The notes under the pieces: generated by a model | Told to the model about the DNA's origin: nothing | Database searches by the model: none | The model's input: the letters and a program-made list of their open reading frames with translations, nothing else | Program-made: the position numbers and the translations under genes | Assembly (NCBI GenBank): GCA_023146045.1 | Contig: JAGLCW010000201.1 | Location: 1 to 62,946, forward strand | Direction of reading: 5' to 3' | DNA length: 62,946 nucleotides | From: Caldisericia bacterium | GTDB taxonomy: Bacteria; Caldisericota; Caldisericia; UBA6126 | Shown: positions 1-62,946 of the stretch, piece by piece | Layout: each line of letters starts with the position of its first letter | How positions within the stretch are numbered: position 1 is the first letter of the stretch

Positions 1-278
1 ACTAATTCTTTAGGATTAACACAAATGTTACCTGAAGAAATTGTTGAGTCTAGATTCGATTCTTTGGGGAAAATTACAGAAAGGGAATCTCGACCAGCTT
101 GAAGCTGCGTGTTCACGTTAAACTTAATCTGGTAAGAAGCTTGTGCTCCTGCAACGGCCGGATAGGGTGTAACCTGTATATTTTGTGCATCTGCTCTCGT
201 ATGATGTACTCCTGCAAATGAAGAAACAACTAAGGTTACTGCAATTAAACTAGATACAAAGCGTAAGGTTTTGTTCAT
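1..278 (-). CDS. Secreted tandem-module surface protein, N-terminal fragment; the gene runs off the left edge of the window
   Basis: Not in the ORF track because it is open at the window edge. Reverse-strand ATG at 278-276 follows a GGGGGGAAGG Shine-Dalgarno. My translation is MNKTLRFVSSLIAVTLVVSSFAGVHHTRADAQNIQVTPYPAVAGAQASYQIKFNVNTQLQAGRDSLSVIFPKESNLDSTISSGNICVN... This is a signal peptide followed by the same module signature as the giant proteins at 31.6-58.5 kb (V.P....G..A.Y.I.F......L..G......FP.......S.I). Confidence 0.7.
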   Translation of the reverse strand, partial: MNKTLRFVSSLIAVTLVVSSFAGVHHTRADAQNIQVTPYPAVAGAQASYQIKFNVNTQLQAGRDSLSVIFPKESNLDSTISSGNICVNPKEL

Positions 279-448
279 AACCTTCCCCCCTTTAACTATA
301 GGTTAAGGTGTAAAAAATACTTACTGTAAAATCAATATTACACATAGTCATAAGAAATACTACTTTTCTATAAGTGTATTTAAACAAAAGAATTATTAAA
401 AATCAAGAAAAAAAAGCACTTTTTACTATTATTTCTTTTGTTTAATGC

Positions 449-476
449 AAATACATTAAAGTTTTCGATAGGTTCA
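449..476 (-). promoter_or_regulatory. Candidate ECF-type promoter box TGAACC-N15-TGTATTT upstream of the left-edge paralogue
   Basis: Minus strand reads aatTTGAACCtatcgaaaactttaaTGTATTTgc. The same TGAACC box with the same spacing to a TATT-containing element occurs at 50203..50230 and 61350..61377. Confidence 0.35.
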
Positions 477-502
477 AATTATTTTTAAACTTTTTGTTTA
501 TT

Positions 503-1798
503 TTACGAAGATTCGTCTAAAAGTTCGTATGATCGCATTTTATTGAATAAAGATCGCCTTGATATACCAAGGGTTTGGGCTGTTTTTGTTTTATTCCCGT
601 TATGAATCTTTAGAGTTTTCTTAATATAGTTGGTTTCAAAGCGTTTAACTGCATTGGTGAGGGTAAGTCCAGAATATATATCGTTAGGGTCTACTTTTTG
701 CTCAATAACTTTTGCAAAAAGGAATGGAGGTAAATTCTCTTTCGTAATCAATCCATTATTGGTAGAAATCATACTGTGCGTAATTGCATTTTTTAATTCA
801 TTAACATTTCCTGGCCAGTTATATTGTTTTAGTATTTCTAATGTATCTGAGGTAAACCCTTTAACATTTTTCCCATACTTTTTATTTAACTGTTGAAGGA
901 AAAAATTTCCCAGCTCTTCAATATCTTCTATTCTTTCATTCAAATTTGGTAGCATTATTCTTACTGCACCAATTTTAAAAAACAATTCTTCATTAAATGA
1001 AGATTCTTTAACTTTTTGCGAAACATCTTTAGTTGTAGAAGTAATCAGGCGAAAACCACCTGTTTCGGATAATTTTTTTAGCAGTATTGATTGACATTCT
1101 GAAGTTAGAAGATGTATGTCTTTTATGTAGATTGTTGAATCTATGAGAGGTTTAATCTTATCTATTTCACTTGAAAAAGATTCTTTGTCTTCATAGCATG
1201 ATATTTCAACAAATGTGCCTTTTTCGTTGAAGGTTTTTCGGTGTATAGTTCTTGCAACTTGATCTGATTCTGTGCCAGATTCCCCTTGTATTAAAATGGG
1301 TGCATCATTTTTTGCACATCTACCAATATTTTTAAACAAGTCTTGCATAACCTGAGAAGTACCTACTAATTCAACTTCATCTGGAACATCTGGTTGCCCT
1401 GATCTTAATTTTGTTACTTCGTTTGTAAGTTTTCGTAGCTCTAGTGCTTTTTTTAAAACAATTCTTATTTCGTCAATATCGAATGGTTTTGTAATGTAAT
1501 TGTATGCACCTTGTTTCATTGCGTCTATAGCAAGATCGGAAGAACCAAATGCAGTGACAAATATGACAGGAGAATCAATTAGATCTTCTTTAATTCTTTG
1601 AAAAACTTCCATACCATCCATTTCTGGCATTCTTACATCTAGTAGAATTACGTCTGGAAGTGTCTGTTTAATTTTTTGAATTGCCTCTAAGCCATCAGAA
1701 GCTGTAATAACTTCGTATCCTTCGTCTTCAGCTATAGCAGAACACAAGTCACGCACGCCTTCTTCATCATCGGCTATCAAAACTCTATATTTGCTCAT
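503..1798 (-). CDS. NtrC-family response regulator (REC + degenerate sigma-54-activator AAA+ domain + Fis-type HTH)
   Basis: The REC domain has the phospho-acceptor context ILLDVRMPEMDG. The central domain aligns to enhancer-binding proteins, but Walker A is GESGTESD and the GAFTGA segment is missing. C-terminal HTH is TKTAQTLGISRRSLFNKMRSY. Sits next to a histidine kinase gene. Confidence 0.85.
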   Translation of the reverse strand: MSKYRVLIADDEEGVRDLCSAIAEDEGYEVITASDGLEAIQKIKQTLPDVILLDVRMPEMDGMEVFQRIKEDLIDSPVIFVTAFGSSDLAIDAMKQGAYNYITKPFDIDEIRIVLKKALELRKLTNEVTKLRSGQPDVPDEVELVGTSQVMQDLFKNIGRCAKNDAPILIQGESGTESDQVARTIHRKTFNEKGTFVEISCYEDKESFSSEIDKIKPLIDSTIYIKDIHLLTSECQSILLKKLSETGGFRLITSTTKDVSQKVKESSFNEELFFKIGAVRIMLPNLNERIEDIEELGNFFLQQLNKKYGKNVKGFTSDTLEILKQYNWPGNVNELKNAITHSMISTNNGLITKENLPPFLFAKVIEQKVDPNDIYSGLTLTNAVKRFETNYIKKTLKIHNGNKTKTAQTLGISRRSLFNKMRSYELLDESS

Positions 1799-1872
1799 GC
1801 TACAAATGTAAAGACAAAGCAGAAAAAATCAAGTATACGGGTGCTAAGATGTCACTACCTTGTATACCTTTT

Positions 1873-3675
1873 CTATATATTATTACTTTGAATTTCAGTT
1901 TTTCTCCATTTTTCGAAACCAATCTTAAAAGTTGTGCCTTTTGTTCTGGAACTTTCAAAAACAATTTTTCCGTTCATGTCTTCCATCATGCGTCTAGAAA
2001 TAGCCAGACCTAATCCTGTTCCTTTATCCTTTGTTGTAAAGAAAGGAGTAAATATTTTTCCAAAGTCTTCAGAGGCTATACCGTATCCGTTGTCTTTTAT
2101 GCATATCCAGAAATAATCGTTTTCTTCTATTCCGTATACAGTAACTTCGCCTTTATCAATTTTTACAGACTGAATAGCATTCAAAACAAGATTAAACAAA
2201 ACTTGATGAACTTTTCTTGAATCTGCACATATTTCAAGTTTTTCTACATTTTTGACATACCAAACTAATTTTCTCTGTTTAATTTTTTCTGTTAAAAGCT
2301 TCTCTATTATTGAAATCAAATCGGAAACTTGCATCCATTCAAAATTTGTTTTTGATGGTCTTGCATATGTTATTAAATCTTTTAATAATGATTCTAATCT
2401 ATCAATTTCTCTAGTAACAAGATGTACCATTCTTGGTGCTCCATCAACATTTACAACTTTCTTACCTAGTAATTGCACAAATCCTTTTACTGAAGTAAGT
2501 GGGTTTCTGATTTCATGAGCAATACCTGTTGTGAACATACCAAGCATTCTTAAAGATTCATTCTTTTCGGCTTCCCTAATCAGTTTTACATTTTCTGTAA
2601 CATCATCTAGAGTAATCAATATGATTTTTTCTTTAGTTGGGTCTAAATGAGAACTAACAACAATATGGAAATATTTTTGCATGTTAGGAAGTTTTACTGG
2701 GTAGTTATCAAAAGAAAATGAATGTCCAATTTTAAAAGTTCTGTTTATTACATTTTCAATAATTGGTCCCAATATTGTTCTAATTTGTTCCATTGAAATT
2801 AAGCCTTCTTTAATGTTCAATAGATTTGTTGCTGCATCATTAAAAAACAATACTTGGTTATTTTTATCTATAGAAATCATACCAGTAGATGCATTGTTTA
2901 GAATAAGATCTGATCTAGTTCTAGACAGAATTAGGCTTTGTGCTAATTGATCAATTCCCCTAGAAATTTCTCCCAGTTCTCCGTCAATTATTGGCATTGG
3001 TTTATATAGATCTTGCTCTAAATCCTTTAAACCAAAAAGAACTTTTTTGATTCTATTCGAAAATGAAAAACCAAAAAATAATGAGAAAAGAAGAAGAATA
3101 AAAACAATAATTAACGTAATGTCGTTTGTTTTTTGTTGCAAAGATGCAATTTTCGCATCAATATTTTTATAGGATTCTTCTACCCAAATATATGAACCAC
3201 TTTCTCCTACTGGAATTCGTACAATTAATTTTTGGTATGGAAACATTGATGGTTCTTCGTAAAATCCGTAGACCCTATTTTCTTCTTTAATATAGAACCC
3301 AGCTCCACCTTCTTCTCCAAACAGGTCTATAGAAGTTTCAATTATCCCTGTTAATGTTGAACTAAACTTATACTTCATCATTTCTTGGAACATATCTTCT
3401 TCTGTTTTTGGTGTATCACCTGTGTATTTTTTTAGGTGCTCCCTAGCTTCAATTCTAATAATGCACTGATCACCAACAAAATACTGTTCATACAAATTTA
3501 ACAAATAATGCCCAGTGTTTTCTAGTTTTTCCTGTTTTTCATTAATCAACATTTCAACTGCATTTTGAGTCAAAAAATAGTTTAGTGTTATATTCCCAGC
3601 CAAAACAACTAGAAGAGTAAAGATGATTACTTGAAATCTGACAGAACCAAACATTTTCTTTAGCATGATTGCCAC
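1873..3675 (-). CDS. Sensor histidine kinase (two TM segments, periplasmic domain, PAS-like, HisKA, HATPase_c)
   Basis: H-box GIAHEIRNPLTS. G-boxes DNGYGI and GTGLGLAISRRMMEDMNG. N-terminal TM plus a second TM ITLIIVFILLLFSLFFGFSF. The start overlaps the dnaE stop by 16 nt, and alternative internal starts (M4, M8) are possible. Confidence 0.85.
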   Translation of the reverse strand: MAIMLKKMFGSVRFQVIIFTLLVVLAGNITLNYFLTQNAVEMLINEKQEKLENTGHYLLNLYEQYFVGDQCIIRIEAREHLKKYTGDTPKTEEDMFQEMMKYKFSSTLTGIIETSIDLFGEEGGAGFYIKEENRVYGFYEEPSMFPYQKLIVRIPVGESGSYIWVEESYKNIDAKIASLQQKTNDITLIIVFILLLFSLFFGFSFSNRIKKVLFGLKDLEQDLYKPMPIIDGELGEISRGIDQLAQSLILSRTRSDLILNNASTGMISIDKNNQVLFFNDAATNLLNIKEGLISMEQIRTILGPIIENVINRTFKIGHSFSFDNYPVKLPNMQKYFHIVVSSHLDPTKEKIILITLDDVTENVKLIREAEKNESLRMLGMFTTGIAHEIRNPLTSVKGFVQLLGKKVVNVDGAPRMVHLVTREIDRLESLLKDLITYARPSKTNFEWMQVSDLISIIEKLLTEKIKQRKLVWYVKNVEKLEICADSRKVHQVLFNLVLNAIQSVKIDKGEVTVYGIEENDYFWICIKDNGYGIASEDFGKIFTPFFTTKDKGTGLGLAISRRMMEDMNGKIVFESSRTKGTTFKIGFEKWRKTEIQSNNI

Positions 3676-6600
3676 CAGAAATTTTTTGGTGATAATAGTT
3701 GTTCAAGTTCGTTAGTGAAATCTATACTCCTTGCAACACGGTATTGAGATGGGTTTGTGTATATAAGGTACCCTTTGAAAAACATTTGGAAAACTACTTC
3801 AGACTTTCCAGGATTATTCTCAAACAATTCAGTTATTTTTCTTACCGTATCTACTTTTTTTTCTGATAAATCAATAGAAACTGTCAAAACTGATGGTTTT
3901 TTTAGCTGTTTATTCAAATCACCAAATGTATAATATTTTTCCATACTTTTTATCTGAATTCTTTTATATTCACCACTACGCGTAACGCTAATGTTTAAAA
4001 GAAAAGCTTTTAGCACATTTGCATCTTCACCTTGAAGGATTCCTTCAATTTGTTTTGAAACTTCACTGTATGCTACTACTTCATCTGTTCCTGATAAATC
4101 TGACACTGTTATCAATCTAATTGGGCTTTTTGCTTTTTTTCTTGGTAATCTGACTGAATCAATCATACAAAATATGGTTAATTTTTGATCTACAGCAATG
4201 TGTTCCAATCTACTTACATTGGTAAATTCTATGTTCGGGTAAGCTTCAACAAATTGAGCCATTGGGTGTCCACTCATATAGAATCCAAGTGCTTCTTTTT
4301 CAAACATTAGGTTCATTTCCATCTTATTGCTTGTTTCTTGTGCTGTTGCCTCTTGCTCTGTTTCTATTGAACCAAACAAAGATGGTCCTTCTTTTCTAAT
4401 ATTATTCAATGAATCAAGAAGGCTCATTCTGTCATCAGAAGACCCATCAAATGCTCCAGCTTTTATTAGAAATTCAACGGTTCTTTTTGTAACTTTGTTA
4501 TTTTTATTTCTTAATTTAAAATCTTTTACTCCGCGGTACTCACCATTTTTCTTGCGCTCGAGTATTAAAGCTTCTAGAGCGGCTTCGCCTACATTTTTTA
4601 TTGCAGCTAAACCAAAACGCAAGCATGTTTTATATACTTCGCTATCGTCACCAGACTCAACTTTTTGTTTTTCAAGCTGAAATGATACTGCGCCCTTGTT
4701 TATGTCAGGTGGTAAAACTTCAATATTCATAGACTTACATTCGTCTATGTAAATATTTAATCTCTTTTCGTCTGACTTTGTAGTGTTTAAAAGTGAACAC
4801 ATGTATTCTTGAGAATAGTTAGCCTTTAAGTATGCTGTTCGGTATGACAATAACCCATAACATGCAGCATGAGCTCTATTAAAACCATACTCTGCAAATC
4901 TTTCCAGTAAAGAAAAAACACTTTCGGCTATATCTCTAGTGTGACCGTTTTTTATTGCGCCTTCTACAAATTTTGTGTGTTGTTTTTCCATAAGAGAAGC
5001 AATCTTTTTACCCATTGCTTTTCTTAAATGATCTGCATCTGCCATAGAAAAACCACTCATTACTTGAGCTATATTCATAACTTGCTCTTGATAAACAAAA
5101 ATTCCATATGTATTTTTAAGAACTGGTTCCATACATGGATCTAGGTATTCAATTCTTGACCGGTTTTGTTTGTTTTGAATGAATACTGGAATATTTTGCA
5201 TTGGACCAGGTCTATACAGAGCAACCATAGCTATTATGTCTTCTATGCCATCTGGTTTAAGTTCTTTAATCCACTTTTGCATTCCTTGGCTTTCCACCTG
5301 GAACACACCTATAGTTTCGCCACGCTTGTACAAATCATAGGTTAATTTGTCATCAAGAGTAATTTTATCTAGATCTATTGTTTCATTTCGGTTTACTTTG
5401 ATAAGCTCGCAACATTCTTTAATTGTGGTTAGATTTTTCAAACCTAAAAAATCCATCTTGAGCAAACCTAACTCTTCTACAGTATTCTTTTCATACATGG
5501 AAACCATTTTTTTATTTTTATCTATTGCTAATGGCACATAATTCCACAATGATTTATCTGTTATAAGGACTCCACATGCGTGAGTTGAAAAATTTCTAAC
5601 AGCGTGTTCTAATCTTTTGGCAACCGTATAAATCTTTTTGTAGGTTTCATTTTCGTCGATTAACTGTTTAAATGCTTCGCTTTGTTTGTATGCGGTTTGT
5701 AGTGCTAATCCTGCTGGTATTTTTTTGGATTGAATGTTAATTTCAGATGGAGTAATTTTAAATGCCCTAGCTACATCGCGGAATGCGGCTCTTGATTCTA
5801 ATTTACCGAATGTTCCAATCTGTGAAACACAGTTTTCTCCATATACTTTTTTCACATATTCAATAATCTCTTCACGCCTTGAATCTTCAAAATCTATATC
5901 TATGTCTGGCATACTGTGTCTTTCGGGATTCAAAAATCTCTCGAAATAAAGTTTGTAATGTAATGGATCCAAATCTGTTATTTGTAGCAAGTAACTTACA
6001 ATACTACCAGCTGCAGAGCCTCTTCCTGGTCCAACTGCTATATTTAATTCTTTTGCTTCTCTTATGAAGTCATAAACTACCAAAAAGTAGTCAACAAAGT
6101 CCATTGATTTAATTGTTTTTAGTTCAAACTCTAATCGGTCTCTTACTTCATCTGTTATTTCATCATATCTGTAACTTAAATTTTTCTCACACAAATCACG
6201 AAGATATTTGAACCGTTGTTCTTCTGTAACAATACCTTTTTCTTTGTTAATAAACTTTGGTAAATGTCTTGTTTTAAAATCAAAATCTAAATTACATTTA
6301 TCTGCAACTTCATTGGTATTTTCTATTGCTTCTGGAACTTCTGGGAAAAGTGCTCTCATTTCATCTTCACTTTTCAAATAGAAGCTATCTCCAGAAAATT
6401 TCATTCTGTTTGGATCGTCGTAATCTTTTAGCTGCTGAATGCAGAGTAATATATCGTGAGCGTATGCATCATCTTTTTTTACATAATGAGAATCGTGAGT
6501 TGCAATTACTTTAATATCTAATTTTTTAGCTAGACTAATTAATTTTGGGTTTACTTCTAGTTCTTTTTTTATGTTATGGTTCATTATCTCAATGTAATAA

Positions 6601-7106
6601 TCTGAACCAAAACGATCTTTGTACTTCCTTGCTAATTCTTCTGCTTTTTCCATTTCACCAGCAAGAATGTACCTTGGTAATTGACCTTGGATGCATGCAG
6701 AACTAACAATTATATCATCGCCATATGCAGAAAGAAGTTCAAAATCTACTCTTGGCTTATAATATAACCCTTCGGTGTAAGCTTTAGACACAATGTTGCA
6801 AAGATTTTGGTAGCCTTTATAATTTTTTGCCAATAAGATTAAATGCCATAGATTTGTACCATGCCGTTTTTCATCCTTCTGCATTCTGCTCTCAGGTGCA
6901 ACATAGACTTCGCAACCTATTATGGGTTTTACACCTACGTTTTTGCAAGCTTTATAAAAATCAATTGCTCCACACATGTTCCCGTGATCGGTAATTGCAA
7001 TAGACTTTTGCCCAAGTTCTTTTGCACGTTGTGCCATCTCATATGGTTTACTCAGTCCGTCAAGTAAACTGTATTCGGAATGATTATGAAGATGCACAAA
7101 GGGCAT
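3660..7106 (-). CDS. dnaE: DNA polymerase III alpha subunit
   Basis: 1148 aa. N-terminal PHP motif HLHNHSEYSLLDG. Conserved polymerase core (PDIDIDF, GLLKMDFLGL, FNRAHAACYG) and a C-terminal OB region. Confidence 0.95.
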   Translation of the reverse strand: MPFVHLHNHSEYSLLDGLSKPYEMAQRAKELGQKSIAITDHGNMCGAIDFYKACKNVGVKPIIGCEVYVAPESRMQKDEKRHGTNLWHLILLAKNYKGYQNLCNIVSKAYTEGLYYKPRVDFELLSAYGDDIIVSSACIQGQLPRYILAGEMEKAEELARKYKDRFGSDYYIEIMNHNIKKELEVNPKLISLAKKLDIKVIATHDSHYVKKDDAYAHDILLCIQQLKDYDDPNRMKFSGDSFYLKSEDEMRALFPEVPEAIENTNEVADKCNLDFDFKTRHLPKFINKEKGIVTEEQRFKYLRDLCEKNLSYRYDEITDEVRDRLEFELKTIKSMDFVDYFLVVYDFIREAKELNIAVGPGRGSAAGSIVSYLLQITDLDPLHYKLYFERFLNPERHSMPDIDIDFEDSRREEIIEYVKKVYGENCVSQIGTFGKLESRAAFRDVARAFKITPSEINIQSKKIPAGLALQTAYKQSEAFKQLIDENETYKKIYTVAKRLEHAVRNFSTHACGVLITDKSLWNYVPLAIDKNKKMVSMYEKNTVEELGLLKMDFLGLKNLTTIKECCELIKVNRNETIDLDKITLDDKLTYDLYKRGETIGVFQVESQGMQKWIKELKPDGIEDIIAMVALYRPGPMQNIPVFIQNKQNRSRIEYLDPCMEPVLKNTYGIFVYQEQVMNIAQVMSGFSMADADHLRKAMGKKIASLMEKQHTKFVEGAIKNGHTRDIAESVFSLLERFAEYGFNRAHAACYGLLSYRTAYLKANYSQEYMCSLLNTTKSDEKRLNIYIDECKSMNIEVLPPDINKGAVSFQLEKQKVESGDDSEVYKTCLRFGLAAIKNVGEAALEALILERKKNGEYRGVKDFKLRNKNNKVTKRTVEFLIKAGAFDGSSDDRMSLLDSLNNIRKEGPSLFGSIETEQEATAQETSNKMEMNLMFEKEALGFYMSGHPMAQFVEAYPNIEFTNVSRLEHIAVDQKLTIFCMIDSVRLPRKKAKSPIRLITVSDLSGTDEVVAYSEVSKQIEGILQGEDANVLKAFLLNISVTRSGEYKRIQIKSMEKYYTFGDLNKQLKKPSVLTVSIDLSEKKVDTVRKITELFENNPGKSEVVFQMFFKGYLIYTNPSQYRVARSIDFTNELEQLLSPKNFWWQSC

Positions 7107-7108
7107 AA

Positions 7109-8452
7109 TTATCCTTCAATATCTTTAATCAATACCGCTATTTTGTTTGCCAATTGATCTGTGAGTTCTCTATTTTTTGTTTCAACAAATACCCGAAATA
7201 AAGGTTCTGTGCCAGATGGTCTAAATACCATTCTTGCATTTTTATGTTTTTCTTCAATTTCTTTGATTGCTTTTTTGAATATTGGTAACTCAAGAATTCC
7301 GTTTTTATTTCTTACTGGAACATTTATTAATCTCTGCTCATATAAGGGTATATTGTGAATGTCTTCCATAAGTTTAAAGTTTGTGCTCAAAATAGCTTGA
7401 ACAAATTCAAGAGCTGAAATGAGTCCGTCTCCAGTAGGGCTTTTGTCTAGAAACAATAGATGCCCAGATTGTTCTCCACCAACTTCGGCAGACAACCTTA
7501 CCATATCTCTATAAACATATTTGTCCCCAACGTTTGAGCGATGAAATTTTATACCATTTTCTTTTAGGTACTCAATAATTCCCTCGTTTGTCATTACTGT
7601 GCCAACAACAAGTTTATTTTGAAGCTGATCCTTACTTGCCCTAGAAAGAGCTGTAGAAGTTATCATGTGGTCTCCATCTATAACAATTCCTTTTGGAGTA
7701 AATGATAAAACTCTGTCTCCATCTCCATCGTGTGAAAAAATAAAATCGTAAGTTTTTTTTGTAGAGTCTAAATGCTCTTTGATAATGCTTGGAAATGTGG
7801 AACCGCATTTTTCATTGATTGAATCACCATCATTTTTAGTGTTAATTGCTTCTACGTTAGCACCAAGTTTACGAAACACTTCTGGGCTTGTAACACCAGT
7901 TGCTCCATTGGCACAATCAATCAAAATACTGTAGCTTGAAAGGTCTAAATCTTTGTATTTTTCAACAACGGAATTGATGTATTCTTCTTGGGCATTTATT
8001 TCTTTCAAAACTCTTCCTGGCATTCCAGGAGTCTCTTGGATTAGTAATGGGCATGTAAAAAAAGTTTCAATTCGTTCCTCTGCTTGAGCTTCTGTTTTTT
8101 CTCCATTTTGGTTAAACAGTTTAATTCCATTATATTCAGCTGGATTATGTGAAGCAGAAATAACTATTCCCATTTGATAGTTATTCTTAATGCATAGCAT
8201 TGAAACCGCTGGAGTTGGTATTATTCCCAGAAGAACACTGTTTACTCCAACTAGATTCAATCCATCAACAAGATTTTTTTCAATTCTTTTCCCACTTGAT
8301 CTTGTATCTCTACCAATACAAACAGTAATCTCTTCCCCAAGAAAGGTTTCGTTTAAGAATGCTCCTATTGATTTTCCGATCTGAAAAATGAATTCGGGGC
8401 TCAGCTCATTACTGGCTAAGCCCCGAATACCGTCTGTTCCAAAGCGTTTCAT
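7109..8452 (-). CDS. glmM: Phosphoglucosamine mutase
   Basis: 447 aa. N-terminus [11 protein letters not shown], active-site serine loop SASHNPAEYNGIK, metal loop HDGDGDR. Confidence 0.93.
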   Translation of the reverse strand: MKRFGTDGIRGLASNELSPEFIFQIGKSIGAFLNETFLGEEITVCIGRDTRSSGKRIEKNLVDGLNLVGVNSVLLGIIPTPAVSMLCIKNNYQMGIVISASHNPAEYNGIKLFNQNGEKTEAQAEERIETFFTCPLLIQETPGMPGRVLKEINAQEEYINSVVEKYKDLDLSSYSILIDCANGATGVTSPEVFRKLGANVEAINTKNDGDSINEKCGSTFPSIIKEHLDSTKKTYDFIFSHDGDGDRVLSFTPKGIVIDGDHMITSTALSRASKDQLQNKLVVGTVMTNEGIIEYLKENGIKFHRSNVGDKYVYRDMVRLSAEVGGEQSGHLLFLDKSPTGDGLISALEFVQAILSTNFKLMEDIHNIPLYEQRLINVPVRNKNGILELPIFKKAIKEIEEKHKNARMVFRPSGTEPLFRVFVETKNRELTDQLANKIAVLIKDIEG

Positions 8453-8811
8453 TATGACAATGCTTGCTTAGAAACACCTACAAGTTGGGTAAAATTATTT
8501 TTATCTTCAACAGCAATCTGTGCCAATACTTTTCTGTTAAGAGTTATATCGGCTTTTTTTAATCCGTTAATGAATCTGGAATAATTCATTCCGGTTTCTG
8601 TATTTCTAACGGCGATATTAATACGTTGAATCCAGAGAACTCTGAAATCACGTTTAATCAATCTTCTACTGACATAAGCATGACGCTCAGCGTGCATGAC
8701 TCGTTCTTTGGCCGCACGGAATCTTTTGCTAGAAGCTCCTTGGTAACCACGGGCTTTTTTCATCAGCCTCTTTACTCTACGGCGACGAGCATATCCACCT
8801 TTGACTCGCAT
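8452..8811 (-). CDS. rplT: 50S ribosomal protein L20
   Basis: 119 aa, [23 protein letters not shown]... Its stop overlaps the glmM ATG (TAATG). Confidence 0.95.
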
Positions 8812-8829
8812 AATAAATCTCCTTGATTG

Positions 8830-9042
8830 TTATTTGCTTATTTTTACATTTGGCAACATTAGTCTTACAACCCTTAAAGAGTTCTTTGGGACTGAATGTG
8901 GCCTATTTAAAGCTAACTTTGTAGTTCTTTTTTTCTTGCTGAGCATATGGTTATGCCCACATTTTAAATACATGATTTTACCAGTACCGGTAATTTTAAA
9001 TCGCTTTTTTGCAGTTTTCGATGAGCGTATTTTGTTTCTCAT
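8830..9042 (-). CDS. rpmI: 50S ribosomal protein L35
   Basis: 70 aa basic protein (KTAKKRFKITGTGKI) in the canonical infC-rpmI-rplT order. Confidence 0.9.
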   Translation of the reverse strand: MRNKIRSSKTAKKRFKITGTGKIMYLKCGHNHMLSKKKRTTKLALNRPHSVPKNSLRVVRLMLPNVKISK

Positions 9043-9047
9043 GCTTT

Positions 9048-9566
9048 TTATCCTTTCTTAGAAATCGGAGAGAGTATAGCAATAATATTTCTGCCTTCCA
9101 TTTTTGGTGGTCCTTCAAGTTTACCTATTTCTTTTACAATTTCGGTAATTCTCTCAACCATCTGAAAGCCATGTTTCTTGTAAATAATCTCTCTACCTCT
9201 AAACATAATAATCAGTTTCACCTTATCGCCATTTTCTAAGGATTTCTGAATTCTTCTCATTCTCACACCAAAGTCACCATCAGCAATATTCAAACCGACC
9301 TTGCAAATCTTCAAATCATTGTTGATCTGTTTTTTCTTTGCTTCTCTGTTCTTCTTGGAAAGTTCATACACGAATTTCCCATAGTTCATTATTTTGCATA
9401 CCGGTGGTCTTGCGTGTGGTGCTATCTCAACCAGGTCATAGCTCCTACTTCTTGCCATATTCAAAGCTGATATAATGTCTACTACACCAACTTGATTGCC
9501 TTTTTCGTCAACTAACCTAACCTGTCTTGATCGGATGCTTCCATTAATTCTATGCTGTTGTTTAAT
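9048..9566 (-). CDS. infC: Translation initiation factor IF-3, with an ATT start codon
   Basis: The ORF-track entry (9048..9464) starts at an internal TTG. Extending the frame upstream gives IKQQHRINGSIRSRQVRLVDEKGNQVGVVDIISALNMARSRSYDLVEI, the conserved IF-3 N-domain, up to an in-frame TAG at 9572-9570. ATT at 9566-9564 lies 6 nt downstream of GGAGG (9577-9573). Confidence 0.88.
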   Translation of the reverse strand: MKQQHRINGSIRSRQVRLVDEKGNQVGVVDIISALNMARSRSYDLVEIAPHARPPVCKIMNYGKFVYELSKKNREAKKKQINNDLKICKVGLNIADGDFGVRMRRIQKSLENGDKVKLIIMFRGREIIYKKHGFQMVERITEIVKEIGKLEGPPKMEGRNIIAILSPISKKG

Positions 9567-9644
9567 ATACTACCTCCACATTAAAATTTTCTTACTATTT
9601 TTACAAAAACTTCGGTTGATTGTCAAGTTTTCCGAATAATATAC

Positions 9645-11405
9645 TTAGTCGTTTACTTTTTTTTCTATTTCTTCAAGAAGCCTTAATTTAATCTCATCTA
9701 AAGTCATTGAGCCGAGATTTTTTCTATGCCTTTTTCTAACAGACACTTTTTCCTCTTCTTGCTCATTTTTTCCAATTATGAACAAATAAGGTATTTTTTC
9801 AATTTCGCCTTTGCGTATCTTCGCATTCATTCTTTCTGATCCTTCATCTACAGATGTTCTTATTCCAACCTCATTCAAGGTGTTACAAATTTCTTTTGAA
9901 TAAGGAATATTTTCATCACAAATTGGAATAATTCTCACTTGTTCTGGAGAAATCCAAAGTGGTAGATTTCCAGCATAATTTTCAAGTAAAATTGCTATGA
10001 ACCTTTCCATAGAACCAAGAGCTGCTGTGTGAAGCATAAACGGTACATGTGCTTCTCCATCTTCACCGATGTACGTAAGTCCAAACTTAGTTGGTAAATT
10101 GAAATCAATTTGAATAGTTGTACACTGCCATAATCTTCCTAAGGCATCTCTTAGTTTTATATCTATTGCAGGACCATAAAATTTTGCTTCTCCTGGATCA
10201 ATTTGGTAAGGAATGCCCATGCGTTCAACAATTGATATAAATTCTTTTTCTATAAGGTCCCATTCTTTTGTGTCACCGATATATTTACCAGCATCGGAAT
10301 GTTCTTTGTCTCGAATGCTAACGTATATTTCTAGGTCGGTAAACCCGAAATCTTTAAAAAGGTTTACAGAAAATTCTCTTATACTATTCAGTTCTTGTTC
10401 AAGTTGTTCTGCACTACAAAAAATATGGGCATCATCTTGTGTAAAACTTCTTACACGAAGTAATCCATGAAGCACACCAGATTTTTCATACCTATAAACT
10501 TTTCCAAGTTCAAAGTACCTTATTGGTAGATCTCTATAGCTTCTTAAACCAGCCTTATAGACTGAAACATGGAATGGGCAATTCATTGGTTTAACCATAA
10601 AAGTTTGGTTATCTCGTTCCATTGGTGGAAACATTGTGTCTAAGTAATGGTAATAATGCCCAGAAGTTTTCCACAAATCTACAAGACCTAGGTGTGGTGA
10701 ACGAACTTCTTTGTATCCGCTTTCTTCATGTTTTTTTGTATCGTAGGCTTCTATCATGCTAAGGAGTTTCGCTCCTTTTGGAAGCCAAATTGGTAATCCA
10801 GCTCCAACTTGCTCATCGAAAATGAAATATCCAAGCTCTTTACCTATTTTTCTATGGTCTCTTTTTTTTGCTTCTTCAAGAAGACGCAAATATTCTTTTA
10901 GTTCTTTTTTGTCAAAGAAAGCCGTTCCATATATTCTTTGTAGCATTTGGTTTGTTTCTTTACCACGCCAATAAGCACCAGCAAGTTTTAAAAGTTTAAA
11001 ATTTCTAACTTGCCCAGTTTTTTCCATGTGTGGACCCTTACATAAATCTGCAAACTCACCTTGTTCAAAAATTGTAATTTTATCGCCCTCGGGTATGGCT
11101 TCTAAAAGTTCTAGTTTATATATATCTTTACTTGTTGTGAATGAGGTTAAGGCTTCTTCTTTAGTAATTTCTTTGCACGTAATAGGTAAATTTTCCTTTA
11201 CGATTTTTTTCATTTCTTCTTGAATTAAACCAAGATCCTCTGGAGTAAAGGATATTTCTCTATCAAAATCGTAGTAAAATCCTGTATCTGTAGAAGGCCC
11301 AATTGCCAATTTCACCTCTGGATACAGTCTTTTTACAGCTTGAGCCAGAATGTGTGCTGCAGAATGACGTAATTTTTCTAATGACTTTTCGTTTTCATTA
11401 CTCAT
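9645..11405 (-). CDS. thrS: Threonine--tRNA ligase (586 aa, no N-terminal TGS domain)
   Basis: The ORF-track entry runs to 11594, but its first 63 codons read through two tRNA genes. ATG at 11405 follows AAGGAG. The protein begins MSNENEKSLEKLRHSAAHILAQAVKRL, the HxxxH editing-domain motif. Class II catalytic core and anticodon-binding domain are present. Confidence 0.9.
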   Translation of the reverse strand: MSNENEKSLEKLRHSAAHILAQAVKRLYPEVKLAIGPSTDTGFYYDFDREISFTPEDLGLIQEEMKKIVKENLPITCKEITKEEALTSFTTSKDIYKLELLEAIPEGDKITIFEQGEFADLCKGPHMEKTGQVRNFKLLKLAGAYWRGKETNQMLQRIYGTAFFDKKELKEYLRLLEEAKKRDHRKIGKELGYFIFDEQVGAGLPIWLPKGAKLLSMIEAYDTKKHEESGYKEVRSPHLGLVDLWKTSGHYYHYLDTMFPPMERDNQTFMVKPMNCPFHVSVYKAGLRSYRDLPIRYFELGKVYRYEKSGVLHGLLRVRSFTQDDAHIFCSAEQLEQELNSIREFSVNLFKDFGFTDLEIYVSIRDKEHSDAGKYIGDTKEWDLIEKEFISIVERMGIPYQIDPGEAKFYGPAIDIKLRDALGRLWQCTTIQIDFNLPTKFGLTYIGEDGEAHVPFMLHTAALGSMERFIAILLENYAGNLPLWISPEQVRIIPICDENIPYSKEICNTLNEVGIRTSVDEGSERMNAKIRKGEIEKIPYLFIIGKNEQEEEKVSVRKRHRKNLGSMTLDEIKLRLLEEIEKKVND

Positions 11406-11469
11406 ATCCAATCTCCTTTCGAGTTTTTTTGCATGTAATTTACTCGTAACTTTGAGCGAAAAAATATAA

Positions 11470-11543
11470 TCGGGGAGAGAAGAATTGAACTTCCGACCTC
11501 TTGATCCCGAACCAAGCGCTCTACCAGGCTGAGCTACTCCCCG
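11470..11543 (-). tRNA. tRNA-Pro (anticodon CGG)
   Basis: Hand-folded cloverleaf. Acceptor CGGGGAG/CTCCCCG, D stem GCTC/GAGC, anticodon stem CTTGG/TCAAG with loop TTCGGGA (CGG, G37), T arm GGAAG-TTCAATT-CTTCT, discriminator A. No encoded CCA. Confidence 0.85.
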
Positions 11544-11557
11544 ATGAAGTAAAAATA

Positions 11558-11632
11558 TCGGAGCGAGAAGATTCGAACTTCCGACCCCCAGCACCCCATG
11601 CTGGTGCGCTAGCCAAACTGCGCCACGCTCCG
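11558..11632 (-). tRNA. tRNA-Pro (anticodon GGG)
   Basis: Hand-folded cloverleaf. Acceptor CGGAGCG/CGCTCCG, D stem GCGC/GCGC, anticodon stem CCAGC/GCTGG with loop ATGGGGT (GGG, G37), T arm GGAAG-TTCGAAT-CTTCT, discriminator A. Confidence 0.85.
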
Positions 11633-11683
11633 TAATAGTTTTTTAAAACACAGATAATTATACATTATTACAGGAAAAATCAA

Positions 11684-12685
11684 CTATTCGAATTTCAATT
11701 CACGGTTCATGAGCTCTAAGATAGCCTTCTTCGGATCTATCTTACCAAATACAATTGTTTCAAGCATTGAAGATATTGGTAACTCTACGTTGAATGATTT
11801 TGAGAGAGTAATCAATGCTTTTAAATTATCGATGCCTTCTATGGTTTTGCCCGATTCTTTAATCAAATACTCTGTGCTGACTCCCTTAGCCAACTGCACT
11901 CCAGCCCAGTAATTCCTACTTTTTGAAGAAGAGCATGTAAGTATTAAGTCTCCAAGACATGCTAATCCAAATATTGTTTCGTTTTTTGCACCCATTGCTT
12001 GAAGAAGTCTTTTCATTTCTTGCGAACCTCTTGTTAATAATGCTGCATGAATATTTTTTCCTAATCCCATTGCAGCTATCATACCAGCTGCAATTGCAAT
12101 TACATTTTTTGTTGGTCCTCCTAGTTGAACACCAATAATGTCTGTATTACCATACACCCTAAATAATGGTGTAGAAAAGTATTCTTGCAATTCTTTCAGC
12201 ATTTTTACATCTTTGCCTGCTATTGTAGAAAGTGCTGGTAAATTCCTAGATATTTCAGCCGCAAAATTAGGACCAGAAAGAGAAAAAATGTTTTCTTCTG
12301 AAATTTTAAGCTCGGTATGTATATATTCGGCTAAAAGGTGTACTTTGTCAGAAAAAATCAATCCTTTTGTGATTATTGTGACAATCCAATCACTTTTAAC
12401 AAATGGTCTTAAATCTTTCATTAGAGACGGTATATACTTGGAGGGCTGAGCAACAATAACTACCTTTTTGTTTAAAACTGCATCTTTTAGCACATTTGTA
12501 AATGTAAGTTTTTTGCTTAATTTAACGCCAGGTAAATATTTTGAATTTTCATTGTTTTGTTCAAAATCTTTTACTACTTCTTCTTCGTAAGTCCAGACAG
12601 TTACGTCTTCGCCTTTTTTCGAAAGAAGATTCGCAATTGTTGTTCCCCAAGCTCCTCCGCCAAGTACAACAGCCTTGCCTAACAT
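11684..12685 (-). CDS. gpsA: NAD(P)H-dependent glycerol-3-phosphate dehydrogenase
   Basis: 333 aa with N-terminal Rossmann motif VLGGGAWGTTIA. Conserved der-gpsA adjacency. Confidence 0.92.
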   Translation of the reverse strand: MLGKAVVLGGGAWGTTIANLLSKKGEDVTVWTYEEEVVKDFEQNNENSKYLPGVKLSKKLTFTNVLKDAVLNKKVVIVAQPSKYIPSLMKDLRPFVKSDWIVTIITKGLIFSDKVHLLAEYIHTELKISEENIFSLSGPNFAAEISRNLPALSTIAGKDVKMLKELQEYFSTPLFRVYGNTDIIGVQLGGPTKNVIAIAAGMIAAMGLGKNIHAALLTRGSQEMKRLLQAMGAKNETIFGLACLGDLILTCSSSKSRNYWAGVQLAKGVSTEYLIKESGKTIEGIDNLKALITLSKSFNVELPISSMLETIVFGKIDPKKAILELMNRELKFE

Positions 12686-14007
12686 TATTTTTTGTCTCCC
12701 CTTCTGTCTTTTAGTTTTATTACAACAGGAGTTCCAACTAATTCCATTTCTTCTTTAATTCTGTTTTTAAAAAAATTAATATATGATTGCGTGAATGTTT
12801 TTGGTTGATTCACAAAAAACACAAAGCGTGGTGGTTTTGCTGCTACTTGTGTAACATACAAAATTTTTCTATCTCCCATTTGAATTGGATTTTCAATGAG
12901 CACTTTTCTTACCATTATGTTTGCTTGGTGAGTTGTAAGCCTGGTTGTATATGAAGCATAAACTCTTTTAATTTTTGAAAAAACCTCTGCAAGTCCTTTA
13001 TTATGAAGAGCAGAAATAAAAATTACTGGTGAATAGCTTAAAAACCTTAACCTGGTTCTTATGTTCCACAGAACTTCTTCTGGGTTTTCTATTTCATCTT
13101 TTTTATTGACTAAAATAATACATGCTTTTCTGTTTTCCTGAATTGTTCTTGCGATTTTCTGATCTTCTCTACCAATGTTTTCTGTTCCATCTAGCATAAG
13201 CAATGCAACATCTGCTGTTTTAATAATTCCTTCAGCTCTCTTCATACTAAGATAAATTGGTCCAAATTCATGCATCCATCTTGATCTTATTCCAGCTGTA
13301 TCGATAAATTTATATTCTTCTCCCTTATAAATAGCTCTTTCTTGAATAGGATCTCTTGTTGTAAATTCTTTGTTTTGAACAAACGATCTTGTTTTTCCCA
13401 AAACAGTATTAAACAAAGTAGATTTCCCAACATTTGGTTTTCCAAGCAGTACTATCGCTGGATATTCTGGCTCTTCTTCTTCTGGAATAGGAGATTCTTC
13501 TGCTTTCTCCATGCAAGCATCTAACAGTTCATAGACACCTGTGCTAGACGCTGCAGAAACTGTGTATAATTTATCAAACCCCAATCCATAAAAACTATAC
13601 TCTTCAAATGTCTTAATTTTATCTGCTTTGTTAACCACAAGAAGAGTTCTATTAAACAATTTAATTTTTCTTAAAAACTGAACAAGTTGTTCGTCTTGAG
13701 GAAAAATACCCTCAGATCCATCAACCACCATAAGAATGACATCAGATTTTTCCATTTCATCTACCATTAGTTTTTGTTGTTCGTTCAACTCACGCATAGA
13801 TGATATATTTTCTAACCCTGCAGAATCGGCAACTCTGATTTTCTGTTGTTGCCATTCCATTTCCTGACGGATAACATCTATTGTGGTACCTTTTTCTTCT
13901 AGAACTATATTTTTCTTTTTCGTCATACGATTAAATAAAGAGGATTTCCCAACGGAATATCGTCCAATCAAAAATATTTTCACCATTTTAATATACGCTT
14001 CTTTCAT
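12685..14007 (-). CDS. der: Ribosome-associated GTPase Der/EngA
   Basis: Two tandem GTPase domains (GRYSVGKSSLFN ... DSAG ... NKAD; GKPNVGKSTLFN ... DTAG ... NKKD) plus a KH-like C-terminus. The start may be the internal M8. Confidence 0.9.
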   Translation of the reverse strand: MKEAYIKMVKIFLIGRYSVGKSSLFNRMTKKKNIVLEEKGTTIDVIRQEMEWQQQKIRVADSAGLENISSMRELNEQQKLMVDEMEKSDVILMVVDGSEGIFPQDEQLVQFLRKIKLFNRTLLVVNKADKIKTFEEYSFYGLGFDKLYTVSAASSTGVYELLDACMEKAEESPIPEEEEPEYPAIVLLGKPNVGKSTLFNTVLGKTRSFVQNKEFTTRDPIQERAIYKGEEYKFIDTAGIRSRWMHEFGPIYLSMKRAEGIIKTADVALLMLDGTENIGREDQKIARTIQENRKACIILVNKKDEIENPEEVLWNIRTRLRFLSYSPVIFISALHNKGLAEVFSKIKRVYASYTTRLTTHQANIMVRKVLIENPIQMGDRKILYVTQVAAKPPRFVFFVNQPKTFTQSYINFFKNRIKEEMELVGTPVVIKLKDRRGDKK

Positions 14008-14061
14008 TATAATGAATCACATATGCATCTAAGATTATAACAAATAATATTGGAGATAACG

Positions 14062-14679
14062 ATGAACCTTAAAGATCTATCTATTGTAAATTTTTGTGAA
14101 GAATTAGCCTCAAAGAATCCAACACCTGGTGGTGGTTCTGCTGCTGCTGCTGCTGGTTCTATAGGTTTAAGTTTAGTATTAATGACTGGAAACTATGCTG
14201 AAGATCAAGAAAAATTAATTCCAATTTTAGAAGGACTAAACAAGGAAAAAAGAACTTTACTTCAGCTTATTGACGACGATGCATCTTCTTTTACAAGTTT
14301 TATGGAAGCAATGAAGCTACCAAAAAATACAAAAGAAGAAAAAATATTTAGAAGAGCACAAATGCAAGATTCTCTAAAACATGCTGCTGATATCCCATTT
14401 GAAACTTTAAAGTCTTGCAGCATTGGTATCAAATACATGCAAATGATACAATCAGATGTCAAATCAAGTATGCTAAGCGATTTGGGTGCAGCAGCTGTTA
14501 CCCTATCTGCAGCAATTCAAAGTGCATACCTGAATGTCGTGATAAATGCAAATTCAATAAAAGACAAAGTCTTTACGGAAAACTTGCTATCTGAATCAAA
14601 TGAATTAAAGAATAATTCTTTAGAAGTTTTAAATTCAGTATTTGAATCGGTACAAAAAGAACTTGAAACAAACGCCTGA
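14062..14679 (+). CDS. Cyclodeaminase/cyclohydrolase family protein (formiminotransferase-cyclodeaminase C-terminal-like)
   Basis: Motif PTPGGGSAAAAAGSIGLSLVLM near the N-terminus in an all-helical ~205 aa protein. ATG at 14062 lies 6 nt after GGAG; the ORF-track start at 14050 is a TTG. Confidence 0.75.
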   Translation: MNLKDLSIVNFCEELASKNPTPGGGSAAAAAGSIGLSLVLMTGNYAEDQEKLIPILEGLNKEKRTLLQLIDDDASSFTSFMEAMKLPKNTKEEKIFRRAQMQDSLKHAADIPFETLKSCSIGIKYMQMIQSDVKSSMLSDLGAAAVTLSAAIQSAYLNVVINANSIKDKVFTENLLSESNELKNNSLEVLNSVFESVQKELETNA

Positions 14680-15574
14680 ATATCTTTCATATACCTTAAA
14701 TGAGTTAAGAAATGTTCAAGAACAGCTTAACGCTCATCTTGATTCATGTGCTCTGTGCCCAAGAAATTGCAGTGTGAATCGAAGAAAAGAAGAGCTAGGA
14801 TTTTGCAAAGCTGGGCAAGTTGTTAAATTAGGCAATTACATGGTGCACAAGGGTGAAGAACCACCCATTAGCGGTGATCTTGGTTCTGGAACTGTTTTCT
14901 TTGCACACTGCACATTACGTTGTTGTTATTGTCAGAATTTTCAATTTTCACAGCTTCATAAGGGCACAGACTACTCTATTGAAGATTTAGCTCAAGTTTA
15001 CCTATGGTTACAAGACCAAGGTTGTCACAATTTAAACTGGGTAAGTCCTACTCAGTTTCTTCCGCAAGCTTTTTCTGCACTATTAATAGCTAGGGAAAAA
15101 GGATTGCGAATCCCACTAATATGGAATACAAGCGGATGGGAATCACCAAAAATAATTTCTCTATCAAAATATTTCTGCGATATTTTCCTTATGGATGTTA
15201 GATACAGCAAAGATAAAACCGGATTCGAATTTTCAAAAGCAATAGAATATCAAAAATTCAACAGAAAATGTGTAGAAATTGCACATGAAATTCAACCAGA
15301 AAACATCTTTGAAAATGGCTTGTTAAAAAAGGGCATTATTATTAGACTGCTAGTACTACCAGAGCTAGAAAATGAATGCATAGAAAATCTTTTGTGGATT
15401 AAATCATCTTTTGGAAGCAATACTCTTATTAGCTTAATGAGCCAGTATTTTCCAGCATGGGAAGCACTTAAAAATCCTCCATTGAATAGAAAAATTACAA
15501 AAGAAGAATTCGATAAAGTATCTTCAAAGCTAACCTCTCTTGGGTTTGACAAAGGATGGATACAGGATCTATGA
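14642..15574 (+). CDS. Radical SAM protein (PflX-like putative activating enzyme)
   Basis: CxxxCxxC cluster motif in HCTLRCCYCQNF, plus an upstream Cys cluster CALCPRNCSVNRRKEELGFC. The start codon (TTG at 14642) is uncertain and overlaps the preceding gene. Confidence 0.72.
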   Translation: MNRYKKNLKQTPEYLSYTLNELRNVQEQLNAHLDSCALCPRNCSVNRRKEELGFCKAGQVVKLGNYMVHKGEEPPISGDLGSGTVFFAHCTLRCCYCQNFQFSQLHKGTDYSIEDLAQVYLWLQDQGCHNLNWVSPTQFLPQAFSALLIAREKGLRIPLIWNTSGWESPKIISLSKYFCDIFLMDVRYSKDKTGFEFSKAIEYQKFNRKCVEIAHEIQPENIFENGLLKKGIIIRLLVLPELENECIENLLWIKSSFGSNTLISLMSQYFPAWEALKNPPLNRKITKEEFDKVSSKLTSLGFDKGWIQDL

Positions 15575-17070
15575 GCATAAAAAATGTGGATTTGAATATT
15601 TTAATGGAACAATTGACCAACAGAGATTTAATTTCTTCTTTAAATGAATGGAATAATGCATGTTTAAGGGAAAATATAAAATTGTACCTTGTTGGGGGTT
15701 GTATAAGAGATTCAATCCTAGGAATAAAAAACAGTAAGCTTGATTTAGATTTCATTGTTGATCCATTCGAAAAAACTGTTTTTGCAACTAAAGAATTAAA
15801 CAAAATATTGGGTTATCATTCATTTCCATTAGACATAGAGAGAAATATTTATAGGCTTTCTTTTGAAAATACTCAAGTAGACGTCAATGGAATTCGCGGT
15901 GAAGAATTGATTGACGATATATTCGATAGAGATTTTACGATTAACTCTTTAACAATTTCGTTAACTTCCTTTTTGAGACATGCGAAAATTTCAGATACAT
16001 TTTTCCCAATAAACGACTACTTTAACGGCATAGAAGACTTGAAAATTAAGCAAATTAAGATTCATAACCCTGACTCATTCATTAATGACCCTCTTAGAAT
16101 ACTAAGAGCTATTCGAATAGCTTCTCAAATAAATGGCAAAATTGATCCATTCACATTTCAAAAAATGAGCGACTCAAGTTCATTAATGAAAAATGTGTCT
16201 ACAGAAAGAATTAGAGATGAGTTTCTAAAAATTCTTTCAAACAGTGATTCTTTTAAGTGGATTGGGTCTTTGGAAGAATCTGGCATTCTGTCTTCTTTTT
16301 TCCCATTCTTTGACTGGTATAAACCATTAGACTCTAGCTACACTACATGGATGAATTTAAGAAATCATATTAGGTCTGCCCTATGGTATACAGAAAAAAT
16401 ATTTAAGGAGATACACAAAGGTAAGTTCCCACACTGCGCAGAGTTGTGTGAAATTCTTAATACAAACTTAGTCCCCGAAGCTACACAAGAAACATTAATG
16501 AAAATTGCTATTTTACTTCATGATGTAGGAAAACCTGATACTATTAGAATAGTTGATAATAGATTAAGATTTTTTGAACATGAAAATGTTGGAGTACGCA
16601 TAGCACAAGAGTATTTAAGCGAATTACATTTTTCCAGCAAAGAAATTCAGTTCATTACATCAATAATTAAGTGGCATATGCGTCCACACAACCTCTCAAA
16701 CTCTCAAAACTTAACTAACCGTGCAAAATATAGATATTTTAAAGATACAGGTAAAATTGGTATACCGAACTTACTAATTGCCCTAGCAGATGCTTATGCA
16801 ACAAGACTGGTTCCAATGGGTGGTCTTCCAGAATACGAAAATTTCGTTGATGAAATGATTACATTTGCACTAACACCTGGATCAATAATTGAGAAACCTT
16901 TTTTAAACGGTAACGAAATAATGAATATTTTAAGCATTAAACCCTCTAAATCTATTGGTAGGATACTAAAAGATTTGCTTGAAGAACAAAGCATTGGCAA
17001 CGTAACTTCTAGAGATGAAGCAAAAAAATGGTTGTTAAAATATGTAGATAAAAAACTAATTTTTAAGTAG
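15556..17070 (+). CDS. CCA-adding enzyme / poly(A) polymerase family nucleotidyltransferase with HD domain
   Basis: Head-domain motifs LVGGCIRDSILG and RDFTINSL. HD motif LLHDVGKP. Confidence 0.8.
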   Translation: MDTGSMSIKNVDLNILMEQLTNRDLISSLNEWNNACLRENIKLYLVGGCIRDSILGIKNSKLDLDFIVDPFEKTVFATKELNKILGYHSFPLDIERNIYRLSFENTQVDVNGIRGEELIDDIFDRDFTINSLTISLTSFLRHAKISDTFFPINDYFNGIEDLKIKQIKIHNPDSFINDPLRILRAIRIASQINGKIDPFTFQKMSDSSSLMKNVSTERIRDEFLKILSNSDSFKWIGSLEESGILSSFFPFFDWYKPLDSSYTTWMNLRNHIRSALWYTEKIFKEIHKGKFPHCAELCEILNTNLVPEATQETLMKIAILLHDVGKPDTIRIVDNRLRFFEHENVGVRIAQEYLSELHFSSKEIQFITSIIKWHMRPHNLSNSQNLTNRAKYRYFKDTGKIGIPNLLIALADAYATRLVPMGGLPEYENFVDEMITFALTPGSIIEKPFLNGNEIMNILSIKPSKSIGRILKDLLEEQSIGNVTSRDEAKKWLLKYVDKKLIFK

Positions 17071-17161
17071 TTGCTTATTAAGAATATTTTTAAATACTAT
17101 TCTAATTTGGTGATATACTAAACATTAATAACACATTACAATTACGTACGGAGAGTAATAA

Positions 17162-18043
17162 ATGGATAATAACAGAGTTGTTACAAATCGTGGATTGGCC
17201 CAAATGTTAAAAGGCGGAGTCATCATGGACGTTACTACCGCTGAGCAGGCACTCGTTGCTCAAAAAGCTGGTGCTATTGCAGTTATGGCTCTAGAGCGTG
17301 TACCAGCAGACATTAGAAAAGCTGGTGGAGTAGCCCGCATGTGTGACCCTCTTAAAGTTAAAGAAATTCAAAAAGCAGTAACAATACCTGTAATGGCAAA
17401 ATGTAGAATTGGTCATATAACAGAAGCTAGGGTATTGGAAGCATTACACGTAGACTACATCGACGAAAGTGAAGTATTAACTCCAGCCGATGAAGAAAAC
17501 CATATAGACAAACTCCAATTTAAAATTCCATTTGTTTGTGGATGCAGAAACATTGGTGAAGCACTTCGTCGCATATCTGAAGGAGCTTCTATGATAAGAA
17601 CCAAGGGCGAAGCAGGAACAGGAAATGTTGTTGAGGCAGTCAGGCACATGAGAAAAGTTCAAGCACAGATTCGTTGGATTGCATCTATGCAAGACGATGA
17701 ATTATTTACTGCAGCAAAAGAATTACAGGTTCCTATAAGTTTACTTCATGAAGTTAAAAAACAAAAAAGACTTCCAGTTGTAAATTTTGCAGCTGGTGGA
17801 ATAGCTACACCTTCCGATGCAGCACTTATGATGCATCTTGGTGCAGATGGAGTATTTGTAGGATCTGGAATTTTCAAATCAGACAATCCCACAGTCATGG
17901 CAAATGCAATAGTAAAAGCTGTTGCTAATTGGGATAAACCAGAAGTGATTTCTTCAATCTCAATGGGTTTAGGAGACGCCATGAAAGGCTTAGATATACA
18001 TTTGATTGACAAAAAAGATCGTCTATCAGAACGAGGCAATTAA
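17162..18043 (+). CDS. pdxS: Pyridoxal 5'-phosphate synthase, lyase subunit PdxS
   Basis: 293 aa, highly conserved ([53 protein letters not shown]). Confidence 0.95.
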
Positions 18044-18046
18044 TCA

Positions 18047-18613
18047 GTGAAAATTGGAATCCTAGGGTTTCAAGGATCTATTGAGGAACACGAAGCCACA
18101 CTACACAGTTTAGAAATTGAAACATATCGAGTTAAAACAAAAGAGGATTTAAACGTTATCGATGGGCTCATTCTCCCTGGCGGAGAAAGCACTCATATGC
18201 TTATGGCAATGAAGTTCAATGGTCTTTATGATGCGTTAAAAGAAAAAATTAATAGCAATCTTCCTATTTTTGCTACCTGTGCTGGTGTTGTTCTGCTCTC
18301 GCGCAGTATAGAAAATTCAGAACAAGAATCTATTGGTGTATTGGATGCTGTGGTTTCCAGAAATGGATATGGACCTCAGTATTTCAGCTTTATCGAGGAG
18401 GTCAAGATTGAAGGCTTTAAGAAAGAATTTCGCGCAGTTTTCATACGAGCCCCCATTGTTCGCTCAGTAGGAACTCAAGTTAAGGTTCTGGCTCGCGACA
18501 AGATGGGTAATCCTATTTTTATTAAGCAGAACCATATTTTTGGTTTAACTTTTCATCCAGAATTAACAAAGGATGACAGACTCCATAAACTTTTTATTGA
18601 AACTATACACTAG
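18047..18613 (+). CDS. pdxT: Pyridoxal 5'-phosphate synthase, glutaminase subunit PdxT
   Basis: 188 aa with GTG start, LPGGESTHM and TCAG catalytic Cys motif, FHPELT. Directly follows pdxS. Confidence 0.92.
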   Translation: MKIGILGFQGSIEEHEATLHSLEIETYRVKTKEDLNVIDGLILPGGESTHMLMAMKFNGLYDALKEKINSNLPIFATCAGVVLLSRSIENSEQESIGVLDAVVSRNGYGPQYFSFIEEVKIEGFKKEFRAVFIRAPIVRSVGTQVKVLARDKMGNPIFIKQNHIFGLTFHPELTKDDRLHKLFIETIH

Positions 18614-18625
18614 GAGGAGATTATT

Positions 18626-19381
18626 ATGTCGGGACATTCTAAATGGCACAATATTAAAGGCAAAAAATCTGCAGAAGATGCAAAGCGCGGAAAATTATTT
18701 ACAAAACTCGGAAAAGAAATAACAATAGCATCACGTGAGGGTGGCGGTAGTACTGATACAAATCCTCGATTAAGAACAGCTATGGAAAAAGCAAAAGCTG
18801 GAGGAATGCCAAATGTTAATATAGATAGGGCAATTAAGCGAGGCACCGGAGAACTTAAAGACGGAGCAATATTCCTTGAACTTGTCTATGAGGGCTATGG
18901 ACCAGAAGGTACAGCCTTATTGATCGAAGTAGCAACTGATAACAAAAATAGAACCTCTGCTGAAGTGAGAAAGATTTTTAGTAAATTTGGTGGAAGCATG
19001 GGCGAGCAGGGCTGCGTTTCTTGGATGTTTAAAACAGTTGGTGCTATCTCGTTAGCGAACAAAGAACTGTCTGAAGATGAAGTATTTGAAATTTCTGCAA
19101 TATGTGATGCAGAAGATTTTGAAAAAGATGGAGACACTTGGGTAATTACAGTAGATCCAAAAAAATTGTATTCTTCTAAAGAAGCACTTGAAAAAGAAAA
19201 TATAGAAATTGAATCTTCTGATATTGATAAAATACCAAACACCATGGTAAAAATAGTTGGAGATAAAGTTAGCACAATGTTGAAGTTAGTGAATGAGCTA
19301 GATGATAGCGATGACGTAACAAAGATATTCTCTAACTATGATATTTCTGACGAAGATATGGAAGCATATTACAATAATTGA
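18626..19381 (+). CDS. YebC/PmpR family DNA-binding transcriptional regulator
   Basis: N-terminus MSGHSKWHNIKGKK. 251 aa, upstream of ruvC as in many bacteria. Confidence 0.92.
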   Translation: MSGHSKWHNIKGKKSAEDAKRGKLFTKLGKEITIASREGGGSTDTNPRLRTAMEKAKAGGMPNVNIDRAIKRGTGELKDGAIFLELVYEGYGPEGTALLIEVATDNKNRTSAEVRKIFSKFGGSMGEQGCVSWMFKTVGAISLANKELSEDEVFEISAICDAEDFEKDGDTWVITVDPKKLYSSKEALEKENIEIESSDIDKIPNTMVKIVGDKVSTMLKLVNELDDSDDVTKIFSNYDISDEDMEAYYNN

Positions 19382-19881
19382 TTAAATCCGAAAATTCAAA
19401 AATTATTTTAGGAATTGATCCTGGTATTGCTAATACGGGTTATGCGTGCCTTCTTTCTAAAGAAGGCACGTTTCGCGTACTTAAAGTAGGTGTTTTTATT
19501 ACGAAAAAAGGATATACACCGTCAAGAATAAAAAAGGTTTATGACTTTTTTACAGAGCTAGTAATACAATTTGAACCAGATTGTATTTCCATGGAAAGAT
19601 TGTTTTTTGCAAAAAATGTGAAAACTGCATTACTGGTAGAAGAAGTTAGGGGAGCATTAATGCTTCTTTCTGCTCAACAAAGCATTGATTTGTTCCAGTA
19701 TACTCCTCTACAAATAAAAAAAACATTGACTAGCTATGGACAAGCATCAAAATTAGAAGTAAAAATGGTAGCACAGCAACTTGTAAGATGCGACCTTCCG
19801 AAATCTGATGATGCTTGTGATGCAGTTGCTGCAGCCATATGTCATGCTTATAATGAAGATTTAGGGGATATTTATGATTAA
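19378..19881 (+). CDS. ruvC: Crossover junction endodeoxyribonuclease RuvC
   Basis: ILGIDPGIANTGYA catalytic Asp motif, C-terminal DACDAVAAAICH. TTG start overlaps the yebC stop. Confidence 0.88.
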   Translation: MIKSENSKIILGIDPGIANTGYACLLSKEGTFRVLKVGVFITKKGYTPSRIKKVYDFFTELVIQFEPDCISMERLFFAKNVKTALLVEEVRGALMLLSAQQSIDLFQYTPLQIKKTLTSYGQASKLEVKMVAQQLVRCDLPKSDDACDAVAAAICHAYNEDLGDIYD

Positions 19882-20452
19882 ACAAATCGAAGGTTCAATT
19901 TTAGACATAGCAGACAATTATATTGTTGTAGAAGCTTCTAAAGGCATCGGTTTTCAAGTTTTTATTCCAGATCCAACACAATGCAAGGTGAATGACAATA
20001 TTCACCTATTTACACACCTTGTTTTACGTGAGAACCACATTGCTTTATATGGCTTTCACTCTAAAGAGCAGGAATCTGTTTTTAAAACACTTCTTTCAAT
20101 TCCTAAAGTTGGTGCTAGAACAGCTTTGGGTATCTTATCTGTATTTCCATTAGCTGATTTATTCTATTGTATACAGGAAGGTGCACCAGAAACTCTTACT
20201 AAGGCGCCAGGCGTTGGAGCAACCACTGCAAGGAAAATTCACTTACATCTATCTGAAAAATGGAAAGATAGCCTTCCACAGATAAGTTCTGAGCCATTGA
20301 CTGACTTCTACTCAGAAGCAAATGACTTGCTTCAAGAAATGGGTTTACATGCTCAAGAAAGTCAAACTATTCTTAGGCAAATTAGGCAAAAGGGTTCTAC
20401 GGCACAAACAGCAGAAGAACTTGTTGCTGAAGTACTAAAAAACAGGAAATAA
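19874..20452 (+). CDS. ruvA: Holliday junction branch migration protein RuvA
   Basis: 192 aa with OB-fold N-terminus (MIKQIEGSI...). Helix-hairpin-helix motifs are at FKTLLSIPKVGARTALGIL and LTKAPGVGATTARKI. Confidence 0.9.
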   Translation: MIKQIEGSILDIADNYIVVEASKGIGFQVFIPDPTQCKVNDNIHLFTHLVLRENHIALYGFHSKEQESVFKTLLSIPKVGARTALGILSVFPLADLFYCIQEGAPETLTKAPGVGATTARKIHLHLSEKWKDSLPQISSEPLTDFYSEANDLLQEMGLHAQESQTILRQIRQKGSTAQTAEELVAEVLKNRK

Positions 20453-20733
20453 TGACGAAGAAAAAATCTAGACTAGACTTATTATCACTTTTAGTTAGGG
20501 TTGTAGTAGCATTCGTACTTCTTTTTGTAGGAATTAAATCATATCAATGGTTGTCTCTTAATAAAACTTTCAAACAATTGAACCAAGAACATTCACTATA
20601 TAGTGAACAGATAATTCAGTTAAATGAGAAAATCGAAAAGGCCGATACGGATTTTTTTATAGAAAAAAGAGCTAGAGAAGAATCAGAACTTGCAAAACCT
20701 GGAGATTTTGTTATAAAATTTAAGTCTAATTAA
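20452..20733 (+). CDS. Septum formation initiator family protein (FtsB/DivIC-like)
   Basis: 93 aa with one N-terminal TM, a coiled coil, and a C-terminal motif FIEKRAREESELAKPGDFVIKF typical of DivIC/FtsB. Confidence 0.65.
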   Translation: MTKKKSRLDLLSLLVRVVVAFVLLFVGIKSYQWLSLNKTFKQLNQEHSLYSEQIIQLNEKIEKADTDFFIEKRAREESELAKPGDFVIKFKSN

Positions 20734-20738
20734 TGAAT

Positions 20739-20812
20739 GGCGGTATAGCTCAGTTGGTTAGAGCACACGGCTCATACCCGTGTTGTCCGGGGTTCGAGTC
20801 CCTGTGCCGCTA
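20739..20812 (+). tRNA. tRNA with anticodon CAT (elongator Met or lysidine-dependent Ile2; not initiator-like)
   Basis: Hand-folded: GGCGGTA-TA-GCTC-AGTTGGTTA-GAGC-A-CACGG-CTCATAC-CCGTG-TTGTC-CGGGG-TTCGAGT-CCCTG-TGCCGCT-A. It lacks the three consecutive G-C pairs at 29-31/39-41 found in initiators and has C29-G41. The acceptor stem contains G1-U72 and U6-G67 wobbles. Confidence 0.85.
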
Positions 20813-20827
20813 CTTTTTTTACAAATC

Positions 20828-21844
20828 ATGAATAAACTACTTCAAAATTTCGTCGCTACATTTCGTCAAGAAAAATTTTCTCAACCGTTGAATTTTCTGT
20901 TGGCAGTATCTGGTGGAGCAGATTCAATGGTAATGCTTTATGCATTTCAAAAAACAATGGCACTACTCAAAACAAATATTTTTGTTACACACATAAATTA
21001 TCATCTTAGGCAAGAAGACAGTAATAAAGATGAATTTTTAGTAACAGACTATTGCTCAAAAAATAAGATTCCTTTTGAAGTTGTTCAAATTACCGCTTCG
21101 GCTTGGAATAATACACCTGGAACGGGAATGGAAGAAAAAGCTAGATTTTTAAGATATCAAGCATTTAATAAGTTAAGAAACGAAAATAATTGCTGTGCAA
21201 TCGCAGTTGGACATAATTTAGACGACTTATGCGAAACTTTTTGTTTCAATCTAATCAGAGGTAGTAGCCCAGAAAAGCTAGCCAGTGTTATGCCTGTTTT
21301 GGATAACTATACACATATTTTTAGACCATTATTGTCATTTGATAGAAATGCTATAAGGGTATTCGCACATGATATGAATATACCTTTTAACGAGGATAAA
21401 ACCAATCTAGATGTTGCATACTCAAGAAATAGAATTCGTAGCAATATAATTCCAGAAGCACAAATTATTAACCCAAAATTTGCTGACTCTATTTCACGTT
21501 TTAGAGATATTTTAGCAACAGAAAACAATTTTCTAGAGCAAGAAGTAACCAAAGTATTGTGTTCATGTAAAATAATTGACTCTGTATGCATCTCTAGGTC
21601 TACATTAGTGTCATTTCATATTGCACTCCAGAGAAGAGTTATTGTAGCTTGCAGAAAGCATGTAACGGGGAACCGGATAGATTTTTCATTTGCATCGGTT
21701 GAAATGATTAGGAAAACCATACTTTCGCAACAAATAAAGAATGGTATCCTATATTCTGACCATTCAATGAATGTTGTTTATAAAAAACCAGATGTCTTAT
21801 TTGTAAAAAAGGAGAAATCCAATCATGAAAAAATTGAAGCTTGA
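20828..21844 (+). CDS. tilS: tRNA(Ile)-lysidine synthase
   Basis: PP-loop LAVSGGADSMVMLY. Conserved tilS-hpt-ftsH order. The ORF-track start at 20780 reads through the tRNA; the first ATG after the tRNA is at 20828. Confidence 0.88.
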   Translation: MNKLLQNFVATFRQEKFSQPLNFLLAVSGGADSMVMLYAFQKTMALLKTNIFVTHINYHLRQEDSNKDEFLVTDYCSKNKIPFEVVQITASAWNNTPGTGMEEKARFLRYQAFNKLRNENNCCAIAVGHNLDDLCETFCFNLIRGSSPEKLASVMPVLDNYTHIFRPLLSFDRNAIRVFAHDMNIPFNEDKTNLDVAYSRNRIRSNIIPEAQIINPKFADSISRFRDILATENNFLEQEVTKVLCSCKIIDSVCISRSTLVSFHIALQRRVIVACRKHVTGNRIDFSFASVEMIRKTILSQQIKNGILYSDHSMNVVYKKPDVLFVKKEKSNHEKIEA

Positions 21845-22364
21845 TGAAGAACATGTTCTGCTAACAAAAGAACAAATACACAGTGGAGTTGTTCGGCTTG
21901 CACAAGAAATTAGCAACACTTTCCCTAAAGAAGATCAACTTTTAATGATTGGTGTTTTAAACGGTGCATTTATATTTTTATCTGATCTATGCAGAGAAAT
22001 AAAAAGGGACATTTCTATTGATTTCATTCAGATTTCAAGCTACGGGCAAAAACTAAGAAGTTCTGGGAATATTAGGATTAAGAAAGATATTTCTGTGCCA
22101 ATTTCAGGAAGAAATGTAATTGTGGTAGAAGACATTATTGACTCAGGTCATACTATGGTTTTTCTAAAAAAATATTTTATGTTGAAGGGCGCAAAGAGAG
22201 TTTATGTTTGTAGCTTTTTGGACAAACTAGATCGAAGAGAAGTGCCCCTAGAAATTGATTTCTGTGGATATAAAATTCCTGATAATTTCGTTGTTGGTTA
22301 TGGTTTAGACGCAATGGAGCAGCATAGATGCCTTCCATTTGTTACAAAAATCATTGAAGAATAG
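21825..22364 (+). CDS. hpt: Hypoxanthine phosphoribosyltransferase
   Basis: 179 aa with PRPP-binding motif VIVVEDIIDSGHT. Confidence 0.92.
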   Translation: MKKLKLDEEHVLLTKEQIHSGVVRLAQEISNTFPKEDQLLMIGVLNGAFIFLSDLCREIKRDISIDFIQISSYGQKLRSSGNIRIKKDISVPISGRNVIVVEDIIDSGHTMVFLKKYFMLKGAKRVYVCSFLDKLDRREVPLEIDFCGYKIPDNFVVGYGLDAMEQHRCLPFVTKIIEE

Positions 22365-22373
22365 GAGTAATTA

Positions 22374-24611
22374 ATGTCAGAATTAAATTCAAAAGACGAC
22401 AAAACAGAAAAAAAGGTTTCTAAAAATCAAAAAGTAAAAGATATTAAGCCAGAAGTAAAAGATATTAAAACAGACAGTTTAAACTCTAATCAGAAAAAAC
22501 CAAACCAAACAAACCCCAAACCTACGCAACCTGGTCGAATACCTGCAAAACCAAAAGGTAAAAAAAATCTTAATTTTGGTTTTGGTTATATTGTTGGAAT
22601 AGTAGTTCTTGTCATATTTGCTACGGTAATTATGGATAACATAAGAGCAAATCCTCCTGTAGAAATTACAATGAATGAGTTTAAACAATATGCTATTGAA
22701 GGGAAAATAGTAAATGCCAGTGTTCACGAAACTGAAGTTATTGGGAAATTGATAGATGGAACTGTTGCTGGAAACAATGAATTCAGATTTGTCATATTCC
22801 CATCTCAAGTAGAAGTGGTTGCAGACATTTTAGTTGATAACGATGTTTCAACAAAAATGGTAATTCCTAATAACTCAGAAGTATGGGGTTATATACTCAA
22901 TTTTGGTACAACAATATTAATCATTGGTTTATTTTGGATTCTACTGAGTCGCACTATGCAAAGTGGTGGCGGTGGACAAGTATTTAATTTCGGGAAAAGT
23001 ACAGCCAAGCTATTTATGGATAATGGCCCAAGAATAACATTTAAAAACGTGGCAGGGCTATACGAAGCAAAAACAGAGATGCAGGAAATTGTAGATTTTC
23101 TGCGAACTCCAAAAGTATTCAAAGATGTTGGTGCAAAAATACCACAAGGCATACTTTTAGTTGGTCCTCCAGGATGCGGTAAAACTCTTATGGCAAGAGC
23201 AATCTCTGGAGAAGCAAAAGTACCTTTCTTTACTGTTTCTGGTTCTGAATTTGTTGAAATGTTTGTTGGTGTTGGAGCTTCAAGAGTTAGAGATCTCTTC
23301 ACTCAAGCAAAAAAGTATTCTCCATCTATTATTTTTATTGACGAAATTGATGCTGTTGGTAGACAACGCGGTTCTGGGCTTGGTGGAGGACATGACGAGA
23401 GAGAGCAAACACTTAATCAAATTTTGGTTGAAATGGATGGTTTTGAGTCAAACTCTGGTGTGATAATTATTGCTGCAACAAATAGACCTGATATTTTAGA
23501 TCCAGCGTTACTTCGCCCTGGTAGATTTGATAGACAAATTTTTGTTGACATGCCAGACGCAAAGGAACGAAGAGAAATTTTAGATCTTCACGCAAAGAAT
23601 AAACCTTTGGGTAAAGATGTAAATATTCCAGTAATATCAAAACAAACTTCTGGTTTTACTGGAGCCGACCTTGAGAATCTTCTCAACGAATCAGCTATTT
23701 TATCTGCCAGAAGAAAAAAGGTCAAAATCTACCATCAAGAAATTGAAGAATCAATTGATAGAATACTTGCTGGACCAGAAAAAAAGAGTAGACAAATCAC
23801 AAAACATGAAAAATGGGCAATCTCCTTACATGAAACTGGTCACGCATGCGTATTAAGATATTTTTCTGACCTTGAACCAGTACATAAGATTTCAATAGTT
23901 TCACGTGGTCGCGCCCTAGGTTACACAATGCAATTACCTGTTGAAGACAGATTTTTACATACCAGCACAGAACTTAAACATATGTTAGCAGGGTTACTCG
24001 GAGGTAGAGCCTCTGAAGAACTTTTCCTTCATGACATTTCTACTGGTGCATCTAATGACCTAGAAAAAGTAACAGAAATTGCAACAAACATGATTACTAA
24101 ATATGGTATGAGTAAAAAAATGGGGCAAAGAACATTTGGTAAAGAAGAGGGTGCAATATTCCTTGGCAAATCGTTAACTAAAGAACGTAACTATAGTGAA
24201 GAGACCGGTCGTAACATAGATATTGAAATTCGTGATTTAGTAGACGAAGCATACAAAACAGCTAAAGCAATTGTTAAAGAGAAAGAAAAAGAAATTAAAG
24301 AGATTGCTAAAATACTAATTGAAAAAGAAAACATTTCTGGCATGGAACTTGAAAATATTCTCTCTAGAATTAGAGAATTAACTCCTGAAGAAAAATCAAA
24401 AAATCCAATCTTTGAAGAAATAGAATTCAAGAAAAATCTTGAAAAAGAAGAAAATCTTGAAAAAGCTAAGAAGGAAGAAACAGCTGTTGAAAAAGACTCT
24501 ACAAAGAACTCTGATAAAAATGAATTGATTGATTCTGATAAGCCGCTTAGGAACGAAGATCCTGTAGAGCTACTAAAAAAACAAATTAACACTATAAAGA
24601 AAACGAAATAA
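22374..24611 (+). CDS. ftsH: ATP-dependent zinc metalloprotease FtsH
   Basis: Walker A GPPGCGKT, Walker [12 protein letters not shown], zinc motif HETGHA. Two TM segments. Lys/Glu-rich N- and C-terminal extensions. Confidence 0.95.
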
Positions 24612-24644
24612 CGCTTTTACAAGCGTTAAAAGTATAGCTAGCTT

Positions 24645-25571
24645 TTAGTTCCTTTTTAGTATTTTTGGGATTGTATAAAGATGATTTGTTGAGTTGCTGA
24701 AAAATAGTTGTGCTTCTTTTACGTCACTTTTTATCTGATGAACAAGATTCTCACCATTGGTGAACTTATGCACTTCTCTTATCTTTTCCAGCCACAAGAT
24801 AGTTAGCTCTATATTGTAGAAATTACCAGAATAAGAAAGAACAAAAGTTTCTATAACCGATTCAGCTTCATTAAATGTTGGTTTGTGACCAATGTGAGTA
24901 ATTGACTCATAAACCTCATCATTGAAGCACGTATAAGTCAAATAAACCCCGGGATTTGGTTTTATTTTTTCTTCCTTGTAAACATGAAGATTAGCTGTAG
25001 GAATACCCAGAGTTCTTCCTCTCTGATTTCCTTTAACAACCATACCTGATAATGAATAGGGGTATCCTAGCATTTCATTTGCAAAAGCTAACTGGTCATT
25101 TTTTATCAACTCTCGTATTTTTGAACTACATACAACTTCTGAATTTATCTTTTTCAAAGGAACAATTGTAACTTCTAATCCATATTGATAGCCAATTGTT
25201 TGAAGAGTTTTCACAGACCCTGCTCTATCTTTCCCAAAACAAAAGTTTTCACCGACAACTATATGTTTTATCTGTAGTGTTTGAATAAGTATATCAACAA
25301 CAAATTCTTTTGGTGTCATTGTGGCAATAATGCCTGGAAAATCTAATTCAACGATTTTTTCAATACCTATGTTTCGGATCATTTTATTTCTCTCTTCACA
25401 GGTTGTAAGAAAAATATGATCATTTTTCGAATATCTTGTGTGTGAAGCAAATGTAACCAAAACGGGTTTCGTATTTTCTGCTTTTGCTTTTTTAATTGTA
25501 ATTTCTATAAGAAGTTGATGCCCAGTATGAACTCCATCAAAGTTTCCAATACAACCAATTAATCTGTTCAT
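24645..25571 (-). CDS. ribF: Bifunctional riboflavin kinase / FAD synthetase
   Basis: 308 aa. GNFDGVHTGHQ nucleotidyltransferase motif and C-terminal riboflavin kinase domain (GRTLGIPTAN). Confidence 0.92.
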   Translation of the reverse strand: MNRLIGCIGNFDGVHTGHQLLIEITIKKAKAENTKPVLVTFASHTRYSKNDHIFLTTCEERNKMIRNIGIEKIVELDFPGIIATMTPKEFVVDILIQTLQIKHIVVGENFCFGKDRAGSVKTLQTIGYQYGLEVTIVPLKKINSEVVCSSKIRELIKNDQLAFANEMLGYPYSLSGMVVKGNQRGRTLGIPTANLHVYKEEKIKPNPGVYLTYTCFNDEVYESITHIGHKPTFNEAESVIETFVLSYSGNFYNIELTILWLEKIREVHKFTNGENLVHQIKSDVKEAQLFFSNSTNHLYTIPKILKRN

Positions 25572-26278
25572 ATTAATCTAGTTTCAAGATCTTCAAATGA
25601 ATTTAACAAGTCTAAGCTAACACTATCGGAAATAGAGTGTGGTCCAATTGTAATTCTACAAAGATCTTTAATTACTCCATACGTACCCAATTCAATTCCA
25701 ATATCCCTTGCCAATGACCTTACATAGGTTCCTTTTGAGCATTTTATTGTTATAACTGCTTCGGCTTGGTATGTTTTTTTTACAAACGAAGCAAGTGATA
25801 TTTCATAAATTGATACTTGTCTAGTTTCGATGTCTAGTTCTTTGCCTTCTAAGGCATATTTATAGTATTCCTTGCCTTTTTTCTTTAGTGCTGAATATAT
25901 AGGAGGTTTTTGATTGATAAGTCCAGTAAATTTGTTCTTCAACAATTTCTCCAAATTTTCTTTTGTTACATGGTCTGGTATCAACTTGTATTTCCATCTG
26001 TGTCCAACCCAATCATGAGTGTCTGACCATACACCTAGAACCATATGGAACACATACGTTTTATCCCAATCTAAAGCTTGAGATAATTGCTTTGTACCCT
26101 TACCTACTCCAATGATAACTAAGCCATGCGCATTTTTATCTAGTGTTCCCCCATGTCCTATTTTTTTTACACCAGTTCGTTTTTTAATAATTCTAATAAT
26201 ATCAAAAGAAGTTATTCCTTTTGGTTTATTTACTAAAACAATCCCGTCAGTGTAGTTTTTATTCTGAGTTTCATCCAT
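25568..26278 (-). CDS. truB: tRNA pseudouridine(55) synthase
   Basis: GHGGTLDKNAHG catalytic Asp motif. 236 aa, no PUA extension. Operon context rbfA-nrnA-truB-ribF. Confidence 0.92.
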   Translation of the reverse strand: MDETQNKNYTDGIVLVNKPKGITSFDIIRIIKKRTGVKKIGHGGTLDKNAHGLVIIGVGKGTKQLSQALDWDKTYVFHMVLGVWSDTHDWVGHRWKYKLIPDHVTKENLEKLLKNKFTGLINQKPPIYSALKKKGKEYYKYALEGKELDIETRQVSIYEISLASFVKKTYQAEAVITIKCSKGTYVRSLARDIGIELGTYGVIKDLCRITIGPHSISDSVSLDLLNSFEDLETRLI

Positions 26279-27227
26279 TGATTAACCATTTTTTTAATAA
26301 AAAATCATTAACAATAGAAGTGATTTCTTCCAATGTTCCATTATACGTAAAACCAGCAGCATTCATGTGCCCACCACCATTTAGATCGTGTGCAAGAGTA
26401 ATTATTGGCATGTTTTCTGTTGATCGAATACTCCCTTTCCATTCACCAGGATTATTTTCACGAGCAAATATGGTAATCATACACCCATGTTGTAATCTTA
26501 GCATATCCACAACACCTTCAAAGTCTGGCCTTTGTAATTTATTCTCAACAATTACTGAATTCGTTATATGTGTGAATAGCACTTCGCTTGTTAGCATTTG
26601 GATATTTTCAAGAGCAAACCTTAAAACTGTAAACGCAGATTGTGTCCAAGTTTGAAATACATTTTCAGAAACAACAGATGGATTTACTCCGTATTTTAAG
26701 CATTCTATTGCAGTAGTAAAAGTATCTTTGTTAGTATTGCTGTATCTAAACCCACCAGTATCAAATATGATTCCAGCATAGCAGTTTTCTGCCCATGATT
26801 TTGTGATATTTTTTTCATGTTTTATCAATGCCTTAATTACCATTTCAGCTGTTGAAGATGCTTTTGGGTTTACAAAATTAAAATCTCCAAAGTTTGGGTT
26901 ATCCATGTGGTGATCAATATTAATAACTTTGTCTGGTTTATCTACTATCGATTCTGGCCATATCCTTTCTTTTGATGCACAGTCTAGTGCAATTAAAGTG
27001 AAAGGCTCATTTGAGTCAAAGTCTGACTCATTAGATATTGCACCACCTAAACCATGTAAAAAGTTTTTGCCAGGTATTGGATCTTGAATTAGTCCTTTAA
27101 CGTTCATTTTTTTTTCCTGCATCCATGATAGAATTGTTGCAAGAGAGCATACCCCATCTATATCAGGATTAACATGTGTACAAAGAAGAAATCTTTCCTT
27201 GGAATGATCAATAATTGTTTGAAGCAT
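26271..27227 (-). CDS. nrnA: DHH-family phosphoesterase (NrnA-like oligoribonuclease / pAp phosphatase)
   Basis: DHH motifs HVNPDIDG and NIDHHMDN. DHHA1 motif GGGHMNAAGF. Confidence 0.85.
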   Translation of the reverse strand: MLQTIIDHSKERFLLCTHVNPDIDGVCSLATILSWMQEKKMNVKGLIQDPIPGKNFLHGLGGAISNESDFDSNEPFTLIALDCASKERIWPESIVDKPDKVINIDHHMDNPNFGDFNFVNPKASSTAEMVIKALIKHEKNITKSWAENCYAGIIFDTGGFRYSNTNKDTFTTAIECLKYGVNPSVVSENVFQTWTQSAFTVLRFALENIQMLTSEVLFTHITNSVIVENKLQRPDFEGVVDMLRLQHGCMITIFARENNPGEWKGSIRSTENMPIITLAHDLNGGGHMNAAGFTYNGTLEEITSIVNDFLLKKWLING

Positions 27228-27229
27228 TT

Positions 27230-27661
27230 TTAGCTATTCGGATCCCCTTCGTTGCTTTTTTCGTCACTGTTTTTTTGTTCTCTTTGATCCCAGGTTTCTC
27301 TTTCGTGTTCTAATATTTCATTTACTCTTTTTATAGATTGCAGACTTTCTTCTGGACCATTTTCAAGATGAAATGAAAGAAGTGGGATAAATTTAACTTG
27401 TACTTTTTTTGTAAGCATCTGTTGCATTAATCTTGAAGCACTTTGAAGACCTTCCATGCCACGGATTTCTTTATTTTTACCACCAAAAAAACTAACATAT
27501 ATTTTAGCAAATCGTCTATCTTTACTGCAAACAACCCTTGTTATCATACCTGAATTAAGTCTAGGATCCTGAATGCTATAAAGAAGAATTTTACTAAGTT
27601 CTTCTTTTATTCGATTTTCTAATTTTTCTTTGTGGAAACTCATAATTTTTGTCCTATTCAA
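27230..27661 (-). CDS. rbfA: Ribosome-binding factor A
   Basis: 143 aa KH-like core (ITRVVCSKDRRFAKIYVSF) with an acidic C-terminal tail. Lies downstream of infB. Confidence 0.88.
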   Translation of the reverse strand: MNRTKIMSFHKEKLENRIKEELSKILLYSIQDPRLNSGMITRVVCSKDRRFAKIYVSFFGGKNKEIRGMEGLQSASRLMQQMLTKKVQVKFIPLLSFHLENGPEESLQSIKRVNEILEHERETWDQREQKNSDEKSNEGDPNS

Positions 27662-27663
27662 CT

Positions 27664-27699
27664 AGAGCCATATTGAACTTCGAAGTTCAATATGGCTCT
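27664..27699. repeat. Perfect 36-nt palindrome in the infB-rbfA intergenic spacer
   Basis: AGAGCCATATTGAACTTC/GAAGTTCAATATGGCTCT, 18 nt per arm with no mismatch. No U-tract follows it on the transcribed (minus) strand. Confidence 0.9.
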
Positions 27700-27735
27700 G
27701 TTATCAATAATTATCTTTAATAGTCTATTTAAAAT

Positions 27736-29682
27736 TTAAGCTGGGACTTCCACCATTTGAAACACTTCGATTGTATCTCCAACTTTAACATCATTGAACT
27801 TTTCTATACCGATACCACATTCGTATCCTTCACGAACTTCTTTTGCGTCTTCTTTGAATCGCCTTAGAGAAGAAACTTTTGATTCGAAAACAATACCTCT
27901 GTTTCGTATAACTCTGGCTTTAGCATTTCTTCGAATTATGCCGCTTCTAACAATGCAACCAGCAATTACACCAGCTCTAGGTACCTTAAATATTTGTTTG
28001 ACTTCTGCTGATCCAAGAATCTTTTCTGACTCTTCTGGTGCGAGTTTCCCCTTCATACCAGCAATAATGTCGTCAATGAGTTCAAATATTATTCGATATG
28101 TTTTTAGATGTATCGATTGATTTTTTGCTTCTTTCCTTGCCCCTATACTAGCAGTAATATTGAATCCGTAAATTCTAGCATTACTTACAGATGCAAGAAG
28201 TATATCGTCTTCGGTGATAATGCCAATTGCTTGTCTGATAACTTTAAGTTCTACTCCATCTACTTGAGCTCTTTTTAAAGCTACTTGTAAGGCATCTAGT
28301 GTTCCTTCACCATCAGACTTAAGTATTACGTTAAATACTTCTTTTTCTTCTTTTATCGAAAGGAAATCTGCTGCCCAATCAAATTCTTCTTCTGTTTCTT
28401 CACCAGTTTCTTGGTTAATAGTTTCCACAACTTCTTTTACGTATGGAATATAATTTTTTGAAGAATGGACAATTGATCCTGGCTTTATTATCTCCGGTAA
28501 ACCTTTGATATTAACAGTTGTTAATGAGGTTGCTTTTTTAATTGTCTCACCGAGATCATCGTACAAGACTCTAACCTTTAGGTCTTTTTCTCCATCGGTA
28601 GTAACAACGTCACCCCTTCTTAGTGTTCCTGCTTGGACAATTACTGTTGCTTGTGAACCAAATGTTTTTGTAATGTTTGACTCAATTACTGTCCCCGCGA
28701 AATCCGCCATGGAGCTAGTAACCAATTCAATCATTTCGGCTTTAAGCAATATCATTTCAAGAAGGTCTTCTACGCCAATACCTTTTTTTGCAGAGATTGG
28801 GACAACTATTGTGTCTCCACCCCATTCTTCTGGAGTTAAACCATGTTCGGAAAGTTGCGTTTTAACTAGTTCGACATTTGCTGTGTCTAGATCAATTTTG
28901 TTGATAGCTACAATAATAGGCACATGTGCAGCCCTTGCATGATCTATAGCCTCAAGTGTTGTTTCCATTATACCGTCTTGTGCAGCAATTATAAGAACTA
29001 CTATATCGGTAATTTCGGAGCCCTTAGCCCTCATGGCTGTGAAAGCTTCGTGACCTGGAGTATCAATGAAAATAATTTCCTTATTATTGCACTCTACTGT
29101 ATAGGCACCAATTGCCTGAGTTATTCCACCAGCTTCTTTATCGGCAACACGCGTTTTCCTGATATGATCTAGCAATGTTGTTTTTCCATGATCAACATGA
29201 CCCATGATTGTCACTACTGGTGCTCTTGATTTAAAAAATCTTTCGTCGATCTTTTCGTCTACTTTAAATTTTAATGGAACTTCATACATATCGCATAAAG
29301 CTTTAACTGCAAAACCAGGAACTATATCTTTTGGTTGATAAGAAACAATTCCATATTTCAGCAACCTTGTTTGTAGTTCTGGAAATTCAATATGAAGAAG
29401 TCTAGTTAATTGATCGCTTGTAAAACAAACAACTTCTTCTTTTGCATTCACTTCCTCTTCTTCAACTCTAACACCGGTTTTAATCTCTTCTTCTTTTTTC
29501 TTTTGTTCTACTTCATTTTGTTGAGTTGCAACAATTTCTTTTATTGTCGCAGCAGTATCTTCTTCAATTGTTGATAAATAACTTTTAACTTTTTCGCCAA
29601 GATCTTCAAGTATCAACATTAAATCATGTGAAGAAATGTTTAACGCCTTAGCAAGTTCATAAACTCGAACCTTGTTGCTCAT
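27736..29682 (-). CDS. infB: Translation initiation factor IF-2
   Basis: 648 aa. GTPase motifs GHVDHGKTTLLD, DTPGH, NKID. Confidence 0.95.
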   Translation of the reverse strand: MSNKVRVYELAKALNISSHDLMLILEDLGEKVKSYLSTIEEDTAATIKEIVATQQNEVEQKKKEEEIKTGVRVEEEEVNAKEEVVCFTSDQLTRLLHIEFPELQTRLLKYGIVSYQPKDIVPGFAVKALCDMYEVPLKFKVDEKIDERFFKSRAPVVTIMGHVDHGKTTLLDHIRKTRVADKEAGGITQAIGAYTVECNNKEIIFIDTPGHEAFTAMRAKGSEITDIVVLIIAAQDGIMETTLEAIDHARAAHVPIIVAINKIDLDTANVELVKTQLSEHGLTPEEWGGDTIVVPISAKKGIGVEDLLEMILLKAEMIELVTSSMADFAGTVIESNITKTFGSQATVIVQAGTLRRGDVVTTDGEKDLKVRVLYDDLGETIKKATSLTTVNIKGLPEIIKPGSIVHSSKNYIPYVKEVVETINQETGEETEEEFDWAADFLSIKEEKEVFNVILKSDGEGTLDALQVALKRAQVDGVELKVIRQAIGIITEDDILLASVSNARIYGFNITASIGARKEAKNQSIHLKTYRIIFELIDDIIAGMKGKLAPEESEKILGSAEVKQIFKVPRAGVIAGCIVRSGIIRRNAKARVIRNRGIVFESKVSSLRRFKEDAKEVREGYECGIGIEKFNDVKVGDTIEVFQMVEVPA

Positions 29683-29687
29683 ATAGG

Positions 29688-30746
29688 TTAATTCTCCTGT
29701 CCATTGTTTTCGCTTTTTTGCAATACATCCAATTTATAGCTTGTCAATCTTGCCGCAAGCTTAACGTTTAATCCACGTTGCCCGATGGCTAGTGAGAAAT
29801 AGTCATTAGCAATATATACTGTCGCTAAATGATTTTCTTCATCAAGGGTTACATTATCTCGTTCTACTTTTGCTGGGCTGAGTGAATTGGCAATGTACGT
29901 TTGAATATTTTCATTCCAACGAATAACATCAATTTTTTCACCGTTCAATCGTTTACCAACAGCATTAATTCTTGATCCTTTTGTCCCAATGCATGTTCCA
30001 ACTGGATCAATTTTTGTCTCCGTTGAATACACAGCAACTTTCGCACGACTACCCGGCTCTCTAACAATTTTTTTTACTTCTATCAAACCTTGTGCTAATT
30101 CTGGTATTTCCAGCTCCATCATGCACTTAAGTAAGTTTGGATGAGTACGAGAAAGCATTATCATTGGTTCACGCCTAGATTTATATACATAAAAAATATA
30201 GCAGTGGATAGTATTTCCAACTCTATATTTCTCATTTTTCATCTGCTCTTCGAAAGGCAGTACACCTTCCGCTTTGCTAAGTTTAACATATATTTTAGAT
30301 GATGTTATTTTTGATATTTCACCCATAACCATTGAGTGTTCTCTTGCTTTAAATTCATCAAATATTTCATCTTGATAGTTTTTGTGGATATGTTGCATAA
30401 CAACTTGCTTTACCACATCTGCTAATATTCTGTCAAGTTTTCCTAGGTTTAGTTCTGTGTCAATTAAATCTCCAAGCTCAATATCTGGTTTAACAGTTTT
30501 TGCTTCAGGCAAAGATACTTCTTTGTGTTCATCTTCTACTGAGATAACAACTTGCCTTTCTTCAATAACTTTCAATATCCTCATGTGTGGATTCATGACG
30601 ACTCTTATATTGTCGATAGTCCCATATGCTTTTTTGTATGCAGCTAAAATACCAGCTTCTATAGCTTCGTATATTGCATCTTTCTTTTTTATTTCTCGCT
30701 CTTTACAATAGAGATCAATCGCTTGAAAAATTTTTCCAGCTGGCAC
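29688..30746 (-). CDS. nusA: Transcription termination/antitermination factor NusA
   Basis: 352 aa with N-terminal domain, S1 and two KH domains (GTCIGTKGSRINAV, IGQRGLNVKLAARL). Confidence 0.95.
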   Translation of the reverse strand: MPAGKIFQAIDLYCKEREIKKKDAIYEAIEAGILAAYKKAYGTIDNIRVVMNPHMRILKVIEERQVVISVEDEHKEVSLPEAKTVKPDIELGDLIDTELNLGKLDRILADVVKQVVMQHIHKNYQDEIFDEFKAREHSMVMGEISKITSSKIYVKLSKAEGVLPFEEQMKNEKYRVGNTIHCYIFYVYKSRREPMIMLSRTHPNLLKCMMELEIPELAQGLIEVKKIVREPGSRAKVAVYSTETKIDPVGTCIGTKGSRINAVGKRLNGEKIDVIRWNENIQTYIANSLSPAKVERDNVTLDEENHLATVYIANDYFSLAIGQRGLNVKLAARLTSYKLDVLQKSENNGQEN

Positions 30747-30755
30747 AATAAACTC

Positions 30756-31196
30756 CTATTTTAGTATTAATCGACAATTTGCAATCTCTGCATATTGTAT
30801 AGATACATCTTTTGCATCGACTCTCAATATAACAATATCAGGTTCTTCTATTCCTACGATTACACCCAATAATGCTTTTTCATCGTTCAAAACGATTCTA
30901 GCTTTTTTTCCAGAAAAAAGTTTGAATTCTTGAAATCTTCTTATTTTTCTTTCGGCTCCAGGAGAAGATACATCTACTATAAAATCTGCATCTTTCCCGA
31001 GTAACATATTTAAAAAATCTCTAACAATTAGCGTAACTTTTGAGCAGTCATCAAGAGATACGTCTTGTGTCTTCTTATAAATCGCAAAAGACACTCTCAA
31101 AGTGTCATTCTTAATTGCCATTTTTAAGTCCAATGGAAAATATCCAGCCTTTTCTACAAAAGACTGGATTCCAACCATTATGGTTTTTTTATCCAT
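30756..31196 (-). CDS. rimP: Ribosome maturation factor RimP
   Basis: 146 aa directly upstream of nusA, with the VSSPGAERK motif. Confidence 0.88.
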   Translation of the reverse strand: MDKKTIMVGIQSFVEKAGYFPLDLKMAIKNDTLRVSFAIYKKTQDVSLDDCSKVTLIVRDFLNMLLGKDADFIVDVSSPGAERKIRRFQEFKLFSGKKARIVLNDEKALLGVIVGIEEPDIVILRVDAKDVSIQYAEIANCRLILK

Positions 31197-31199
31197 ATA

Positions 31200-31526
31200 C
31201 TAGTTATTTTTATCGATAAAAGCTTTAAGTTGTGCCTTTGGCAAAGCGCCAATAACCTTATCTACCTGTTCTCCGTTTTTGAACAATATCATTGTGGGAA
31301 TACTCACAATTGAATATTTTGCGGCTATTTCAGAAGCTTCATCAACGTTAACTTTAGCAAGTATTAGCTTTCCGTCTGATTCGCTTGCTAATTCTTCAAG
31401 TACAGGGCTAACCATTCTACAAGGTCCGCACCACGGAGCCCAAAAATCCACTATAACAGGCACGTCTGACTCTAGAACATCCTTTTTTAAATCCTCAAGA
31501 CTTTTAATTTCCACATAGTTACTCAT
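31200..31526 (-). CDS. trxA: Thioredoxin
   Basis: WCGPC active site. The ATG at 31526 (third codon of the ORF-track entry) lies 6 nt after AGGAG, so it is the preferred start. Confidence 0.92.
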   Translation of the reverse strand: MSNYVEIKSLEDLKKDVLESDVPVIVDFWAPWCGPCRMVSPVLEELASESDGKLILAKVNVDEASEIAAKYSIVSIPTMILFKNGEQVDKVIGALPKAQLKAFIDKNN

Positions 31527-31553
31527 TCTCATCTCCTAGTAATGTTTATTTAT

Positions 31554-31581
31554 AGTTTATCATGACCTTGTTTTTTTACAA
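31554..31581 (-). promoter_or_regulatory. Candidate sigma-70 promoter of the trxA-rimP-nusA-infB operon
   Basis: Minus strand TTGTAA-N16-TAAACT with a TG at the extended -10 position (caTGaTAAACT). It lies just downstream of the terminator of the giant-gene operon. Confidence 0.4.
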
Positions 31582-31583
31582 GT

Positions 31584-31625
31584 AAAATAAAAAAGTGGCT
31601 ACACTGTATGTAGCCACTTTTTTAT
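31584..31625 (-). terminator. Rho-independent terminator ending the giant surface-protein operon (bidirectional in form)
   Basis: 10-bp perfect stem AGTGGCTACA / TGTAGCCACT (31594-31603, 31609-31618) with a 5-nt loop. On the minus strand it is followed by TTTTTATTTT, on the plus strand by TTTTTT. The hairpin stem begins 23 nt downstream of the stop codon at 31642-31644. Confidence 0.8.
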
Positions 31626-31641
31626 TAAATATCTATATTCT

Positions 31642-34600
31642 TTATGGGTAAGTTAATGATGCTTCCCATAATTGGGCATTCCACCCAACTTTCATTCCCA
31701 TTGCCTCTGCCACAAACCTTAATGGAATCAATGTTCTTCCATTTCTTAACTCTGGCTCAGCAGGCATTGATTTAGTTTCTTTTCTTCCGTCTTTATGAGT
31801 AATCATTGCGTTTTTATTATCAATCCAAAGATCGATATGGATACCTCTGAAATCATAGGAAACTTTCTTGCTCGCGCCTTCCCATCCTACAGTTGCTCCA
31901 AATGATTCTGCAACAACTCTAAAAGGTACCATTGTGTGCATATTGTATTTCAAATACGGTGGAGCATCTAGTGTAATTGGGGTTGCATTCAAATATGCAT
32001 TTTCGACGCCAATTCGTAACTTTAGGCAACACCTTACAATAAATGAAACTGTTACTATGTTGGTATTACCAACTCTGTCTACAACAGTCATTTGCAATAC
32101 ATTATCACCAGCTAAAACACTCATTCCAATTACTCTATCAAAACTACCCATTGAACTTACTGGTATAATGATTTCTTCAAGATTTTTGGTTAAAGATTTT
32201 ACACTAACAGAATCTATTCCCATTTCTGTGCTTCCTTTAACCCTAATATTTGCATGAAGTTCATTTCCATTAGAAGTCCTACCAAAATAGACATCTTCAA
32301 CGGTCTGATATAACTGTGGCATAGAAACCATTAGAACTGGAGGATTTACTTTTACAATAATTCTGTAAGTTCCAAACGTAATATTTCCAGCTTCATCAAT
32401 AGCTTTTATTTGCAGAATATTCTCACCATTTTTCAAAGATAATAGTGTAGAGAAAGTATTTTCAATCAATGATACAGGTTGCTGATTAAGAGTAACCATT
32501 ACAGGCGAAACATCATTGATTTTTACAGACAATGCAAAGGCTTTGTCTCTTGTGTATACAACTTCACTTTCAAGGTTTGTAACAATCTCTGGACCTTCTC
32601 CATCGTATGCATAATCAACTTCATATACTTCAGACTCAGTACCCATACTTGTTACTATTCTATAGTATAGAGTATGTCTACCAGGTTGATTTAATACTAT
32701 TGGATCAGTATATTTTTTCTCTTGAGCATTATCTATGTGATAGTAAAAAGTACCAATAACGTTTGATGTAAATATTGCAGTTGGTGCAGTTACAAACCAA
32801 CCAGAAAGACCATCTGGATGGTCAGGAGTTAGCAAACAATCTATTTCTAGATTTGGTTCTACAGTGAATGGCTCTGACATTATTTGTGACGGCTCTTTAT
32901 CTGTCCAAATACTAATTCTGTAGTCGTAACCAGCTTTTGTAGGATTTATTATGCCTGCTTGTTTATAAAAGACAATTATTACATCTTGATTATTTGCGAG
33001 CATCATACTAAGTGGTATTGTCACAACTTTGTCTTTTTTTGCTAAAGAACCTGATAGTCTTACATTGTTTACTGAAACAAAACTTCCGTGTAATTCTTCA
33101 GGAAGAACAAAATTATTTAGAGATAAATAAATGTTTTCTCCTTTTAACAAGGCACCGTAAGGTCCTAAATTGAATCTAACACTAAGTTCTGTTGGAGCAG
33201 CAATAGTAGCAGGTTTTAATCCAACTTTAACATCTTCTAATGCAGATTTATCAACAATTTGGAATGGTTCAGATTCAACTGTTGATTGCTCCACAGAAGT
33301 ATAAAGTCTACATTGATACATACCTGGAAATTCAGGATTTTTTATTCCAGCTTCTTTTGTAACAACTATTTCATTTAATGATAAAGCTTGAATCGTTCTA
33401 TCCAATTTAATAATTATAGATTTACCAGACACAGTCGGATCTTTTGAAGGTATCATTCCATTAATAACAACACTTGTTCTGGTAATTCTTTTTGGTAGTG
33501 CAAAATTGTAATCAAAAACAATTACAATTAAATCTCCAGAATTCAATTCTCCAGATACACCAGTTGTGAATTTAACTTCATACGATGCAATTTCTCCTGC
33601 TATTACAGGATTTGGTGAAACAACAACTTCTGAAAGTGAAGAAACACCAATATGGTATGCTTCAGATGTTGAAGGAGTTGGTTGTTTTGAAGTAAAAACA
33701 GATAGATGATAGTCTTTCTCAGTTTCTGGATTAATGACTCCCTTAATTATTAATTCAACTTTTTGCCCACCGTTTAGCTCTTTTGGTGGAACTATTCTAA
33801 TGAATTTATTGTTTCTATCGACAAATGGAACTATAAACAATCCTGATCCATTTACGTAAACATCTTGTGCGGAAATATAGCTTGGTAAAATAGTTTCGGA
33901 AGGGAATCGTATTGTTATTGTATCTGCTACATTCCCAAGTTCCCCGTCTAATCCTAGCGTAAAACCAATCTCATACTGTGCCGTAGCTCCAACAGTTGAT
34001 GGAGTTACATTTATTTCAGGCATACTTACGGAGCCAGGAGATGCAACCATTTCCATTTGTGTTACTGATCCAAATAATGGATGTGTTATTGTAACATTGA
34101 ATGATCCCTCTTTTGAATCCATACAGTAAAATTCAATTGTGCTGGTTCCTTCTTTAATTTGAATTTGGTTTTGCGAAATCCAAGTTGTAGAAGATTTTGA
34201 AAAACTTACTGTTTGAGAATCAGCACTTAAAACAATCATTATATCTCTATTTGTAGGGAATGGATTACCAAATATATCAGATATATTTACGATGATTGGA
34301 TCTGAAGGCTTATTAACTCTTAACAATCTTGGTGGAGTTCCAAAAGAAAGTTTTTTCTTCGATCCCCTTATTGTTAATGTCATTATTGCAGCATTATAAT
34401 CTTCAGAAGTTGCAGTTATTGAAATATTGTTTTGCTCTAACTCAGAAACGTAGAAAGGCATTGTTTCTGAAAAGTTTGTTGACACTTCTGTGAAGAACTT
34501 ATTCGTTGTTGTCCAGGTTACACCATCTTGAGAAAATCTTGTTGTTGTTGATGATGATGCCAATATTACTGACGTAGAAGAGTTTTGAGAAATCAAATTT

Positions 34601-37600
34601 CCTAATTCATCTGTCATTTTTACAGTAATTGGTCCAATTATCCCAGATGGTTCAAATGAAGATGGAAATGATGCTGGCTCAAATCTTAAATCATTTACAC
34701 CATTTCTTACATCAATTTCAGCTTGAGCTTCTCTATATGAGTCATTTTGCCTTACAACAACTGTTAGCGTACATCTTCCTTCAGATGTAGCCAAAAACGT
34801 TATTTCATTTGGATTTGTCATTTTCTGTATTTTTCCAAGAGCTGGACTAACAGAATATGTATAGCTTACATTTTCAATTAGTTCTCCATAACTGTCGTAA
34901 GCAACAACTATGAATGGTGTTTTATTTCCTCTTGATGTTGAAACCTTTGATGGGGTAAGTACTATGTTTTCTAGACCACCAACAACTGTAACTGTTGCAG
35001 ATGCAGTTCTAGGAGATTGAGAGCCATATGAAACTGTAACAGAAATACTACCTTTTCCGGTAGAATTGGCATAAAACTCTACTCTTGGATCGTTAAAACT
35101 ACCAATCCAACCAATATCTCCAGAAATATTCCAACGATACTCAACACCCCTGCTAATTCTGTTTCCGTTTACATCGTATACAAAAGTAGCAAATGTTTGT
35201 GTTTTGCCTTCTTCTATTCTTAGTTCATCAGGTGTAATTTCTATTCTACCAATCTCTAAATCTGGACAAATAAAAATACTTCTATCTCTCCTGCCTAAAC
35301 CAGCACCAACAACTTCAAAATACATTGTATGTGTTCCTTCACTTGTATTTTGAATATCGGCATCTTTTGTAAACTTAATTGTAACCATATCGTTCTTTCC
35401 AATTGCTATTGGTGAGACTAAAGTTACTGTGTATTGAGCTACAACCGGTTGAGTTCTACAAATTGTAGATCCAAACATAATGTTATAAGTATCCAGAGAA
35501 GATGGAATAAAAGTACCATTAGGAAAAGTTATATCAATGGCGGTTGTATTCGCAACAATTGTAACTGGAGTATAAAAAGTAAACACATACTCTGCATTTG
35601 TGTACGGAGTACAAGGAGAAATCTCTGCAGTAATATGTAATGGACCTGTATTTGCATATATTGTATATTCATTAGACATTAATGGAGATATTTTTGAACC
35701 CTCTCTTAGTGTCCATAATTCTAAATTATATGTTGTAGCTATTGTAGGGTTCTTCACATGTGCATCTTCTGCAATAATGATCTCTATATTAGAATTACCC
35801 TTTATTGCTATAGGAGAGTAAACTTGAATAGTTCTATCTATAGGGTTTGTTAGTGGGTTAATGTTGCAACGAATATTATTCACTCTGATTCTATTTGAAG
35901 CAATAGACGCTGGAATAGTTGTGTCTGCAGGAAATTCTAAATTAATAGTGTCTCCCATATTAAGCCCACCATAGGTACCTGTTTTGAACCTTATAGTGTA
36001 TATACCATCTACACCGACAAATGCTGGTCTTACAGAAACAGTAGGAATAGTATAAGAAACCGGCGTAATTGTATATTCTGAAGAAGAAGTATAAACTTCT
36101 TCCTTTGATGTTTTTACAAAAATTTGGTAATTCCCTGGGGAAGAAGGGTTTAGCATTCCAGATTGCTCTGTGAAATAAACATACAAATTGTCTAGATTAT
36201 TTACATTAATAGGCGTTGTAAATGTTACAATATTATGGTCAATTTTAACATTTAGAACTGCTACCTCATTACCGCTTATTATTCCATCTTGATCTACTAA
36301 TATTGTACTAGCGGGAATAAATGATGGCAACCTTGTTTCTTGAGGTAACATTATAGAAACTGTGTCAACTCTCGCAGTTAATGCGCCTATCGGGCCAGTT
36401 TCAAATCCAAAATCCATACCACAATCTCTTCCAGCAATATTGCTAGATAGGGCTACCTGTATTGGTAAATCATTATTTATTTCTGTTGCACCAACACCCT
36501 GGATTTTTGAGTACAAATAATAAATACCTGAAACTGCAGATGGCTCGGTAGCGGTATAAACATATAATGTGAAAGGTTGTGGAGTTACTGTAACAACTGG
36601 GTTATCTATGTCAGCTGATTTTAAAAACTTGATTGATACTTTTGAGCTATGACTAATTGATGTAGGTAATGGAATTTGAACCATTTTTGACCCAACAGGA
36701 TATGGTGCTACAGCATCTAAAACAGATGATCCACTATTTACTGGAATATTGTTAATCAAAATATTTCCTGGTGGTATCATATTTGTTGGCACTGGGTAGT
36801 TTGTATCAAATATTGCTTTGTATTGAGGTGGGAATATTACAGTAACAAACTGTCCTGATGCTACTCCACCACTTGAACCAGTAAGAAAATCAATTTCATA
36901 TTCAGCGCCTTTTCCGTTTGTTGGTATTGCTGGTTGAGGAATACAATATCCAGATGCATTTGGTAAAACAGAAACTCTAACAGCTCCAGATACCGTACCA
37001 ATTGTATATATTTTTGATTTAACTGGCATTGTTTCTTTTGATGTATAAGCTGTTAATGTGTATGATCCAGGTTCTGCTGGATTCGATATTCCACAACTTG
37101 TAAGAAATATAACTTTTGCATTTGTTTTTTGTGCAATAGTTGGAAATCCAGTTGGTAATACTACAACAACTTTTCTACCATAGACTTGAACAGAAGATGC
37201 TGTCATTTCGACAACAGCAGTAACATTTACTATTCTTACATTGTTTGGATTTATGAAAGAAGGAATGCTTGTGCCTTCTGGAAATTCAATTGTAATCTGT
37301 TCGTTCTCTTTAAGTCCTTCATCTACGTCACCGAGCGTTAATAGAATTTCTTGTTGAGAAACAACTTTTATCCCTGGTTCTCCTAAGGTAACATAAATGT
37401 CTTTAACTGATGTGTAAACCATAAATGGATCTGAGATAAATGGATCGATATCCCTTGGTATTTCAATTTTTATAGTGAAAAATTTTGGGGTAACATCAAT
37501 TGTTGGAACGATAATTTTAGCTTGCTTAGCTATTGTAACTACAACAGGCTTACCACCTTCAATAGATTGTGGTACAAAAATTGCAATCTGCCTTGTAACA

Positions 37601-39276
37601 GGATTTACTGTTGCTGGTGCGGTTGTAGCTACGCCATTAATCTGTATATCGCCTGCTGGTATGTCTATTAATGGTATTCCAGTTCCTTCTGGAAAAGTGA
37701 GTGTAATTGTATCGTTATTAAAAGTATACAATCCACCAGAATTTCTAAGATTAAAATTAATCTTCCAATCTGCTTCTTCTTCCGATTTGTTTGGTGTTAC
37801 TTCAACACTAGTCGTTGTGTAACCTTGAATTCTGTAATTCTGAGAAGTTACAATTGATGGCTCTTGTGATGTTGAAAGTCGTAAATTATATACACCAGCA
37901 ATTTCTGGGTTACGAATGCCAGCATCGGTTGTGAATATAAAGCATACGTATTGACCTGCTAGAACAGTTTCTGGAACAATAAATGAAACTTTATTGCCTG
38001 ATATTTGCGGGTCATAAGGAACATTTTTTGTTGCTCCAGTATAAGGTAAAACTGGTACAACTACAGGAGTTGGAGTAGCTATCTTAATGCTGTAGGCAGA
38101 AATTGTATTTGGAATTGTTGTACCGGATGGAAATATCACATCTACCCTACCAGAATTTGCAGTAAGTTTTCCTTGGTCTCCAACTTTAAAAGCACAATGA
38201 TATTCGGCTACTGTGCCAATTTTATCTGGTTGTACTTTTACTTCTGGAGCTTCAAGAGAAGTGTTAAGTGAATATGGATTAGACTCCAAAGGTGCTTCTA
38301 CTTGAGTTATTCCGTCACTTCTAAAAATGGAAATATTGATTGACCGATTTTCAAGTAAACCACTAGGATTAATAATACCAGAAGCAGTACTGAAAACAAT
38401 TGTCATTTCTGGGGCATAACTAGATGTTGTATTAATATTATTTGGAATGATTAAATCCATTTCACAAAAACTACCGGTTGGATTTGGTGCAGGAATTCCC
38501 TCTGAAATGAATTGAGGATCTACTGTTGGTCTTGCACCATTTATAGTAATGGATTCTTTTGGTATAGGGGCTCTAATGCTTGTAGCATGAGTTGGATCAC
38601 CACCAGCAATCAAATTTGCATCCCATTCAATTCTTATTCTATCTCCAGAATACAGTTTTTTGCTTGTTCCGCTACCTAATTTTAATTTTATAGTGTATTG
38701 AGCTCTTTCTCCTGCCCTATTCGGCTCAGGATAAACAGAAGCTCTACTCATTTCACTAACAATTTCAAATTGTGAAGAAGAAGCTGTTTCTATTTGCCTT
38801 TGGTTATTTGCCGCAGTATCGTAAGTTCTAAGTTGCAGCGCATAATTTCCTGGCGTAGGAGGATTAAGAATTTTGGTGTTTACAATTTCAATCTGTTGAA
38901 ATCCTGGATCCACAGCTGAGTCACCAACTTCAAATGAAAGTTTGTTTCCATTTAAGATTACAGTTCCAGGCTTAACAGATGGAGGAAGAGCGGAAGCTAC
39001 AGGTTTCTGTAATGTTACATTAAAATCTGCTGCTACAAATGGATTACCTACAGACCTTGACAGTAAGTCAAATGCTGCAGGAAAATCGATTTCTATTCTA
39101 CCACCTAGTGGAATATTTTCCGTATTTGTAAATTTCAGCGTGTGATTGGCAGGTGTTCCTGCTGTATTTGGATTTGGCTCATTAACAAATGTAGTAATAC
39201 GTGAATATCCAACAGCAACAACGGAAAATGCTAATATAAATCCTAAAACAAGACTAATACACTTTTTGCCGTTCAT
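31642..39276 (-). CDS. Giant secreted tandem-module surface protein A (2544 aa from the preferred start)
   Basis: Preferred start is ATG at 39276, after AAGGAGGAG; the ORF track starts at 39312. Order: signal/TM segment MNGKKCISLVLGFILAFSVVAVG, about 9 repeat modules, 2 Big_2-like Ig domains, 2 further Ig-like domains, 3 modules, then the common C-terminal cassette. Confidence 0.85.
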   Translation of the reverse strand: MNGKKCISLVLGFILAFSVVAVGYSRITTFVNEPNPNTAGTPANHTLKFTNTENIPLGGRIEIDFPAAFDLLSRSVGNPFVAADFNVTLQKPVASALPPSVKPGTVILNGNKLSFEVGDSAVDPGFQQIEIVNTKILNPPTPGNYALQLRTYDTAANNQRQIETASSSQFEIVSEMSRASVYPEPNRAGERAQYTIKLKLGSGTSKKLYSGDRIRIEWDANLIAGGDPTHATSIRAPIPKESITINGARPTVDPQFISEGIPAPNPTGSFCEMDLIIPNNINTTSSYAPEMTIVFSTASGIINPSGLLENRSINISIFRSDGITQVEAPLESNPYSLNTSLEAPEVKVQPDKIGTVAEYHCAFKVGDQGKLTANSGRVDVIFPSGTTIPNTISAYSIKIATPTPVVVPVLPYTGATKNVPYDPQISGNKVSFIVPETVLAGQYVCFIFTTDAGIRNPEIAGVYNLRLSTSQEPSIVTSQNYRIQGYTTTSVEVTPNKSEEEADWKINFNLRNSGGLYTFNNDTITLTFPEGTGIPLIDIPAGDIQINGVATTAPATVNPVTRQIAIFVPQSIEGGKPVVVTIAKQAKIIVPTIDVTPKFFTIKIEIPRDIDPFISDPFMVYTSVKDIYVTLGEPGIKVVSQQEILLTLGDVDEGLKENEQITIEFPEGTSIPSFINPNNVRIVNVTAVVEMTASSVQVYGRKVVVVLPTGFPTIAQKTNAKVIFLTSCGISNPAEPGSYTLTAYTSKETMPVKSKIYTIGTVSGAVRVSVLPNASGYCIPQPAIPTNGKGAEYEIDFLTGSSGGVASGQFVTVIFPPQYKAIFDTNYPVPTNMIPPGNILINNIPVNSGSSVLDAVAPYPVGSKMVQIPLPTSISHSSKVSIKFLKSADIDNPVVTVTPQPFTLYVYTATEPSAVSGIYYLYSKIQGVGATEINNDLPIQVALSSNIAGRDCGMDFGFETGPIGALTARVDTVSIMLPQETRLPSFIPASTILVDQDGIISGNEVAVLNVKIDHNIVTFTTPINVNNLDNLYVYFTEQSGMLNPSSPGNYQIFVKTSKEEVYTSSSEYTITPVSYTIPTVSVRPAFVGVDGIYTIRFKTGTYGGLNMGDTINLEFPADTTIPASIASNRIRVNNIRCNINPLTNPIDRTIQVYSPIAIKGNSNIEIIIAEDAHVKNPTIATTYNLELWTLREGSKISPLMSNEYTIYANTGPLHITAEISPCTPYTNAEYVFTFYTPVTIVANTTAIDITFPNGTFIPSSLDTYNIMFGSTICRTQPVVAQYTVTLVSPIAIGKNDMVTIKFTKDADIQNTSEGTHTMYFEVVGAGLGRRDRSIFICPDLEIGRIEITPDELRIEEGKTQTFATFVYDVNGNRISRGVEYRWNISGDIGWIGSFNDPRVEFYANSTGKGSISVTVSYGSQSPRTASATVTVVGGLENIVLTPSKVSTSRGNKTPFIVVAYDSYGELIENVSYTYSVSPALGKIQKMTNPNEITFLATSEGRCTLTVVVRQNDSYREAQAEIDVRNGVNDLRFEPASFPSSFEPSGIIGPITVKMTDELGNLISQNSSTSVILASSSTTTRFSQDGVTWTTTNKFFTEVSTNFSETMPFYVSELEQNNISITATSEDYNAAIMTLTIRGSKKKLSFGTPPRLLRVNKPSDPIIVNISDIFGNPFPTNRDIMIVLSADSQTVSFSKSSTTWISQNQIQIKEGTSTIEFYCMDSKEGSFNVTITHPLFGSVTQMEMVASPGSVSMPEINVTPSTVGATAQYEIGFTLGLDGELGNVADTITIRFPSETILPSYISAQDVYVNGSGLFIVPFVDRNNKFIRIVPPKELNGGQKVELIIKGVINPETEKDYHLSVFTSKQPTPSTSEAYHIGVSSLSEVVVSPNPVIAGEIASYEVKFTTGVSGELNSGDLIVIVFDYNFALPKRITRTSVVINGMIPSKDPTVSGKSIIIKLDRTIQALSLNEIVVTKEAGIKNPEFPGMYQCRLYTSVEQSTVESEPFQIVDKSALEDVKVGLKPATIAAPTELSVRFNLGPYGALLKGENIYLSLNNFVLPEELHGSFVSVNNVRLSGSLAKKDKVVTIPLSMMLANNQDVIIVFYKQAGIINPTKAGYDYRISIWTDKEPSQIMSEPFTVEPNLEIDCLLTPDHPDGLSGWFVTAPTAIFTSNVIGTFYYHIDNAQEKKYTDPIVLNQPGRHTLYYRIVTSMGTESEVYEVDYAYDGEGPEIVTNLESEVVYTRDKAFALSVKINDVSPVMVTLNQQPVSLIENTFSTLLSLKNGENILQIKAIDEAGNITFGTYRIIVKVNPPVLMVSMPQLYQTVEDVYFGRTSNGNELHANIRVKGSTEMGIDSVSVKSLTKNLEEIIIPVSSMGSFDRVIGMSVLAGDNVLQMTVVDRVGNTNIVTVSFIVRCCLKLRIGVENAYLNATPITLDAPPYLKYNMHTMVPFRVVAESFGATVGWEGASKKVSYDFRGIHIDLWIDNKNAMITHKDGRKETKSMPAEPELRNGRTLIPLRFVAEAMGMKVGWNAQLWEASLTYP
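31645..32853 (-). other. Common C-terminal cassette of protein A (GW(Y/F) beta-sandwich + two Ig-like domains + copper-amine-oxidase-N-terminal-like domain)
   Basis: Last 403 aa: DHPDGLSGWFVTAPTAIF... ; LNQQPVSL..F..LLSLKNGENILQIKAIDEAGN ; ...MVPFRVVAESFGATVGWEG ... NGRTLIPLRFVAEAMGMKVGWN. Confidence 0.7.
34705..35268 (-). other. Two tandem Big_2-like bacterial Ig domains in protein A
   Basis: IEITPDELRIEEGKTQTFATFVYDVNGNRISRGVEYRWNISGDIG...GKGSISVTV and IVLTPSKVSTSRGNKTPFIVVAYDSYGELIENVSYTYSVSP...EGRCTLTVVV. Boundaries are approximate. Confidence 0.6.
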
Positions 39277-39321
39277 ATTCTCCTCCTTCGCGATGATTGT
39301 ACTATTTGACAATACATGATT

Positions 39322-42300
39322 CTACTTAGTTACAACAATTGTTTTGGTTTCAGCTACCCATTCCACTTCAGCTCCAAGTGCTTCGGTAACAAACCGTAAA
39401 GGAACAAATGTACGTCCATTTTTAATTTCTGGTGCGACTTCAAGTGAAACTTTTTCTTCTTTTTCACCCCTGCTAATTGATGCTTCCTTGCTACCAATAG
39501 AAAGTTCAATGTGAATCGTATCAAAATCGTATGTTAAAATTTTACCCTGTGGTATCCATCCAACAGTAGCACCAATTGCTTCACCAACAAATCTCATTGG
39601 TAACATCGTTCTTCCTTCTTTAATGTAAGGTGGAGCATCAAGTATGTTTTCTTGCTTGTTAATAAAAGCGAGAGAATTTCCTATTTGAAGCTCAATTGCA
39701 ACTTTTGCAACAATAGCCACAGATGTAGAATACTCTTTTTTTGTTATTTTATCTTTTACAGAGAAAACAACACCATTTAAGCCAGCAATAACAGGCATCT
39801 TAACTGTACCTGAAAAAACACCATCTTCATTTATTGGCAATGTAACTGGTGTATCCATGCGATCAATGATAATAATGCTAACCGTATTAGAGGTTGCAGG
39901 AGTAATTTTACCCTGAATTTGTACTGTTGCAGTTAATTGATTACCTTTTTCTGTTTTAACTAATACTGGTAATACTGACGATAAACTCTGCGGAGATGTA
40001 ATATTAAATTTAATATCTGAAGGTTGAACGTATTTAACGCGAATTCTAGGCGTAATACTTCTGTTTCCAGCATCATCAATTGCAACTATATCAATTAGGT
40101 TGTCTCCAGGATTTAATGAAACTAATGAAGTAAACCTTTTTTCTGTAATAGTTGCTGGTCTTCCGTTTACTGTAACTGTAAAGTTGTTATTTTCGTAAAC
40201 TTCACCCTCAACTTTTATCTGTGGTTCGTTAACAACAGCTCCATCACGAGGTTCCATTATATGGACTTCAGGAGCTTTTGTATCAACCTTGAATGACATG
40301 TCTTGTTTTGGTTCGTCAGAAAATCCTTCAGCTACAGAATAATATGTAACCGTGTGTATTCCTTCTGGTGCGGTGATTGCGATTCCCATGTATCTTTGGA
40401 AAGTTTCATCATCCCAGCTATAGAATACCCTCGCAGTTGCTACATCATTGTTGAATAAAATATTTGGAGCTAATTTATACCAACTTGACAAACCATTTGG
40501 AGCAGATGGATTTATAGTAATTTCAGTGTGTAGTATCATACCTATTGTATATGGAGTTGATACCACGGGCATTGGCTCTGCTTTTGTGGCAATAGAAATT
40601 GTGTATTCTCCAGATTCTTTTGGATTCTGAATATTACTTATAGTGACTGTAGCATTGCTATCACTATCAATTGCAATAGGAGATTTAATAATTATTGACA
40701 CACCCTCAGAAACTTCTGGTGTAATAGAGCATACAACTCCATTCATTGTTACATGATGAGCCTGTACAGATCCAATGTCGTACCTACTATCAAATGATGC
40801 TGTGACTGTTTCTCCAACTTCAATTCTTCCATAACCGCCAGTTCTAAACTGAATAGTATATGTAACCTTCTCGGCTTCAGTCAATGAAGAAGAAAGTGAA
40901 ACTTTAACATCACCTAATAATGATGTACCGATTTGATAAGACTCAGACTCTGTTTTTATTGTTTCTTTTGATGTAAACACAGTCAATTTATACATTCCAT
41001 CTCTAGTTGGATTTTTAATCTTAGCTTGAGATTTTATTTCGATGATCACTTTTGAATCATTTTCGATTCTAACTGGTAAAGCCATAATTATTTTGCGTTG
41101 AGCTAAATCTATTTGTGGCCTTGTCATCAATGGAACACTGTTAATTGTTACTGCATTTGCTGGAATAGACGATGGTATTTCAGTATCAGACGGGAAAGTA
41201 ATAGTAACTGAATCTTGATTAACATTTAGCGCTCCAGCTCCACCAACTTGTAGCTCAATTTTGTACTCAGCTATTGCAGCTGGTTGAATTGGCGAAACAG
41301 TAACTTTTATGTTTCTTAATTCAGAAACAATAATTTCATATGGGTCTGTTTGGGTTTGTATTGTATCAGAAGAAGTAGTTAACATTATTTTATAGTCATC
41401 TGCGGCTTTTGCAGGGTTAACAATATCCGCTTCTGCACTAATTTTAATAATTACTAGTGTGTTTGAAGAAACATCTACAGGAATTGTAATTGTTAGTTTG
41501 CTTCTAACTGCTTCAACGTCTGGCGGTAAATGAACAGGTTCACCGTTTACTGTAATTTTACTGCTTTGAATTGAAGAAGGAAGAATGGTTGCACCAGGGA
41601 ATAACATTACTATAGTTCCCTTATCTTTTGTAAGTGAACCTGTTCCAGAAGTTCTGAAAGAAATAATATATTCAGCAGGCATAGAAGTTTGATTTGGTAT
41701 AACTTCAACTTTACCTTCTGATATTCTGGTGTTACTTACCTTTACAGATGGACTTGCTGGGATTTCTACAAAGTTTCCACCTAGCCCCTGTGTTTTAACA
41801 ACAAATGTATACACATTTGGTTGTGCTGGTATTCTAACATTTTCGTATATTATTGTTAATTTATCATTAACGCCCATGTTCATTATTGGCACAGTTACTA
41901 TATTGCCTAAAACCTCTGGAGAATTTCCAAATTCGAGAGAATCTGTCTTTAAATGAACATACCCCTCTGCAGTAGATGATGAAGAAGGTCTTGACCATCC
42001 TTGTGGTATAATAAATTGAACTGCACCACCATTAAGTACTGCATCTGCAGTTAATGAAATCTCAAATTTTTGACTTGTTGCTCCAGCAGAGGCTTGATTT
42101 GGATTAATTGTTGCCCTTCCACTACCATCAGCAGCAGAAACAACTAAAATCTTTGGTTGCGTTTCAACTTTTGCTAAAGAACTCTCTGGATTTTTCTTTC
42201 CGCTAACATCGAATATATACTCTCCAGGAGTACTTGGAGCAGACACTTTGCTATAAGAAAGTGTAAACGTTCTTCTATTTGGCATTTTCATTACATTGAA

Positions 42301-45300
42301 TATTATTCTGTTGCCTTCAATAGCTGGAGGATTAGATATTGTAACTCCAGAACCAGCAATAGCAGTAATAAATCCTTGTCCGCCTGGGGTAGTCATTGGT
42401 TCAGGGAACCCAGATGGTATAGTAACTTCAACAAGTCCATTTGTAATATCTGCAATAGATGTGAATGTCATATTAAAGCTAATGTCGCCTTGGTTTACAT
42501 TTACTCTATTAGGAGTTATTGTAGCCTGTATTGGTGCCTTATCTGACGGTCCAGGTCCTGGGTCAGGATCTTCTGATACCGTAACAACGGCTGTAGCTTC
42601 AAGAATTTTTGTTCCGTAAGTTGCTATCACTCTTACTTTTGAAGTACCTTCAGTTTGAGCATTAAATGTTGTAATCTGTCCAGTTTTTGGACTTAATGTA
42701 CCTGTAGAATCTCCTTCTAAGAACCATTCTATTGATGCTGCAATAGGATTATTATTTTCATCCCATACTTCAGCCTTAAATACTTGAGATTCACCAATTC
42801 CAACAGATGCAATGGTTGGGGTTAAAACTACCCTACCAATTCCAGATGCTACACTTACTTGCGTAGAAACTGTTAATGTCGTATTTCCAAAAGTAACAGA
42901 ACAATTTATTGAACCTGATCCTGCAATTTGTGCAGCGGTAAAAATGGCTTCATTTTTATCAATCGCCGACAAACTACCCGCATTACCAGAAACAGTCCAA
43001 TAATATTGCAAACCAGCTGGAGGGATAATGTTTCCATCTTCGTCATATGAAGTAACAGTCATAGTTTTTCTTTGGTTTTTATCTAGGACTAGTACTTCTG
43101 GATCCATAACAACTTTTGTTAAGTGAAAATCACCACAAATGAAGTAGTCTTCAGATTCTACCCATCTGTTATCTGGTTCTATTGCGCCAGCTTTAATTTT
43201 TAAGCTGAACATTCCAGATGAAGGATTTTGAACTTTAGCTTTTTCCAAAAATTCAACCCTAACAGTTGATAATGCTTGCACAGCTTGAGGAACTCTTATA
43301 TATACTTTTTGTTTATTTACAATTATCTGTGGAAATACTCCAACATTTGCTGGATGGTTATTAACTAGCACTTTATCTCCATCAATAACTGATGGCAATC
43401 TGGTTCCATAAGGAAATTCAATATCAATTGTATCTCCTATTGCCAAGGCATTTACATTTGTGAAAGAAATAGTGTATTTTGCACCAGTTAAATCTTGTAA
43501 ACATGGAGTTACTAGCACAACAGCAGCAGATAACCCTAGTATTGAGTAAGGATCTGATCTTATAAGTAACGGCTCAGAAGAAGTTGATACTTCAAGAGTA
43601 TATGTTCCAGATTGAGATGGATTTTTAATTCCTGTCAATTCTGTAAATTTAAGATCAAGTGTATCCAATGCATTAACATCTGCCGGTACAGTAACAACTA
43701 CCTCATTCGTTTCCTGATTTATTACAGGAGCTTGAGCAAGAGTACCGTCAAAAGTTACAATAGCAAATATATCAGTAACTTTAAGTCTAACGGATCCAGC
43801 CAATATTGACTGTGGCAACGTTGTATCTACTGGGAATTTTATCGTAATAGTACCGATATCTTTTACTAAATTACCAGATGGTCCAGTGTCAAAATTAATT
43901 CTATATTCAACTTCTGCATTTGGCGTTGCTCCTCTTGGTTCTGGAGCTGGCTGGAATAATGGTTCTACAAACCCATTTTTCACCAGTTCTACAGTAATAT
44001 CACCAACAGATGAAAATAGACTAAATGCCGTTGACTCAACTGGGGTTGGTTCAACAGAAGTTAATACAGCTAAGCGATACAATCCAACAGTTGGTGGATT
44101 TTTAATTCCAGCAATATTTGTGAAACTAACGATAACTTCAGACTCTGAAGAGATTCCAACTGGTGTAATGATTTTAATGTATTTCAAATCTCCACCAGCA
44201 TTAACTACCGTTGGTATTGAATCTAGTGCAATTCCATTAACAAAGATTGAATTTGGAGGAATTGAAGTTGTCATTTGTGGATATTGAGAAGGATTTGGAT
44301 CAAATCCAACTGTATAATCGCCTATATATGAAGGATCGAAAAATACTACGATTTCCCCAATATCTTCTAACATATTACCATTAATACCAGTAGTAAATTT
44401 CACTTCATACGCAGTATTTCTTGCATTTATAGCTGCAGGCTCTGCAATTACTCTTGGAATACTGCTAGTTGAAAGTATTGAATAGTAGTTCGATTGTGCA
44501 TAAATTGGTTGAGAAGAAGTTTTCAGTTTCAATTGGTATGATCCAGGTTCTTGTGGGTTTACAATTTGTGCGCCTTTTTCAAATTTCACACAAACATGAT
44601 TACCATTTGGAACATTTATTGGAACTCTAAAAGAAACTGTGTTGCCGTCAATATTTATTGGTGGCATAGCAGAAAAAGTTGGGTTACAAATTGCTCCTGT
44701 CCCAATTTTAATATCTGCAGGATTTAAATAAGTTGGTACTTTTGTACCTTCTGGAAATTCAACAGATATTGAACTAGTATTTGCATAGAGTTGTGCAGAA
44801 GGAATAGCACCCAAATCAAATTCTAATAAGTACTCGGCAAATGTTGCTGTAGTCTTTGGATTTGGATGTGTTATAGGAACAGTTAGATTCTGTACTGCAT
44901 CTCCAATAGTAAATTCCATAGATTCTATTGCTATAGGTTCTTTATTTGTCCAAGTAATCAACTTGTAATTATTTGGTATTGCAGGATTAGAAATGTTAGC
45001 ACTTAATAAAAATTCAACAGTAACCATCTCTTCTGCTTCTACAGAAATTGGTGTTTGAATTTCTATCCATCTATACAGTGCCCATCCTGGTTCATTATCT
45101 ACATTAGGTGGAAGTATTGGTCCAGAATTAACTATAGAGAATACATTACAGTATTGTCCATTAATTTTTACACTTGCTGGAGCCAAATTAGCTACAGGAG
45201 TAGTGTACTGAGTTCCATCAAAACCAATATATATTCTGTCGCTCATACCAACTAATGCGCCATCACTACCAAGCCTAAATTGAACTGTATATTCTGCGAA

Positions 45301-48300
45301 TTGGTTAATAACAGGTGGTACTGGTACAACTTCAGATGGTTTAACAGTTGACCGAATTATATAGTTTCTAGAAATCCCATAATTTGGTTGAGTACTTGTC
45401 TTCACAAGTAAACTATAAATTCCAGCTTCTTGTGGATTAGTAATATTAGCATCTTTGCAAAACATTACGTAAACATTAGAACCTGGAAGAATTGATATTG
45501 GAGTAGGAAATGAGATTTCTTGTCCAATTATTGTTACTGGTTGATTAAGATTTATTCCAACTACCGGTGGGCACGTAACTGCATCTGGATCACCAACACC
45601 CCAAAAAGGTGCAGTGGAAATATAAACTGATCCAGAAGATATGGAAGAAGGTATTTTTGTTCCATGTGGAAACACAAAAGATATTCTATCCAAGTTTTGA
45701 GTTAGTGGTGGTTTTGTTGCAGATGTAACGAAATGCACAATGTATTGAGCATTAAGAGAAACACCATTTGATTTAACAATTACTGAGCGCATATCTATTG
45801 GAGGATTAATTCCTGGAAATGCTACTGAATCTACAATGTTATACAGTTCGGATTTTATATCAATATCTTCTTGAGAAGTATGTGCATAAGCAAATTTTAT
45901 ACCCTCAGTTAATGGGTTTGTTAAAGCACAAGATTCTAAAAAGATAATCTCTAACTCTGACTTAGACTTAATGTCTATTGGAGTTGTTATCTGAAACTGA
46001 ATGTAAGGTGCGCCGTAGATTGGATGCACAATATATGGAGTTGATAAAGTAGTGAATGCACCATTTACTTTAATTGTACTAGGTTGTAGTGCTCCACCTA
46101 CCGCAGGAGAGTTAAGAGGTAAACTAACAAAGATTTTGTCTTCGTTAGCAATTAATTCGTTTACACCAATTTTCATGTTAACCAGATATACTACGCGATC
46201 TCCGCCAATATTGTTTGGCATAGGATAAACAACTAAATCTGTTATTGAACTTCCTATTGCGTAAAAGTCTGATTCTGCATAAAAAGGTTGTGTTGATGTC
46301 ATGGCCTGGATCTTGTAAAGCCCAGATGTTGTTGGGTTTATAACATTAGCATTCTTTTTAAACCTTATGGTAATGTCAGAAGAATTTGGAATAGTAACAG
46401 GAACTGTGATTGCAATTTTAGTGCCTGACACAACAGGAGATACATTTAAGTTAACCTCTGGTCCAACACCTATTTGAATGGTTATTCCAGTCGTTGGAAT
46501 AGTTCTTCCTAATTTTGTTCCACTTGGGAAAGCTAAGGTTATAGTGCCTTGATTTGCTTGAAGACCTAAATCTAAACCCAAGTCTATTGTGTATTCAGCC
46601 TGCATTCCTATTGATGGAGGGTCTACAACTATTGGGGCATTGAAAGTAATGGTATCTTCAATTTGGTAGTATTCAGATTCAACCTGAATTGGCTCTTGGT
46701 CAGTCCAAATAACACCTTTGTAATTACCAGCATCTGGGTTGATTAAACCAGCTGAAGGTAAAATTACCATCGTAACTGATGCACTGGATCTTAAATCCTC
46801 TGGTGTGTAAATTGATATTTCTACCCATCCGTCTATTGCTGGGTAATTTGGATCAGTAGAGGCAACTATTGTTGTAGCTACTTGAGTATAGTTATTGCCA
46901 ACCATTACCGAAGAAGTAGGCAATATTACTGGAACTGGTGTTCCTGTAATAACTTTTTGTAAAATGTGCACTGCATCTGTATTTTTGGCTAAACCACCAT
47001 CATTTCCTATCTTAAATTTATAAGTGTATTGAGCATCGGTTGCGTCTTTTGATCTTGGAGATGGTGTAATTGTAAAGTCTTTAACAGATGTTCCTATTGC
47101 ATAATTTGGTGAAACCCTGTAATAAGGCTGAGATGAAGTTTTTACTTGCAAACTGTAAACTCCAGCAGATGTAGGGTTTTTAACCTTTGCAGATTCTTTG
47201 AATACAATAATTAACACTGGATCTGCTCCAGGAACATTTGGATCATATGTTTCTGGAACTGGGAAAGTTATTGTAGTACTTGAAATAGTTGGAGGTAGTG
47301 TTAGGTCTTTTACAATTCCATTATTTTCTATTGAAATACTACCCTTGTTTATCGATCTTTCTAGTCTAGTTTCACGAGGAAACGCTATTGTTATTGTGTC
47401 AATATCTTTAGTTAATTTTTTAGCGATTGTAATATTTACGGTATATTCAGCTTGCACGCTGGTTGCAGGCGGCTGAACATCTACTGAATTAACTACGACA
47501 GCGTTTTTAATCAAATATATTGGAGATTGCATTTCAATTGGTTCTTTGTTTGTATAAACAGTTGCTCTGTAATTTCCATCTGTAGGATTCTTTAATCCAG
47601 CAGAAGCTGTAAACAAAACTGTAACAGAACCACTTGCTCGAATATCTTCTGGTGGTGATAATTCAAAAAGATACCTTCCACCTGTTAAATCTGTAATAAT
47701 GGGGTTAACAATACAAGTTTTTCCATCAATAGTAACTGAAGCGGCGGCTGGTGCAGGTAATGCACCTAAGTCTAACTCAATAAATATTTTATCTGTTGAA
47801 TTTGCAGTTAGGGCTCCGTTTTTACCAACTTTAAATTTAACTCCATAGTGAACATTTTCACTGTCAGCAGTATCTGGCATAGGTGTTATTTCTATGTCTG
47901 TAACTGAGGAACCAATGTTGTATGGTGGTGACAAGCGATATGCTATTTGTTTTGAAGTATTTACTTGAAGCTTGTAAACACCTGCATTGGTTGGATTTAC
48001 TATTTTCCCGGATTTTTTTAAAATTATGTCAAATGTTGATCCTGCAGGAATATTGCTTGGTACGCTGAAGGTAACAACACTAGAACGTATAGTTGGGGTT
48101 AACACTACATCCACTCCGTCAACTGAAATATCTCCAGGAGATAGGGTTGATGGCAATCTTTGACCAGAAGGTAAGGCAACTGAAATAGTATCTATGTTTT
48201 TGGTTAATGCATCATCTACTGTTACATTAATCGTGTACTCAGCTTCTTCACCTGCAGCTTTTGGGTCAACGGTTACTGCGTTTACATCTATAGCGTCTTG

Positions 48301-50160
48301 AATTTCATATGTTTCAGATTCGGATTCTAAAGTTTCAGAACTTGTCCAAACAATTCCTTTGTAAGATCCGGCAATTGGGTTAATTAATCCCGCTGAATCC
48401 TTAAAAGTAATTTTTACAGTACTCCCAGCTCTTAAATCTTCTGGTGGATAAACAGTTAAATCAAATGTATTTCCAGAAACTAAAGCAACTTCAGTTGGTG
48501 TTTTTGTAAATTTTCCTGTACTAAAAAACACAGAGCCATTTGATATTGTTGATCCATCGAAAGTGACTGGATTGTTACCAAGATCAAGCTGGATTGTTAT
48601 TTTTCCACTATCTTTGTATAGTGCTCCACTTTGGCCTAGTTTAAAATCAATAACATACTGAACATTTTCAGAACCATCGGTGCTAGGTGAAGGTGTAACC
48701 TTTACGTCGCTTACACCTGTTCCAATAGAAAATGATGGTGATGATCTGTAGTGTGGTTGAGCAGATGTCATTGCCTGAACTACATAAGCCCCAGCAGTAG
48801 TTGGAGTTTTTAAATTTAGATTCTTCGTTAAAGTAACACGTATTGGTGAATTTGCAGGCATATCGGTAGGAACTGTTATAACAACATACGAAGAATTAAA
48901 TGTCGGAGCTATTGTTAAAACAGTTGGAATCCATGTGATGCCACCATCAATAGAATGTTCAAATGTTACTGCTGTTATTGGTGGATTACGTACTCCACTC
49001 ATGCTCATAGGCATAGCAAAAGTAATTGTGCCAACTCCCACAGACAAAGGTATATCGTTGATAATCCCCATCTGGAAAGAAGCAACAGTACTAGTAGTAG
49101 GTGGATCAATTATAACACCTTGTACTCCGCTCGTAACAGCATCAAGATCATAGAATGATACTGCATCGTTAACTGCTATTACTTCTGATGTAATATTTAT
49201 TGTTTCTCTACTTGTTGTAAGGCCAATTTTATAATCATCAGTTACAGGATTTTTCATACCAACCTGGTTTGTTAGTACTATTGTAACTTCTCTGTTTGCA
49301 GCAATATCACTTAATGTATTTGGAATAATAAATGTTATTGTCTGTAAAGTTTGATTTGGTGCCACTCCAGCAAGAGTTGCTGCTGCAGAACTTTTTAAAA
49401 CTTTATTGTCGATTTGAATGTAAGTAGCAGGAATATAATAACCACCAGAACCATTGTCAAAACAACCTTCTGGTTTAGGAAAATCATGGTCATTTCCAGT
49501 AAAATCTAAGGTAAAAGTATCTGAACCAGCTGTTAGTTTACCTTGATTTCCTGTTTTCCATTTTACAGACCATGTAACAAATTCCTTGATATTTTCTACT
49601 CCGGTAACATCATAATTTGGATCAATGTTTGGCTGTATGGTTACTTTGGCTCTATATCCAATATAGTAGTATGATGAATATTCGTCATAGTTTTCAATTG
49701 CTGTTGTTCCATTTGGTCCTTCAAATGTACCAACTTGCAACTGGTATTTTCCACTTTGTGAAGTAGGATTTTTCACTCCAGCATCTATTGAAAACACAAC
49801 AACTACTGTAGAGCCAGAGGCAATATCTGCCGGACTCACAATTGAAGCAATTGTTCCAGAAGTAGTTGGATTTACTGTTGGATTAGCACCGTCTACGGTT
49901 ACATCGGTTTTGTCAATTGTTGAATTAACAAAAGAAGTCCCGGATGGAAATTTTACCTTAATAAAATCACCTGTGTCCAGATCACTTTCTAAGTCGAATG
50001 TAACTGTGTATTCAGATACTTCTCCGGTTGCTACATCATTTGTACCAGCTTCATTGGTTACAGCAACAGTAATGCTTGTTGTAGCGAATGAAGGCATATA
50101 TAATGCAAATTGCGAAAGAATAAGGGTAAAAGCAACAATAAATGCTATTCCTTTTTTCAT
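39322..50160 (-). CDS. Giant secreted tandem-module surface protein B (3612 aa)
   Basis: ATG at 50160 after AAAGGAGGAAC. Signal peptide MKKGIAFIVAFTLILSQFALYMPSFA. Order: about 17 modules, 2 Big_2-like domains, a PGPGP linker, 2 variant modules, 3 modules, then the common C-terminal cassette. Only 45 nt separate it from gene A. Confidence 0.88.
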   Translation of the reverse strand: MKKGIAFIVAFTLILSQFALYMPSFATTSITVAVTNEAGTNDVATGEVSEYTVTFDLESDLDTGDFIKVKFPSGTSFVNSTIDKTDVTVDGANPTVNPTTSGTIASIVSPADIASGSTVVVVFSIDAGVKNPTSQSGKYQLQVGTFEGPNGTTAIENYDEYSSYYYIGYRAKVTIQPNIDPNYDVTGVENIKEFVTWSVKWKTGNQGKLTAGSDTFTLDFTGNDHDFPKPEGCFDNGSGGYYIPATYIQIDNKVLKSSAAATLAGVAPNQTLQTITFIIPNTLSDIAANREVTIVLTNQVGMKNPVTDDYKIGLTTSRETINITSEVIAVNDAVSFYDLDAVTSGVQGVIIDPPTTSTVASFQMGIINDIPLSVGVGTITFAMPMSMSGVRNPPITAVTFEHSIDGGITWIPTVLTIAPTFNSSYVVITVPTDMPANSPIRVTLTKNLNLKTPTTAGAYVVQAMTSAQPHYRSSPSFSIGTGVSDVKVTPSPSTDGSENVQYVIDFKLGQSGALYKDSGKITIQLDLGNNPVTFDGSTISNGSVFFSTGKFTKTPTEVALVSGNTFDLTVYPPEDLRAGSTVKITFKDSAGLINPIAGSYKGIVWTSSETLESESETYEIQDAIDVNAVTVDPKAAGEEAEYTINVTVDDALTKNIDTISVALPSGQRLPSTLSPGDISVDGVDVVLTPTIRSSVVTFSVPSNIPAGSTFDIILKKSGKIVNPTNAGVYKLQVNTSKQIAYRLSPPYNIGSSVTDIEITPMPDTADSENVHYGVKFKVGKNGALTANSTDKIFIELDLGALPAPAAASVTIDGKTCIVNPIITDLTGGRYLFELSPPEDIRASGSVTVLFTASAGLKNPTDGNYRATVYTNKEPIEMQSPIYLIKNAVVVNSVDVQPPATSVQAEYTVNITIAKKLTKDIDTITIAFPRETRLERSINKGSISIENNGIVKDLTLPPTISSTTITFPVPETYDPNVPGADPVLIIVFKESAKVKNPTSAGVYSLQVKTSSQPYYRVSPNYAIGTSVKDFTITPSPRSKDATDAQYTYKFKIGNDGGLAKNTDAVHILQKVITGTPVPVILPTSSVMVGNNYTQVATTIVASTDPNYPAIDGWVEISIYTPEDLRSSASVTMVILPSAGLINPDAGNYKGVIWTDQEPIQVESEYYQIEDTITFNAPIVVDPPSIGMQAEYTIDLGLDLGLQANQGTITLAFPSGTKLGRTIPTTGITIQIGVGPEVNLNVSPVVSGTKIAITVPVTIPNSSDITIRFKKNANVINPTTSGLYKIQAMTSTQPFYAESDFYAIGSSITDLVVYPMPNNIGGDRVVYLVNMKIGVNELIANEDKIFVSLPLNSPAVGGALQPSTIKVNGAFTTLSTPYIVHPIYGAPYIQFQITTPIDIKSKSELEIIFLESCALTNPLTEGIKFAYAHTSQEDIDIKSELYNIVDSVAFPGINPPIDMRSVIVKSNGVSLNAQYIVHFVTSATKPPLTQNLDRISFVFPHGTKIPSSISSGSVYISTAPFWGVGDPDAVTCPPVVGINLNQPVTIIGQEISFPTPISILPGSNVYVMFCKDANITNPQEAGIYSLLVKTSTQPNYGISRNYIIRSTVKPSEVVPVPPVINQFAEYTVQFRLGSDGALVGMSDRIYIGFDGTQYTTPVANLAPASVKINGQYCNVFSIVNSGPILPPNVDNEPGWALYRWIEIQTPISVEAEEMVTVEFLLSANISNPAIPNNYKLITWTNKEPIAIESMEFTIGDAVQNLTVPITHPNPKTTATFAEYLLEFDLGAIPSAQLYANTSSISVEFPEGTKVPTYLNPADIKIGTGAICNPTFSAMPPINIDGNTVSFRVPINVPNGNHVCVKFEKGAQIVNPQEPGSYQLKLKTSSQPIYAQSNYYSILSTSSIPRVIAEPAAINARNTAYEVKFTTGINGNMLEDIGEIVVFFDPSYIGDYTVGFDPNPSQYPQMTTSIPPNSIFVNGIALDSIPTVVNAGGDLKYIKIITPVGISSESEVIVSFTNIAGIKNPPTVGLYRLAVLTSVEPTPVESTAFSLFSSVGDITVELVKNGFVEPLFQPAPEPRGATPNAEVEYRINFDTGPSGNLVKDIGTITIKFPVDTTLPQSILAGSVRLKVTDIFAIVTFDGTLAQAPVINQETNEVVVTVPADVNALDTLDLKFTELTGIKNPSQSGTYTLEVSTSSEPLLIRSDPYSILGLSAAVVLVTPCLQDLTGAKYTISFTNVNALAIGDTIDIEFPYGTRLPSVIDGDKVLVNNHPANVGVFPQIIVNKQKVYIRVPQAVQALSTVRVEFLEKAKVQNPSSGMFSLKIKAGAIEPDNRWVESEDYFICGDFHLTKVVMDPEVLVLDKNQRKTMTVTSYDEDGNIIPPAGLQYYWTVSGNAGSLSAIDKNEAIFTAAQIAGSGSINCSVTFGNTTLTVSTQVSVASGIGRVVLTPTIASVGIGESQVFKAEVWDENNNPIAASIEWFLEGDSTGTLSPKTGQITTFNAQTEGTSKVRVIATYGTKILEATAVVTVSEDPDPGPGPSDKAPIQATITPNRVNVNQGDISFNMTFTSIADITNGLVEVTIPSGFPEPMTTPGGQGFITAIAGSGVTISNPPAIEGNRIIFNVMKMPNRRTFTLSYSKVSAPSTPGEYIFDVSGKKNPESSLAKVETQPKILVVSAADGSGRATINPNQASAGATSQKFEISLTADAVLNGGAVQFIIPQGWSRPSSSSTAEGYVHLKTDSLEFGNSPEVLGNIVTVPIMNMGVNDKLTIIYENVRIPAQPNVYTFVVKTQGLGGNFVEIPASPSVKVSNTRISEGKVEVIPNQTSMPAEYIISFRTSGTGSLTKDKGTIVMLFPGATILPSSIQSSKITVNGEPVHLPPDVEAVRSKLTITIPVDVSSNTLVIIKISAEADIVNPAKAADDYKIMLTTSSDTIQTQTDPYEIIVSELRNIKVTVSPIQPAAIAEYKIELQVGGAGALNVNQDSVTITFPSDTEIPSSIPANAVTINSVPLMTRPQIDLAQRKIIMALPVRIENDSKVIIEIKSQAKIKNPTRDGMYKLTVFTSKETIKTESESYQIGTSLLGDVKVSLSSSLTEAEKVTYTIQFRTGGYGRIEVGETVTASFDSRYDIGSVQAHHVTMNGVVCSITPEVSEGVSIIIKSPIAIDSDSNATVTISNIQNPKESGEYTISIATKAEPMPVVSTPYTIGMILHTEITINPSAPNGLSSWYKLAPNILFNNDVATARVFYSWDDETFQRYMGIAITAPEGIHTVTYYSVAEGFSDEPKQDMSFKVDTKAPEVHIMEPRDGAVVNEPQIKVEGEVYENNNFTVTVNGRPATITEKRFTSLVSLNPGDNLIDIVAIDDAGNRSITPRIRVKYVQPSDIKFNITSPQSLSSVLPVLVKTEKGNQLTATVQIQGKITPATSNTVSIIIIDRMDTPVTLPINEDGVFSGTVKMPVIAGLNGVVFSVKDKITKKEYSTSVAIVAKVAIELQIGNSLAFINKQENILDAPPYIKEGRTMLPMRFVGEAIGATVGWIPQGKILTYDFDTIHIELSIGSKEASISRGEKEEKVSLEVAPEIKNGRTFVPLRFVTEALGAEVEWVAETKTIVVTK
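39325..40530 (-). other. Common C-terminal cassette of protein B
   Basis: Last 402 aa: SAPNGLSSWYKLAPNILF... ; VNGRPATITEKRFTSLVSLNPGDNLIDIVAIDDAGN ; GRTMLPMRFVGEAIGATVGW ... NGRTFVPLRFVTEALGAEVEW. Confidence 0.7.
42575..43125 (-). other. Two tandem Big_2-like bacterial Ig domains in protein B
   Basis: VVMDPEVLVLDKNQRKTMTVTSYDEDGNIIPPAGLQYYWTVSGNAGSL... and VVLTPTIASVGIGESQVFKAEVWDENNNPIAASIEWFLEGD... Boundaries are approximate. Confidence 0.6.
44008..49128 (-). repeat. Protein-level alternating two-type (Y/Z) module array in protein B, about 6.5 di-module units (aa ~345-2051)
   Basis: Y modules end TSxQPxYxxSxxYxIGSS: MTSAQPHYRSSPSFSIGTG, NTSKQIAYRLSPPYNIGSS, KTSSQPYYRVSPNYAIGTS, MTSTQPFYAESDFYAIGSS, KTSTQPNYGISRNYIIRST, KTSSQPIYAQSNYYSILSTS. 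Z modules end (W/Y)TxxEPIxxESxxYxIxDA(I/V) and carry PEDLR/PEDIR. The two types alternate strictly. Confidence 0.75.
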
Positions 50161-50202
50161 AAGTGTTCCTCCTTTTGCGTAGGAATCGTTTTGATTTGTA
50201 AA

Positions 50203-50230
50203 AAATACGATTCACATAACAAATGGTTCA
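50203..50230 (-). promoter_or_regulatory. Candidate ECF-type promoter TGAACC-N15-CGTATTT upstream of giant gene B
   Basis: Minus strand taTGAACCatttgttatgtgaatCGTATTTtttac, i.e. GAAC-N16-CGTA, the classic ECF -35/-10 arrangement. It lies 42 nt upstream of the ATG at 50160 and immediately after the ATPase stop codon. Confidence 0.45.
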
Positions 50231-50232
50231 TA

Positions 50233-51423
50233 TTACACCATAAAGCCGTATATGGTCTTGTCTAAATCGCTAAAGTATTTCGAAATAATTGAAAACTCAT
50301 CCATTTTTATTTCTCCAGCAATTCGAGACAATCTAGTTAAATCAGTTTTTCTAGGATGCAGAGCAGTATCATATGCAACTATTTTGTTATTCTCTTTGCT
50401 AATAAAACAAATATGGGTTCCACTTTTACGCTCGTAATATTTAATATCACCACGAATTCTTAAATTTTGAAACACGCTATTTTCAAAAAGACAGTCTTCT
50501 GCTGCATGAGCAAAATGCCTTACCAATCCGACATCACAAACGTATATTTTGTTAGATTTTCGGATTTCCATTTTTGAACCTAGATTGTATGGTTTCAATA
50601 ACTTGATGAAATAGGAACCTTCCAAAAATTCGAGATATGAATATGTAGTGGCTCTTGAAATTCCTAATTCTTGAGAAATGTTTTGTACGTCGATTCTTTC
50701 CCCTGCTCTATTCATTAGCAGAAGCATTAGATCTCTAATAACAGAACTCTTTCTGTAGTTACTCATTTGAATAACTTCCAGATTAAAATATGATCTAAAT
50801 ATATCATCTAGTGCAGCGTTTTTTTCTGCAACACTTTGCTTAAGCACAACCTCTGGAAAACCACCAAACATAATGTATTCATCATACAAGGTTGATAGTT
50901 TTTCAAATATTGGGCGAGATACATTGTTTTTTTGAGAAGGTAAATTTATTCCTCTATCAGTAAAAGCAACAAACTCTTTAAATGTTAGAGGAAACAATTC
51001 GAAAACAATTTTTCTTCCGGCTAGTGATTCTTCAAACATTTTTCTTGAATAGTAATTAGTAGAACCAGTTAAGAAAAATTTTGTTTGAAAATGGTCAATA
51101 AAGTATTTGACTATCTTCGGAATATTTTTAAATAACTGTATTTCATCCAAAAATACGTATGAAGGTTCACTAAAGTTTATACCGAGAATTCCTAAAGAAG
51201 CCTGTATTTTATCAAAATTCTCTTCTTCGAAATATTTTCTGTTTAACGGATTTTCAAGATCTAACAGTAGCTTATTCTCAGATTCCGTTTCTTTGTACAA
51301 ATATCTTAAAAGAGTGGTTTTCCCGGTCCTCCTCATACCTGTGATAATAACTGCCTCTTTCGACTCGCGGTAAGGTTCAATTTTCTTTAAAATGTCCCGT
51401 TCCTTAAATCGATCTATTCGCAT
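50233..51423 (-). CDS. AAA-family ATPase with DUF4143-like C-terminal domain
   Basis: 396 aa. Walker A GMRRTGKTTLL, Walker B VFLDEIQ. The C-terminal half is typical of the AAA_14/DUF4143 stand-alone ATPases, with a winged-helix-like ISQELGISRATTYSYLEFLE. Confidence 0.85.
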   Translation of the reverse strand: MRIDRFKERDILKKIEPYRESKEAVIITGMRRTGKTTLLRYLYKETESENKLLLDLENPLNRKYFEEENFDKIQASLGILGINFSEPSYVFLDEIQLFKNIPKIVKYFIDHFQTKFFLTGSTNYYSRKMFEESLAGRKIVFELFPLTFKEFVAFTDRGINLPSQKNNVSRPIFEKLSTLYDEYIMFGGFPEVVLKQSVAEKNAALDDIFRSYFNLEVIQMSNYRKSSVIRDLMLLLMNRAGERIDVQNISQELGISRATTYSYLEFLEGSYFIKLLKPYNLGSKMEIRKSNKIYVCDVGLVRHFAHAAEDCLFENSVFQNLRIRGDIKYYERKSGTHICFISKENNKIVAYDTALHPRKTDLTRLSRIAGEIKMDEFSIISKYFSDLDKTIYGFMV

Positions 51424-51429
51424 ATCCTT

Positions 51430-51458
51430 AATTTACATAAAGTTTGACTATGTGTCAA
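51430..51458 (-). promoter_or_regulatory. Candidate sigma-70 promoter of the ATPase gene, abutting its ATG
   Basis: Minus strand TTGACA-N17-TAAATT. The -10 hexamer ends 6 nt before the ATG at 51423. Confidence 0.45.
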
Positions 51459-51525
51459 CAGTAATTAGAAAAATATCGACAAATATTTTACTTTTTGTAA
51501 AAAAGCATTTCAAAAAAGACTATTT

Positions 51526-53358
51526 TTATTCAGCGGTTCTTGGAGTTTTTACCCATGTTGTCGGACTTTTGCCTGCTATTTTCAATATAATTGCCCAAGT
51601 ATATGGAAGTGGTAATAAAAAAACAAATAAACACGAGAGAACAAGTTTGATACATTCCAGATATGGAATTGAATCTAACGAAAGAAAATTCTTGTCAAAC
51701 GTGAATTGATAGTGGTAAAAGCAATAAAATGAAAAAAATACGTATGGAACATTTAAACATAAAAGCACTATTTGTAATATTGGGTTGACAGAAAAGGCAG
51801 TTTGCGAAATTAGTCCAACTTTTGAAAGTACCCACCCAATATTCATTACAACAACTATAAGCCCAGAAAATTGGTACAGCATCCACTCAAAGGGTCCTTT
51901 CCAAAACAATTGGTAAAATAAATGTTTGTCGATTTTTCTTACTTGACTCATAACTTCCAAGTGCCCCGAAGCCCAACGCAATCTTTGTTTAAAAAATTGA
52001 CTCCAGAATGGAGGAGTTTGTTCAGTTGATATAACTGGTAAAAATGAAACACCAATATTTTCTTTCAAATATGCTCTTATACCGAGATCTAAATCTTCAG
52101 TCAAAGCAGTTGGATTAAATCCATTGATTTTGTGTAAAAGAGATTTCCTTACAAAAAGATTTGTTCCACCAACAAATGGAAGTTTTTTAAAAATTAATGG
52201 GAGATACCATTCGTGCGAAACTGCCTTAAATAGCCCGCCAATTCTTGAAATTAGTCCTAGTGTATAGTAATTCCTAACTTGATATAAAGGTCCTTGTAAA
52301 ATATTCATTTTTTCGCCTTTTTCCAAGTAAGAGTATGCTACATGGAGAAGCACAGACGAATCTGGCTGACTCTCTGCATCATAAAAGCCAAGAATAGAAC
52401 TTTTTTCAGATACTTCATCTAGTGAATAGTTTAAAGCTCTGCCTTTTGTTGATTTTGTTTGTTCTTGAGTGAAAGTTATTGGATATTCCCCTGTATATGT
52501 GGTTGGAACAACCACCACTTTTAACTCAACTCCTTTTTTATAGGCATAACTTTTCATTTCATCAGCAATTGATTTTGTTGTTTGAAAGACATTTTCTAAA
52601 TCTTCTTTTTCGATACTTAAAACATCTTTTACGGAAAACTTTTGTATCCAAGGTAGAATTGTATTCTCAAACCTAGCCATAATTCTTTTTAATACATTTG
52701 AGCTTGCATTCGGGAATTGCTTCCTTAGTGAAACCATTAATACTCTTTTTAATTCTTTTTTTGTCGTAGGAGTTCTTTTTAAAGTATTTTCTACAGACTG
52801 TTTAAGTGCCAGTAAAACATGCTTATCGTTATTGAATGTCAAAATAGATGAAAAATCAATGTAAAGTTCGTTATAGAAAGAACCCAGCATAAATGTTTTT
52901 GCTTTTTGTAATAAAATTACTTGTTTAAATAGTACTGATGTTTTTTTTTGAAAACTAAGCTGTCTATTAGGATGGAGTTTGTTCACTATAGAGTAATCTT
53001 TCCAGCGTTGAATTTCAGACCATACTTTTTTTACATTATCTTCCTTTTCGTACAATTCTCTCTCATCTGTTACTACAAGAATCTCAAATGAACCTGGAAA
53101 GTAGTCAAGTTTCAAGGCGTTGTCAATTGTTTGTCTTATCACTGTAGATTCATCTTTCGCTGGAATTAAAAGCGAAATATATGGGATTTCTTTTTCTTTA
53201 AACGAAGATATCATTTTTAAATCTTTTTTTGTTACAGGAGCAACATTACCCCAATAGTATTTTTTACTTTTATACTTCCAGTAAATCAGTCGCACAAATA
53301 GATAGAGTGTTAATCCATAACAAATCAATGCTAGTGAATAGAGTAAGTTAAGTTTCAT
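51526..53358 (-). CDS. Membrane-embedded family-2 glycosyltransferase (processive type; D, D, TED, QxxRW)
   Basis: Motifs ISLLIPAKDES, VVTDERE, KGRALNYSL, FYDAESQPD, TEDLDLG, QRLRWASGH. One N-terminal TM and at least four C-terminal TMs. Preferred start is ATG at 53358, 4 nt after GGAG; the ORF track starts at 53379. It overlaps the end of gene C. Confidence 0.85.
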   Translation of the reverse strand: MKLNLLYSLALICYGLTLYLFVRLIYWKYKSKKYYWGNVAPVTKKDLKMISSFKEKEIPYISLLIPAKDESTVIRQTIDNALKLDYFPGSFEILVVTDERELYEKEDNVKKVWSEIQRWKDYSIVNKLHPNRQLSFQKKTSVLFKQVILLQKAKTFMLGSFYNELYIDFSSILTFNNDKHVLLALKQSVENTLKRTPTTKKELKRVLMVSLRKQFPNASSNVLKRIMARFENTILPWIQKFSVKDVLSIEKEDLENVFQTTKSIADEMKSYAYKKGVELKVVVVPTTYTGEYPITFTQEQTKSTKGRALNYSLDEVSEKSSILGFYDAESQPDSSVLLHVAYSYLEKGEKMNILQGPLYQVRNYYTLGLISRIGGLFKAVSHEWYLPLIFKKLPFVGGTNLFVRKSLLHKINGFNPTALTEDLDLGIRAYLKENIGVSFLPVISTEQTPPFWSQFFKQRLRWASGHLEVMSQVRKIDKHLFYQLFWKGPFEWMLYQFSGLIVVVMNIGWVLSKVGLISQTAFSVNPILQIVLLCLNVPYVFFSFYCFYHYQFTFDKNFLSLDSIPYLECIKLVLSCLFVFLLPLPYTWAIILKIAGKSPTTWVKTPRTAE

Positions 53359-56300
53359 GATACTCCATTTTAACAGCATTTTCTTCTTTCAGGTAATTTA
53401 TTGTGAAACCAAATTCTTCTGCAAAAAAACGAAGTGGAACAAAAGTTCTTCCGTTTTGTATTACAGGTGGAACTGGTAATAATTTTTTTTCATCGTTTAC
53501 GGTTATTGTTCTATTGCCAATTTGTGCCTGTATAACGACACCCTCAGGATCTTTAATTGTTAGTATTTGGAACACAGACTCAAATTCAACTTCGCAACCA
53601 AGAAATTTTGTAAAAATCGTTAAAGGGATCATTGTATTTGAATCATATAGGAATATTGGTGATCCAAGGTCAATGTTCCCCATCGATGAATCTGCTACTT
53701 TATTGCCAATTTTAAACTTTACCCAAAAATCTTGATAGTATGTGACTGGTACCATATATTTTTTTGTGTTACCAGCAATATCCATTGCAATAAACTCAAG
53801 TGCGTTCACTCCACTTTGACAAAAATACTGAGTCATAAAGTTTCCATCGATTACGGGAAGCCTTTTACCGTTCAACGTAACATCAGCTTTTGGTTCAGTT
53901 CTTCCAGAAATAACAACTGCTTTTCTTATTGTTTTTGTCCATGGTTTAGGTTCAAGAATTGTAAGCTCTGGAGGAGTTTGATCCAAAATAATTTCTATTT
54001 GCTTCTCTATTCTGTTTCCAGCTTGATCGAATACAATCACTGAATATTCATTTTCACCCTCTTCAAGGTTTAAAACTATTGCCAATTTTCCATCTATTAA
54101 AGATGTTATTTCGATGTCCCCTATAAATGCATTTTTAAAATTGGATTCTACAATTGTTAAGAATAACTCGTAATTCTTCTTGTTTGTGTATATCTTATCT
54201 TCTTGCATTTGAATGAATGGTACAAGAGTATCAACTTTAACAATTTTTGACTTAATTCGTTCTTTTGCTTCACCTTGCTGGCTATAGTATCTGATCTCAT
54301 ATTCTCCAGACGAAAGAGTGAATGCTTGGTTGAAATTAATCCAATCTTCACCGTTTATTGAAAACCAGCTTTTGACAGTTTCAGGCTCATCGCTATAAAC
54401 AACAAAGGAAATTGTTGGTTCTGAAACATACCAATCATTATCACCGTTTGGAAATGAAGGATTAATCTCTATCTCAGTTTCTGGTAGAGGAATAATTGTA
54501 AATTTGTTAGAAGAAATAGTTTGAGATTCATTTTGCGTTGAAACACCAATTGAATATTCTCCAGATTGAGATGGATTTGTGAAACCAGCTTCAGGTAATA
54601 TCTGCACAAAAACTCTCTTATTTGCAGAAATATCGTCATCTAATGTTATCTCGATCCTTCCTCTTTCTGGACTAATCATAACAGGGAAAAGATCTAAATT
54701 GGTTCCATTTAATACAATTCCTTTTTGATAATCTTCTGGAAATCCAAATCTTGTATCAAGAAAAATGTATATTTTATTTCCTGCATCCAATGCTCCAGCA
54801 GGACCTGTTAAAAATGTTAGATGAAAAGCTGCTCTATCTTTTACAGTTGTAGCCGTAGCATCAACAATAACGTCAGAAACTGTAGATTCAAGAATTGGTA
54901 TTTTTCTTGAAGTAATATAAGAGACCTCTCTGCTAGTGGCAACACGAAAAACATATTCACCAGGAGTAGACGGATTTCTTATACCCGAATCTTCTAAAAA
55001 AGTAACTTCCACAATTGATTCAGCAGGAATTTCAACTGGAACATTTAGAACTACTTTATTCTCTACTTTTTTAACAAATGGTTGTGTTGTCATAGGTACT
55101 CCGTTTACTAGCACCCTTTCTTTAACAAAAGCGTTTGGAATATACATACCTCTTGGCATAATAATATATATCTGCCCGTTTTCCCTTGTTAATTTACCGC
55201 CACCGCCAGTTTTAAACGAAAATTCCATTGATGAAGCAACTGTAACATATGGAGAGCCAATACTAATAGTAAGGTCTCCTATCATGCTTGGTCCAATTTC
55301 AAACTCATTGGATTCAACGTTTGTTCCCTCTTTACCGGTGTGCACTTTTATTGTGTACCTGCCAACAGATTGAGGGTTTTGCAAACCAAATTCCTCTGAA
55401 ATAATTATTTCTACTGGACTTTCAGAATCAAATCCCACTGGAGTAAATATTTTCAATGTACCCGATCCTTCTGTTCTTGCAGACTTTGTTGTTCGAATTC
55501 CATTAATTCTAATATCCCCAGGTAGAGATGTTTCTGGCAGTGTAACTGATGTTGGAAAATAAACTGTTATTATTCCATTCTCTCTCATAGTACCCACTAA
55601 ACCAGTTGTAAAAGTTATTGTCCACTCTGAAGTAGTATTTATGTATGGTTTGTCGATTTGAACATTAAGATTTTTTATTAAGCTATTTTTAATTCTATAG
55701 TAACTTGAGTTTACTCTAATGTTGTCTGCATTTGTCCACACAATACAACGGTATTGATCTGGGCTAGATGGATTTTTAATTCCTGCTTCTATTAAAAATT
55801 TAACTTCAACATCTGATTCTTCCAGCACCACCATACCAGGATATATTTTAACTACCCTACCATTAACAACTGGATCTGCGTCCGAACAATACTGACCATT
55901 AACAAGAATATTCTCTGCAGAAATTGACGTTGGAATTTTTGTACCATATGGGAATTCTACCATTATGTAACCACCATAGCAGCTACCAAGTCTTCCGGTG
56001 CTAGAGGTTGTGAATTTGATCTTATACTCAGCATTTTCACCAACTATGTCTGGTGATACTTCAACAGTAGGATTAGAGATAATTGATCCGACTATTGCAT
56101 AGCTGTTTGATAAAGCCCAGTAAGGTTGTTTGCTTGTTGCCACACCCATCCTATAACAAGCTCCCCCTCTTGGGTTTTGAACCTTACACATTCTTACATA
56201 GATTTGCGTTGTGTCCCTAAAAGAATTTGGAATAGTTATTACTACAATTTGGTTATCATTTTTATCTTGTTCAACATAGTAAGAAGCAGGAATACCGTTT

Positions 56301-56833
56301 ACTGTAATAGCATTGCAACTTGAATAACGCGAAAACTCTGTTCCGTAAGGAAAAGCTAAATATATTTTATCTCCCGGAACTAATTGGCCACAATTATCTG
56401 TATTGAACATTATGTAGTATGTTGCCAATTCTCCTGCCTGGTTTGGGTCAACTCTAATCTGTACATTTCTAACTTGAGTATTACCAACTTCAAAAACAAC
56501 AGATTGAGAAACACCATTTGAAGAAGCAGATAAAGTTATTTTACCTGGAGTAGTAGCTATAAACGTGTACTGCCTTTTATCTACTGAAGGACCACCGCGA
56601 CCTGGACCAACTTGCATCCATTTAAAAACTGCTGAAGGAATTGGTGCTCCGTTTTCATCATAAGCTGTTGCAGTAAAGGTTACTGTGTCACCTATTTTAA
56701 GGCATGTTACATTAGGAGTTATTGTAATGCGCGTTAAGGCAGCTTTAGCAGTCATTGGAAAACAGTACGAGAAGAATAAAACACTAATCATGAAAATTAC
56801 AGTATTTAGTCTAGAAATTTTTAATCTATTCAT
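53348..56833 (-). CDS. Secreted tandem-module surface protein C (1161 aa)
   Basis: Signal peptide MNRLKISRLNTVIFMISVLFFSYCFPMTAKA. Order: one Big_2-like domain, 5 modules, then the common C-terminal cassette. ATG follows AGGAGGAG, 12 nt after the gene D stop. Confidence 0.88.
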   Translation of the reverse strand: MNRLKISRLNTVIFMISVLFFSYCFPMTAKAALTRITITPNVTCLKIGDTVTFTATAYDENGAPIPSAVFKWMQVGPGRGGPSVDKRQYTFIATTPGKITLSASSNGVSQSVVFEVGNTQVRNVQIRVDPNQAGELATYYIMFNTDNCGQLVPGDKIYLAFPYGTEFSRYSSCNAITVNGIPASYYVEQDKNDNQIVVITIPNSFRDTTQIYVRMCKVQNPRGGACYRMGVATSKQPYWALSNSYAIVGSIISNPTVEVSPDIVGENAEYKIKFTTSSTGRLGSCYGGYIMVEFPYGTKIPTSISAENILVNGQYCSDADPVVNGRVVKIYPGMVVLEESDVEVKFLIEAGIKNPSSPDQYRCIVWTNADNIRVNSSYYRIKNSLIKNLNVQIDKPYINTTSEWTITFTTGLVGTMRENGIITVYFPTSVTLPETSLPGDIRINGIRTTKSARTEGSGTLKIFTPVGFDSESPVEIIISEEFGLQNPQSVGRYTIKVHTGKEGTNVESNEFEIGPSMIGDLTISIGSPYVTVASSMEFSFKTGGGGKLTRENGQIYIIMPRGMYIPNAFVKERVLVNGVPMTTQPFVKKVENKVVLNVPVEIPAESIVEVTFLEDSGIRNPSTPGEYVFRVATSREVSYITSRKIPILESTVSDVIVDATATTVKDRAAFHLTFLTGPAGALDAGNKIYIFLDTRFGFPEDYQKGIVLNGTNLDLFPVMISPERGRIEITLDDDISANKRVFVQILPEAGFTNPSQSGEYSIGVSTQNESQTISSNKFTIIPLPETEIEINPSFPNGDNDWYVSEPTISFVVYSDEPETVKSWFSINGEDWINFNQAFTLSSGEYEIRYYSQQGEAKERIKSKIVKVDTLVPFIQMQEDKIYTNKKNYELFLTIVESNFKNAFIGDIEITSLIDGKLAIVLNLEEGENEYSVIVFDQAGNRIEKQIEIILDQTPPELTILEPKPWTKTIRKAVVISGRTEPKADVTLNGKRLPVIDGNFMTQYFCQSGVNALEFIAMDIAGNTKKYMVPVTYYQDFWVKFKIGNKVADSSMGNIDLGSPIFLYDSNTMIPLTIFTKFLGCEVEFESVFQILTIKDPEGVVIQAQIGNRTITVNDEKKLLPVPPVIQNGRTFVPLRFFAEEFGFTINYLKEENAVKMEYHET
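53351..54481 (-). other. Common C-terminal cassette of protein C
   Basis: Last ~377 aa: FPNGDNDWYVSEPTISF... ; LNLEEGENEYSVIVFDQAGN ; LNGKRLPVIDGNF...GVNALEFIAMDIAGN ; NGRTFVPLRFFAEEFGFTINY. Confidence 0.7.
56485..56740 (-). other. Big_2-like Ig domain at the N-terminus of protein C
   Basis: ITITPNVTCLKIGDTVTFTATAYDENGAPIPSAVFKWMQVG...PGKITLSASSNGVSQSVVFEV. Boundaries are approximate. Confidence 0.6.
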
Positions 56834-56845
56834 TTTATTCTCCTC

Positions 56846-58486
56846 CTATTTACAGAAAGCAATGTAAACTGTATCGCTTTCTTTTTTGTATGTTATTTCA
56901 GCTCCAAGAATTTTTTTAGTGAATTCTATTGGAATCATTATGTTACCGTCTATAACAGTTGGAGGATAATAAATATCATGTTCGGTTACTGTGTCACCTT
57001 CTACAATTTTAACTACTGAATCGTTCGGTCTAACATATATGCTGATATTTTCTTTCTTTAAAATTGCTGCATTTTGCTTTGCATCCCAAAGCAATTCATA
57101 TGAAAGTGATTCTGCTACAAATCTTATTGGTAAATATATTTCTCCATTTTTAGAATCTCTAAATGGAAATGGATTAACTTCTACAAGTTCATGATTCACA
57201 TATACTTTTTGTTTTTTCAAGTTAACTTCTAAAACTATTCCAGAATAATACATGTATGAATTCACAATTTTTGAAACATTTCCAGCTCTATCTGTACATG
57301 AAACAAGTATTGTATTTTCTCCCTCTTCTGGATTAATTACTGTGTTAAAATTCCCATAGTTATCCATTTCTACTACAATTCCGTTAACTTCCAAAATACA
57401 TGCTGGCTCTGCTTTTCCAATAACACTAACTGAATATCCACACACAAGTTGATCTTTAGTTGGTGAAAAAAGTTTAAGAACTGGAGCTGTAACGTCAACA
57501 AAATATGTAAGCGTATCTGTTAAACTGTATCCTGCTTCATTTAAAACAGTGTATTCAATTAAATTTTTCCCTGGTTTTAGGGATACCGTAATTTCTGATT
57601 CTCCATCTTTAACAGAAAAAATCTTTTCAAGAATTTTTATCGAAGTTGGTGAAATAGATTCAATTTCAAACTTAATTTTAACCTCAAGAGTATTTATCCA
57701 CACTTTGTTTTTGGGGATTATATTCGTGCAAGTTGGAGGATATGGGTCAATTTTCCATTTTTTAACTTCAACTTTTTCTTTTAATCCTGTGGTTCGTCTT
57801 CCAAAATACGATAAAATGTGTACACCTTCTTGTATTTGGACTTTTTCCCCAGAAAAAAGTATGTATTCATTACCATCTATGGAATAGTAAATATTTTCGG
57901 CTTTTCTAGAATTAAATGAAATTTGAGGTTTTTCTGAAAACCAACCAAATTCATTAACACTATTGTTCTCATCAATAATTACATCAACTGTATTTTTTGG
58001 AATTATCAACTGTATTGTCTCTGATTCATAGAACTTTTCTTGTTTTTCTATAAAAATTGTAAAGCTGAACTGTTCTTCAGAAATTGGATTTTTTAATTCC
58101 GCATTCTCTTCTAGTGAAAATGACAAATTGCTGACAAATGTTATTGGAAGCTGTATCCTAACATTATTATTTTCAGTTTTTTCAACGGATAATGCACTAT
58201 AAGTATCAAATGTGAAGTGTTCTTCTTTAAAATCTGGTAGTTCATATACTTCTGGAAAAACAAGTGTGATCCAATCAGCTTCCTGAAACAAATCTCCGTT
58301 GGTATGTAATTGGAAGTTTATTGAAACATCTTCTCCCTGTTCAAGGTTTGAAATTTCAGCAAAAAAACTACTTTCGTATTTTGGTTGAATAACTCCAAAG
58401 GTGTTAGCTTTTGCTCTCGATGGAAAATATCCAAAAGAAGAAAGAAAAAAACAGACAGCAAGTGAAGACACTAATAATGATTTCAT
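56846..58486 (-). CDS. Secreted surface protein D (546 aa): one module plus the common C-terminal cassette
   Basis: Preferred start is ATG at 58486, 6 nt after AGGAGA; the ORF track starts at 58525. Signal peptide MKSLLVSSLAVCFFLSSFGYFPSRAKA. One module ends NAELKNPISEEQFSFTIFIEKQE, followed by the cassette. Confidence 0.85.
   Translation of the reverse strand: MKSLLVSSLAVCFFLSSFGYFPSRAKANTFGVIQPKYESSFFAEISNLEQGEDVSINFQLHTNGDLFQEADWITLVFPEVYELPDFKEEHFTFDTYSALSVEKTENNNVRIQLPITFVSNLSFSLEENAELKNPISEEQFSFTIFIEKQEKFYESETIQLIIPKNTVDVIIDENNSVNEFGWFSEKPQISFNSRKAENIYYSIDGNEYILFSGEKVQIQEGVHILSYFGRRTTGLKEKVEVKKWKIDPYPPTCTNIIPKNKVWINTLEVKIKFEIESISPTSIKILEKIFSVKDGESEITVSLKPGKNLIEYTVLNEAGYSLTDTLTYFVDVTAPVLKLFSPTKDQLVCGYSVSVIGKAEPACILEVNGIVVEMDNYGNFNTVINPEEGENTILVSCTDRAGNVSKIVNSYMYYSGIVLEVNLKKQKVYVNHELVEVNPFPFRDSKNGEIYLPIRFVAESLSYELLWDAKQNAAILKKENISIYVRPNDSVVKIVEGDTVTEHDIYYPPTVIDGNIMIPIEFTKKILGAEITYKKESDTVYIAFCK
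56849..57988 (-). other. Common C-terminal cassette of protein D
   Basis: Last ~380 aa: NEFGWFSEKPQISF... ; VSLKPGKNLIEYTVLNEAGY ; VNGIVVEMDNYGNFNTVINPEEGENTILVSCTDRAGN ; NGEIYLPIRFVAESLSYELLW ... GNIMIPIEFTKKILGAEITY. Confidence 0.7.
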
Positions 58487-60720
58487 ATCCATTCTCCTGT
58501 TCCGGGTATAGCGTCCTTTTCCCATGCAATATCAGTGGCAATGTAGGAGCCTTCCTGTGTATAAACATTGCAGTAAACTACTTCACCAATTTCAAGTTTT
58601 CCATCACCATAGTACTTTGTTGAATCATTGAAATGGATTACAACTCCATTATCTAGAATAAACCATTGGTTAATCGTATCAATTTCTACAATTTCACCCT
58701 GCATTATTACAGATTCTTTTTCAACAGTAACAATGTATCCATGAAGAATACTTTGTTCTGATTTTCCAGAAATTTGAACAATGCGCCCAATTTTTAATTC
58801 ACCTTGAATTTCTGTTAAATCGTCAATTTTCAAAATGTATCCGTTATCTAATTGATATAGGGAATTAGCTTCTAATTCTTTTGTAATCATTCCCTTAACA
58901 CTTATTAATGTGCCCAAGCAAAAAGTTCTCCACTCAAGAGCGATATTTATTGTTCCATAAGAAACTACTTTTCCTTGAAAAACAAATGTTTCAGAAACAT
59001 CTATAAGTGTGTCATAAAGATAAATTCTGTTGTTATCAAAGAGGGAATTTAATATAACAATGCCGTTAGGTAATACTTCTAAAACACTAACTGTATATTG
59101 TGCTACATTCGCTTTGTCAGAGTAATGATCTGTTACATTTGTCATTCCGTTTGATTCTGAATATCTAAGAGATTCGCCTATAGATAAAGAACTAGAAACA
59201 GATTCTCGATAAATGGTTTTGCCACTGAGTAAGAAATACTCATTTTCGTTAACACCAACTACAATATCGCTTTGATATTGAATTGGAGTCTGTGGCGTTC
59301 TAACTTTTTCTGATTGTTTATCTGGTGTTGAAACAACAGGATTAGAATTTTTTGTACTATTTTCAGTTTGACTCGCTTGAGAAGGTGCAGAAGCAAGATA
59401 TAGATCATTATTTAATTCTTCAGATGAGACAATAGACAATATGTCATTCACAATAAAGAATGATCCGAAGTCTTCTCCTTGAACGGTAACAAAGTCTCCT
59501 ATTTCGAGAATTGCTGAATCTTTACCAGTAGCAAATGTCATTGAAACTGATTCTAAAACAAATCCATTTTTCCCAGAATATTTAACGCTTCCAGATATTG
59601 ATCTGTTAACAGACTTTTGAATTTTACATAGTGACAATGCTATATAGTTGTTATCAATATTTTTAACTCTACATAAAAAATCTTCATCAATTTTCTCAAT
59701 ATCACATGATTCTAAATTTTCTAGTATTCTATTACTTACGTAAATCGATTTGTCGAAATCCTCAATAATTAACTGGTTATTCTCAAAAGAAATTACTTTT
59801 CCGATTACATATTCGCTTCCTGGTAAATCCTCTATTGATGTTATTGTCCAATTTTCATTTTGGTTTTTCAAAACAAATTTGCATAACGAAAAAGGACTTA
59901 ATCTTTGTATTGTCACAAAATCACAAATCAAAGGTTTACTAAAAGAGTCAATTACTACAGTATTGGTTTCGTAATCAAATGAAACTACCATACCATCAAT
60001 CGACAAGTGGGTATCACCTGGCAACAACGTAAATGTTTCAATATATTTAAGAAATTGCTTCCACGTTTTGTATGCAGGTACACCAGCTTTTTTCATAGCT
60101 TTCATATATTGGTCTTGGGAAACATTTTTGTATATATCTGAATAACTCATGTTTGATTTTTCTGAAAGGAATTTTGTAAACAATAACTTATTTCTGCTTG
60201 ATTCACTATTGCTAAATAAAAACTCCTGTCCTTCATTTGTATCGGCATAAAACCCTGCAAACTGTAATTTTTCTTCTTCTTTTGATCCAAAAGTTTCAGT
60301 TGAAACAATTACATCCTTATTCTTAATGCTTTCCTTCATTTTTTCGTTCATTATTATTGAATACATAGGCTGTTGATCTATAAATGGAACATACACAAAA
60401 GCCATTATAACCAGAAGAAACGCCATTGCTCCACCTATTATGTATCTAAGAGAATGAAATGTCTTTTTCTTTGGAGCACTTCGGTTCAGTATTTCAGAAG
60501 AAACACTTTGTATAGTATTCCTAATTAGCCAATCTTTTTCTGGGGTAAACTCCAATTTTTCAGAATTTTCTTTTGTTGGGGACATGTGGCTTAATAGCTG
60601 ATCAACTCCAATTTTTAGTCTACAAGATTCGCATTCTTTTATGTGAGCTGATACCCATTCAGGTTTTGGTTCGTTTGGGTGATTCAAAATCCAATTTTCT
60701 ACTTTTTTACAATTATTCAT
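58483..60720 (-). CDS. Zinc-finger (HxxxCxxC) anti-sigma factor with single TM and ~640 aa extracytoplasmic domain
   Basis: N-terminal HIKECESC motif, TM YIIGGAMAFLLVIMAFVYVPFI. The start overlaps the sigma gene stop by 8 nt. The ectodomain carries several short beta-rich repeats of the form (L/I)xIG(D/E/R)xVxxxG. Confidence 0.8.
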   Translation of the reverse strand: MNNCKKVENWILNHPNEPKPEWVSAHIKECESCRLKIGVDQLLSHMSPTKENSEKLEFTPEKDWLIRNTIQSVSSEILNRSAPKKKTFHSLRYIIGGAMAFLLVIMAFVYVPFIDQQPMYSIIMNEKMKESIKNKDVIVSTETFGSKEEEKLQFAGFYADTNEGQEFLFSNSESSRNKLLFTKFLSEKSNMSYSDIYKNVSQDQYMKAMKKAGVPAYKTWKQFLKYIETFTLLPGDTHLSIDGMVVSFDYETNTVVIDSFSKPLICDFVTIQRLSPFSLCKFVLKNQNENWTITSIEDLPGSEYVIGKVISFENNQLIIEDFDKSIYVSNRILENLESCDIEKIDEDFLCRVKNIDNNYIALSLCKIQKSVNRSISGSVKYSGKNGFVLESVSMTFATGKDSAILEIGDFVTVQGEDFGSFFIVNDILSIVSSEELNNDLYLASAPSQASQTENSTKNSNPVVSTPDKQSEKVRTPQTPIQYQSDIVVGVNENEYFLLSGKTIYRESVSSSLSIGESLRYSESNGMTNVTDHYSDKANVAQYTVSVLEVLPNGIVILNSLFDNNRIYLYDTLIDVSETFVFQGKVVSYGTINIALEWRTFCLGTLISVKGMITKELEANSLYQLDNGYILKIDDLTEIQGELKIGRIVQISGKSEQSILHGYIVTVEKESVIMQGEIVEIDTINQWFILDNGVVIHFNDSTKYYGDGKLEIGEVVYCNVYTQEGSYIATDIAWEKDAIPGTGEWI

Positions 60721-61282
60721 GTTGCCCCCCTTTCTTATATAGGGATATTTTTTTTGCTAATTTTTTTCTTACACTAAACAATCTACTTTTTACTGTTCCT
60801 TCTGGAATGTCTATAACTATTGCTACATCACTTATAGAAAATCCTTCTATGTAAAAAAGTTCTAGTAACTTTTTATCTTGGGGTTTTAGTTCTTGCATAC
60901 ACACATTCATTATTTTAACTTCTTCAGAATCCATCATTACTTCATCGACTCTATCTTCAAATTCGTTGCTGTAATTTTTAAAACATTCTGTTCCAGTTAT
61001 GTATCTATTCTTTTTTCTAAAAAAACTATTTGCTTGGTTGTGCGCTATTCTATGCAACCATGGACGAATAGGATATTTTGTATCAAATTTTTCGATGCTT
61101 TTAAAAAATGATACAAAAGCTTCAGATGCAATATCTTGTGCGTCATCTTTATTTTTTGAAATTCCATAAGCAGCTCTTAGAATTTCTTCACCAAATTCCT
61201 GATAAATTGTAGTCATGGCTTCTGAATCTCCTCGTTTTGCTAATTCAATAAGTTTTTTTTCTTCTTTTCGAGTCAAACTCAT
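60713..61282 (-). CDS. ECF-type RNA polymerase sigma factor (sigma-70 regions 2 and 4 only)
   Basis: 189 aa. Region 2 is DAQDIASEAFVSFFKSIEKFD...RPWLHRIAHNQANSFFRKK. Region 4.2 HTH is EGFSISDVAIVIDIPEGTVKSRLFSVRKKL. ATG at 61282 lies 8 nt after GGAG. Confidence 0.9.
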   Translation of the reverse strand: MSLTRKEEKKLIELAKRGDSEAMTTIYQEFGEEILRAAYGISKNKDDAQDIASEAFVSFFKSIEKFDTKYPIRPWLHRIAHNQANSFFRKKNRYITGTECFKNYSNEFEDRVDEVMMDSEEVKIMNVCMQELKPQDKKLLELFYIEGFSISDVAIVIDIPEGTVKSRLFSVRKKLAKKISLYKKGGQHE

Positions 61283-61349
61283 GTATTGGCTCCAAAATAG
61301 AGAAATCGTAAAACATTCATTACATGCCTGCCTTTTTGTTTTCTACTAT

Positions 61350-61377
61350 GAATAATCAGAAAAACAGTAATGGTTCA
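61350..61377 (-). promoter_or_regulatory. Candidate autoregulatory promoter box TGAACC-N15-ATTATTC upstream of the ECF sigma gene
   Basis: Minus strand attTGAACCATTactgtttttctgATTATTC. The 12-mer AT(T/A)TGAACCATT matches the box upstream of gene B in 11 of 12 positions. Confidence 0.4.
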
Positions 61378-61415
61378 AATTAATTGAATAGTTAAATAAA
61401 AAACGAATTGACTGA

Positions 61416-61904
61416 TTAATCAGTTTTTTTTGTTTTCAGAATAATTGGTGCTTTTGCTGCCAATTTTGCTGCTGTCATTTCAAGAAGCTCTTTGTCTTCT
61501 TCTATAAAAGCTGATTTTATATGACTATCAATATCAATAACTCCAAGAACTTCACCATTTCTGATGATGGGAACTACTATTTCAGACTTTACCTTAATAT
61601 TGCAAGATAAATAGTTATCACAACCATGTACATCGTCTACAATTAGTGTAATCTTTTTATCTGCAGCTTCTCCGCAAACACCCTTAGCAATTTCAATACT
61701 TGTGTGTTCTGTTGGTTGCCCAAGAAATGTTTCTAACTTTAGCTCATTTCCTTCTGATAAATAAATACCTACCCAATCGTATTTTGAAAGGTTTGTTTTG
61801 ATGTCAAAAACAACATCAGAAAGTGTATATCGCCATACAATCCCAGCAGATATTGTTTCAGAAATAGTATCAAATATTCTTTTATACTTATCTTTAATTT
61901 TCAT
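61416..61904 (-). CDS. GAF domain protein (free methionine-R-sulfoxide reductase-like)
   Basis: 162 aa: YDWVGIYL...GQPTEHTSIEIAKGVCGEAA...IVDDVHGCDNYLSCNIKVKSEIVVPI..GEVLGVIDIDS. This matches the small stand-alone GAF/fRMsr family pattern. Confidence 0.8.
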   Translation of the reverse strand: MKIKDKYKRIFDTISETISAGIVWRYTLSDVVFDIKTNLSKYDWVGIYLSEGNELKLETFLGQPTEHTSIEIAKGVCGEAADKKITLIVDDVHGCDNYLSCNIKVKSEIVVPIIRNGEVLGVIDIDSHIKSAFIEEDKELLEMTAAKLAAKAPIILKTKKTD

Positions 61905-62196
61905 TGTAGTACATTTTACATGAAAACAAAAAAAAAGAAATTACTCAATGTTTGCAGGTTAAAATTATTCTATGACCCTGTCACTGTGGGAGGGTGTGAA
62001 CAAATTCTCCTTCGAACGTAAACTCTTCACAAACTACATCTCGAAACACGAGAGCAAGTAGAAATAACCTCTGAAATCCTTTCCGTGGTGACTTAAAGAA
62101 GATATAGCAGTACTTTTTCAAATTTGCTGATTTTGCCATAAAATGACCTTAAAAAAACGGTCAATTCTGATCAACAAATTGATAACCAATAAGTAC

Positions 62197-62225
62197 TTGA
62201 CATTCCGATAACTTTTAAGTATAAC
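62197..62225 (+). promoter_or_regulatory. Candidate sigma-70 promoter of the toxin-antitoxin operon
   Basis: TTGACA-N17-TATAAC, 24 nt upstream of the TTG start at 62250. The RBS GGGGGAAAG lies between them. Confidence 0.55.
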
Positions 62226-62249
62226 AATAGTGGATCGGGGGAAAGATAC

Positions 62250-62591
62250 TTGCACGAAATATATTTTTATAAAGACAGAAATGGCAAAGAGCCAGTACTT
62301 GATTATATACAGGATCTGGAAAATCACAAGGACAAGTCCAGTCATATAAAGCTAAACAAGATTAACGACTACCTCCAAGTGTTAAGCGAGCACGGAACAC
62401 AGGCGGGAGAGCCATATGTTAAGCATTTAGAGGGTGTCATATGGGAGCTTAGACCTTTAAGAGACAGAATACTTTTTGTAGGCTGGACAAACGGTAGTTA
62501 TATTTTGCTTCACCAGTTTAAGAAGAAAACACAGAAAACCCCGCAACGGGAAATAGAAAAAGCTAAAAGAGAATTAGCCGAATCGAGATAG
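62250..62591 (+). CDS. Type II toxin, RelE/ParE superfamily (HigB / phage Gp49-like)
   Basis: 113 aa: HEIYFYKDRNGKEPVLDYIQDL...GEPYVKHLEGVIWELRPLRDRILFVGW..GSYILLHQFKKKTQKTP. TTG start. Followed 9 nt later by an XRE HTH gene. Confidence 0.8.
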   Translation: MHEIYFYKDRNGKEPVLDYIQDLENHKDKSSHIKLNKINDYLQVLSEHGTQAGEPYVKHLEGVIWELRPLRDRILFVGWTNGSYILLHQFKKKTQKTPQREIEKAKRELAESR

Positions 62592-62600
62592 AAAGAAGAT

Positions 62601-62891
62601 TTGAAAATGAAAAATAAAGCGATAGGTAGCAAATGGTCAGATGTAAGAAAAGAAATTTTCACACCAGAAGAAATTGCCGCAAGCGACCTTAGAGTAGCTA
62701 TTGTAGGCGAGCTTATCAAGACCAGACATAAGAGTGGAATATCACAACGTAAACTTGAAGAAATAAGCGGAGTAAAACAGCCTATTATAGCCAGAATGGA
62801 GAATGGCAAAACAAACCCACGAATTGACACTATTCTAAAAGTTTTAGCCCCTCTGGGAAAGACACTTCGTGTAGAGGACTTGAAAAAATAG
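62601..62891 (+). CDS. XRE-family HTH antitoxin (HigA-like)
   Basis: 96 aa. HTH is IKTRHKSGISQRKLEEISGVKQPIIARMENGKTNP. The start could be the TTG at 62601 or the ATG at 62607. Confidence 0.8.
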   Translation: MKMKNKAIGSKWSDVRKEIFTPEEIAASDLRVAIVGELIKTRHKSGISQRKLEEISGVKQPIIARMENGKTNPRIDTILKVLAPLGKTLRVEDLKK

Positions 62892-62946
62892 TAGATACCT
62901 GCAACAATTTATAGGAAATTGATGATTTCTCGTTGATTTCATTCTG

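Follow-up and report, generated by a model that had tools for sequence, protein, structure and literature searches.

A conserved Caldisericota locus encoding four modular proteins of graded length, an ECF sigma/anti-sigma pair and a membrane glycosyltransferase: a candidate surface-protein system

Several described systems share individual parts with the locus analyzed here. BslA, the biofilm hydrophobin of Bacillus subtilis, is a single-domain protein of 181 aa. Giant Ig-repeat proteins, such as the T9SS-secreted GhpA of Aureispira and the staphylococcal SraP, join a signal peptide, a chain of beta-sandwich domains and a terminal retention module, and the S-layer and wall proteins of monoderms (SLH or CWB2 type, such as EA1 and SbsB) are acidic, all-beta, multidomain exported proteins whose terminal retention module is shared by many exoproteins. 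Regulation by a group IV sigma factor overlapping a single-pass HxxxCxxC anti-sigma factor is typified by SigW-RsiW of B. subtilis, for which the promoter consensus is TGAAAC-N16-CGTA, and anti-sigma factors of the RsgI type sense polysaccharide for the cellulosome genes of Clostridium thermocellum. As for the Caldisericota envelope, electron microscopy of Caldisericum exile, the only well-known isolate, revealed an outer-membrane-like, electron-lucent envelope, and the lineage has been reported to lack BamA as well as LPS genes and annotated outer-membrane proteins (PMC4104836, PMC7736352, PMC7203096).

The window, i.e., the whole stretch of 62,946 nt from a Caldisericia bacterium (GCA_023146045.1 JAGLCW010000201.1:1-62946), is chromosomal Caldisericota DNA. 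Its NusA was 72-78% identical to that of Caldisericota MAGs in a search with an alignment of three NusA sequences, and a scan of GTDB genomes with a single NusA returned only chance-word Lachnospiraceae matches at 36% identity. The unbroken run of genes on one strand, from 61282 to 31642, on which a preliminary description of the region was built, was borne out by the ORF listing, and all features given below lie on this minus strand. Each junction in that description was found again: the sigma gene (60713-61282) overlaps the anti-sigma gene by 8 nt; the anti-sigma stop and the D start share an ATGA; D, whose start codon is the ATG at 58486 as in the source record (546 aa), is followed by C after 12 nt (56834-56845); C overlaps the glycosyltransferase (GT2) gene by 11 nt when the latter starts at 53358, which gives a protein of 610 aa in line with its homologues, or by 32 nt if the first ATG, at 53379, is used; and B is separated by 45 nt from A, which begins at the ATG at 39276 after a GGAGG site. 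The strong terminator noted after A is also present (31586-31626), with a 19-bp stem and a T-run.

The description of the whole run as joined by tiny gaps or overlaps holds for the junctions listed, but it omitted a gene coding for an AAA_14/DUF4143 ATPase of 396 aa (50233-51423; Pfam AAA_14 and DUF4143), placed between GT2 and B with spacers of 102 nt and 72 nt. Therefore, the locus does not consist uniformly of tiny gaps or overlaps and a single operon is improbable. The AAA_14 gene has a sigma70-like promoter of its own (51430-51458, TTGACA-17-TAAATT), kept as TTGACA-N17-TAAA(T/G)T in three syntenic loci (L019, L022 and L023), and the locus is thus predicted to comprise probably at least three transcription units instead of one. 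Since the terminator scan found none in the window between GT2, AAA_14 and B, read-through may blur these units. The AAA_14 protein was assigned by PADLOC to PDC-S01, a candidate defence system (E 2.6e-60); its gene, seemingly a candidate for phage defence, probably takes no functional part in the surface system and keeps its position in all syntenic loci.

The gene order GAF-sigma-antisigma-D-C-GT2-AAA_14-B-A-trx-rimP-nusA recurs in four further lineages, whose NusA is 57-77% and whose C is 49-66% identical, so that the comparative search suggested earlier did recover the neighborhood and synteny across lineages supports the genes as a conserved unit. Moreover, in several Caldisericota MAGs the A orthologue is immediately followed by trx-rimP-nusA. 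An origin as a mobile island was rejected on account of the housekeeping flanks, the matching composition and the conserved synteny. The first gene of this order encodes a single-domain GAF protein of 162 aa (61416-61904; Pfam GAF and GAF_2); it also stands before sigma in L019, L022 and L023, only 24 nt separating the two genes in the last, and is a conserved upstream neighbor possibly co-transcribed with the cluster.

The regulatory pair was recognized as described in the preliminary account. The sigma factor (189 aa) is of the ECF, group IV, type (Pfam Sigma70_r2, Sigma70_r4_2 and Sigma70_ECF; TIGR02937 with 90.3 bits, cutoff 42.9), and all named sigma equivalogs (SigW, SigM, SigV, RpoE and others) scored below their cutoffs (65-99 versus 124-261 bits), the nearest being SigW/SigM-like. 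The anti-sigma factor (58483-60720, 745 aa) presents HIKECESC, an HxxxCxxC motif, at residue 26, followed by a single TM segment (93-111), beyond which extends an external domain of ~630 aa, close to the ~640 aa first estimated. It had no match to zf-HC2 (PF13490) at E <= 0.01, and its assignment to the ZAS type was based on the HxxxCxxC motif and the gene position. DUF5666 was matched at 674-731 (30.0 bits, cutoff 27), no match was obtained among PDB sequences or in NCBIfam, and its counterparts in the syntenic loci have kept a similar length (730-750 aa).

The link between this pair and the remaining genes gained sequence support from a conserved predicted promoter. A candidate ECF-type promoter, TGAACC-N15-CGTAT, is placed upstream of B (50205-50230), and ATGAAC(C/G) and (C)GTAT, 15-17 nt apart, precede B in five loci in which the surrounding spacer has diverged. 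With the stricter ECF pattern, this site was the sole match in four of the records covering syntenic loci, and L023 had one further match; of two looser patterns, one matched the window three times and the other twice, the site before B being among the matches of both. Related loci that lack the sigma pair had no match to the stricter pattern. These observations suggest that the system is probably sigma-controlled. Upstream of the sigma gene itself, a candidate promoter (61349-61378, TTGAAC-18-TATTCA) is ambiguous between the sigma70 and ECF types; there, TTTGAACC and the sequence 3′ of it are kept between the window and L019. In L023, transcription appears to begin instead at a sigma70-type promoter upstream of the GAF gene, and the region 5′ of sigma showed no clear autoregulatory ECF promoter.

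It could be argued that the sigma pair, GT2 and the giant genes are functionally unrelated and stand together in one clade through inherited gene order. The AAA_14 gene is itself a case of an unrelated gene persisting in the cluster, and the flanking trx-rimP-nusA synteny has been kept as well. In addition, other Caldisericota carry proteins with the module and the stalk domain described below and neither sigma nor GT2 nearby; the association is missing in distant relatives and is therefore clade-specific. However, the start/stop overlaps of sigma/anti-sigma, anti-sigma/D and C/GT2 have been retained across lineages, the ECF-type promoter stands right before B only in loci that have the sigma pair, and the region 5′ of GAF differs between lineages whereas the cluster remains constant. 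On this balance, mere inherited neighborhood is considered very unlikely.

The four genes A, B, C and D occupy 23.6 kb, in accordance with the ~24 kb first ascribed to four secreted proteins built from a shared module and a C-terminal cassette. Protein D (56846-58486, 546 aa) consists of a signal peptide, one module and the cassette, with matches to Cu_amine_oxidN1 and Glucodextran_B; protein C (53348-56833, 1161 aa) of a signal peptide, a Big-like domain, five modules and the cassette; protein B (39322-50160, 3612 aa, 387 kDa) of a signal peptide, 16 modules, a Big_2-like insert, five modules and a cassette with two stalk-domain matches; and protein A (31642-39276, 2544 aa, 277 kDa) of a signal peptide, nine modules, an Ig-like insert of ~425 aa, three modules and the cassette. 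All are acidic (pI 4.8-5.1), all-beta proteins of the beads-on-a-string type with few Cys. The N-terminal hydrophobic, signal-peptide-like segments of all four support the Sec-type export presumed earlier. Likewise, the reported lack of sortase, SLH, LPXTG, T1SS, T5SS and T9SS signals was upheld on A-D, in which Pfam gave no match to LPXTG with a hydrophobic tail, SLH, RTX, autotransporter or Por_Secre_tail, and in which the C-termini are hydrophilic stalk-domain ends with no sorting signal.

The cassette of ~400 aa is indeed common to the ends of all four proteins; however, it is not anonymous, since it is made of three beta-sandwich, Ig-like domains (including Glucodextran_B) and one or more 'stalk' domains recognized by Pfam as Cu_amine_oxidN1 (PF07833; 63.0 bits in D, 88.9 in C, 92.2 in A and 143.9 in B, cutoff 24.2). 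The AF2 model of D (pLDDT 83.6) shows the module, three beta-sandwich domains and the stalk domain as five consecutive beta domains, and it matched only generic multi-Ig chains, including EA1, SbsB and GhpA, as well as SraP. The same cassette terminates other Caldisericota exoproteins, e.g., Peptidase_C25-like and lipase-like ones, and a relative from C. exile was annotated by NCBI as 'stalk domain-containing protein'. Cu_amine_oxidN1 was listed among predicted cell-wall-binding modules in a Paenibacillus preprint, and by analogy the cassette is assumed to be a general retention module, with wall binding assumed for its Cu_amine_oxidN1 domain.

An iterated profile of 122 positions identified 39 copies of the module (12 in A, 21 in B, five in C and one in D). 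Because the modules matched the profile with E values from 1e-16 to 1e-41 and the layout recurs in other genomes, a chance pattern was excluded. The module, of ~120 aa, was predicted with high confidence as a beta-sandwich (AF2, pLDDT 95.5), and the structure search of the PDB placed BslA as the nearest solved fold (4bhu, E 6e-4, TM 0.53, ~12% identity), followed by CBM and pilin beta-sandwiches, with YweA also listed. At the level of sequence, the module profile had no significant match in the PDB, the best one (E 0.009) being chance-like. One B module reached 20.6 bits with Pfam BslA (PF17735), below the cutoff of 38.7, and the DUF2808 (PF10989) scores of 38.9 bits in B and 28.3 in C (cutoff 25.3) are whole-protein sums with no single domain passing, DUF2808 being itself an uncharacterized family; apart from these marginal scores, no Pfam family fitted the module. 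Conservation in the module alignment falls mostly on prolines, glycines and residues of the buried type. Isopeptide-bonded pilin domains, suggested by the fold matches, were dropped because the module alignment has no conserved lysine, and slipped-strand or phase variation was rejected in view of the lack of DNA-level tandem repeats in the arrays.

The module is not confined to this locus, as an exhaustive HMM search found it in ~2,700 clusters at 50% identity; a word-indexed alignment search gave three fragments only. Homologues in other phyla carry Por_Secre_tail or FlgD_ig, and in T9SS-sorted proteins of candidate division KSB1 and other lineages the module array is retained with a T9SS sorting domain replacing the cassette, which points to an extracellular repeat whose anchor can be exchanged. 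The module is thus a widespread, undescribed Ig-like family without an adequate Pfam model.

The membrane GT2 (51526-53358, 610 aa, with the ORF open back to 53379) was correctly taken as a processive-type enzyme: it matched Glyco_trans_2_3 (59.9 bits, cutoff 27) and carries the D, DxD-like, TED and QxxRW motifs (DES69, DAE327, TED420 and QRLRW458), with one and three TM segments and a catalytic domain split by an insertion of ~200 aa. The nearest NCBIfam model was PgaC_IcaA (TIGR03937), at 53.9 bits (cutoff 422.3), and CelA/BcsA (TIGR03030) scored 27.4 bits (cutoff 699); no genes or matches for the pgaABD/icaDBC partners, PilZ or BcsB were found in the locus, and the PDB sequences contained no relative of the enzyme. 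A general link of this GT2 subfamily with stalk proteins, whereby its product would be the anchor ligand, was unsupported: in Moorella, the GT2 relatives stand alone with no stalk proteins nearby, and in another genome, Caldisericota-like, there are stalk proteins within 5-9 kb, but such proteins are too frequent in that genome for this to be informative.

These features bear on the idea that the modules bind carbohydrate, so that the proteins would coat or organize the GT2 polymer, or capture environmental polysaccharide, with the anti-sigma ectodomain sensing the polymer. In every syntenic locus the beginning of GT2 overlaps the 3′ end of C, to which it would thus be translationally coupled, the extracellular domain of the anti-sigma factor is large, and the fold matches of the module include CBM2 and chitin-binding domains (TM ~0.40-0.60). 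Those matches are nevertheless weak and to generic beta-sandwiches, with BslA ranking first, and the module alignment has no conserved aromatic platform. Moreover, glycoside hydrolases are absent from the locus, and the occurrence in other Caldisericota of related proteins with no GT2 nearby implies that GT2 is not generally required for such proteins. Carbohydrate binding as the role of the modules is therefore regarded as highly doubtful.

The C orthologues are 45-66% identical and all 1152-1161 aa long, those of B have 3580 and 3618 aa with 21 modules each, and those of A have 2521-2557 aa with 12 modules (13 in one case); the D/C/B/A module counts of 1/5/21/12 are found again in both loci holding all four genes. 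Paralogous modules are on average 26% identical and the best cross-genome matches 48%, and 33 of the 39 modules best match their positional counterpart in a genome with a NusA identity of 57%. Identities of B, A and C were 72, 69 and 65% where NusA had 77%, and 50, 44 and 50% where it had 57%, so that, by these comparisons, the three proteins diverge only somewhat faster than NusA. D is fast-evolving (31-43% identity), and its one module has no clear positional orthologue. The freezing of repeat number and identity across genera suggests a length-defining structural role.

This pattern weighs on a further explanation, in which A-D are C-terminally anchored fibrillar adhesins or biofilm-matrix proteins, GT2 makes a PNAG- or cellulose-like exopolysaccharide and the ECF pair switches on an attached lifestyle. 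A-D do combine a signal peptide, a long Ig-like repeat stalk and a terminal anchor, the architecture by which PMC9210967 defines fibrillar adhesins; Gram-positive pilins, MSCRAMM adhesins, CBMs and SraP are among the fold matches, and both the PgaC/IcaA resemblance of GT2 and the similarity of the module to BslA, a biofilm coat protein, agree with such a role. Against it, no distinct adhesive distal domain was found: the signal peptide is followed by an ordinary module in A, B and D, and by the Big-like domain and then modules in C. The repeats are old, diverged, kept in position and fixed in copy number, and not the near-identical, variable ones usual in adhesins; the divergence of A-C, only somewhat faster than that of NusA, and the core-genome position of the locus are likewise unfavorable. 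This explanation is rather unlikely, and a rapidly varying adhesin is less likely than a structural coat.

The reading that we favor, and hold to be slightly on the probable side, is that this clade-conserved cluster makes surface proteins of graded length for a structural coat, the two largest being under an envelope-sensing ECF sigma factor. The cassette would hold the C-terminus at the wall, so that the module arrays would point outward and reach an estimated ~25, 45, 85 and 120 nm at ~4 nm per domain. Sigma, anti-sigma, D, C and GT2 would be produced as one unit, supplying the short proteins and a glycan that could serve as matrix or as ligand for the cassette or the modules. Detection of an envelope or extracellular cue by the anti-sigma ectodomain would release sigma, which would then drive the B-A promoter and add the long proteins, the outcome being a structural protein(-glycan) coat, either fibrillar or layered. 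In a more specific version, which we consider quite unlikely, A-D, possibly with the GT2 product, would build the 'electron-lucent outer envelope' of C. exile as a non-lipid protein(-glycan) layer, the module counts of 1/5/21/12 acting as rulers of spacing and thickness and the ECF sigma tuning construction on envelope signals. In broader terms, the genes amount to a real, uncharacterized and probably sigma-controlled surface-protein system made from known kinds of parts, which might serve as a coat of fibres, as a sheath or as an adhesin.

The locus gives concrete candidates for what lies outside the Caldisericota wall, a candidate for a phylum-typical retention cassette, a predicted pair of sigma factor and promoter, and a rare case of giant repeat proteins with repeat number and identity frozen across genera. 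If A-D were ordinary adhesins, the gain would be smaller, namely, a new stalk-repeat family and Cu_amine_oxidN1 surface anchoring outside Firmicutes.

In agreement with the preliminary description, no described system with this combination was found in Pfam, NCBIfam, the PDB or the literature, which is thin on Cu_amine_oxidN1, DUF2808 and the Caldisericota envelope. The regulatory pair resembles SigW-RsiW in gene overlap and anti-sigma architecture, and the predicted B promoter (TGAACC-N15-17-CGTAT) resembles the SigW-type consensus; in contrast, the DUF5666-like beta-barrel ectodomain has no characterized counterpart, and the regulon is deduced from one promoter. GT2 has motifs and flanking TM segments like those of the processive PgaC/IcaA, BcsA, NodC and hyaluronan synthase, but it differs by its insertion and by the lack of PgaABD, Bcs and PilZ partners. 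BslA, with YweA also listed, is the nearest solved fold to the module, and B gave the weak Pfam BslA match below the cutoff; the DUF2808 scores of B and C were reached only as whole-protein sums. A-D also share the general features of the SLH and CWB2 proteins mentioned above, differing in their Cu_amine_oxidN1 anchor and, unlike single-species S-layer proteins, in forming graded paralogues of up to 387 kDa. Finally, they have the overall build of GhpA and SraP, but with no adhesive head and with repeats of ~26% identity kept in position and number across genera, and, unlike these giant Ig-repeat adhesins, they form four graded paralogues in one locus together with a dedicated sigma pair and a GT2.

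The ORF map of the window showed that minus-strand genes run unbroken across the locus from the sigma gene to A, in the order ECF sigma factor (60713-61282), single-pass anti-sigma factor (58483-60720), the modular paralogues D (56846-58486, 546 aa) and C (53348-56833, 1161 aa), the membrane glycosyltransferase GT2 (51526-53358, or 53379), an AAA_14/DUF4143 ATPase (50233-51423), and the long paralogues B (39322-50160, 3612 aa) and A (31642-39276, 2544 aa). The map recovered the junctions of the preliminary description, namely the 8-nt overlap of sigma and anti-sigma, the ATGA common to the anti-sigma end and the D start, the 12-nt spacing of D and C, the overlap of C with GT2 and the 45-nt spacing of B and A, as well as the terminator 3′ of A, which has a 19-bp stem (31626..31586, minus strand). 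The tiny-gap layout held at these junctions, but the preliminary description had missed the AAA_14 gene, with its spacers of 102 and 72 nt. The gene that comes after A encodes a thioredoxin (31200-31532).

Intergenic regions were compared across the syntenic loci for promoter motifs. About 60-70 nt ahead of the B start codon, ATGAAC(C/G) followed 15-17 nt on by (C)GTAT was conserved in a spacer that otherwise diverges. This motif has the shape of an ECF promoter and is a predicted promoter; the SigW consensus in B. subtilis is TGAAAC-N16-CGTA. Under a stricter pattern the B site was the sole match in four syntenic locus records (23-31 kb) and one of two in another related record, L023, and two looser patterns gave three and two matches in the 63-kb window, the B site being among them both times. 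The motif was found in none of the related loci without the sigma pair. The AAA_14 gene carries its own conserved sigma70-like promoter, TTGACA-N17-TAAA(T/G)T (51430-51458, minus strand), and its product matches the PADLOC candidate anti-phage defence system PDC-S01 (E 2.6e-60). Its position between GT2 and B is kept in all syntenic Caldisericota loci, suggesting an unrelated passenger that has long been lodged there. Upstream of sigma the promoter evidence is ambiguous, with TTGAAC-18-TATT(C/A)(A/T) common to the window and the related record L019, versus a sigma70-type promoter upstream of the GAF gene and a GAF-sigma spacing of only 24 nt in L023. Downstream of this putative sigma promoter, the stretch GTAGAAAACAnAAGGCAGGCAnTGTATGAA, common to window positions 61283-61415 (minus strand) and L019 5383-5530 within an otherwise divergent spacer, may be a 5′-UTR element. 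We infer at least three transcription units, (GAF)-sigma-antisigma-D-C-GT2, AAA_14, and B-A to the terminator; since no terminators were found between them in the window, read-through from one unit to another is possible.

The sigma protein is, judging from its profile match, a bona fide ECF sigma factor (TIGR02937, 90 bits vs a cutoff of 43) and fits no named equivalog among the NCBIfam models. The anti-sigma factor has HxxxCxxC at residue 26, a transmembrane segment at 93-111 and then about 630 external residues; DUF5666, just over the cutoff, was its sole domain signal, and no relatives of it were found in PDB or NCBIfam. A single-domain GAF protein (61416-61904, minus strand), which resembles in sequence the free methionine-R-sulfoxide reductase-type GAF proteins, lies 5′ of the sigma gene in every case. 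Upstream of GAF there is a Gp49-like/HTH_3 toxin-antitoxin-like pair in the window (62250-62830; L007 56-697); this position is taken in L019 and L022 by a second GT2 (474-481 aa, divergently transcribed) and in L022 by sugar-nucleotide genes too. The GT2 of the locus carries the motifs DES69, DAE327, TED420 and QRLRW458 with 1 + 3 transmembrane segments, scores above the Pfam Glyco_trans_2_3 cutoff and far under the PgaC/IcaA and CelA equivalog cutoffs, and belongs to a subfamily common among Caldisericia and anaerobic Bacillota.

The claim of four modular paralogues was borne out by an iterated profile seeded with one C segment, which found 39 copies of a 122-position module over the four proteins, 12 in A (9 + 3), 21 in B (16 + 5), five in C and one in D, with single-domain E-values of 1e-16 to 1e-41. 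All four proteins begin with a signal-peptide-like segment, end in a hydrophilic C-terminus and have a pI of 4.8-5.1. No DNA-level tandem repeats were found in the module arrays, which are thus products neither of assembly error nor of recent amplification. The module structure was predicted with very high confidence (pLDDT 95.5), and its top solved-structure match was the biofilm hydrophobin BslA (E 6e-4, TM 0.53, 12% identity), followed by CBM-type and pilin-type beta-sandwiches. The proteins might accordingly be glycan-binding organisers of the GT2 product, a reading that includes the C-GT2 coupling and that we nevertheless hold to be improbable. Pfam returned for the modules only marginal scores for DUF2808, itself an uncharacterised family, and a below-threshold one for BslA. 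When 1.84 billion representatives were searched exhaustively with an HMM, 2,705 proteins carried the module at E <= 1e-3 and 449 did so at E <= 1e-30; copy numbers of 4-26 were frequent, and some of the proteins end in a sorting domain of the T9SS (Por_Secre_tail or FlgD_ig). Since it occurs with either the stalk cassette or a T9SS sorting domain, the module is, on its sequence distribution, a widespread, undescribed extracellular repeat without an adequate family, joined to differing anchors. T9SS-sorted module proteins include P0011, P0022, P0027, P0059 and P0065 (about 1,600-3,100 aa); a subfamily of 10-module proteins of about 1,600 aa recurs among them, and a larger one, of 3,091 aa, is annotated from candidate division KSB1.

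The C-terminal cassette common to the four proteins comprises an OmpL47-type-like beta domain, Ig-like domains including Glucodextran_B, and one or two matches to Cu_amine_oxidN1, the 'stalk domain' of NCBI naming, which one preprint counts among predicted wall-binding modules. In the AF2 model of D (pLDDT 83.6) the module is followed in line by three beta-sandwich domains and then by the alpha/beta stalk domain; the model's PDB matches were generic multi-Ig chains such as titin, the S-layer proteins EA1 and SbsB, and GhpA. The same Glucodextran_B plus Cu_amine_oxidN1 cassette terminates further Caldisericota exoproteins (L019 1-3395; P0216-P0223), among them a Peptidase_C25 protein of 2209 aa and others that are lipase/PGAP1-like or contain FN3; it appears to serve surface retention throughout the phylum.

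The window matches a metagenome scaffold, its NusA is 72-78% identical to that of several Caldisericota/Caldisericia MAGs, and the named relatives of C and GT2 come from Caldisericum or Caldisericia. Housekeeping genes flank the locus, with dnaE, rplT, infC, der and ftsH on one side and trx-rimP-nusA-infB-rbfA-truB-ribF directly downstream of A. Upstream of infC-rplT, a 649-aa ORF (9645-11594, minus strand) overlaps at its 5′ end two minus-strand tRNA genes (11470-11543 and 11558-11632), which makes a start downstream of the listed GTG probable. A search for the same neighbourhood elsewhere, proposed in the preliminary description, found the order GAF-sigma-antisigma-D-C-GT2-AAA_14-B-A-trx-rimP-nusA again in four further lineages, represented by L010 (NusA 77% identical to the window), L019-L021 (C 66%), L009/L022 (NusA 57%, C 51%) and L023/L024 (C 49%). 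That the cluster gathers functionally unrelated neighbours, as the AAA_14 gene looks to be, is a reading to which we give little credence. In more distant Caldisericota, proteins with both module and stalk domain are encoded by two giant genes in tandem (25 and 12 modules, L008), by single genes or by clusters of 937-1236-aa paralogues, and as neither a sigma pair nor a GT2 was found within 10 kb of them, the regulator/GT2 association is specific to one clade. In another lineage (L025/L026) a 928-aa module and stalk protein adjoins a regulator/kinase pair similar to the sigma54-dependent response regulator and histidine kinase at the left end of the window (503-3675, minus strand), which may be coincidence.

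The module counts 1, 5, 21 and 12 were repeated in both loci that hold all four genes, L009 and L010. Against the more divergent of these genomes the positional counterpart was the best match for 33 of 39 modules, with a mean identity of 48% for the best cross-genome match vs 26% among the window modules. The exceptions include B, around modules 4-8, where modules 4/8 and 5/7 swap cross-genome best matches; the pattern indicates a younger two-module super-repeat within an otherwise ancient array. A fibrillar adhesin or biofilm matrix is a rather unlikely identity for A-D: BslA leads the module's structural matches, but the arrays are fixed in count and position, and B, A and C show only somewhat more divergence than NusA. 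Such conservation marks, at the sequence level, a set of structural proteins with defined length and not a fast-evolving repeat adhesin.

The observed features, four exported modular acidic beta-proteins with a common cassette, C-GT2 coupling, an ECF-type promoter before B-A and frozen module arrays, point to a surface coat of wall-retained arrays with sigma-controlled B-A, which as a whole we favour by a narrow degree. The cassette would keep the protein C-terminus at the wall and the module arrays would reach out about 25-120 nm, an estimate that allows some 4 nm for each domain. The sigma operon would provide short proteins plus glycan, and a signal at the anti-sigma ectodomain would free sigma, leading to the addition of the long proteins B and A. 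The envelope of C. exile is outer-membrane-like and 'electron-lucent', with BamA and annotated outer-membrane proteins absent (PMC4104836; PMC7736352); a statement in PMC7203096, citing Antunes et al. 2016, has no LPS enzymes identified in it, and Caldiserica are discussed among lineages with a lost outer membrane (10.1101/2021.05.31.446380). These reports leave room for A-D to build that envelope, a reading that we consider unlikely; in C. exile only a 936-aa relative was seen, the locus described here coming from other Caldisericota genomes.

None of the proteins belongs to the BslA, PgaC or BcsA families, membership tests for SLH, LPXTG and T9SS were likewise negative, in agreement with the preliminary description, and no literature describing these proteins was found. 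By its gene content the locus is a conserved, uncharacterised cell-surface gene cluster; the earlier proposal of an undescribed system thus stands as to a real, conserved and uncharacterised cluster, but its parts are of known kinds and it is not categorically new. The locus is unusual in that its four graded paralogues carry repeat arrays that are fixed and conserved position by position, and in its clade-specific predicted ECF promoter. By analogy, the locus would pair giant Ig-repeat surface proteins of the wall-anchored sort known from other bacteria with an envelope-sensing switch of the ECF/ZAS type.

Follow-up and report, generated by a model that had tools for sequence, protein, structure and literature searches.

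A tandem Ig-like repeat with remote similarity to DUF2808 and BslA in giant proteins of a predicted Caldisericia envelope locus

BslA/YweA, the biofilm 'hydrophobin' of Bacillus (PF17735; 4BHU, 5MKD), is a secreted protein of about 180 aa that consists of a single Ig-like sandwich, bears a Leu-rich cap and carries a CxC motif at its C-terminus. It self-assembles through lateral contacts into a two-dimensional lattice (PMC7615278). DUF2808 (PF10989) is mainly a cyanobacterial domain; its member All7597 was detected in a cyanobacterial exoproteome (PMC10957091), so this DUF2808 protein is extracellular too. Fibrillar adhesins are long secreted proteins in which a signal peptide is followed by many Ig-like domains in tandem, with a domain for anchoring or sorting at the end (Monzon et al., PMC8286594; CLIPPER/DUF11 stalks, bioRxiv 10.1101/2025.04.25.650565). 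Cu_amine_oxidN1, or 'stalk', domains have been treated as cell-wall-associated or wall-binding modules (PMC4137172, bioRxiv 10.64898/2026.09.23.753664). In the literature on DUF2808, 'BslA-like' proteins and the Caldisericum envelope we found no description of the repeat reported here.

The window analysed spans positions 1 to 62,946 of contig JAGLCW010000201.1 of a Caldisericia bacterium. Two giant ORFs, p3612 and p2556, three smaller module-bearing paralogues and genes of other families were mapped with profile HMMs, Pfam and structure prediction as follows.

3..278, minus strand: fifth module protein, N-terminus only (signal peptide and first module), leaving the window at its left edge; six-frame scan
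31586..31626, minus strand: terminator-like hairpin, 19-bp stem and T run, just past the p2556 stop codon; sequence
31642..39312, minus strand: p2556, 2556 aa; ORF list, domain maps
31645..32859, minus strand: p2556 C-terminal anchor region, with OmpL47-type barrel (weak), Glucodextran_B/Big_13-like Ig and Cu_amine_oxidN1; domain matches
32860..34014, minus strand: p2556 canonical modules 10-12, aa 1767-2151; HMM maps
34015..35310, minus strand: p2556 aa 1335-1766, other Ig-like domains (PKD/Big-like); Pfam, below cut-offs
35311..39180, minus strand: p2556 canonical modules 1-9, aa 45-1334; HMM maps
39322..50160, minus strand: p3612, 3612 aa; ORF list, domain maps, Pfam
39325..40542, minus strand: p3612 C-terminal ~400 aa, presumed wall anchor; domain matches
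40543..41709, minus strand: p3612 canonical modules 17-19, aa 2818-3206; HMM maps
41782..42525, minus strand: p3612 aa 2546-2793, two divergent modules; family HMM, Pfam BslA, AF2, Foldseek
42526..43137, minus strand: p3612 aa 2342-2545, two other Ig-like domains (invasin D3/Big_1-like); Pfam, below cut-offs
43138..50043, minus strand: p3612 canonical modules 1-16, aa 40-2341; window and family HMM maps
50233..51423, minus strand: AAA_14/DUF4143 ATPase gene, directly upstream of p3612; domain match
51526..53379, minus strand: family-2 glycosyltransferase, multi-pass, PgaC/CelA-like, inside the cluster; far below equivalog cut-offs
53348..56833, minus strand: p1161, with signal peptide, Ig-like domain, 5 modules (window 54494-56458) and the same C-terminal anchor region; HMM, Pfam
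56846..58525, minus strand: p559, with signal peptide, 1 module (window 58007-58351) and the same C-terminal anchor region; HMM, Pfam
58483-60720, minus strand: putative membrane anti-sigma factor with DUF5666, head of the cluster; domain match
60713-61282, minus strand: ECF sigma factor, head of the cluster; domain match

The order of domains in p3612 is a signal peptide, 16 canonical modules, two other Ig-like domains, two divergent BslA-like modules, three further canonical modules and the C-terminal anchor region. p2556 is built along similar lines, with a signal peptide, nine modules, other Ig-like domains, three modules and a C-terminal anchor region; translation of it probably begins at the ATG at 39276, and alignment with its orthologue P0011 (70.9% identity) begins at aa 13. 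Signal-peptide-like N-termini can be read in all five module proteins. C-terminal Cu_amine_oxidN1 matches range from E 1e-17 to 1e-46; in p3612 this domain (E 6.8e-46) is accompanied by a Glucodextran_B-like Ig domain (E 1.3e-14) and a weak OmpL47-type barrel (E 6e-5). Transcription of the unit likely ends at the hairpin beyond p2556. The putative anti-sigma factor at the cluster's head has an H-x3-C-x2-C motif and a TM segment readable in its sequence. The locus recurs in synteny in another metagenome assembly, and the AAA_14/DUF4143 neighbour is also present in L001 and L003.

An HMM iterated from one module recovered 40 domains in the four complete ORFs with i-E values of 1e-10 to 1e-39, distributed as 21 in p3612, 13 in p2556, 5 in p1161 and 1 in p559. 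A second, family-wide HMM, which drew on 1,571 modules, the majority of them from other organisms, gave 37 canonical modules (19, 12, 5 and 1, in the same order) and weaker scores of 14.9 and 20.6 bits for p3612 aa 2546-2664 and 2683-2793, the divergent modules. The window-only match at p2556 aa 1554-1648 was absent with the family-wide HMM and was dropped for want of that confirmation. An earlier note had placed about 40 copies in five proteins between 31642 and 50160. Both figures are correct for the whole window (40 copies, five minus-strand proteins, the fifth of which the six-frame scan located at the left edge, accounting for the number given), but the interval itself holds only two of the five, p3612 and p2556, with 33-34 copies.

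Modules are ~125 aa long (envelopes of 105-157 aa) and are joined by linkers of about 8 residues. Their consensus is V.V.P....A.Y.I.F..G..G.L / D.I.I.FP.GT.LPSSI....V.VNG / P..I.....V.V.F...AGI.NP...G.Y.L.V.TS.E....S..Y.I. The landmarks are the three that had been read by eye, in the same fixed order, and they agree in the 40 window copies and in 1,137 non-redundant family members. In match columns the window copies share a mean of 23.9% pairwise identity (range 7-49%), and comparison at the DNA level revealed no long repeats, only stretches of 30-56 nt with 60-80% identity over the conserved motifs. Orthologues, in contrast, keep their modules in the same order throughout the array and share 50-71% identity, compared with 24% for paralogous copies: p3612 aligns with P0002 over its full length at 49.8%, and p1161 has orthologues at 45-66% in Caldisericota MAGs. 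Low identity among copies, absence of long DNA repeats and collinear orthologues together establish that the array is ancient and that each of its positions is conserved, as the earlier note had proposed in calling it old and not a recent DNA repeat. Internal order is also visible within p3612, where two subtypes alternate in modules 4-13 to form a two-module super-repeat, and copies two or four apart in the identity matrix are more alike than neighbours.

A canonical module (40930-41304, among modules 17-19 of p3612) was modelled by AF2 as a beta-sandwich with pLDDT 97.9 and pTM 0.90. Foldseek returned no solved structure at E<1e-3 for this model; its neighbours were all Ig-like adhesin, pilin or BslA domains, which bears out the expectation of a beta-rich, Ig-like fold. 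The best TM score, 0.61, was to BslA (4BHU/5MKD: TM 0.61/0.59, E 4.6e-3). The model of a divergent p3612 module (pLDDT 84) matched BslA/YweA at TM 0.59-0.67 and E 3e-4, with 0.63-0.67 in the comparison with 4BHU and 5MKD, from an alignment that itself included BslA sequences. By these models both kinds of module share the BslA fold, a similarity at the level of fold only. A profile search of PDB sequences gave nothing significant, the best match being a Cna collagen adhesin at E 0.02. Viral structures gave no Foldseek match at E<1e-3 and a best TM of at most 0.51; for this reason the 'phage baseplate gpV' label carried by P0203 was rejected as a mis-annotation.

No Pfam or NCBIfam family is dedicated to the module, and DUF2808 was the only curated model to reach significance. 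Whole-protein scores were 38.9 bits (E 1.1e-9) for p3612 and 28.3 bits for p1161, against a cut-off of 25.3; DUF2808 was not listed for p2556 or p559 in the Pfam scan. At the level of single modules, 9 of 40 matched at E<1 (best 4.4e-4) and none reached 25.3 bits. The family consensus scored 24.0 bits over profile positions 43-127 of 146, and an Actinomycetota member scored 109 bits. The DUF2808 core '...I.VP..I.....V.V.F...GI.NP...G.Y...V.T' aligns with the module over about these positions, and the module covers 58-70% of the 146-position model. Since DUF2808 is a domain of unknown function, the match names the module without explaining its role.

By sequence, similarity to BslA stays below threshold throughout. 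The two divergent modules together scored 26.2 bits (E 8e-6, positions 5-100 of 121; cut-off 38.7), the window consensus 17.4 bits, and 2 of 40 modules were listed at E<1; the family HMM scored 14 bits against BslA (P 2e-6). By hhalign, module and BslA aligned at 86% probability and E 4.8e-6 over 71 of 125 columns (99 when relaxed), with a shallow BslA profile (Neff 1.5), and the motifs paired as LPSGF with FP.GT, NG with NG, and LPAAGTYTF with NP...G.Y.L. The divergent modules, whose stretches 'EVTIPSGFPEP' and 'SAPSTPGEYIFDVSGK' resemble BslA, are closer to it than canonical modules are and bridge towards it. BslA had no hmmscan match to DUF2808; the module family sits between the two, a position that falls short of demonstrating one curated family. 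Taken together, these profile comparisons show the module to be a remote relative of DUF2808 and, at sub-threshold level, of BslA. The earlier note had been unable to place the module: it is now loosely placed near these two families, but neither Pfam, NCBIfam nor the PDB offers a confident full-length match to a family of known function. The profile alignment with BslA, at 86% over part of the length, stays below the >95% full-length match that the note had named as refuting.

An exhaustive search of representatives expanded the family to 2,638 clusters at 50% identity, with members from Caldisericota, KSB1, Actinomycetota and Bacillota. Caldisericum exile also has a homologue, P0182. Arrays contain up to 26 copies in proteins of up to about 4,700 aa, and the C-termini are Cu_amine_oxidN1 'stalk' domains or T9SS sorting domains. 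The latter end the array in 82 of 230 proteins from other phyla, which argues that the module array is a portable extracellular unit.

The reading we favour, at a probability of about 0.6, is that the modules are structural units of long cell-surface fibres or of a coat, encoded in a conserved envelope locus. The C-terminal stalk domain would hold the protein non-covalently on the cell wall, a role suggested by how Cu_amine_oxidN1 is annotated elsewhere, and the chain of modules, whose length would be of the order of 100 nm with about 28 domains, would project as a semi-rigid fibre. The giant proteins and their three smaller paralogues could together form a fibrous surface coat or matrix scaffold, probably co-produced with the polysaccharide of the co-encoded GT2 synthase and regulated by the ECF sigma/anti-sigma pair. 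Because a diderm-type envelope has been reported for Caldisericota (PMC7203096), it is uncertain where the protein would be attached. Modules would be mainly structural in this scheme; strict one-to-one conservation of their positions is nonetheless unusual for a mere spacer, and individual modules may have specific roles.

BslA forms its lattice by lateral contacts and is both a remote homologue and the best structural match, so modules might likewise associate side by side, the giant proteins tiling a two-dimensional S-layer or sheath, possibly hydrophobic or elastic, instead of standing as separate fibres. One-to-one conservation of every module position between species, a locus set among core genes and an anchor block common to five paralogues all fit an envelope component better than a variable adhesin. 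We nevertheless consider a tiled coat unlikely. S-layer proteins are normally 40-200 kDa, versus 280-400 kDa for these chains of at least 20 domains, and the module lacks the CxC motif. Nor is the BslA cap clearly retained: of the columns aligned with L76, L77, L79, L119, L121, L123, L124, L153 and I155, five are 51-97% hydrophobic and four, polar in character, only 8-18%, in loops where the alignment is unreliable. A bolder extension seems to us more doubtful again, namely that the module defines a previously unrecognised multi-phylum superfamily linking BslA and cyanobacterial DUF2808 to giant envelope proteins, that an unusual outer coat or sheath of Caldisericota is built mainly from the five paralogues and assembles by BslA-like lateral contacts along chains of 12-21 position-specific modules, and that BslA is a reduced single-module derivative.

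If each module bound a ligand as a CBM does, for example a glycan or the GT2 product, the arrays would serve as high-avidity adhesins or would cross-link the matrix. Within the cluster lies a gene for a processive GT2 synthase, every copy has the surface-loop-like FP.GT.LP and NP...G.Y, and collagen- or ligand-binding adhesin domains and CBMs occur among the low-scoring Foldseek neighbours. The two motifs, FP.GT.LP and AGI.NP...G.Y, are better read as turns and strands that determine the fold, given their recurrence at matching positions in single-domain BslA (LPSGF, LPAAGTY). With no significant match to a CBM or adhesive family in Pfam or PDB sequences, and TM below 0.45 for the best CBM-like matches, multivalent binding strikes us as improbable. 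Much the same structural neighbours raise the idea of CnaA/CLIPPER-type stalk domains stabilised by intramolecular isopeptide, ester or thioester bonds, a type known from fibrillar adhesins and the pilins of Gram-positive bacteria: the top Foldseek E-values belong to EbpB, RrgA, SdrE and CLIPPER 9ifr, and an Asn conserved at 90% in column 98 lies at about the relative position of isopeptide Asn-806 in CLIPPER residues 708-828. TM to those domains is only about 0.5, however, and Pfam gives no match to CLIPPER or Cna families. Across the 1,137 non-redundant modules neither Lys (at most about 16% in any column) nor Cys, Gln or His is conserved, so the reactive partner for an isopeptide bond is missing; we rejected such cross-links and regard the stalk-domain reading as very improbable. 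That the pattern is chance or low complexity, or that the long ORFs are not real genes, was entertained as a general caution, the ORF listing being mechanical, and deserves almost no credence in view of per-domain E-values down to 1e-39, a highly confident structure model, 2,638 homologous clusters and full-length collinear orthologues at 50-71%.

The analysis reveals no new kind of biological system. It does give a name and a structural model to 'dark' surface-protein sequence spread over 2,638 or more clusters at 50% identity, whose members are currently annotated as 'hypothetical', 'stalk domain-containing' or 'T9SS sorting domain-containing'. With a profile of its own for the module, giant envelope proteins would be better annotated in little-known phyla, among them Caldisericota, KSB1 and uncultured Actinomycetota, and the remote link to BslA suggests an origin for the bacterial hydrophobin fold. 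The module proteins share with BslA an Ig-like sandwich and, presumably, secretion to the surface. They differ in their tandem arrays and in the absence of CxC, no conserved Cys being present in any column of the non-redundant set.

A comparable overall design is that of the fibrillar adhesins, which have the same succession of signal-peptide-like N-terminus, tandem Ig-like stalk (12-21 modules in p2556 and p3612) and C-terminal anchor, here Cu_amine_oxidN1 and in homologues a T9SS sorting domain, with an anchoring role suggested by the literature. The classical layout is incomplete because no distinct adhesive tip domain was found with Pfam or NCBIfam; the proteins begin directly with modules. 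Unlike in fibrillar adhesins, the repeats here are 24% identical, one-to-one orthologous and not recently amplified, and the CLIPPER/DUF11 stalk domain belongs to a different family from the module, which is without isopeptide residues. The same design is found in miniature in Brevibacillus laterosporus WP_031414373.1 (694 aa), which has a signal peptide, about 4 diverged modules and a C-terminal Cu_amine_oxidN1. With 4 modules versus 12-21 and without the barrel and Glucodextran_B block, this protein of a cultured organism provides a tractable entry point to the family.

A profile HMM seeded with one module and iterated over the proteins of the window until convergence returned 40 domains with independent E-values of 1e-10 to 1e-39, distributed among four proteins named here by their length in amino acids (p3612, 21; p2556, 13; p1161, 5; p559, 1). 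A fifth module protein, with a signal peptide and one module, was found in a six-frame scan; it starts at an ATG at position 278 and is incomplete, continuing past the left edge of the window.

Module genes of the window and associated features, in gene order, with module counts from the one-module-seeded HMM.
58483-61282, minus strand: ECF sigma factor, then an overlapping 745-aa membrane anti-sigma-like protein; head of the surface-protein cluster
56846-58525, minus strand: p559, one module
53348-56833, minus strand: p1161, five modules
51526-53379, minus strand: multi-pass GT2 glycosyltransferase, between module proteins
50233-51423, minus strand: AAA_14/DUF4143 ATPase, directly upstream of p3612
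39322-50160, minus strand: p3612
31642-39312, minus strand: p2556, 9 nt from p3612
31586-31626, minus strand: strong terminator-like hairpin (19-bp stem and T run), directly 3′ of the p2556 stop codon
Beyond the hairpin, minus strand: trx, rimP, nusA, infB
3-278, minus strand: fifth module protein, incomplete

A broader family HMM, built from 1,571 modules in 230 proteins, confirmed 37 canonical copies in the window. Two divergent p3612 copies (aa 2546-2664 and 2683-2793) also scored positively with it, though weakly, and a doubtful copy in p2556 (aa 1554-1648) was dropped. The earlier note's figure of about 40 copies in five proteins holds across the whole window. The interval to which it assigned them all, 31642-50160, is filled by p3612 and p2556, only two of the five, and contains 33-34 copies. 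The three landmarks by which the module had been described are a true consensus, both in the 40 window copies and in 1,137 non-redundant family members. The best conserved positions are Asn98 (90%), Pro99 (89%), Thr111, Ser120, Leu26, Gly24, Phe18, Tyr14, Pro38, Pro44, Tyr105 and Tyr123. The listed TTG start of p2556 (39276-39312) is probably over-extended by 12 codons, because the alignment with its orthologue P0011 begins at residue 13; the ATG at 39276 (MNGKK...) is the probable true start. Elsewhere in the window, a pair of neighbouring tRNA-Pro genes (anticodons CGG and GGG; 11469-11632, minus strand) falls within the N-terminal extension of thrS as listed (9645-11594, GTG start), so that the thrS start is over-called.

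Compared pairwise, the copies are on average 23.9% identical (range 7-49%), and at the DNA level the only repeats are stretches of 30-56 nt with 60-80% identity over conserved motifs. p3612 aligns end to end with its homologue P0002 at 49.8% identity and p2556 is 70.9% identical to P0011, while collinearity of p2556 with the more distant P0018 persists at 28%. Since orthologous positions resemble each other much more closely than paralogous copies do, the sequences indicate that the array is older than these species and that each module position is maintained by selection; together these data bear out the view of an old array rather than a recent DNA repeat. Modules 4-13 of p3612 (44476-48699; aa 488-1895) alternate between two subtypes, with 35-49% identity for copies two or four apart and 20-32% for neighbours; this is a two-module super-repeat, a trace of duplication by two-module units.

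An AlphaFold2 model of one canonical module, computed from an alignment of the 40 window copies, is very confident (pLDDT 97.9, pTM 0.90) and has eight to nine strands. No solved structure matched it at E<1e-3; the top superposition was with the Bacillus biofilm protein BslA (4BHU, TM 0.61/0.59), and Ig domains of Gram-positive pilins and adhesins followed at TM of about 0.5. No match was obtained in a viral structure library or in a sequence profile search of the PDB, and none of the NCBIfam models represents the module. A model of a divergent module (pLDDT 84), whose input alignment included BslA sequences, matched BslA/YweA (TM 0.59-0.67, E 3e-4) as well as YcnI and a CLIPPER domain.

Pfam provided two weak leads. 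For DUF2808 (PF10989), a domain of unknown function, summed partial hits took two whole proteins past the cut-off, p3612 with 38.9 bits and p1161 with 28.3 bits. It scored 24.0 bits against a cut-off of 25.3 on the family consensus (profile positions 43-127 of 146) and 109 bits on one Actinomycetota member, and several orthologues carry it in their precomputed annotation. BslA (PF17735) covered the two divergent p3612 modules with nearly its whole profile (E 8e-6; 26 bits, where the cut-off is 38.7), and the family HMM scored 14 bits on BslA (P 2e-6, single comparison); BslA itself had no hit to the DUF2808 profile. No full-length match above 95% probability to a family of known function was found; an hhalign comparison of the family profile with a profile of 29 BslA-family sequences (28 database homologues and the query) reached 86% (E 4.8e-6) over 71-99 columns, pairing LPSGF with FP.GT, NG with NG and LPAAGTY with NP...G.Y. 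The module, described earlier as unassignable, indeed has no confident full-length family, but it is remotely linked, below threshold, to both DUF2808 and BslA, and in our reading it is a distinct uncurated family inside a BslA/DUF2808-like group of Ig-fold domains.

When 1.84 billion representatives were searched exhaustively with the profile, 2,638 clusters matched at E<=1e-3, of which 1,328 at <=1e-10 and 479 at <=1e-30, with up to 26 modules per protein. Among 230 proteins analysed locally, 123 carry a C-terminal Cu_amine_oxidN1 (stalk) domain and 82 a T9SS-type sorting domain, and another 8, with IPT/TIG, make up an Actinomycetota group. Among the organism names attached to the records are candidate division KSB1, Caldisericum exile, Caldisericaceae, Clostridia bacterium and Actinomycetota bacterium, and all the proteins are labelled 'hypothetical', 'stalk domain-containing', 'T9SS sorting domain-containing' or 'IPT/TIG'. 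A cultured example is Brevibacillus laterosporus WP_031414373.1, in which a signal peptide is combined with about 4 modules and a stalk domain. The genomes nearest to the window (G+C about 34%) are Caldisericia/Caldisericota MAGs (p1161 identity 66%). A MAG labelled 'Calditrichota' (DAIMET010000010.1) has a p1161 orthologue at 66%, as do three Caldisericota MAGs; it may have been misbinned or mislabelled.

The hairpin parts the module cluster from trx-rimP-nusA-infB. In 3/3 independent loci (the window; L001, 932-2101; L003, 8746-9915) the giant module gene has an AAA_14/DUF4143 ATPase gene immediately upstream; a Logan assembly has the same gene order with a giant protein 50% identical, and on a JGI contig the AAA_14 gene likewise precedes a module protein. 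A distant organism (GCA_040961665.1, JBFOMY010000015.1, 10001-31598) has a similar pair of neighbouring giant module genes (4405 and 2740 aa), both products ending in Cu_amine_oxidN1; the second aligns collinearly with p2556 (28% identity). All four complete proteins of the window have a common C-terminal block, made up of a weak OmpL47-type barrel, a Glucodextran_B-like Ig domain and a strong Cu_amine_oxidN1, which has been treated as a cell-wall-associated or wall-binding module (PMC4137172; bioRxiv 10.64898/2026.09.23.753664). The GT2 enzyme, which may make exopolysaccharide, is distantly PgaC/CelA-like (54 bits; equivalog cut-off, 422). The 745-aa protein (H-x3-C-x2-C motif, one TM segment, DUF5666 in the C-terminal part) likely forms a sigma/anti-sigma pair with the ECF factor.

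In the best-supported view, with a confidence of about 0.6, these are secreted proteins that the C-terminal block would hold on the wall, their module chains forming long fibres or a fibrous coat with the modules as building units; polysaccharide is probably made by the locus as well, under ECF control. The sequences establish the repeat, its fold, the remote homology, the domain architecture, the synteny and the phyletic spread, and location, anchoring, geometry and role are inferred. A laterally assembled, BslA-like layer would fit the link to BslA and the conservation specific to each module position, but the size of the proteins and the unclear counterpart of the BslA hydrophobic cap make it a distinctly less probable arrangement. 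Multivalent ligand binding by the modules seems somewhat less likely again. Stalks stabilised by isopeptide bonds are very improbable, given that the alignment of 1,137 members has no conserved Lys, Cys, Gln or His, a feature that also distinguishes the module from CLIPPER; an artefact we regard as scarcely credible.

The repeat first noticed by eye is thus real, and the interpretation placed on it is supported in part. The family should help annotation and is of mild interest for how BslA arose. It is new and large, but its design, giant surface proteins built of tandem Ig-like repeats, is familiar rather than a new type of system.
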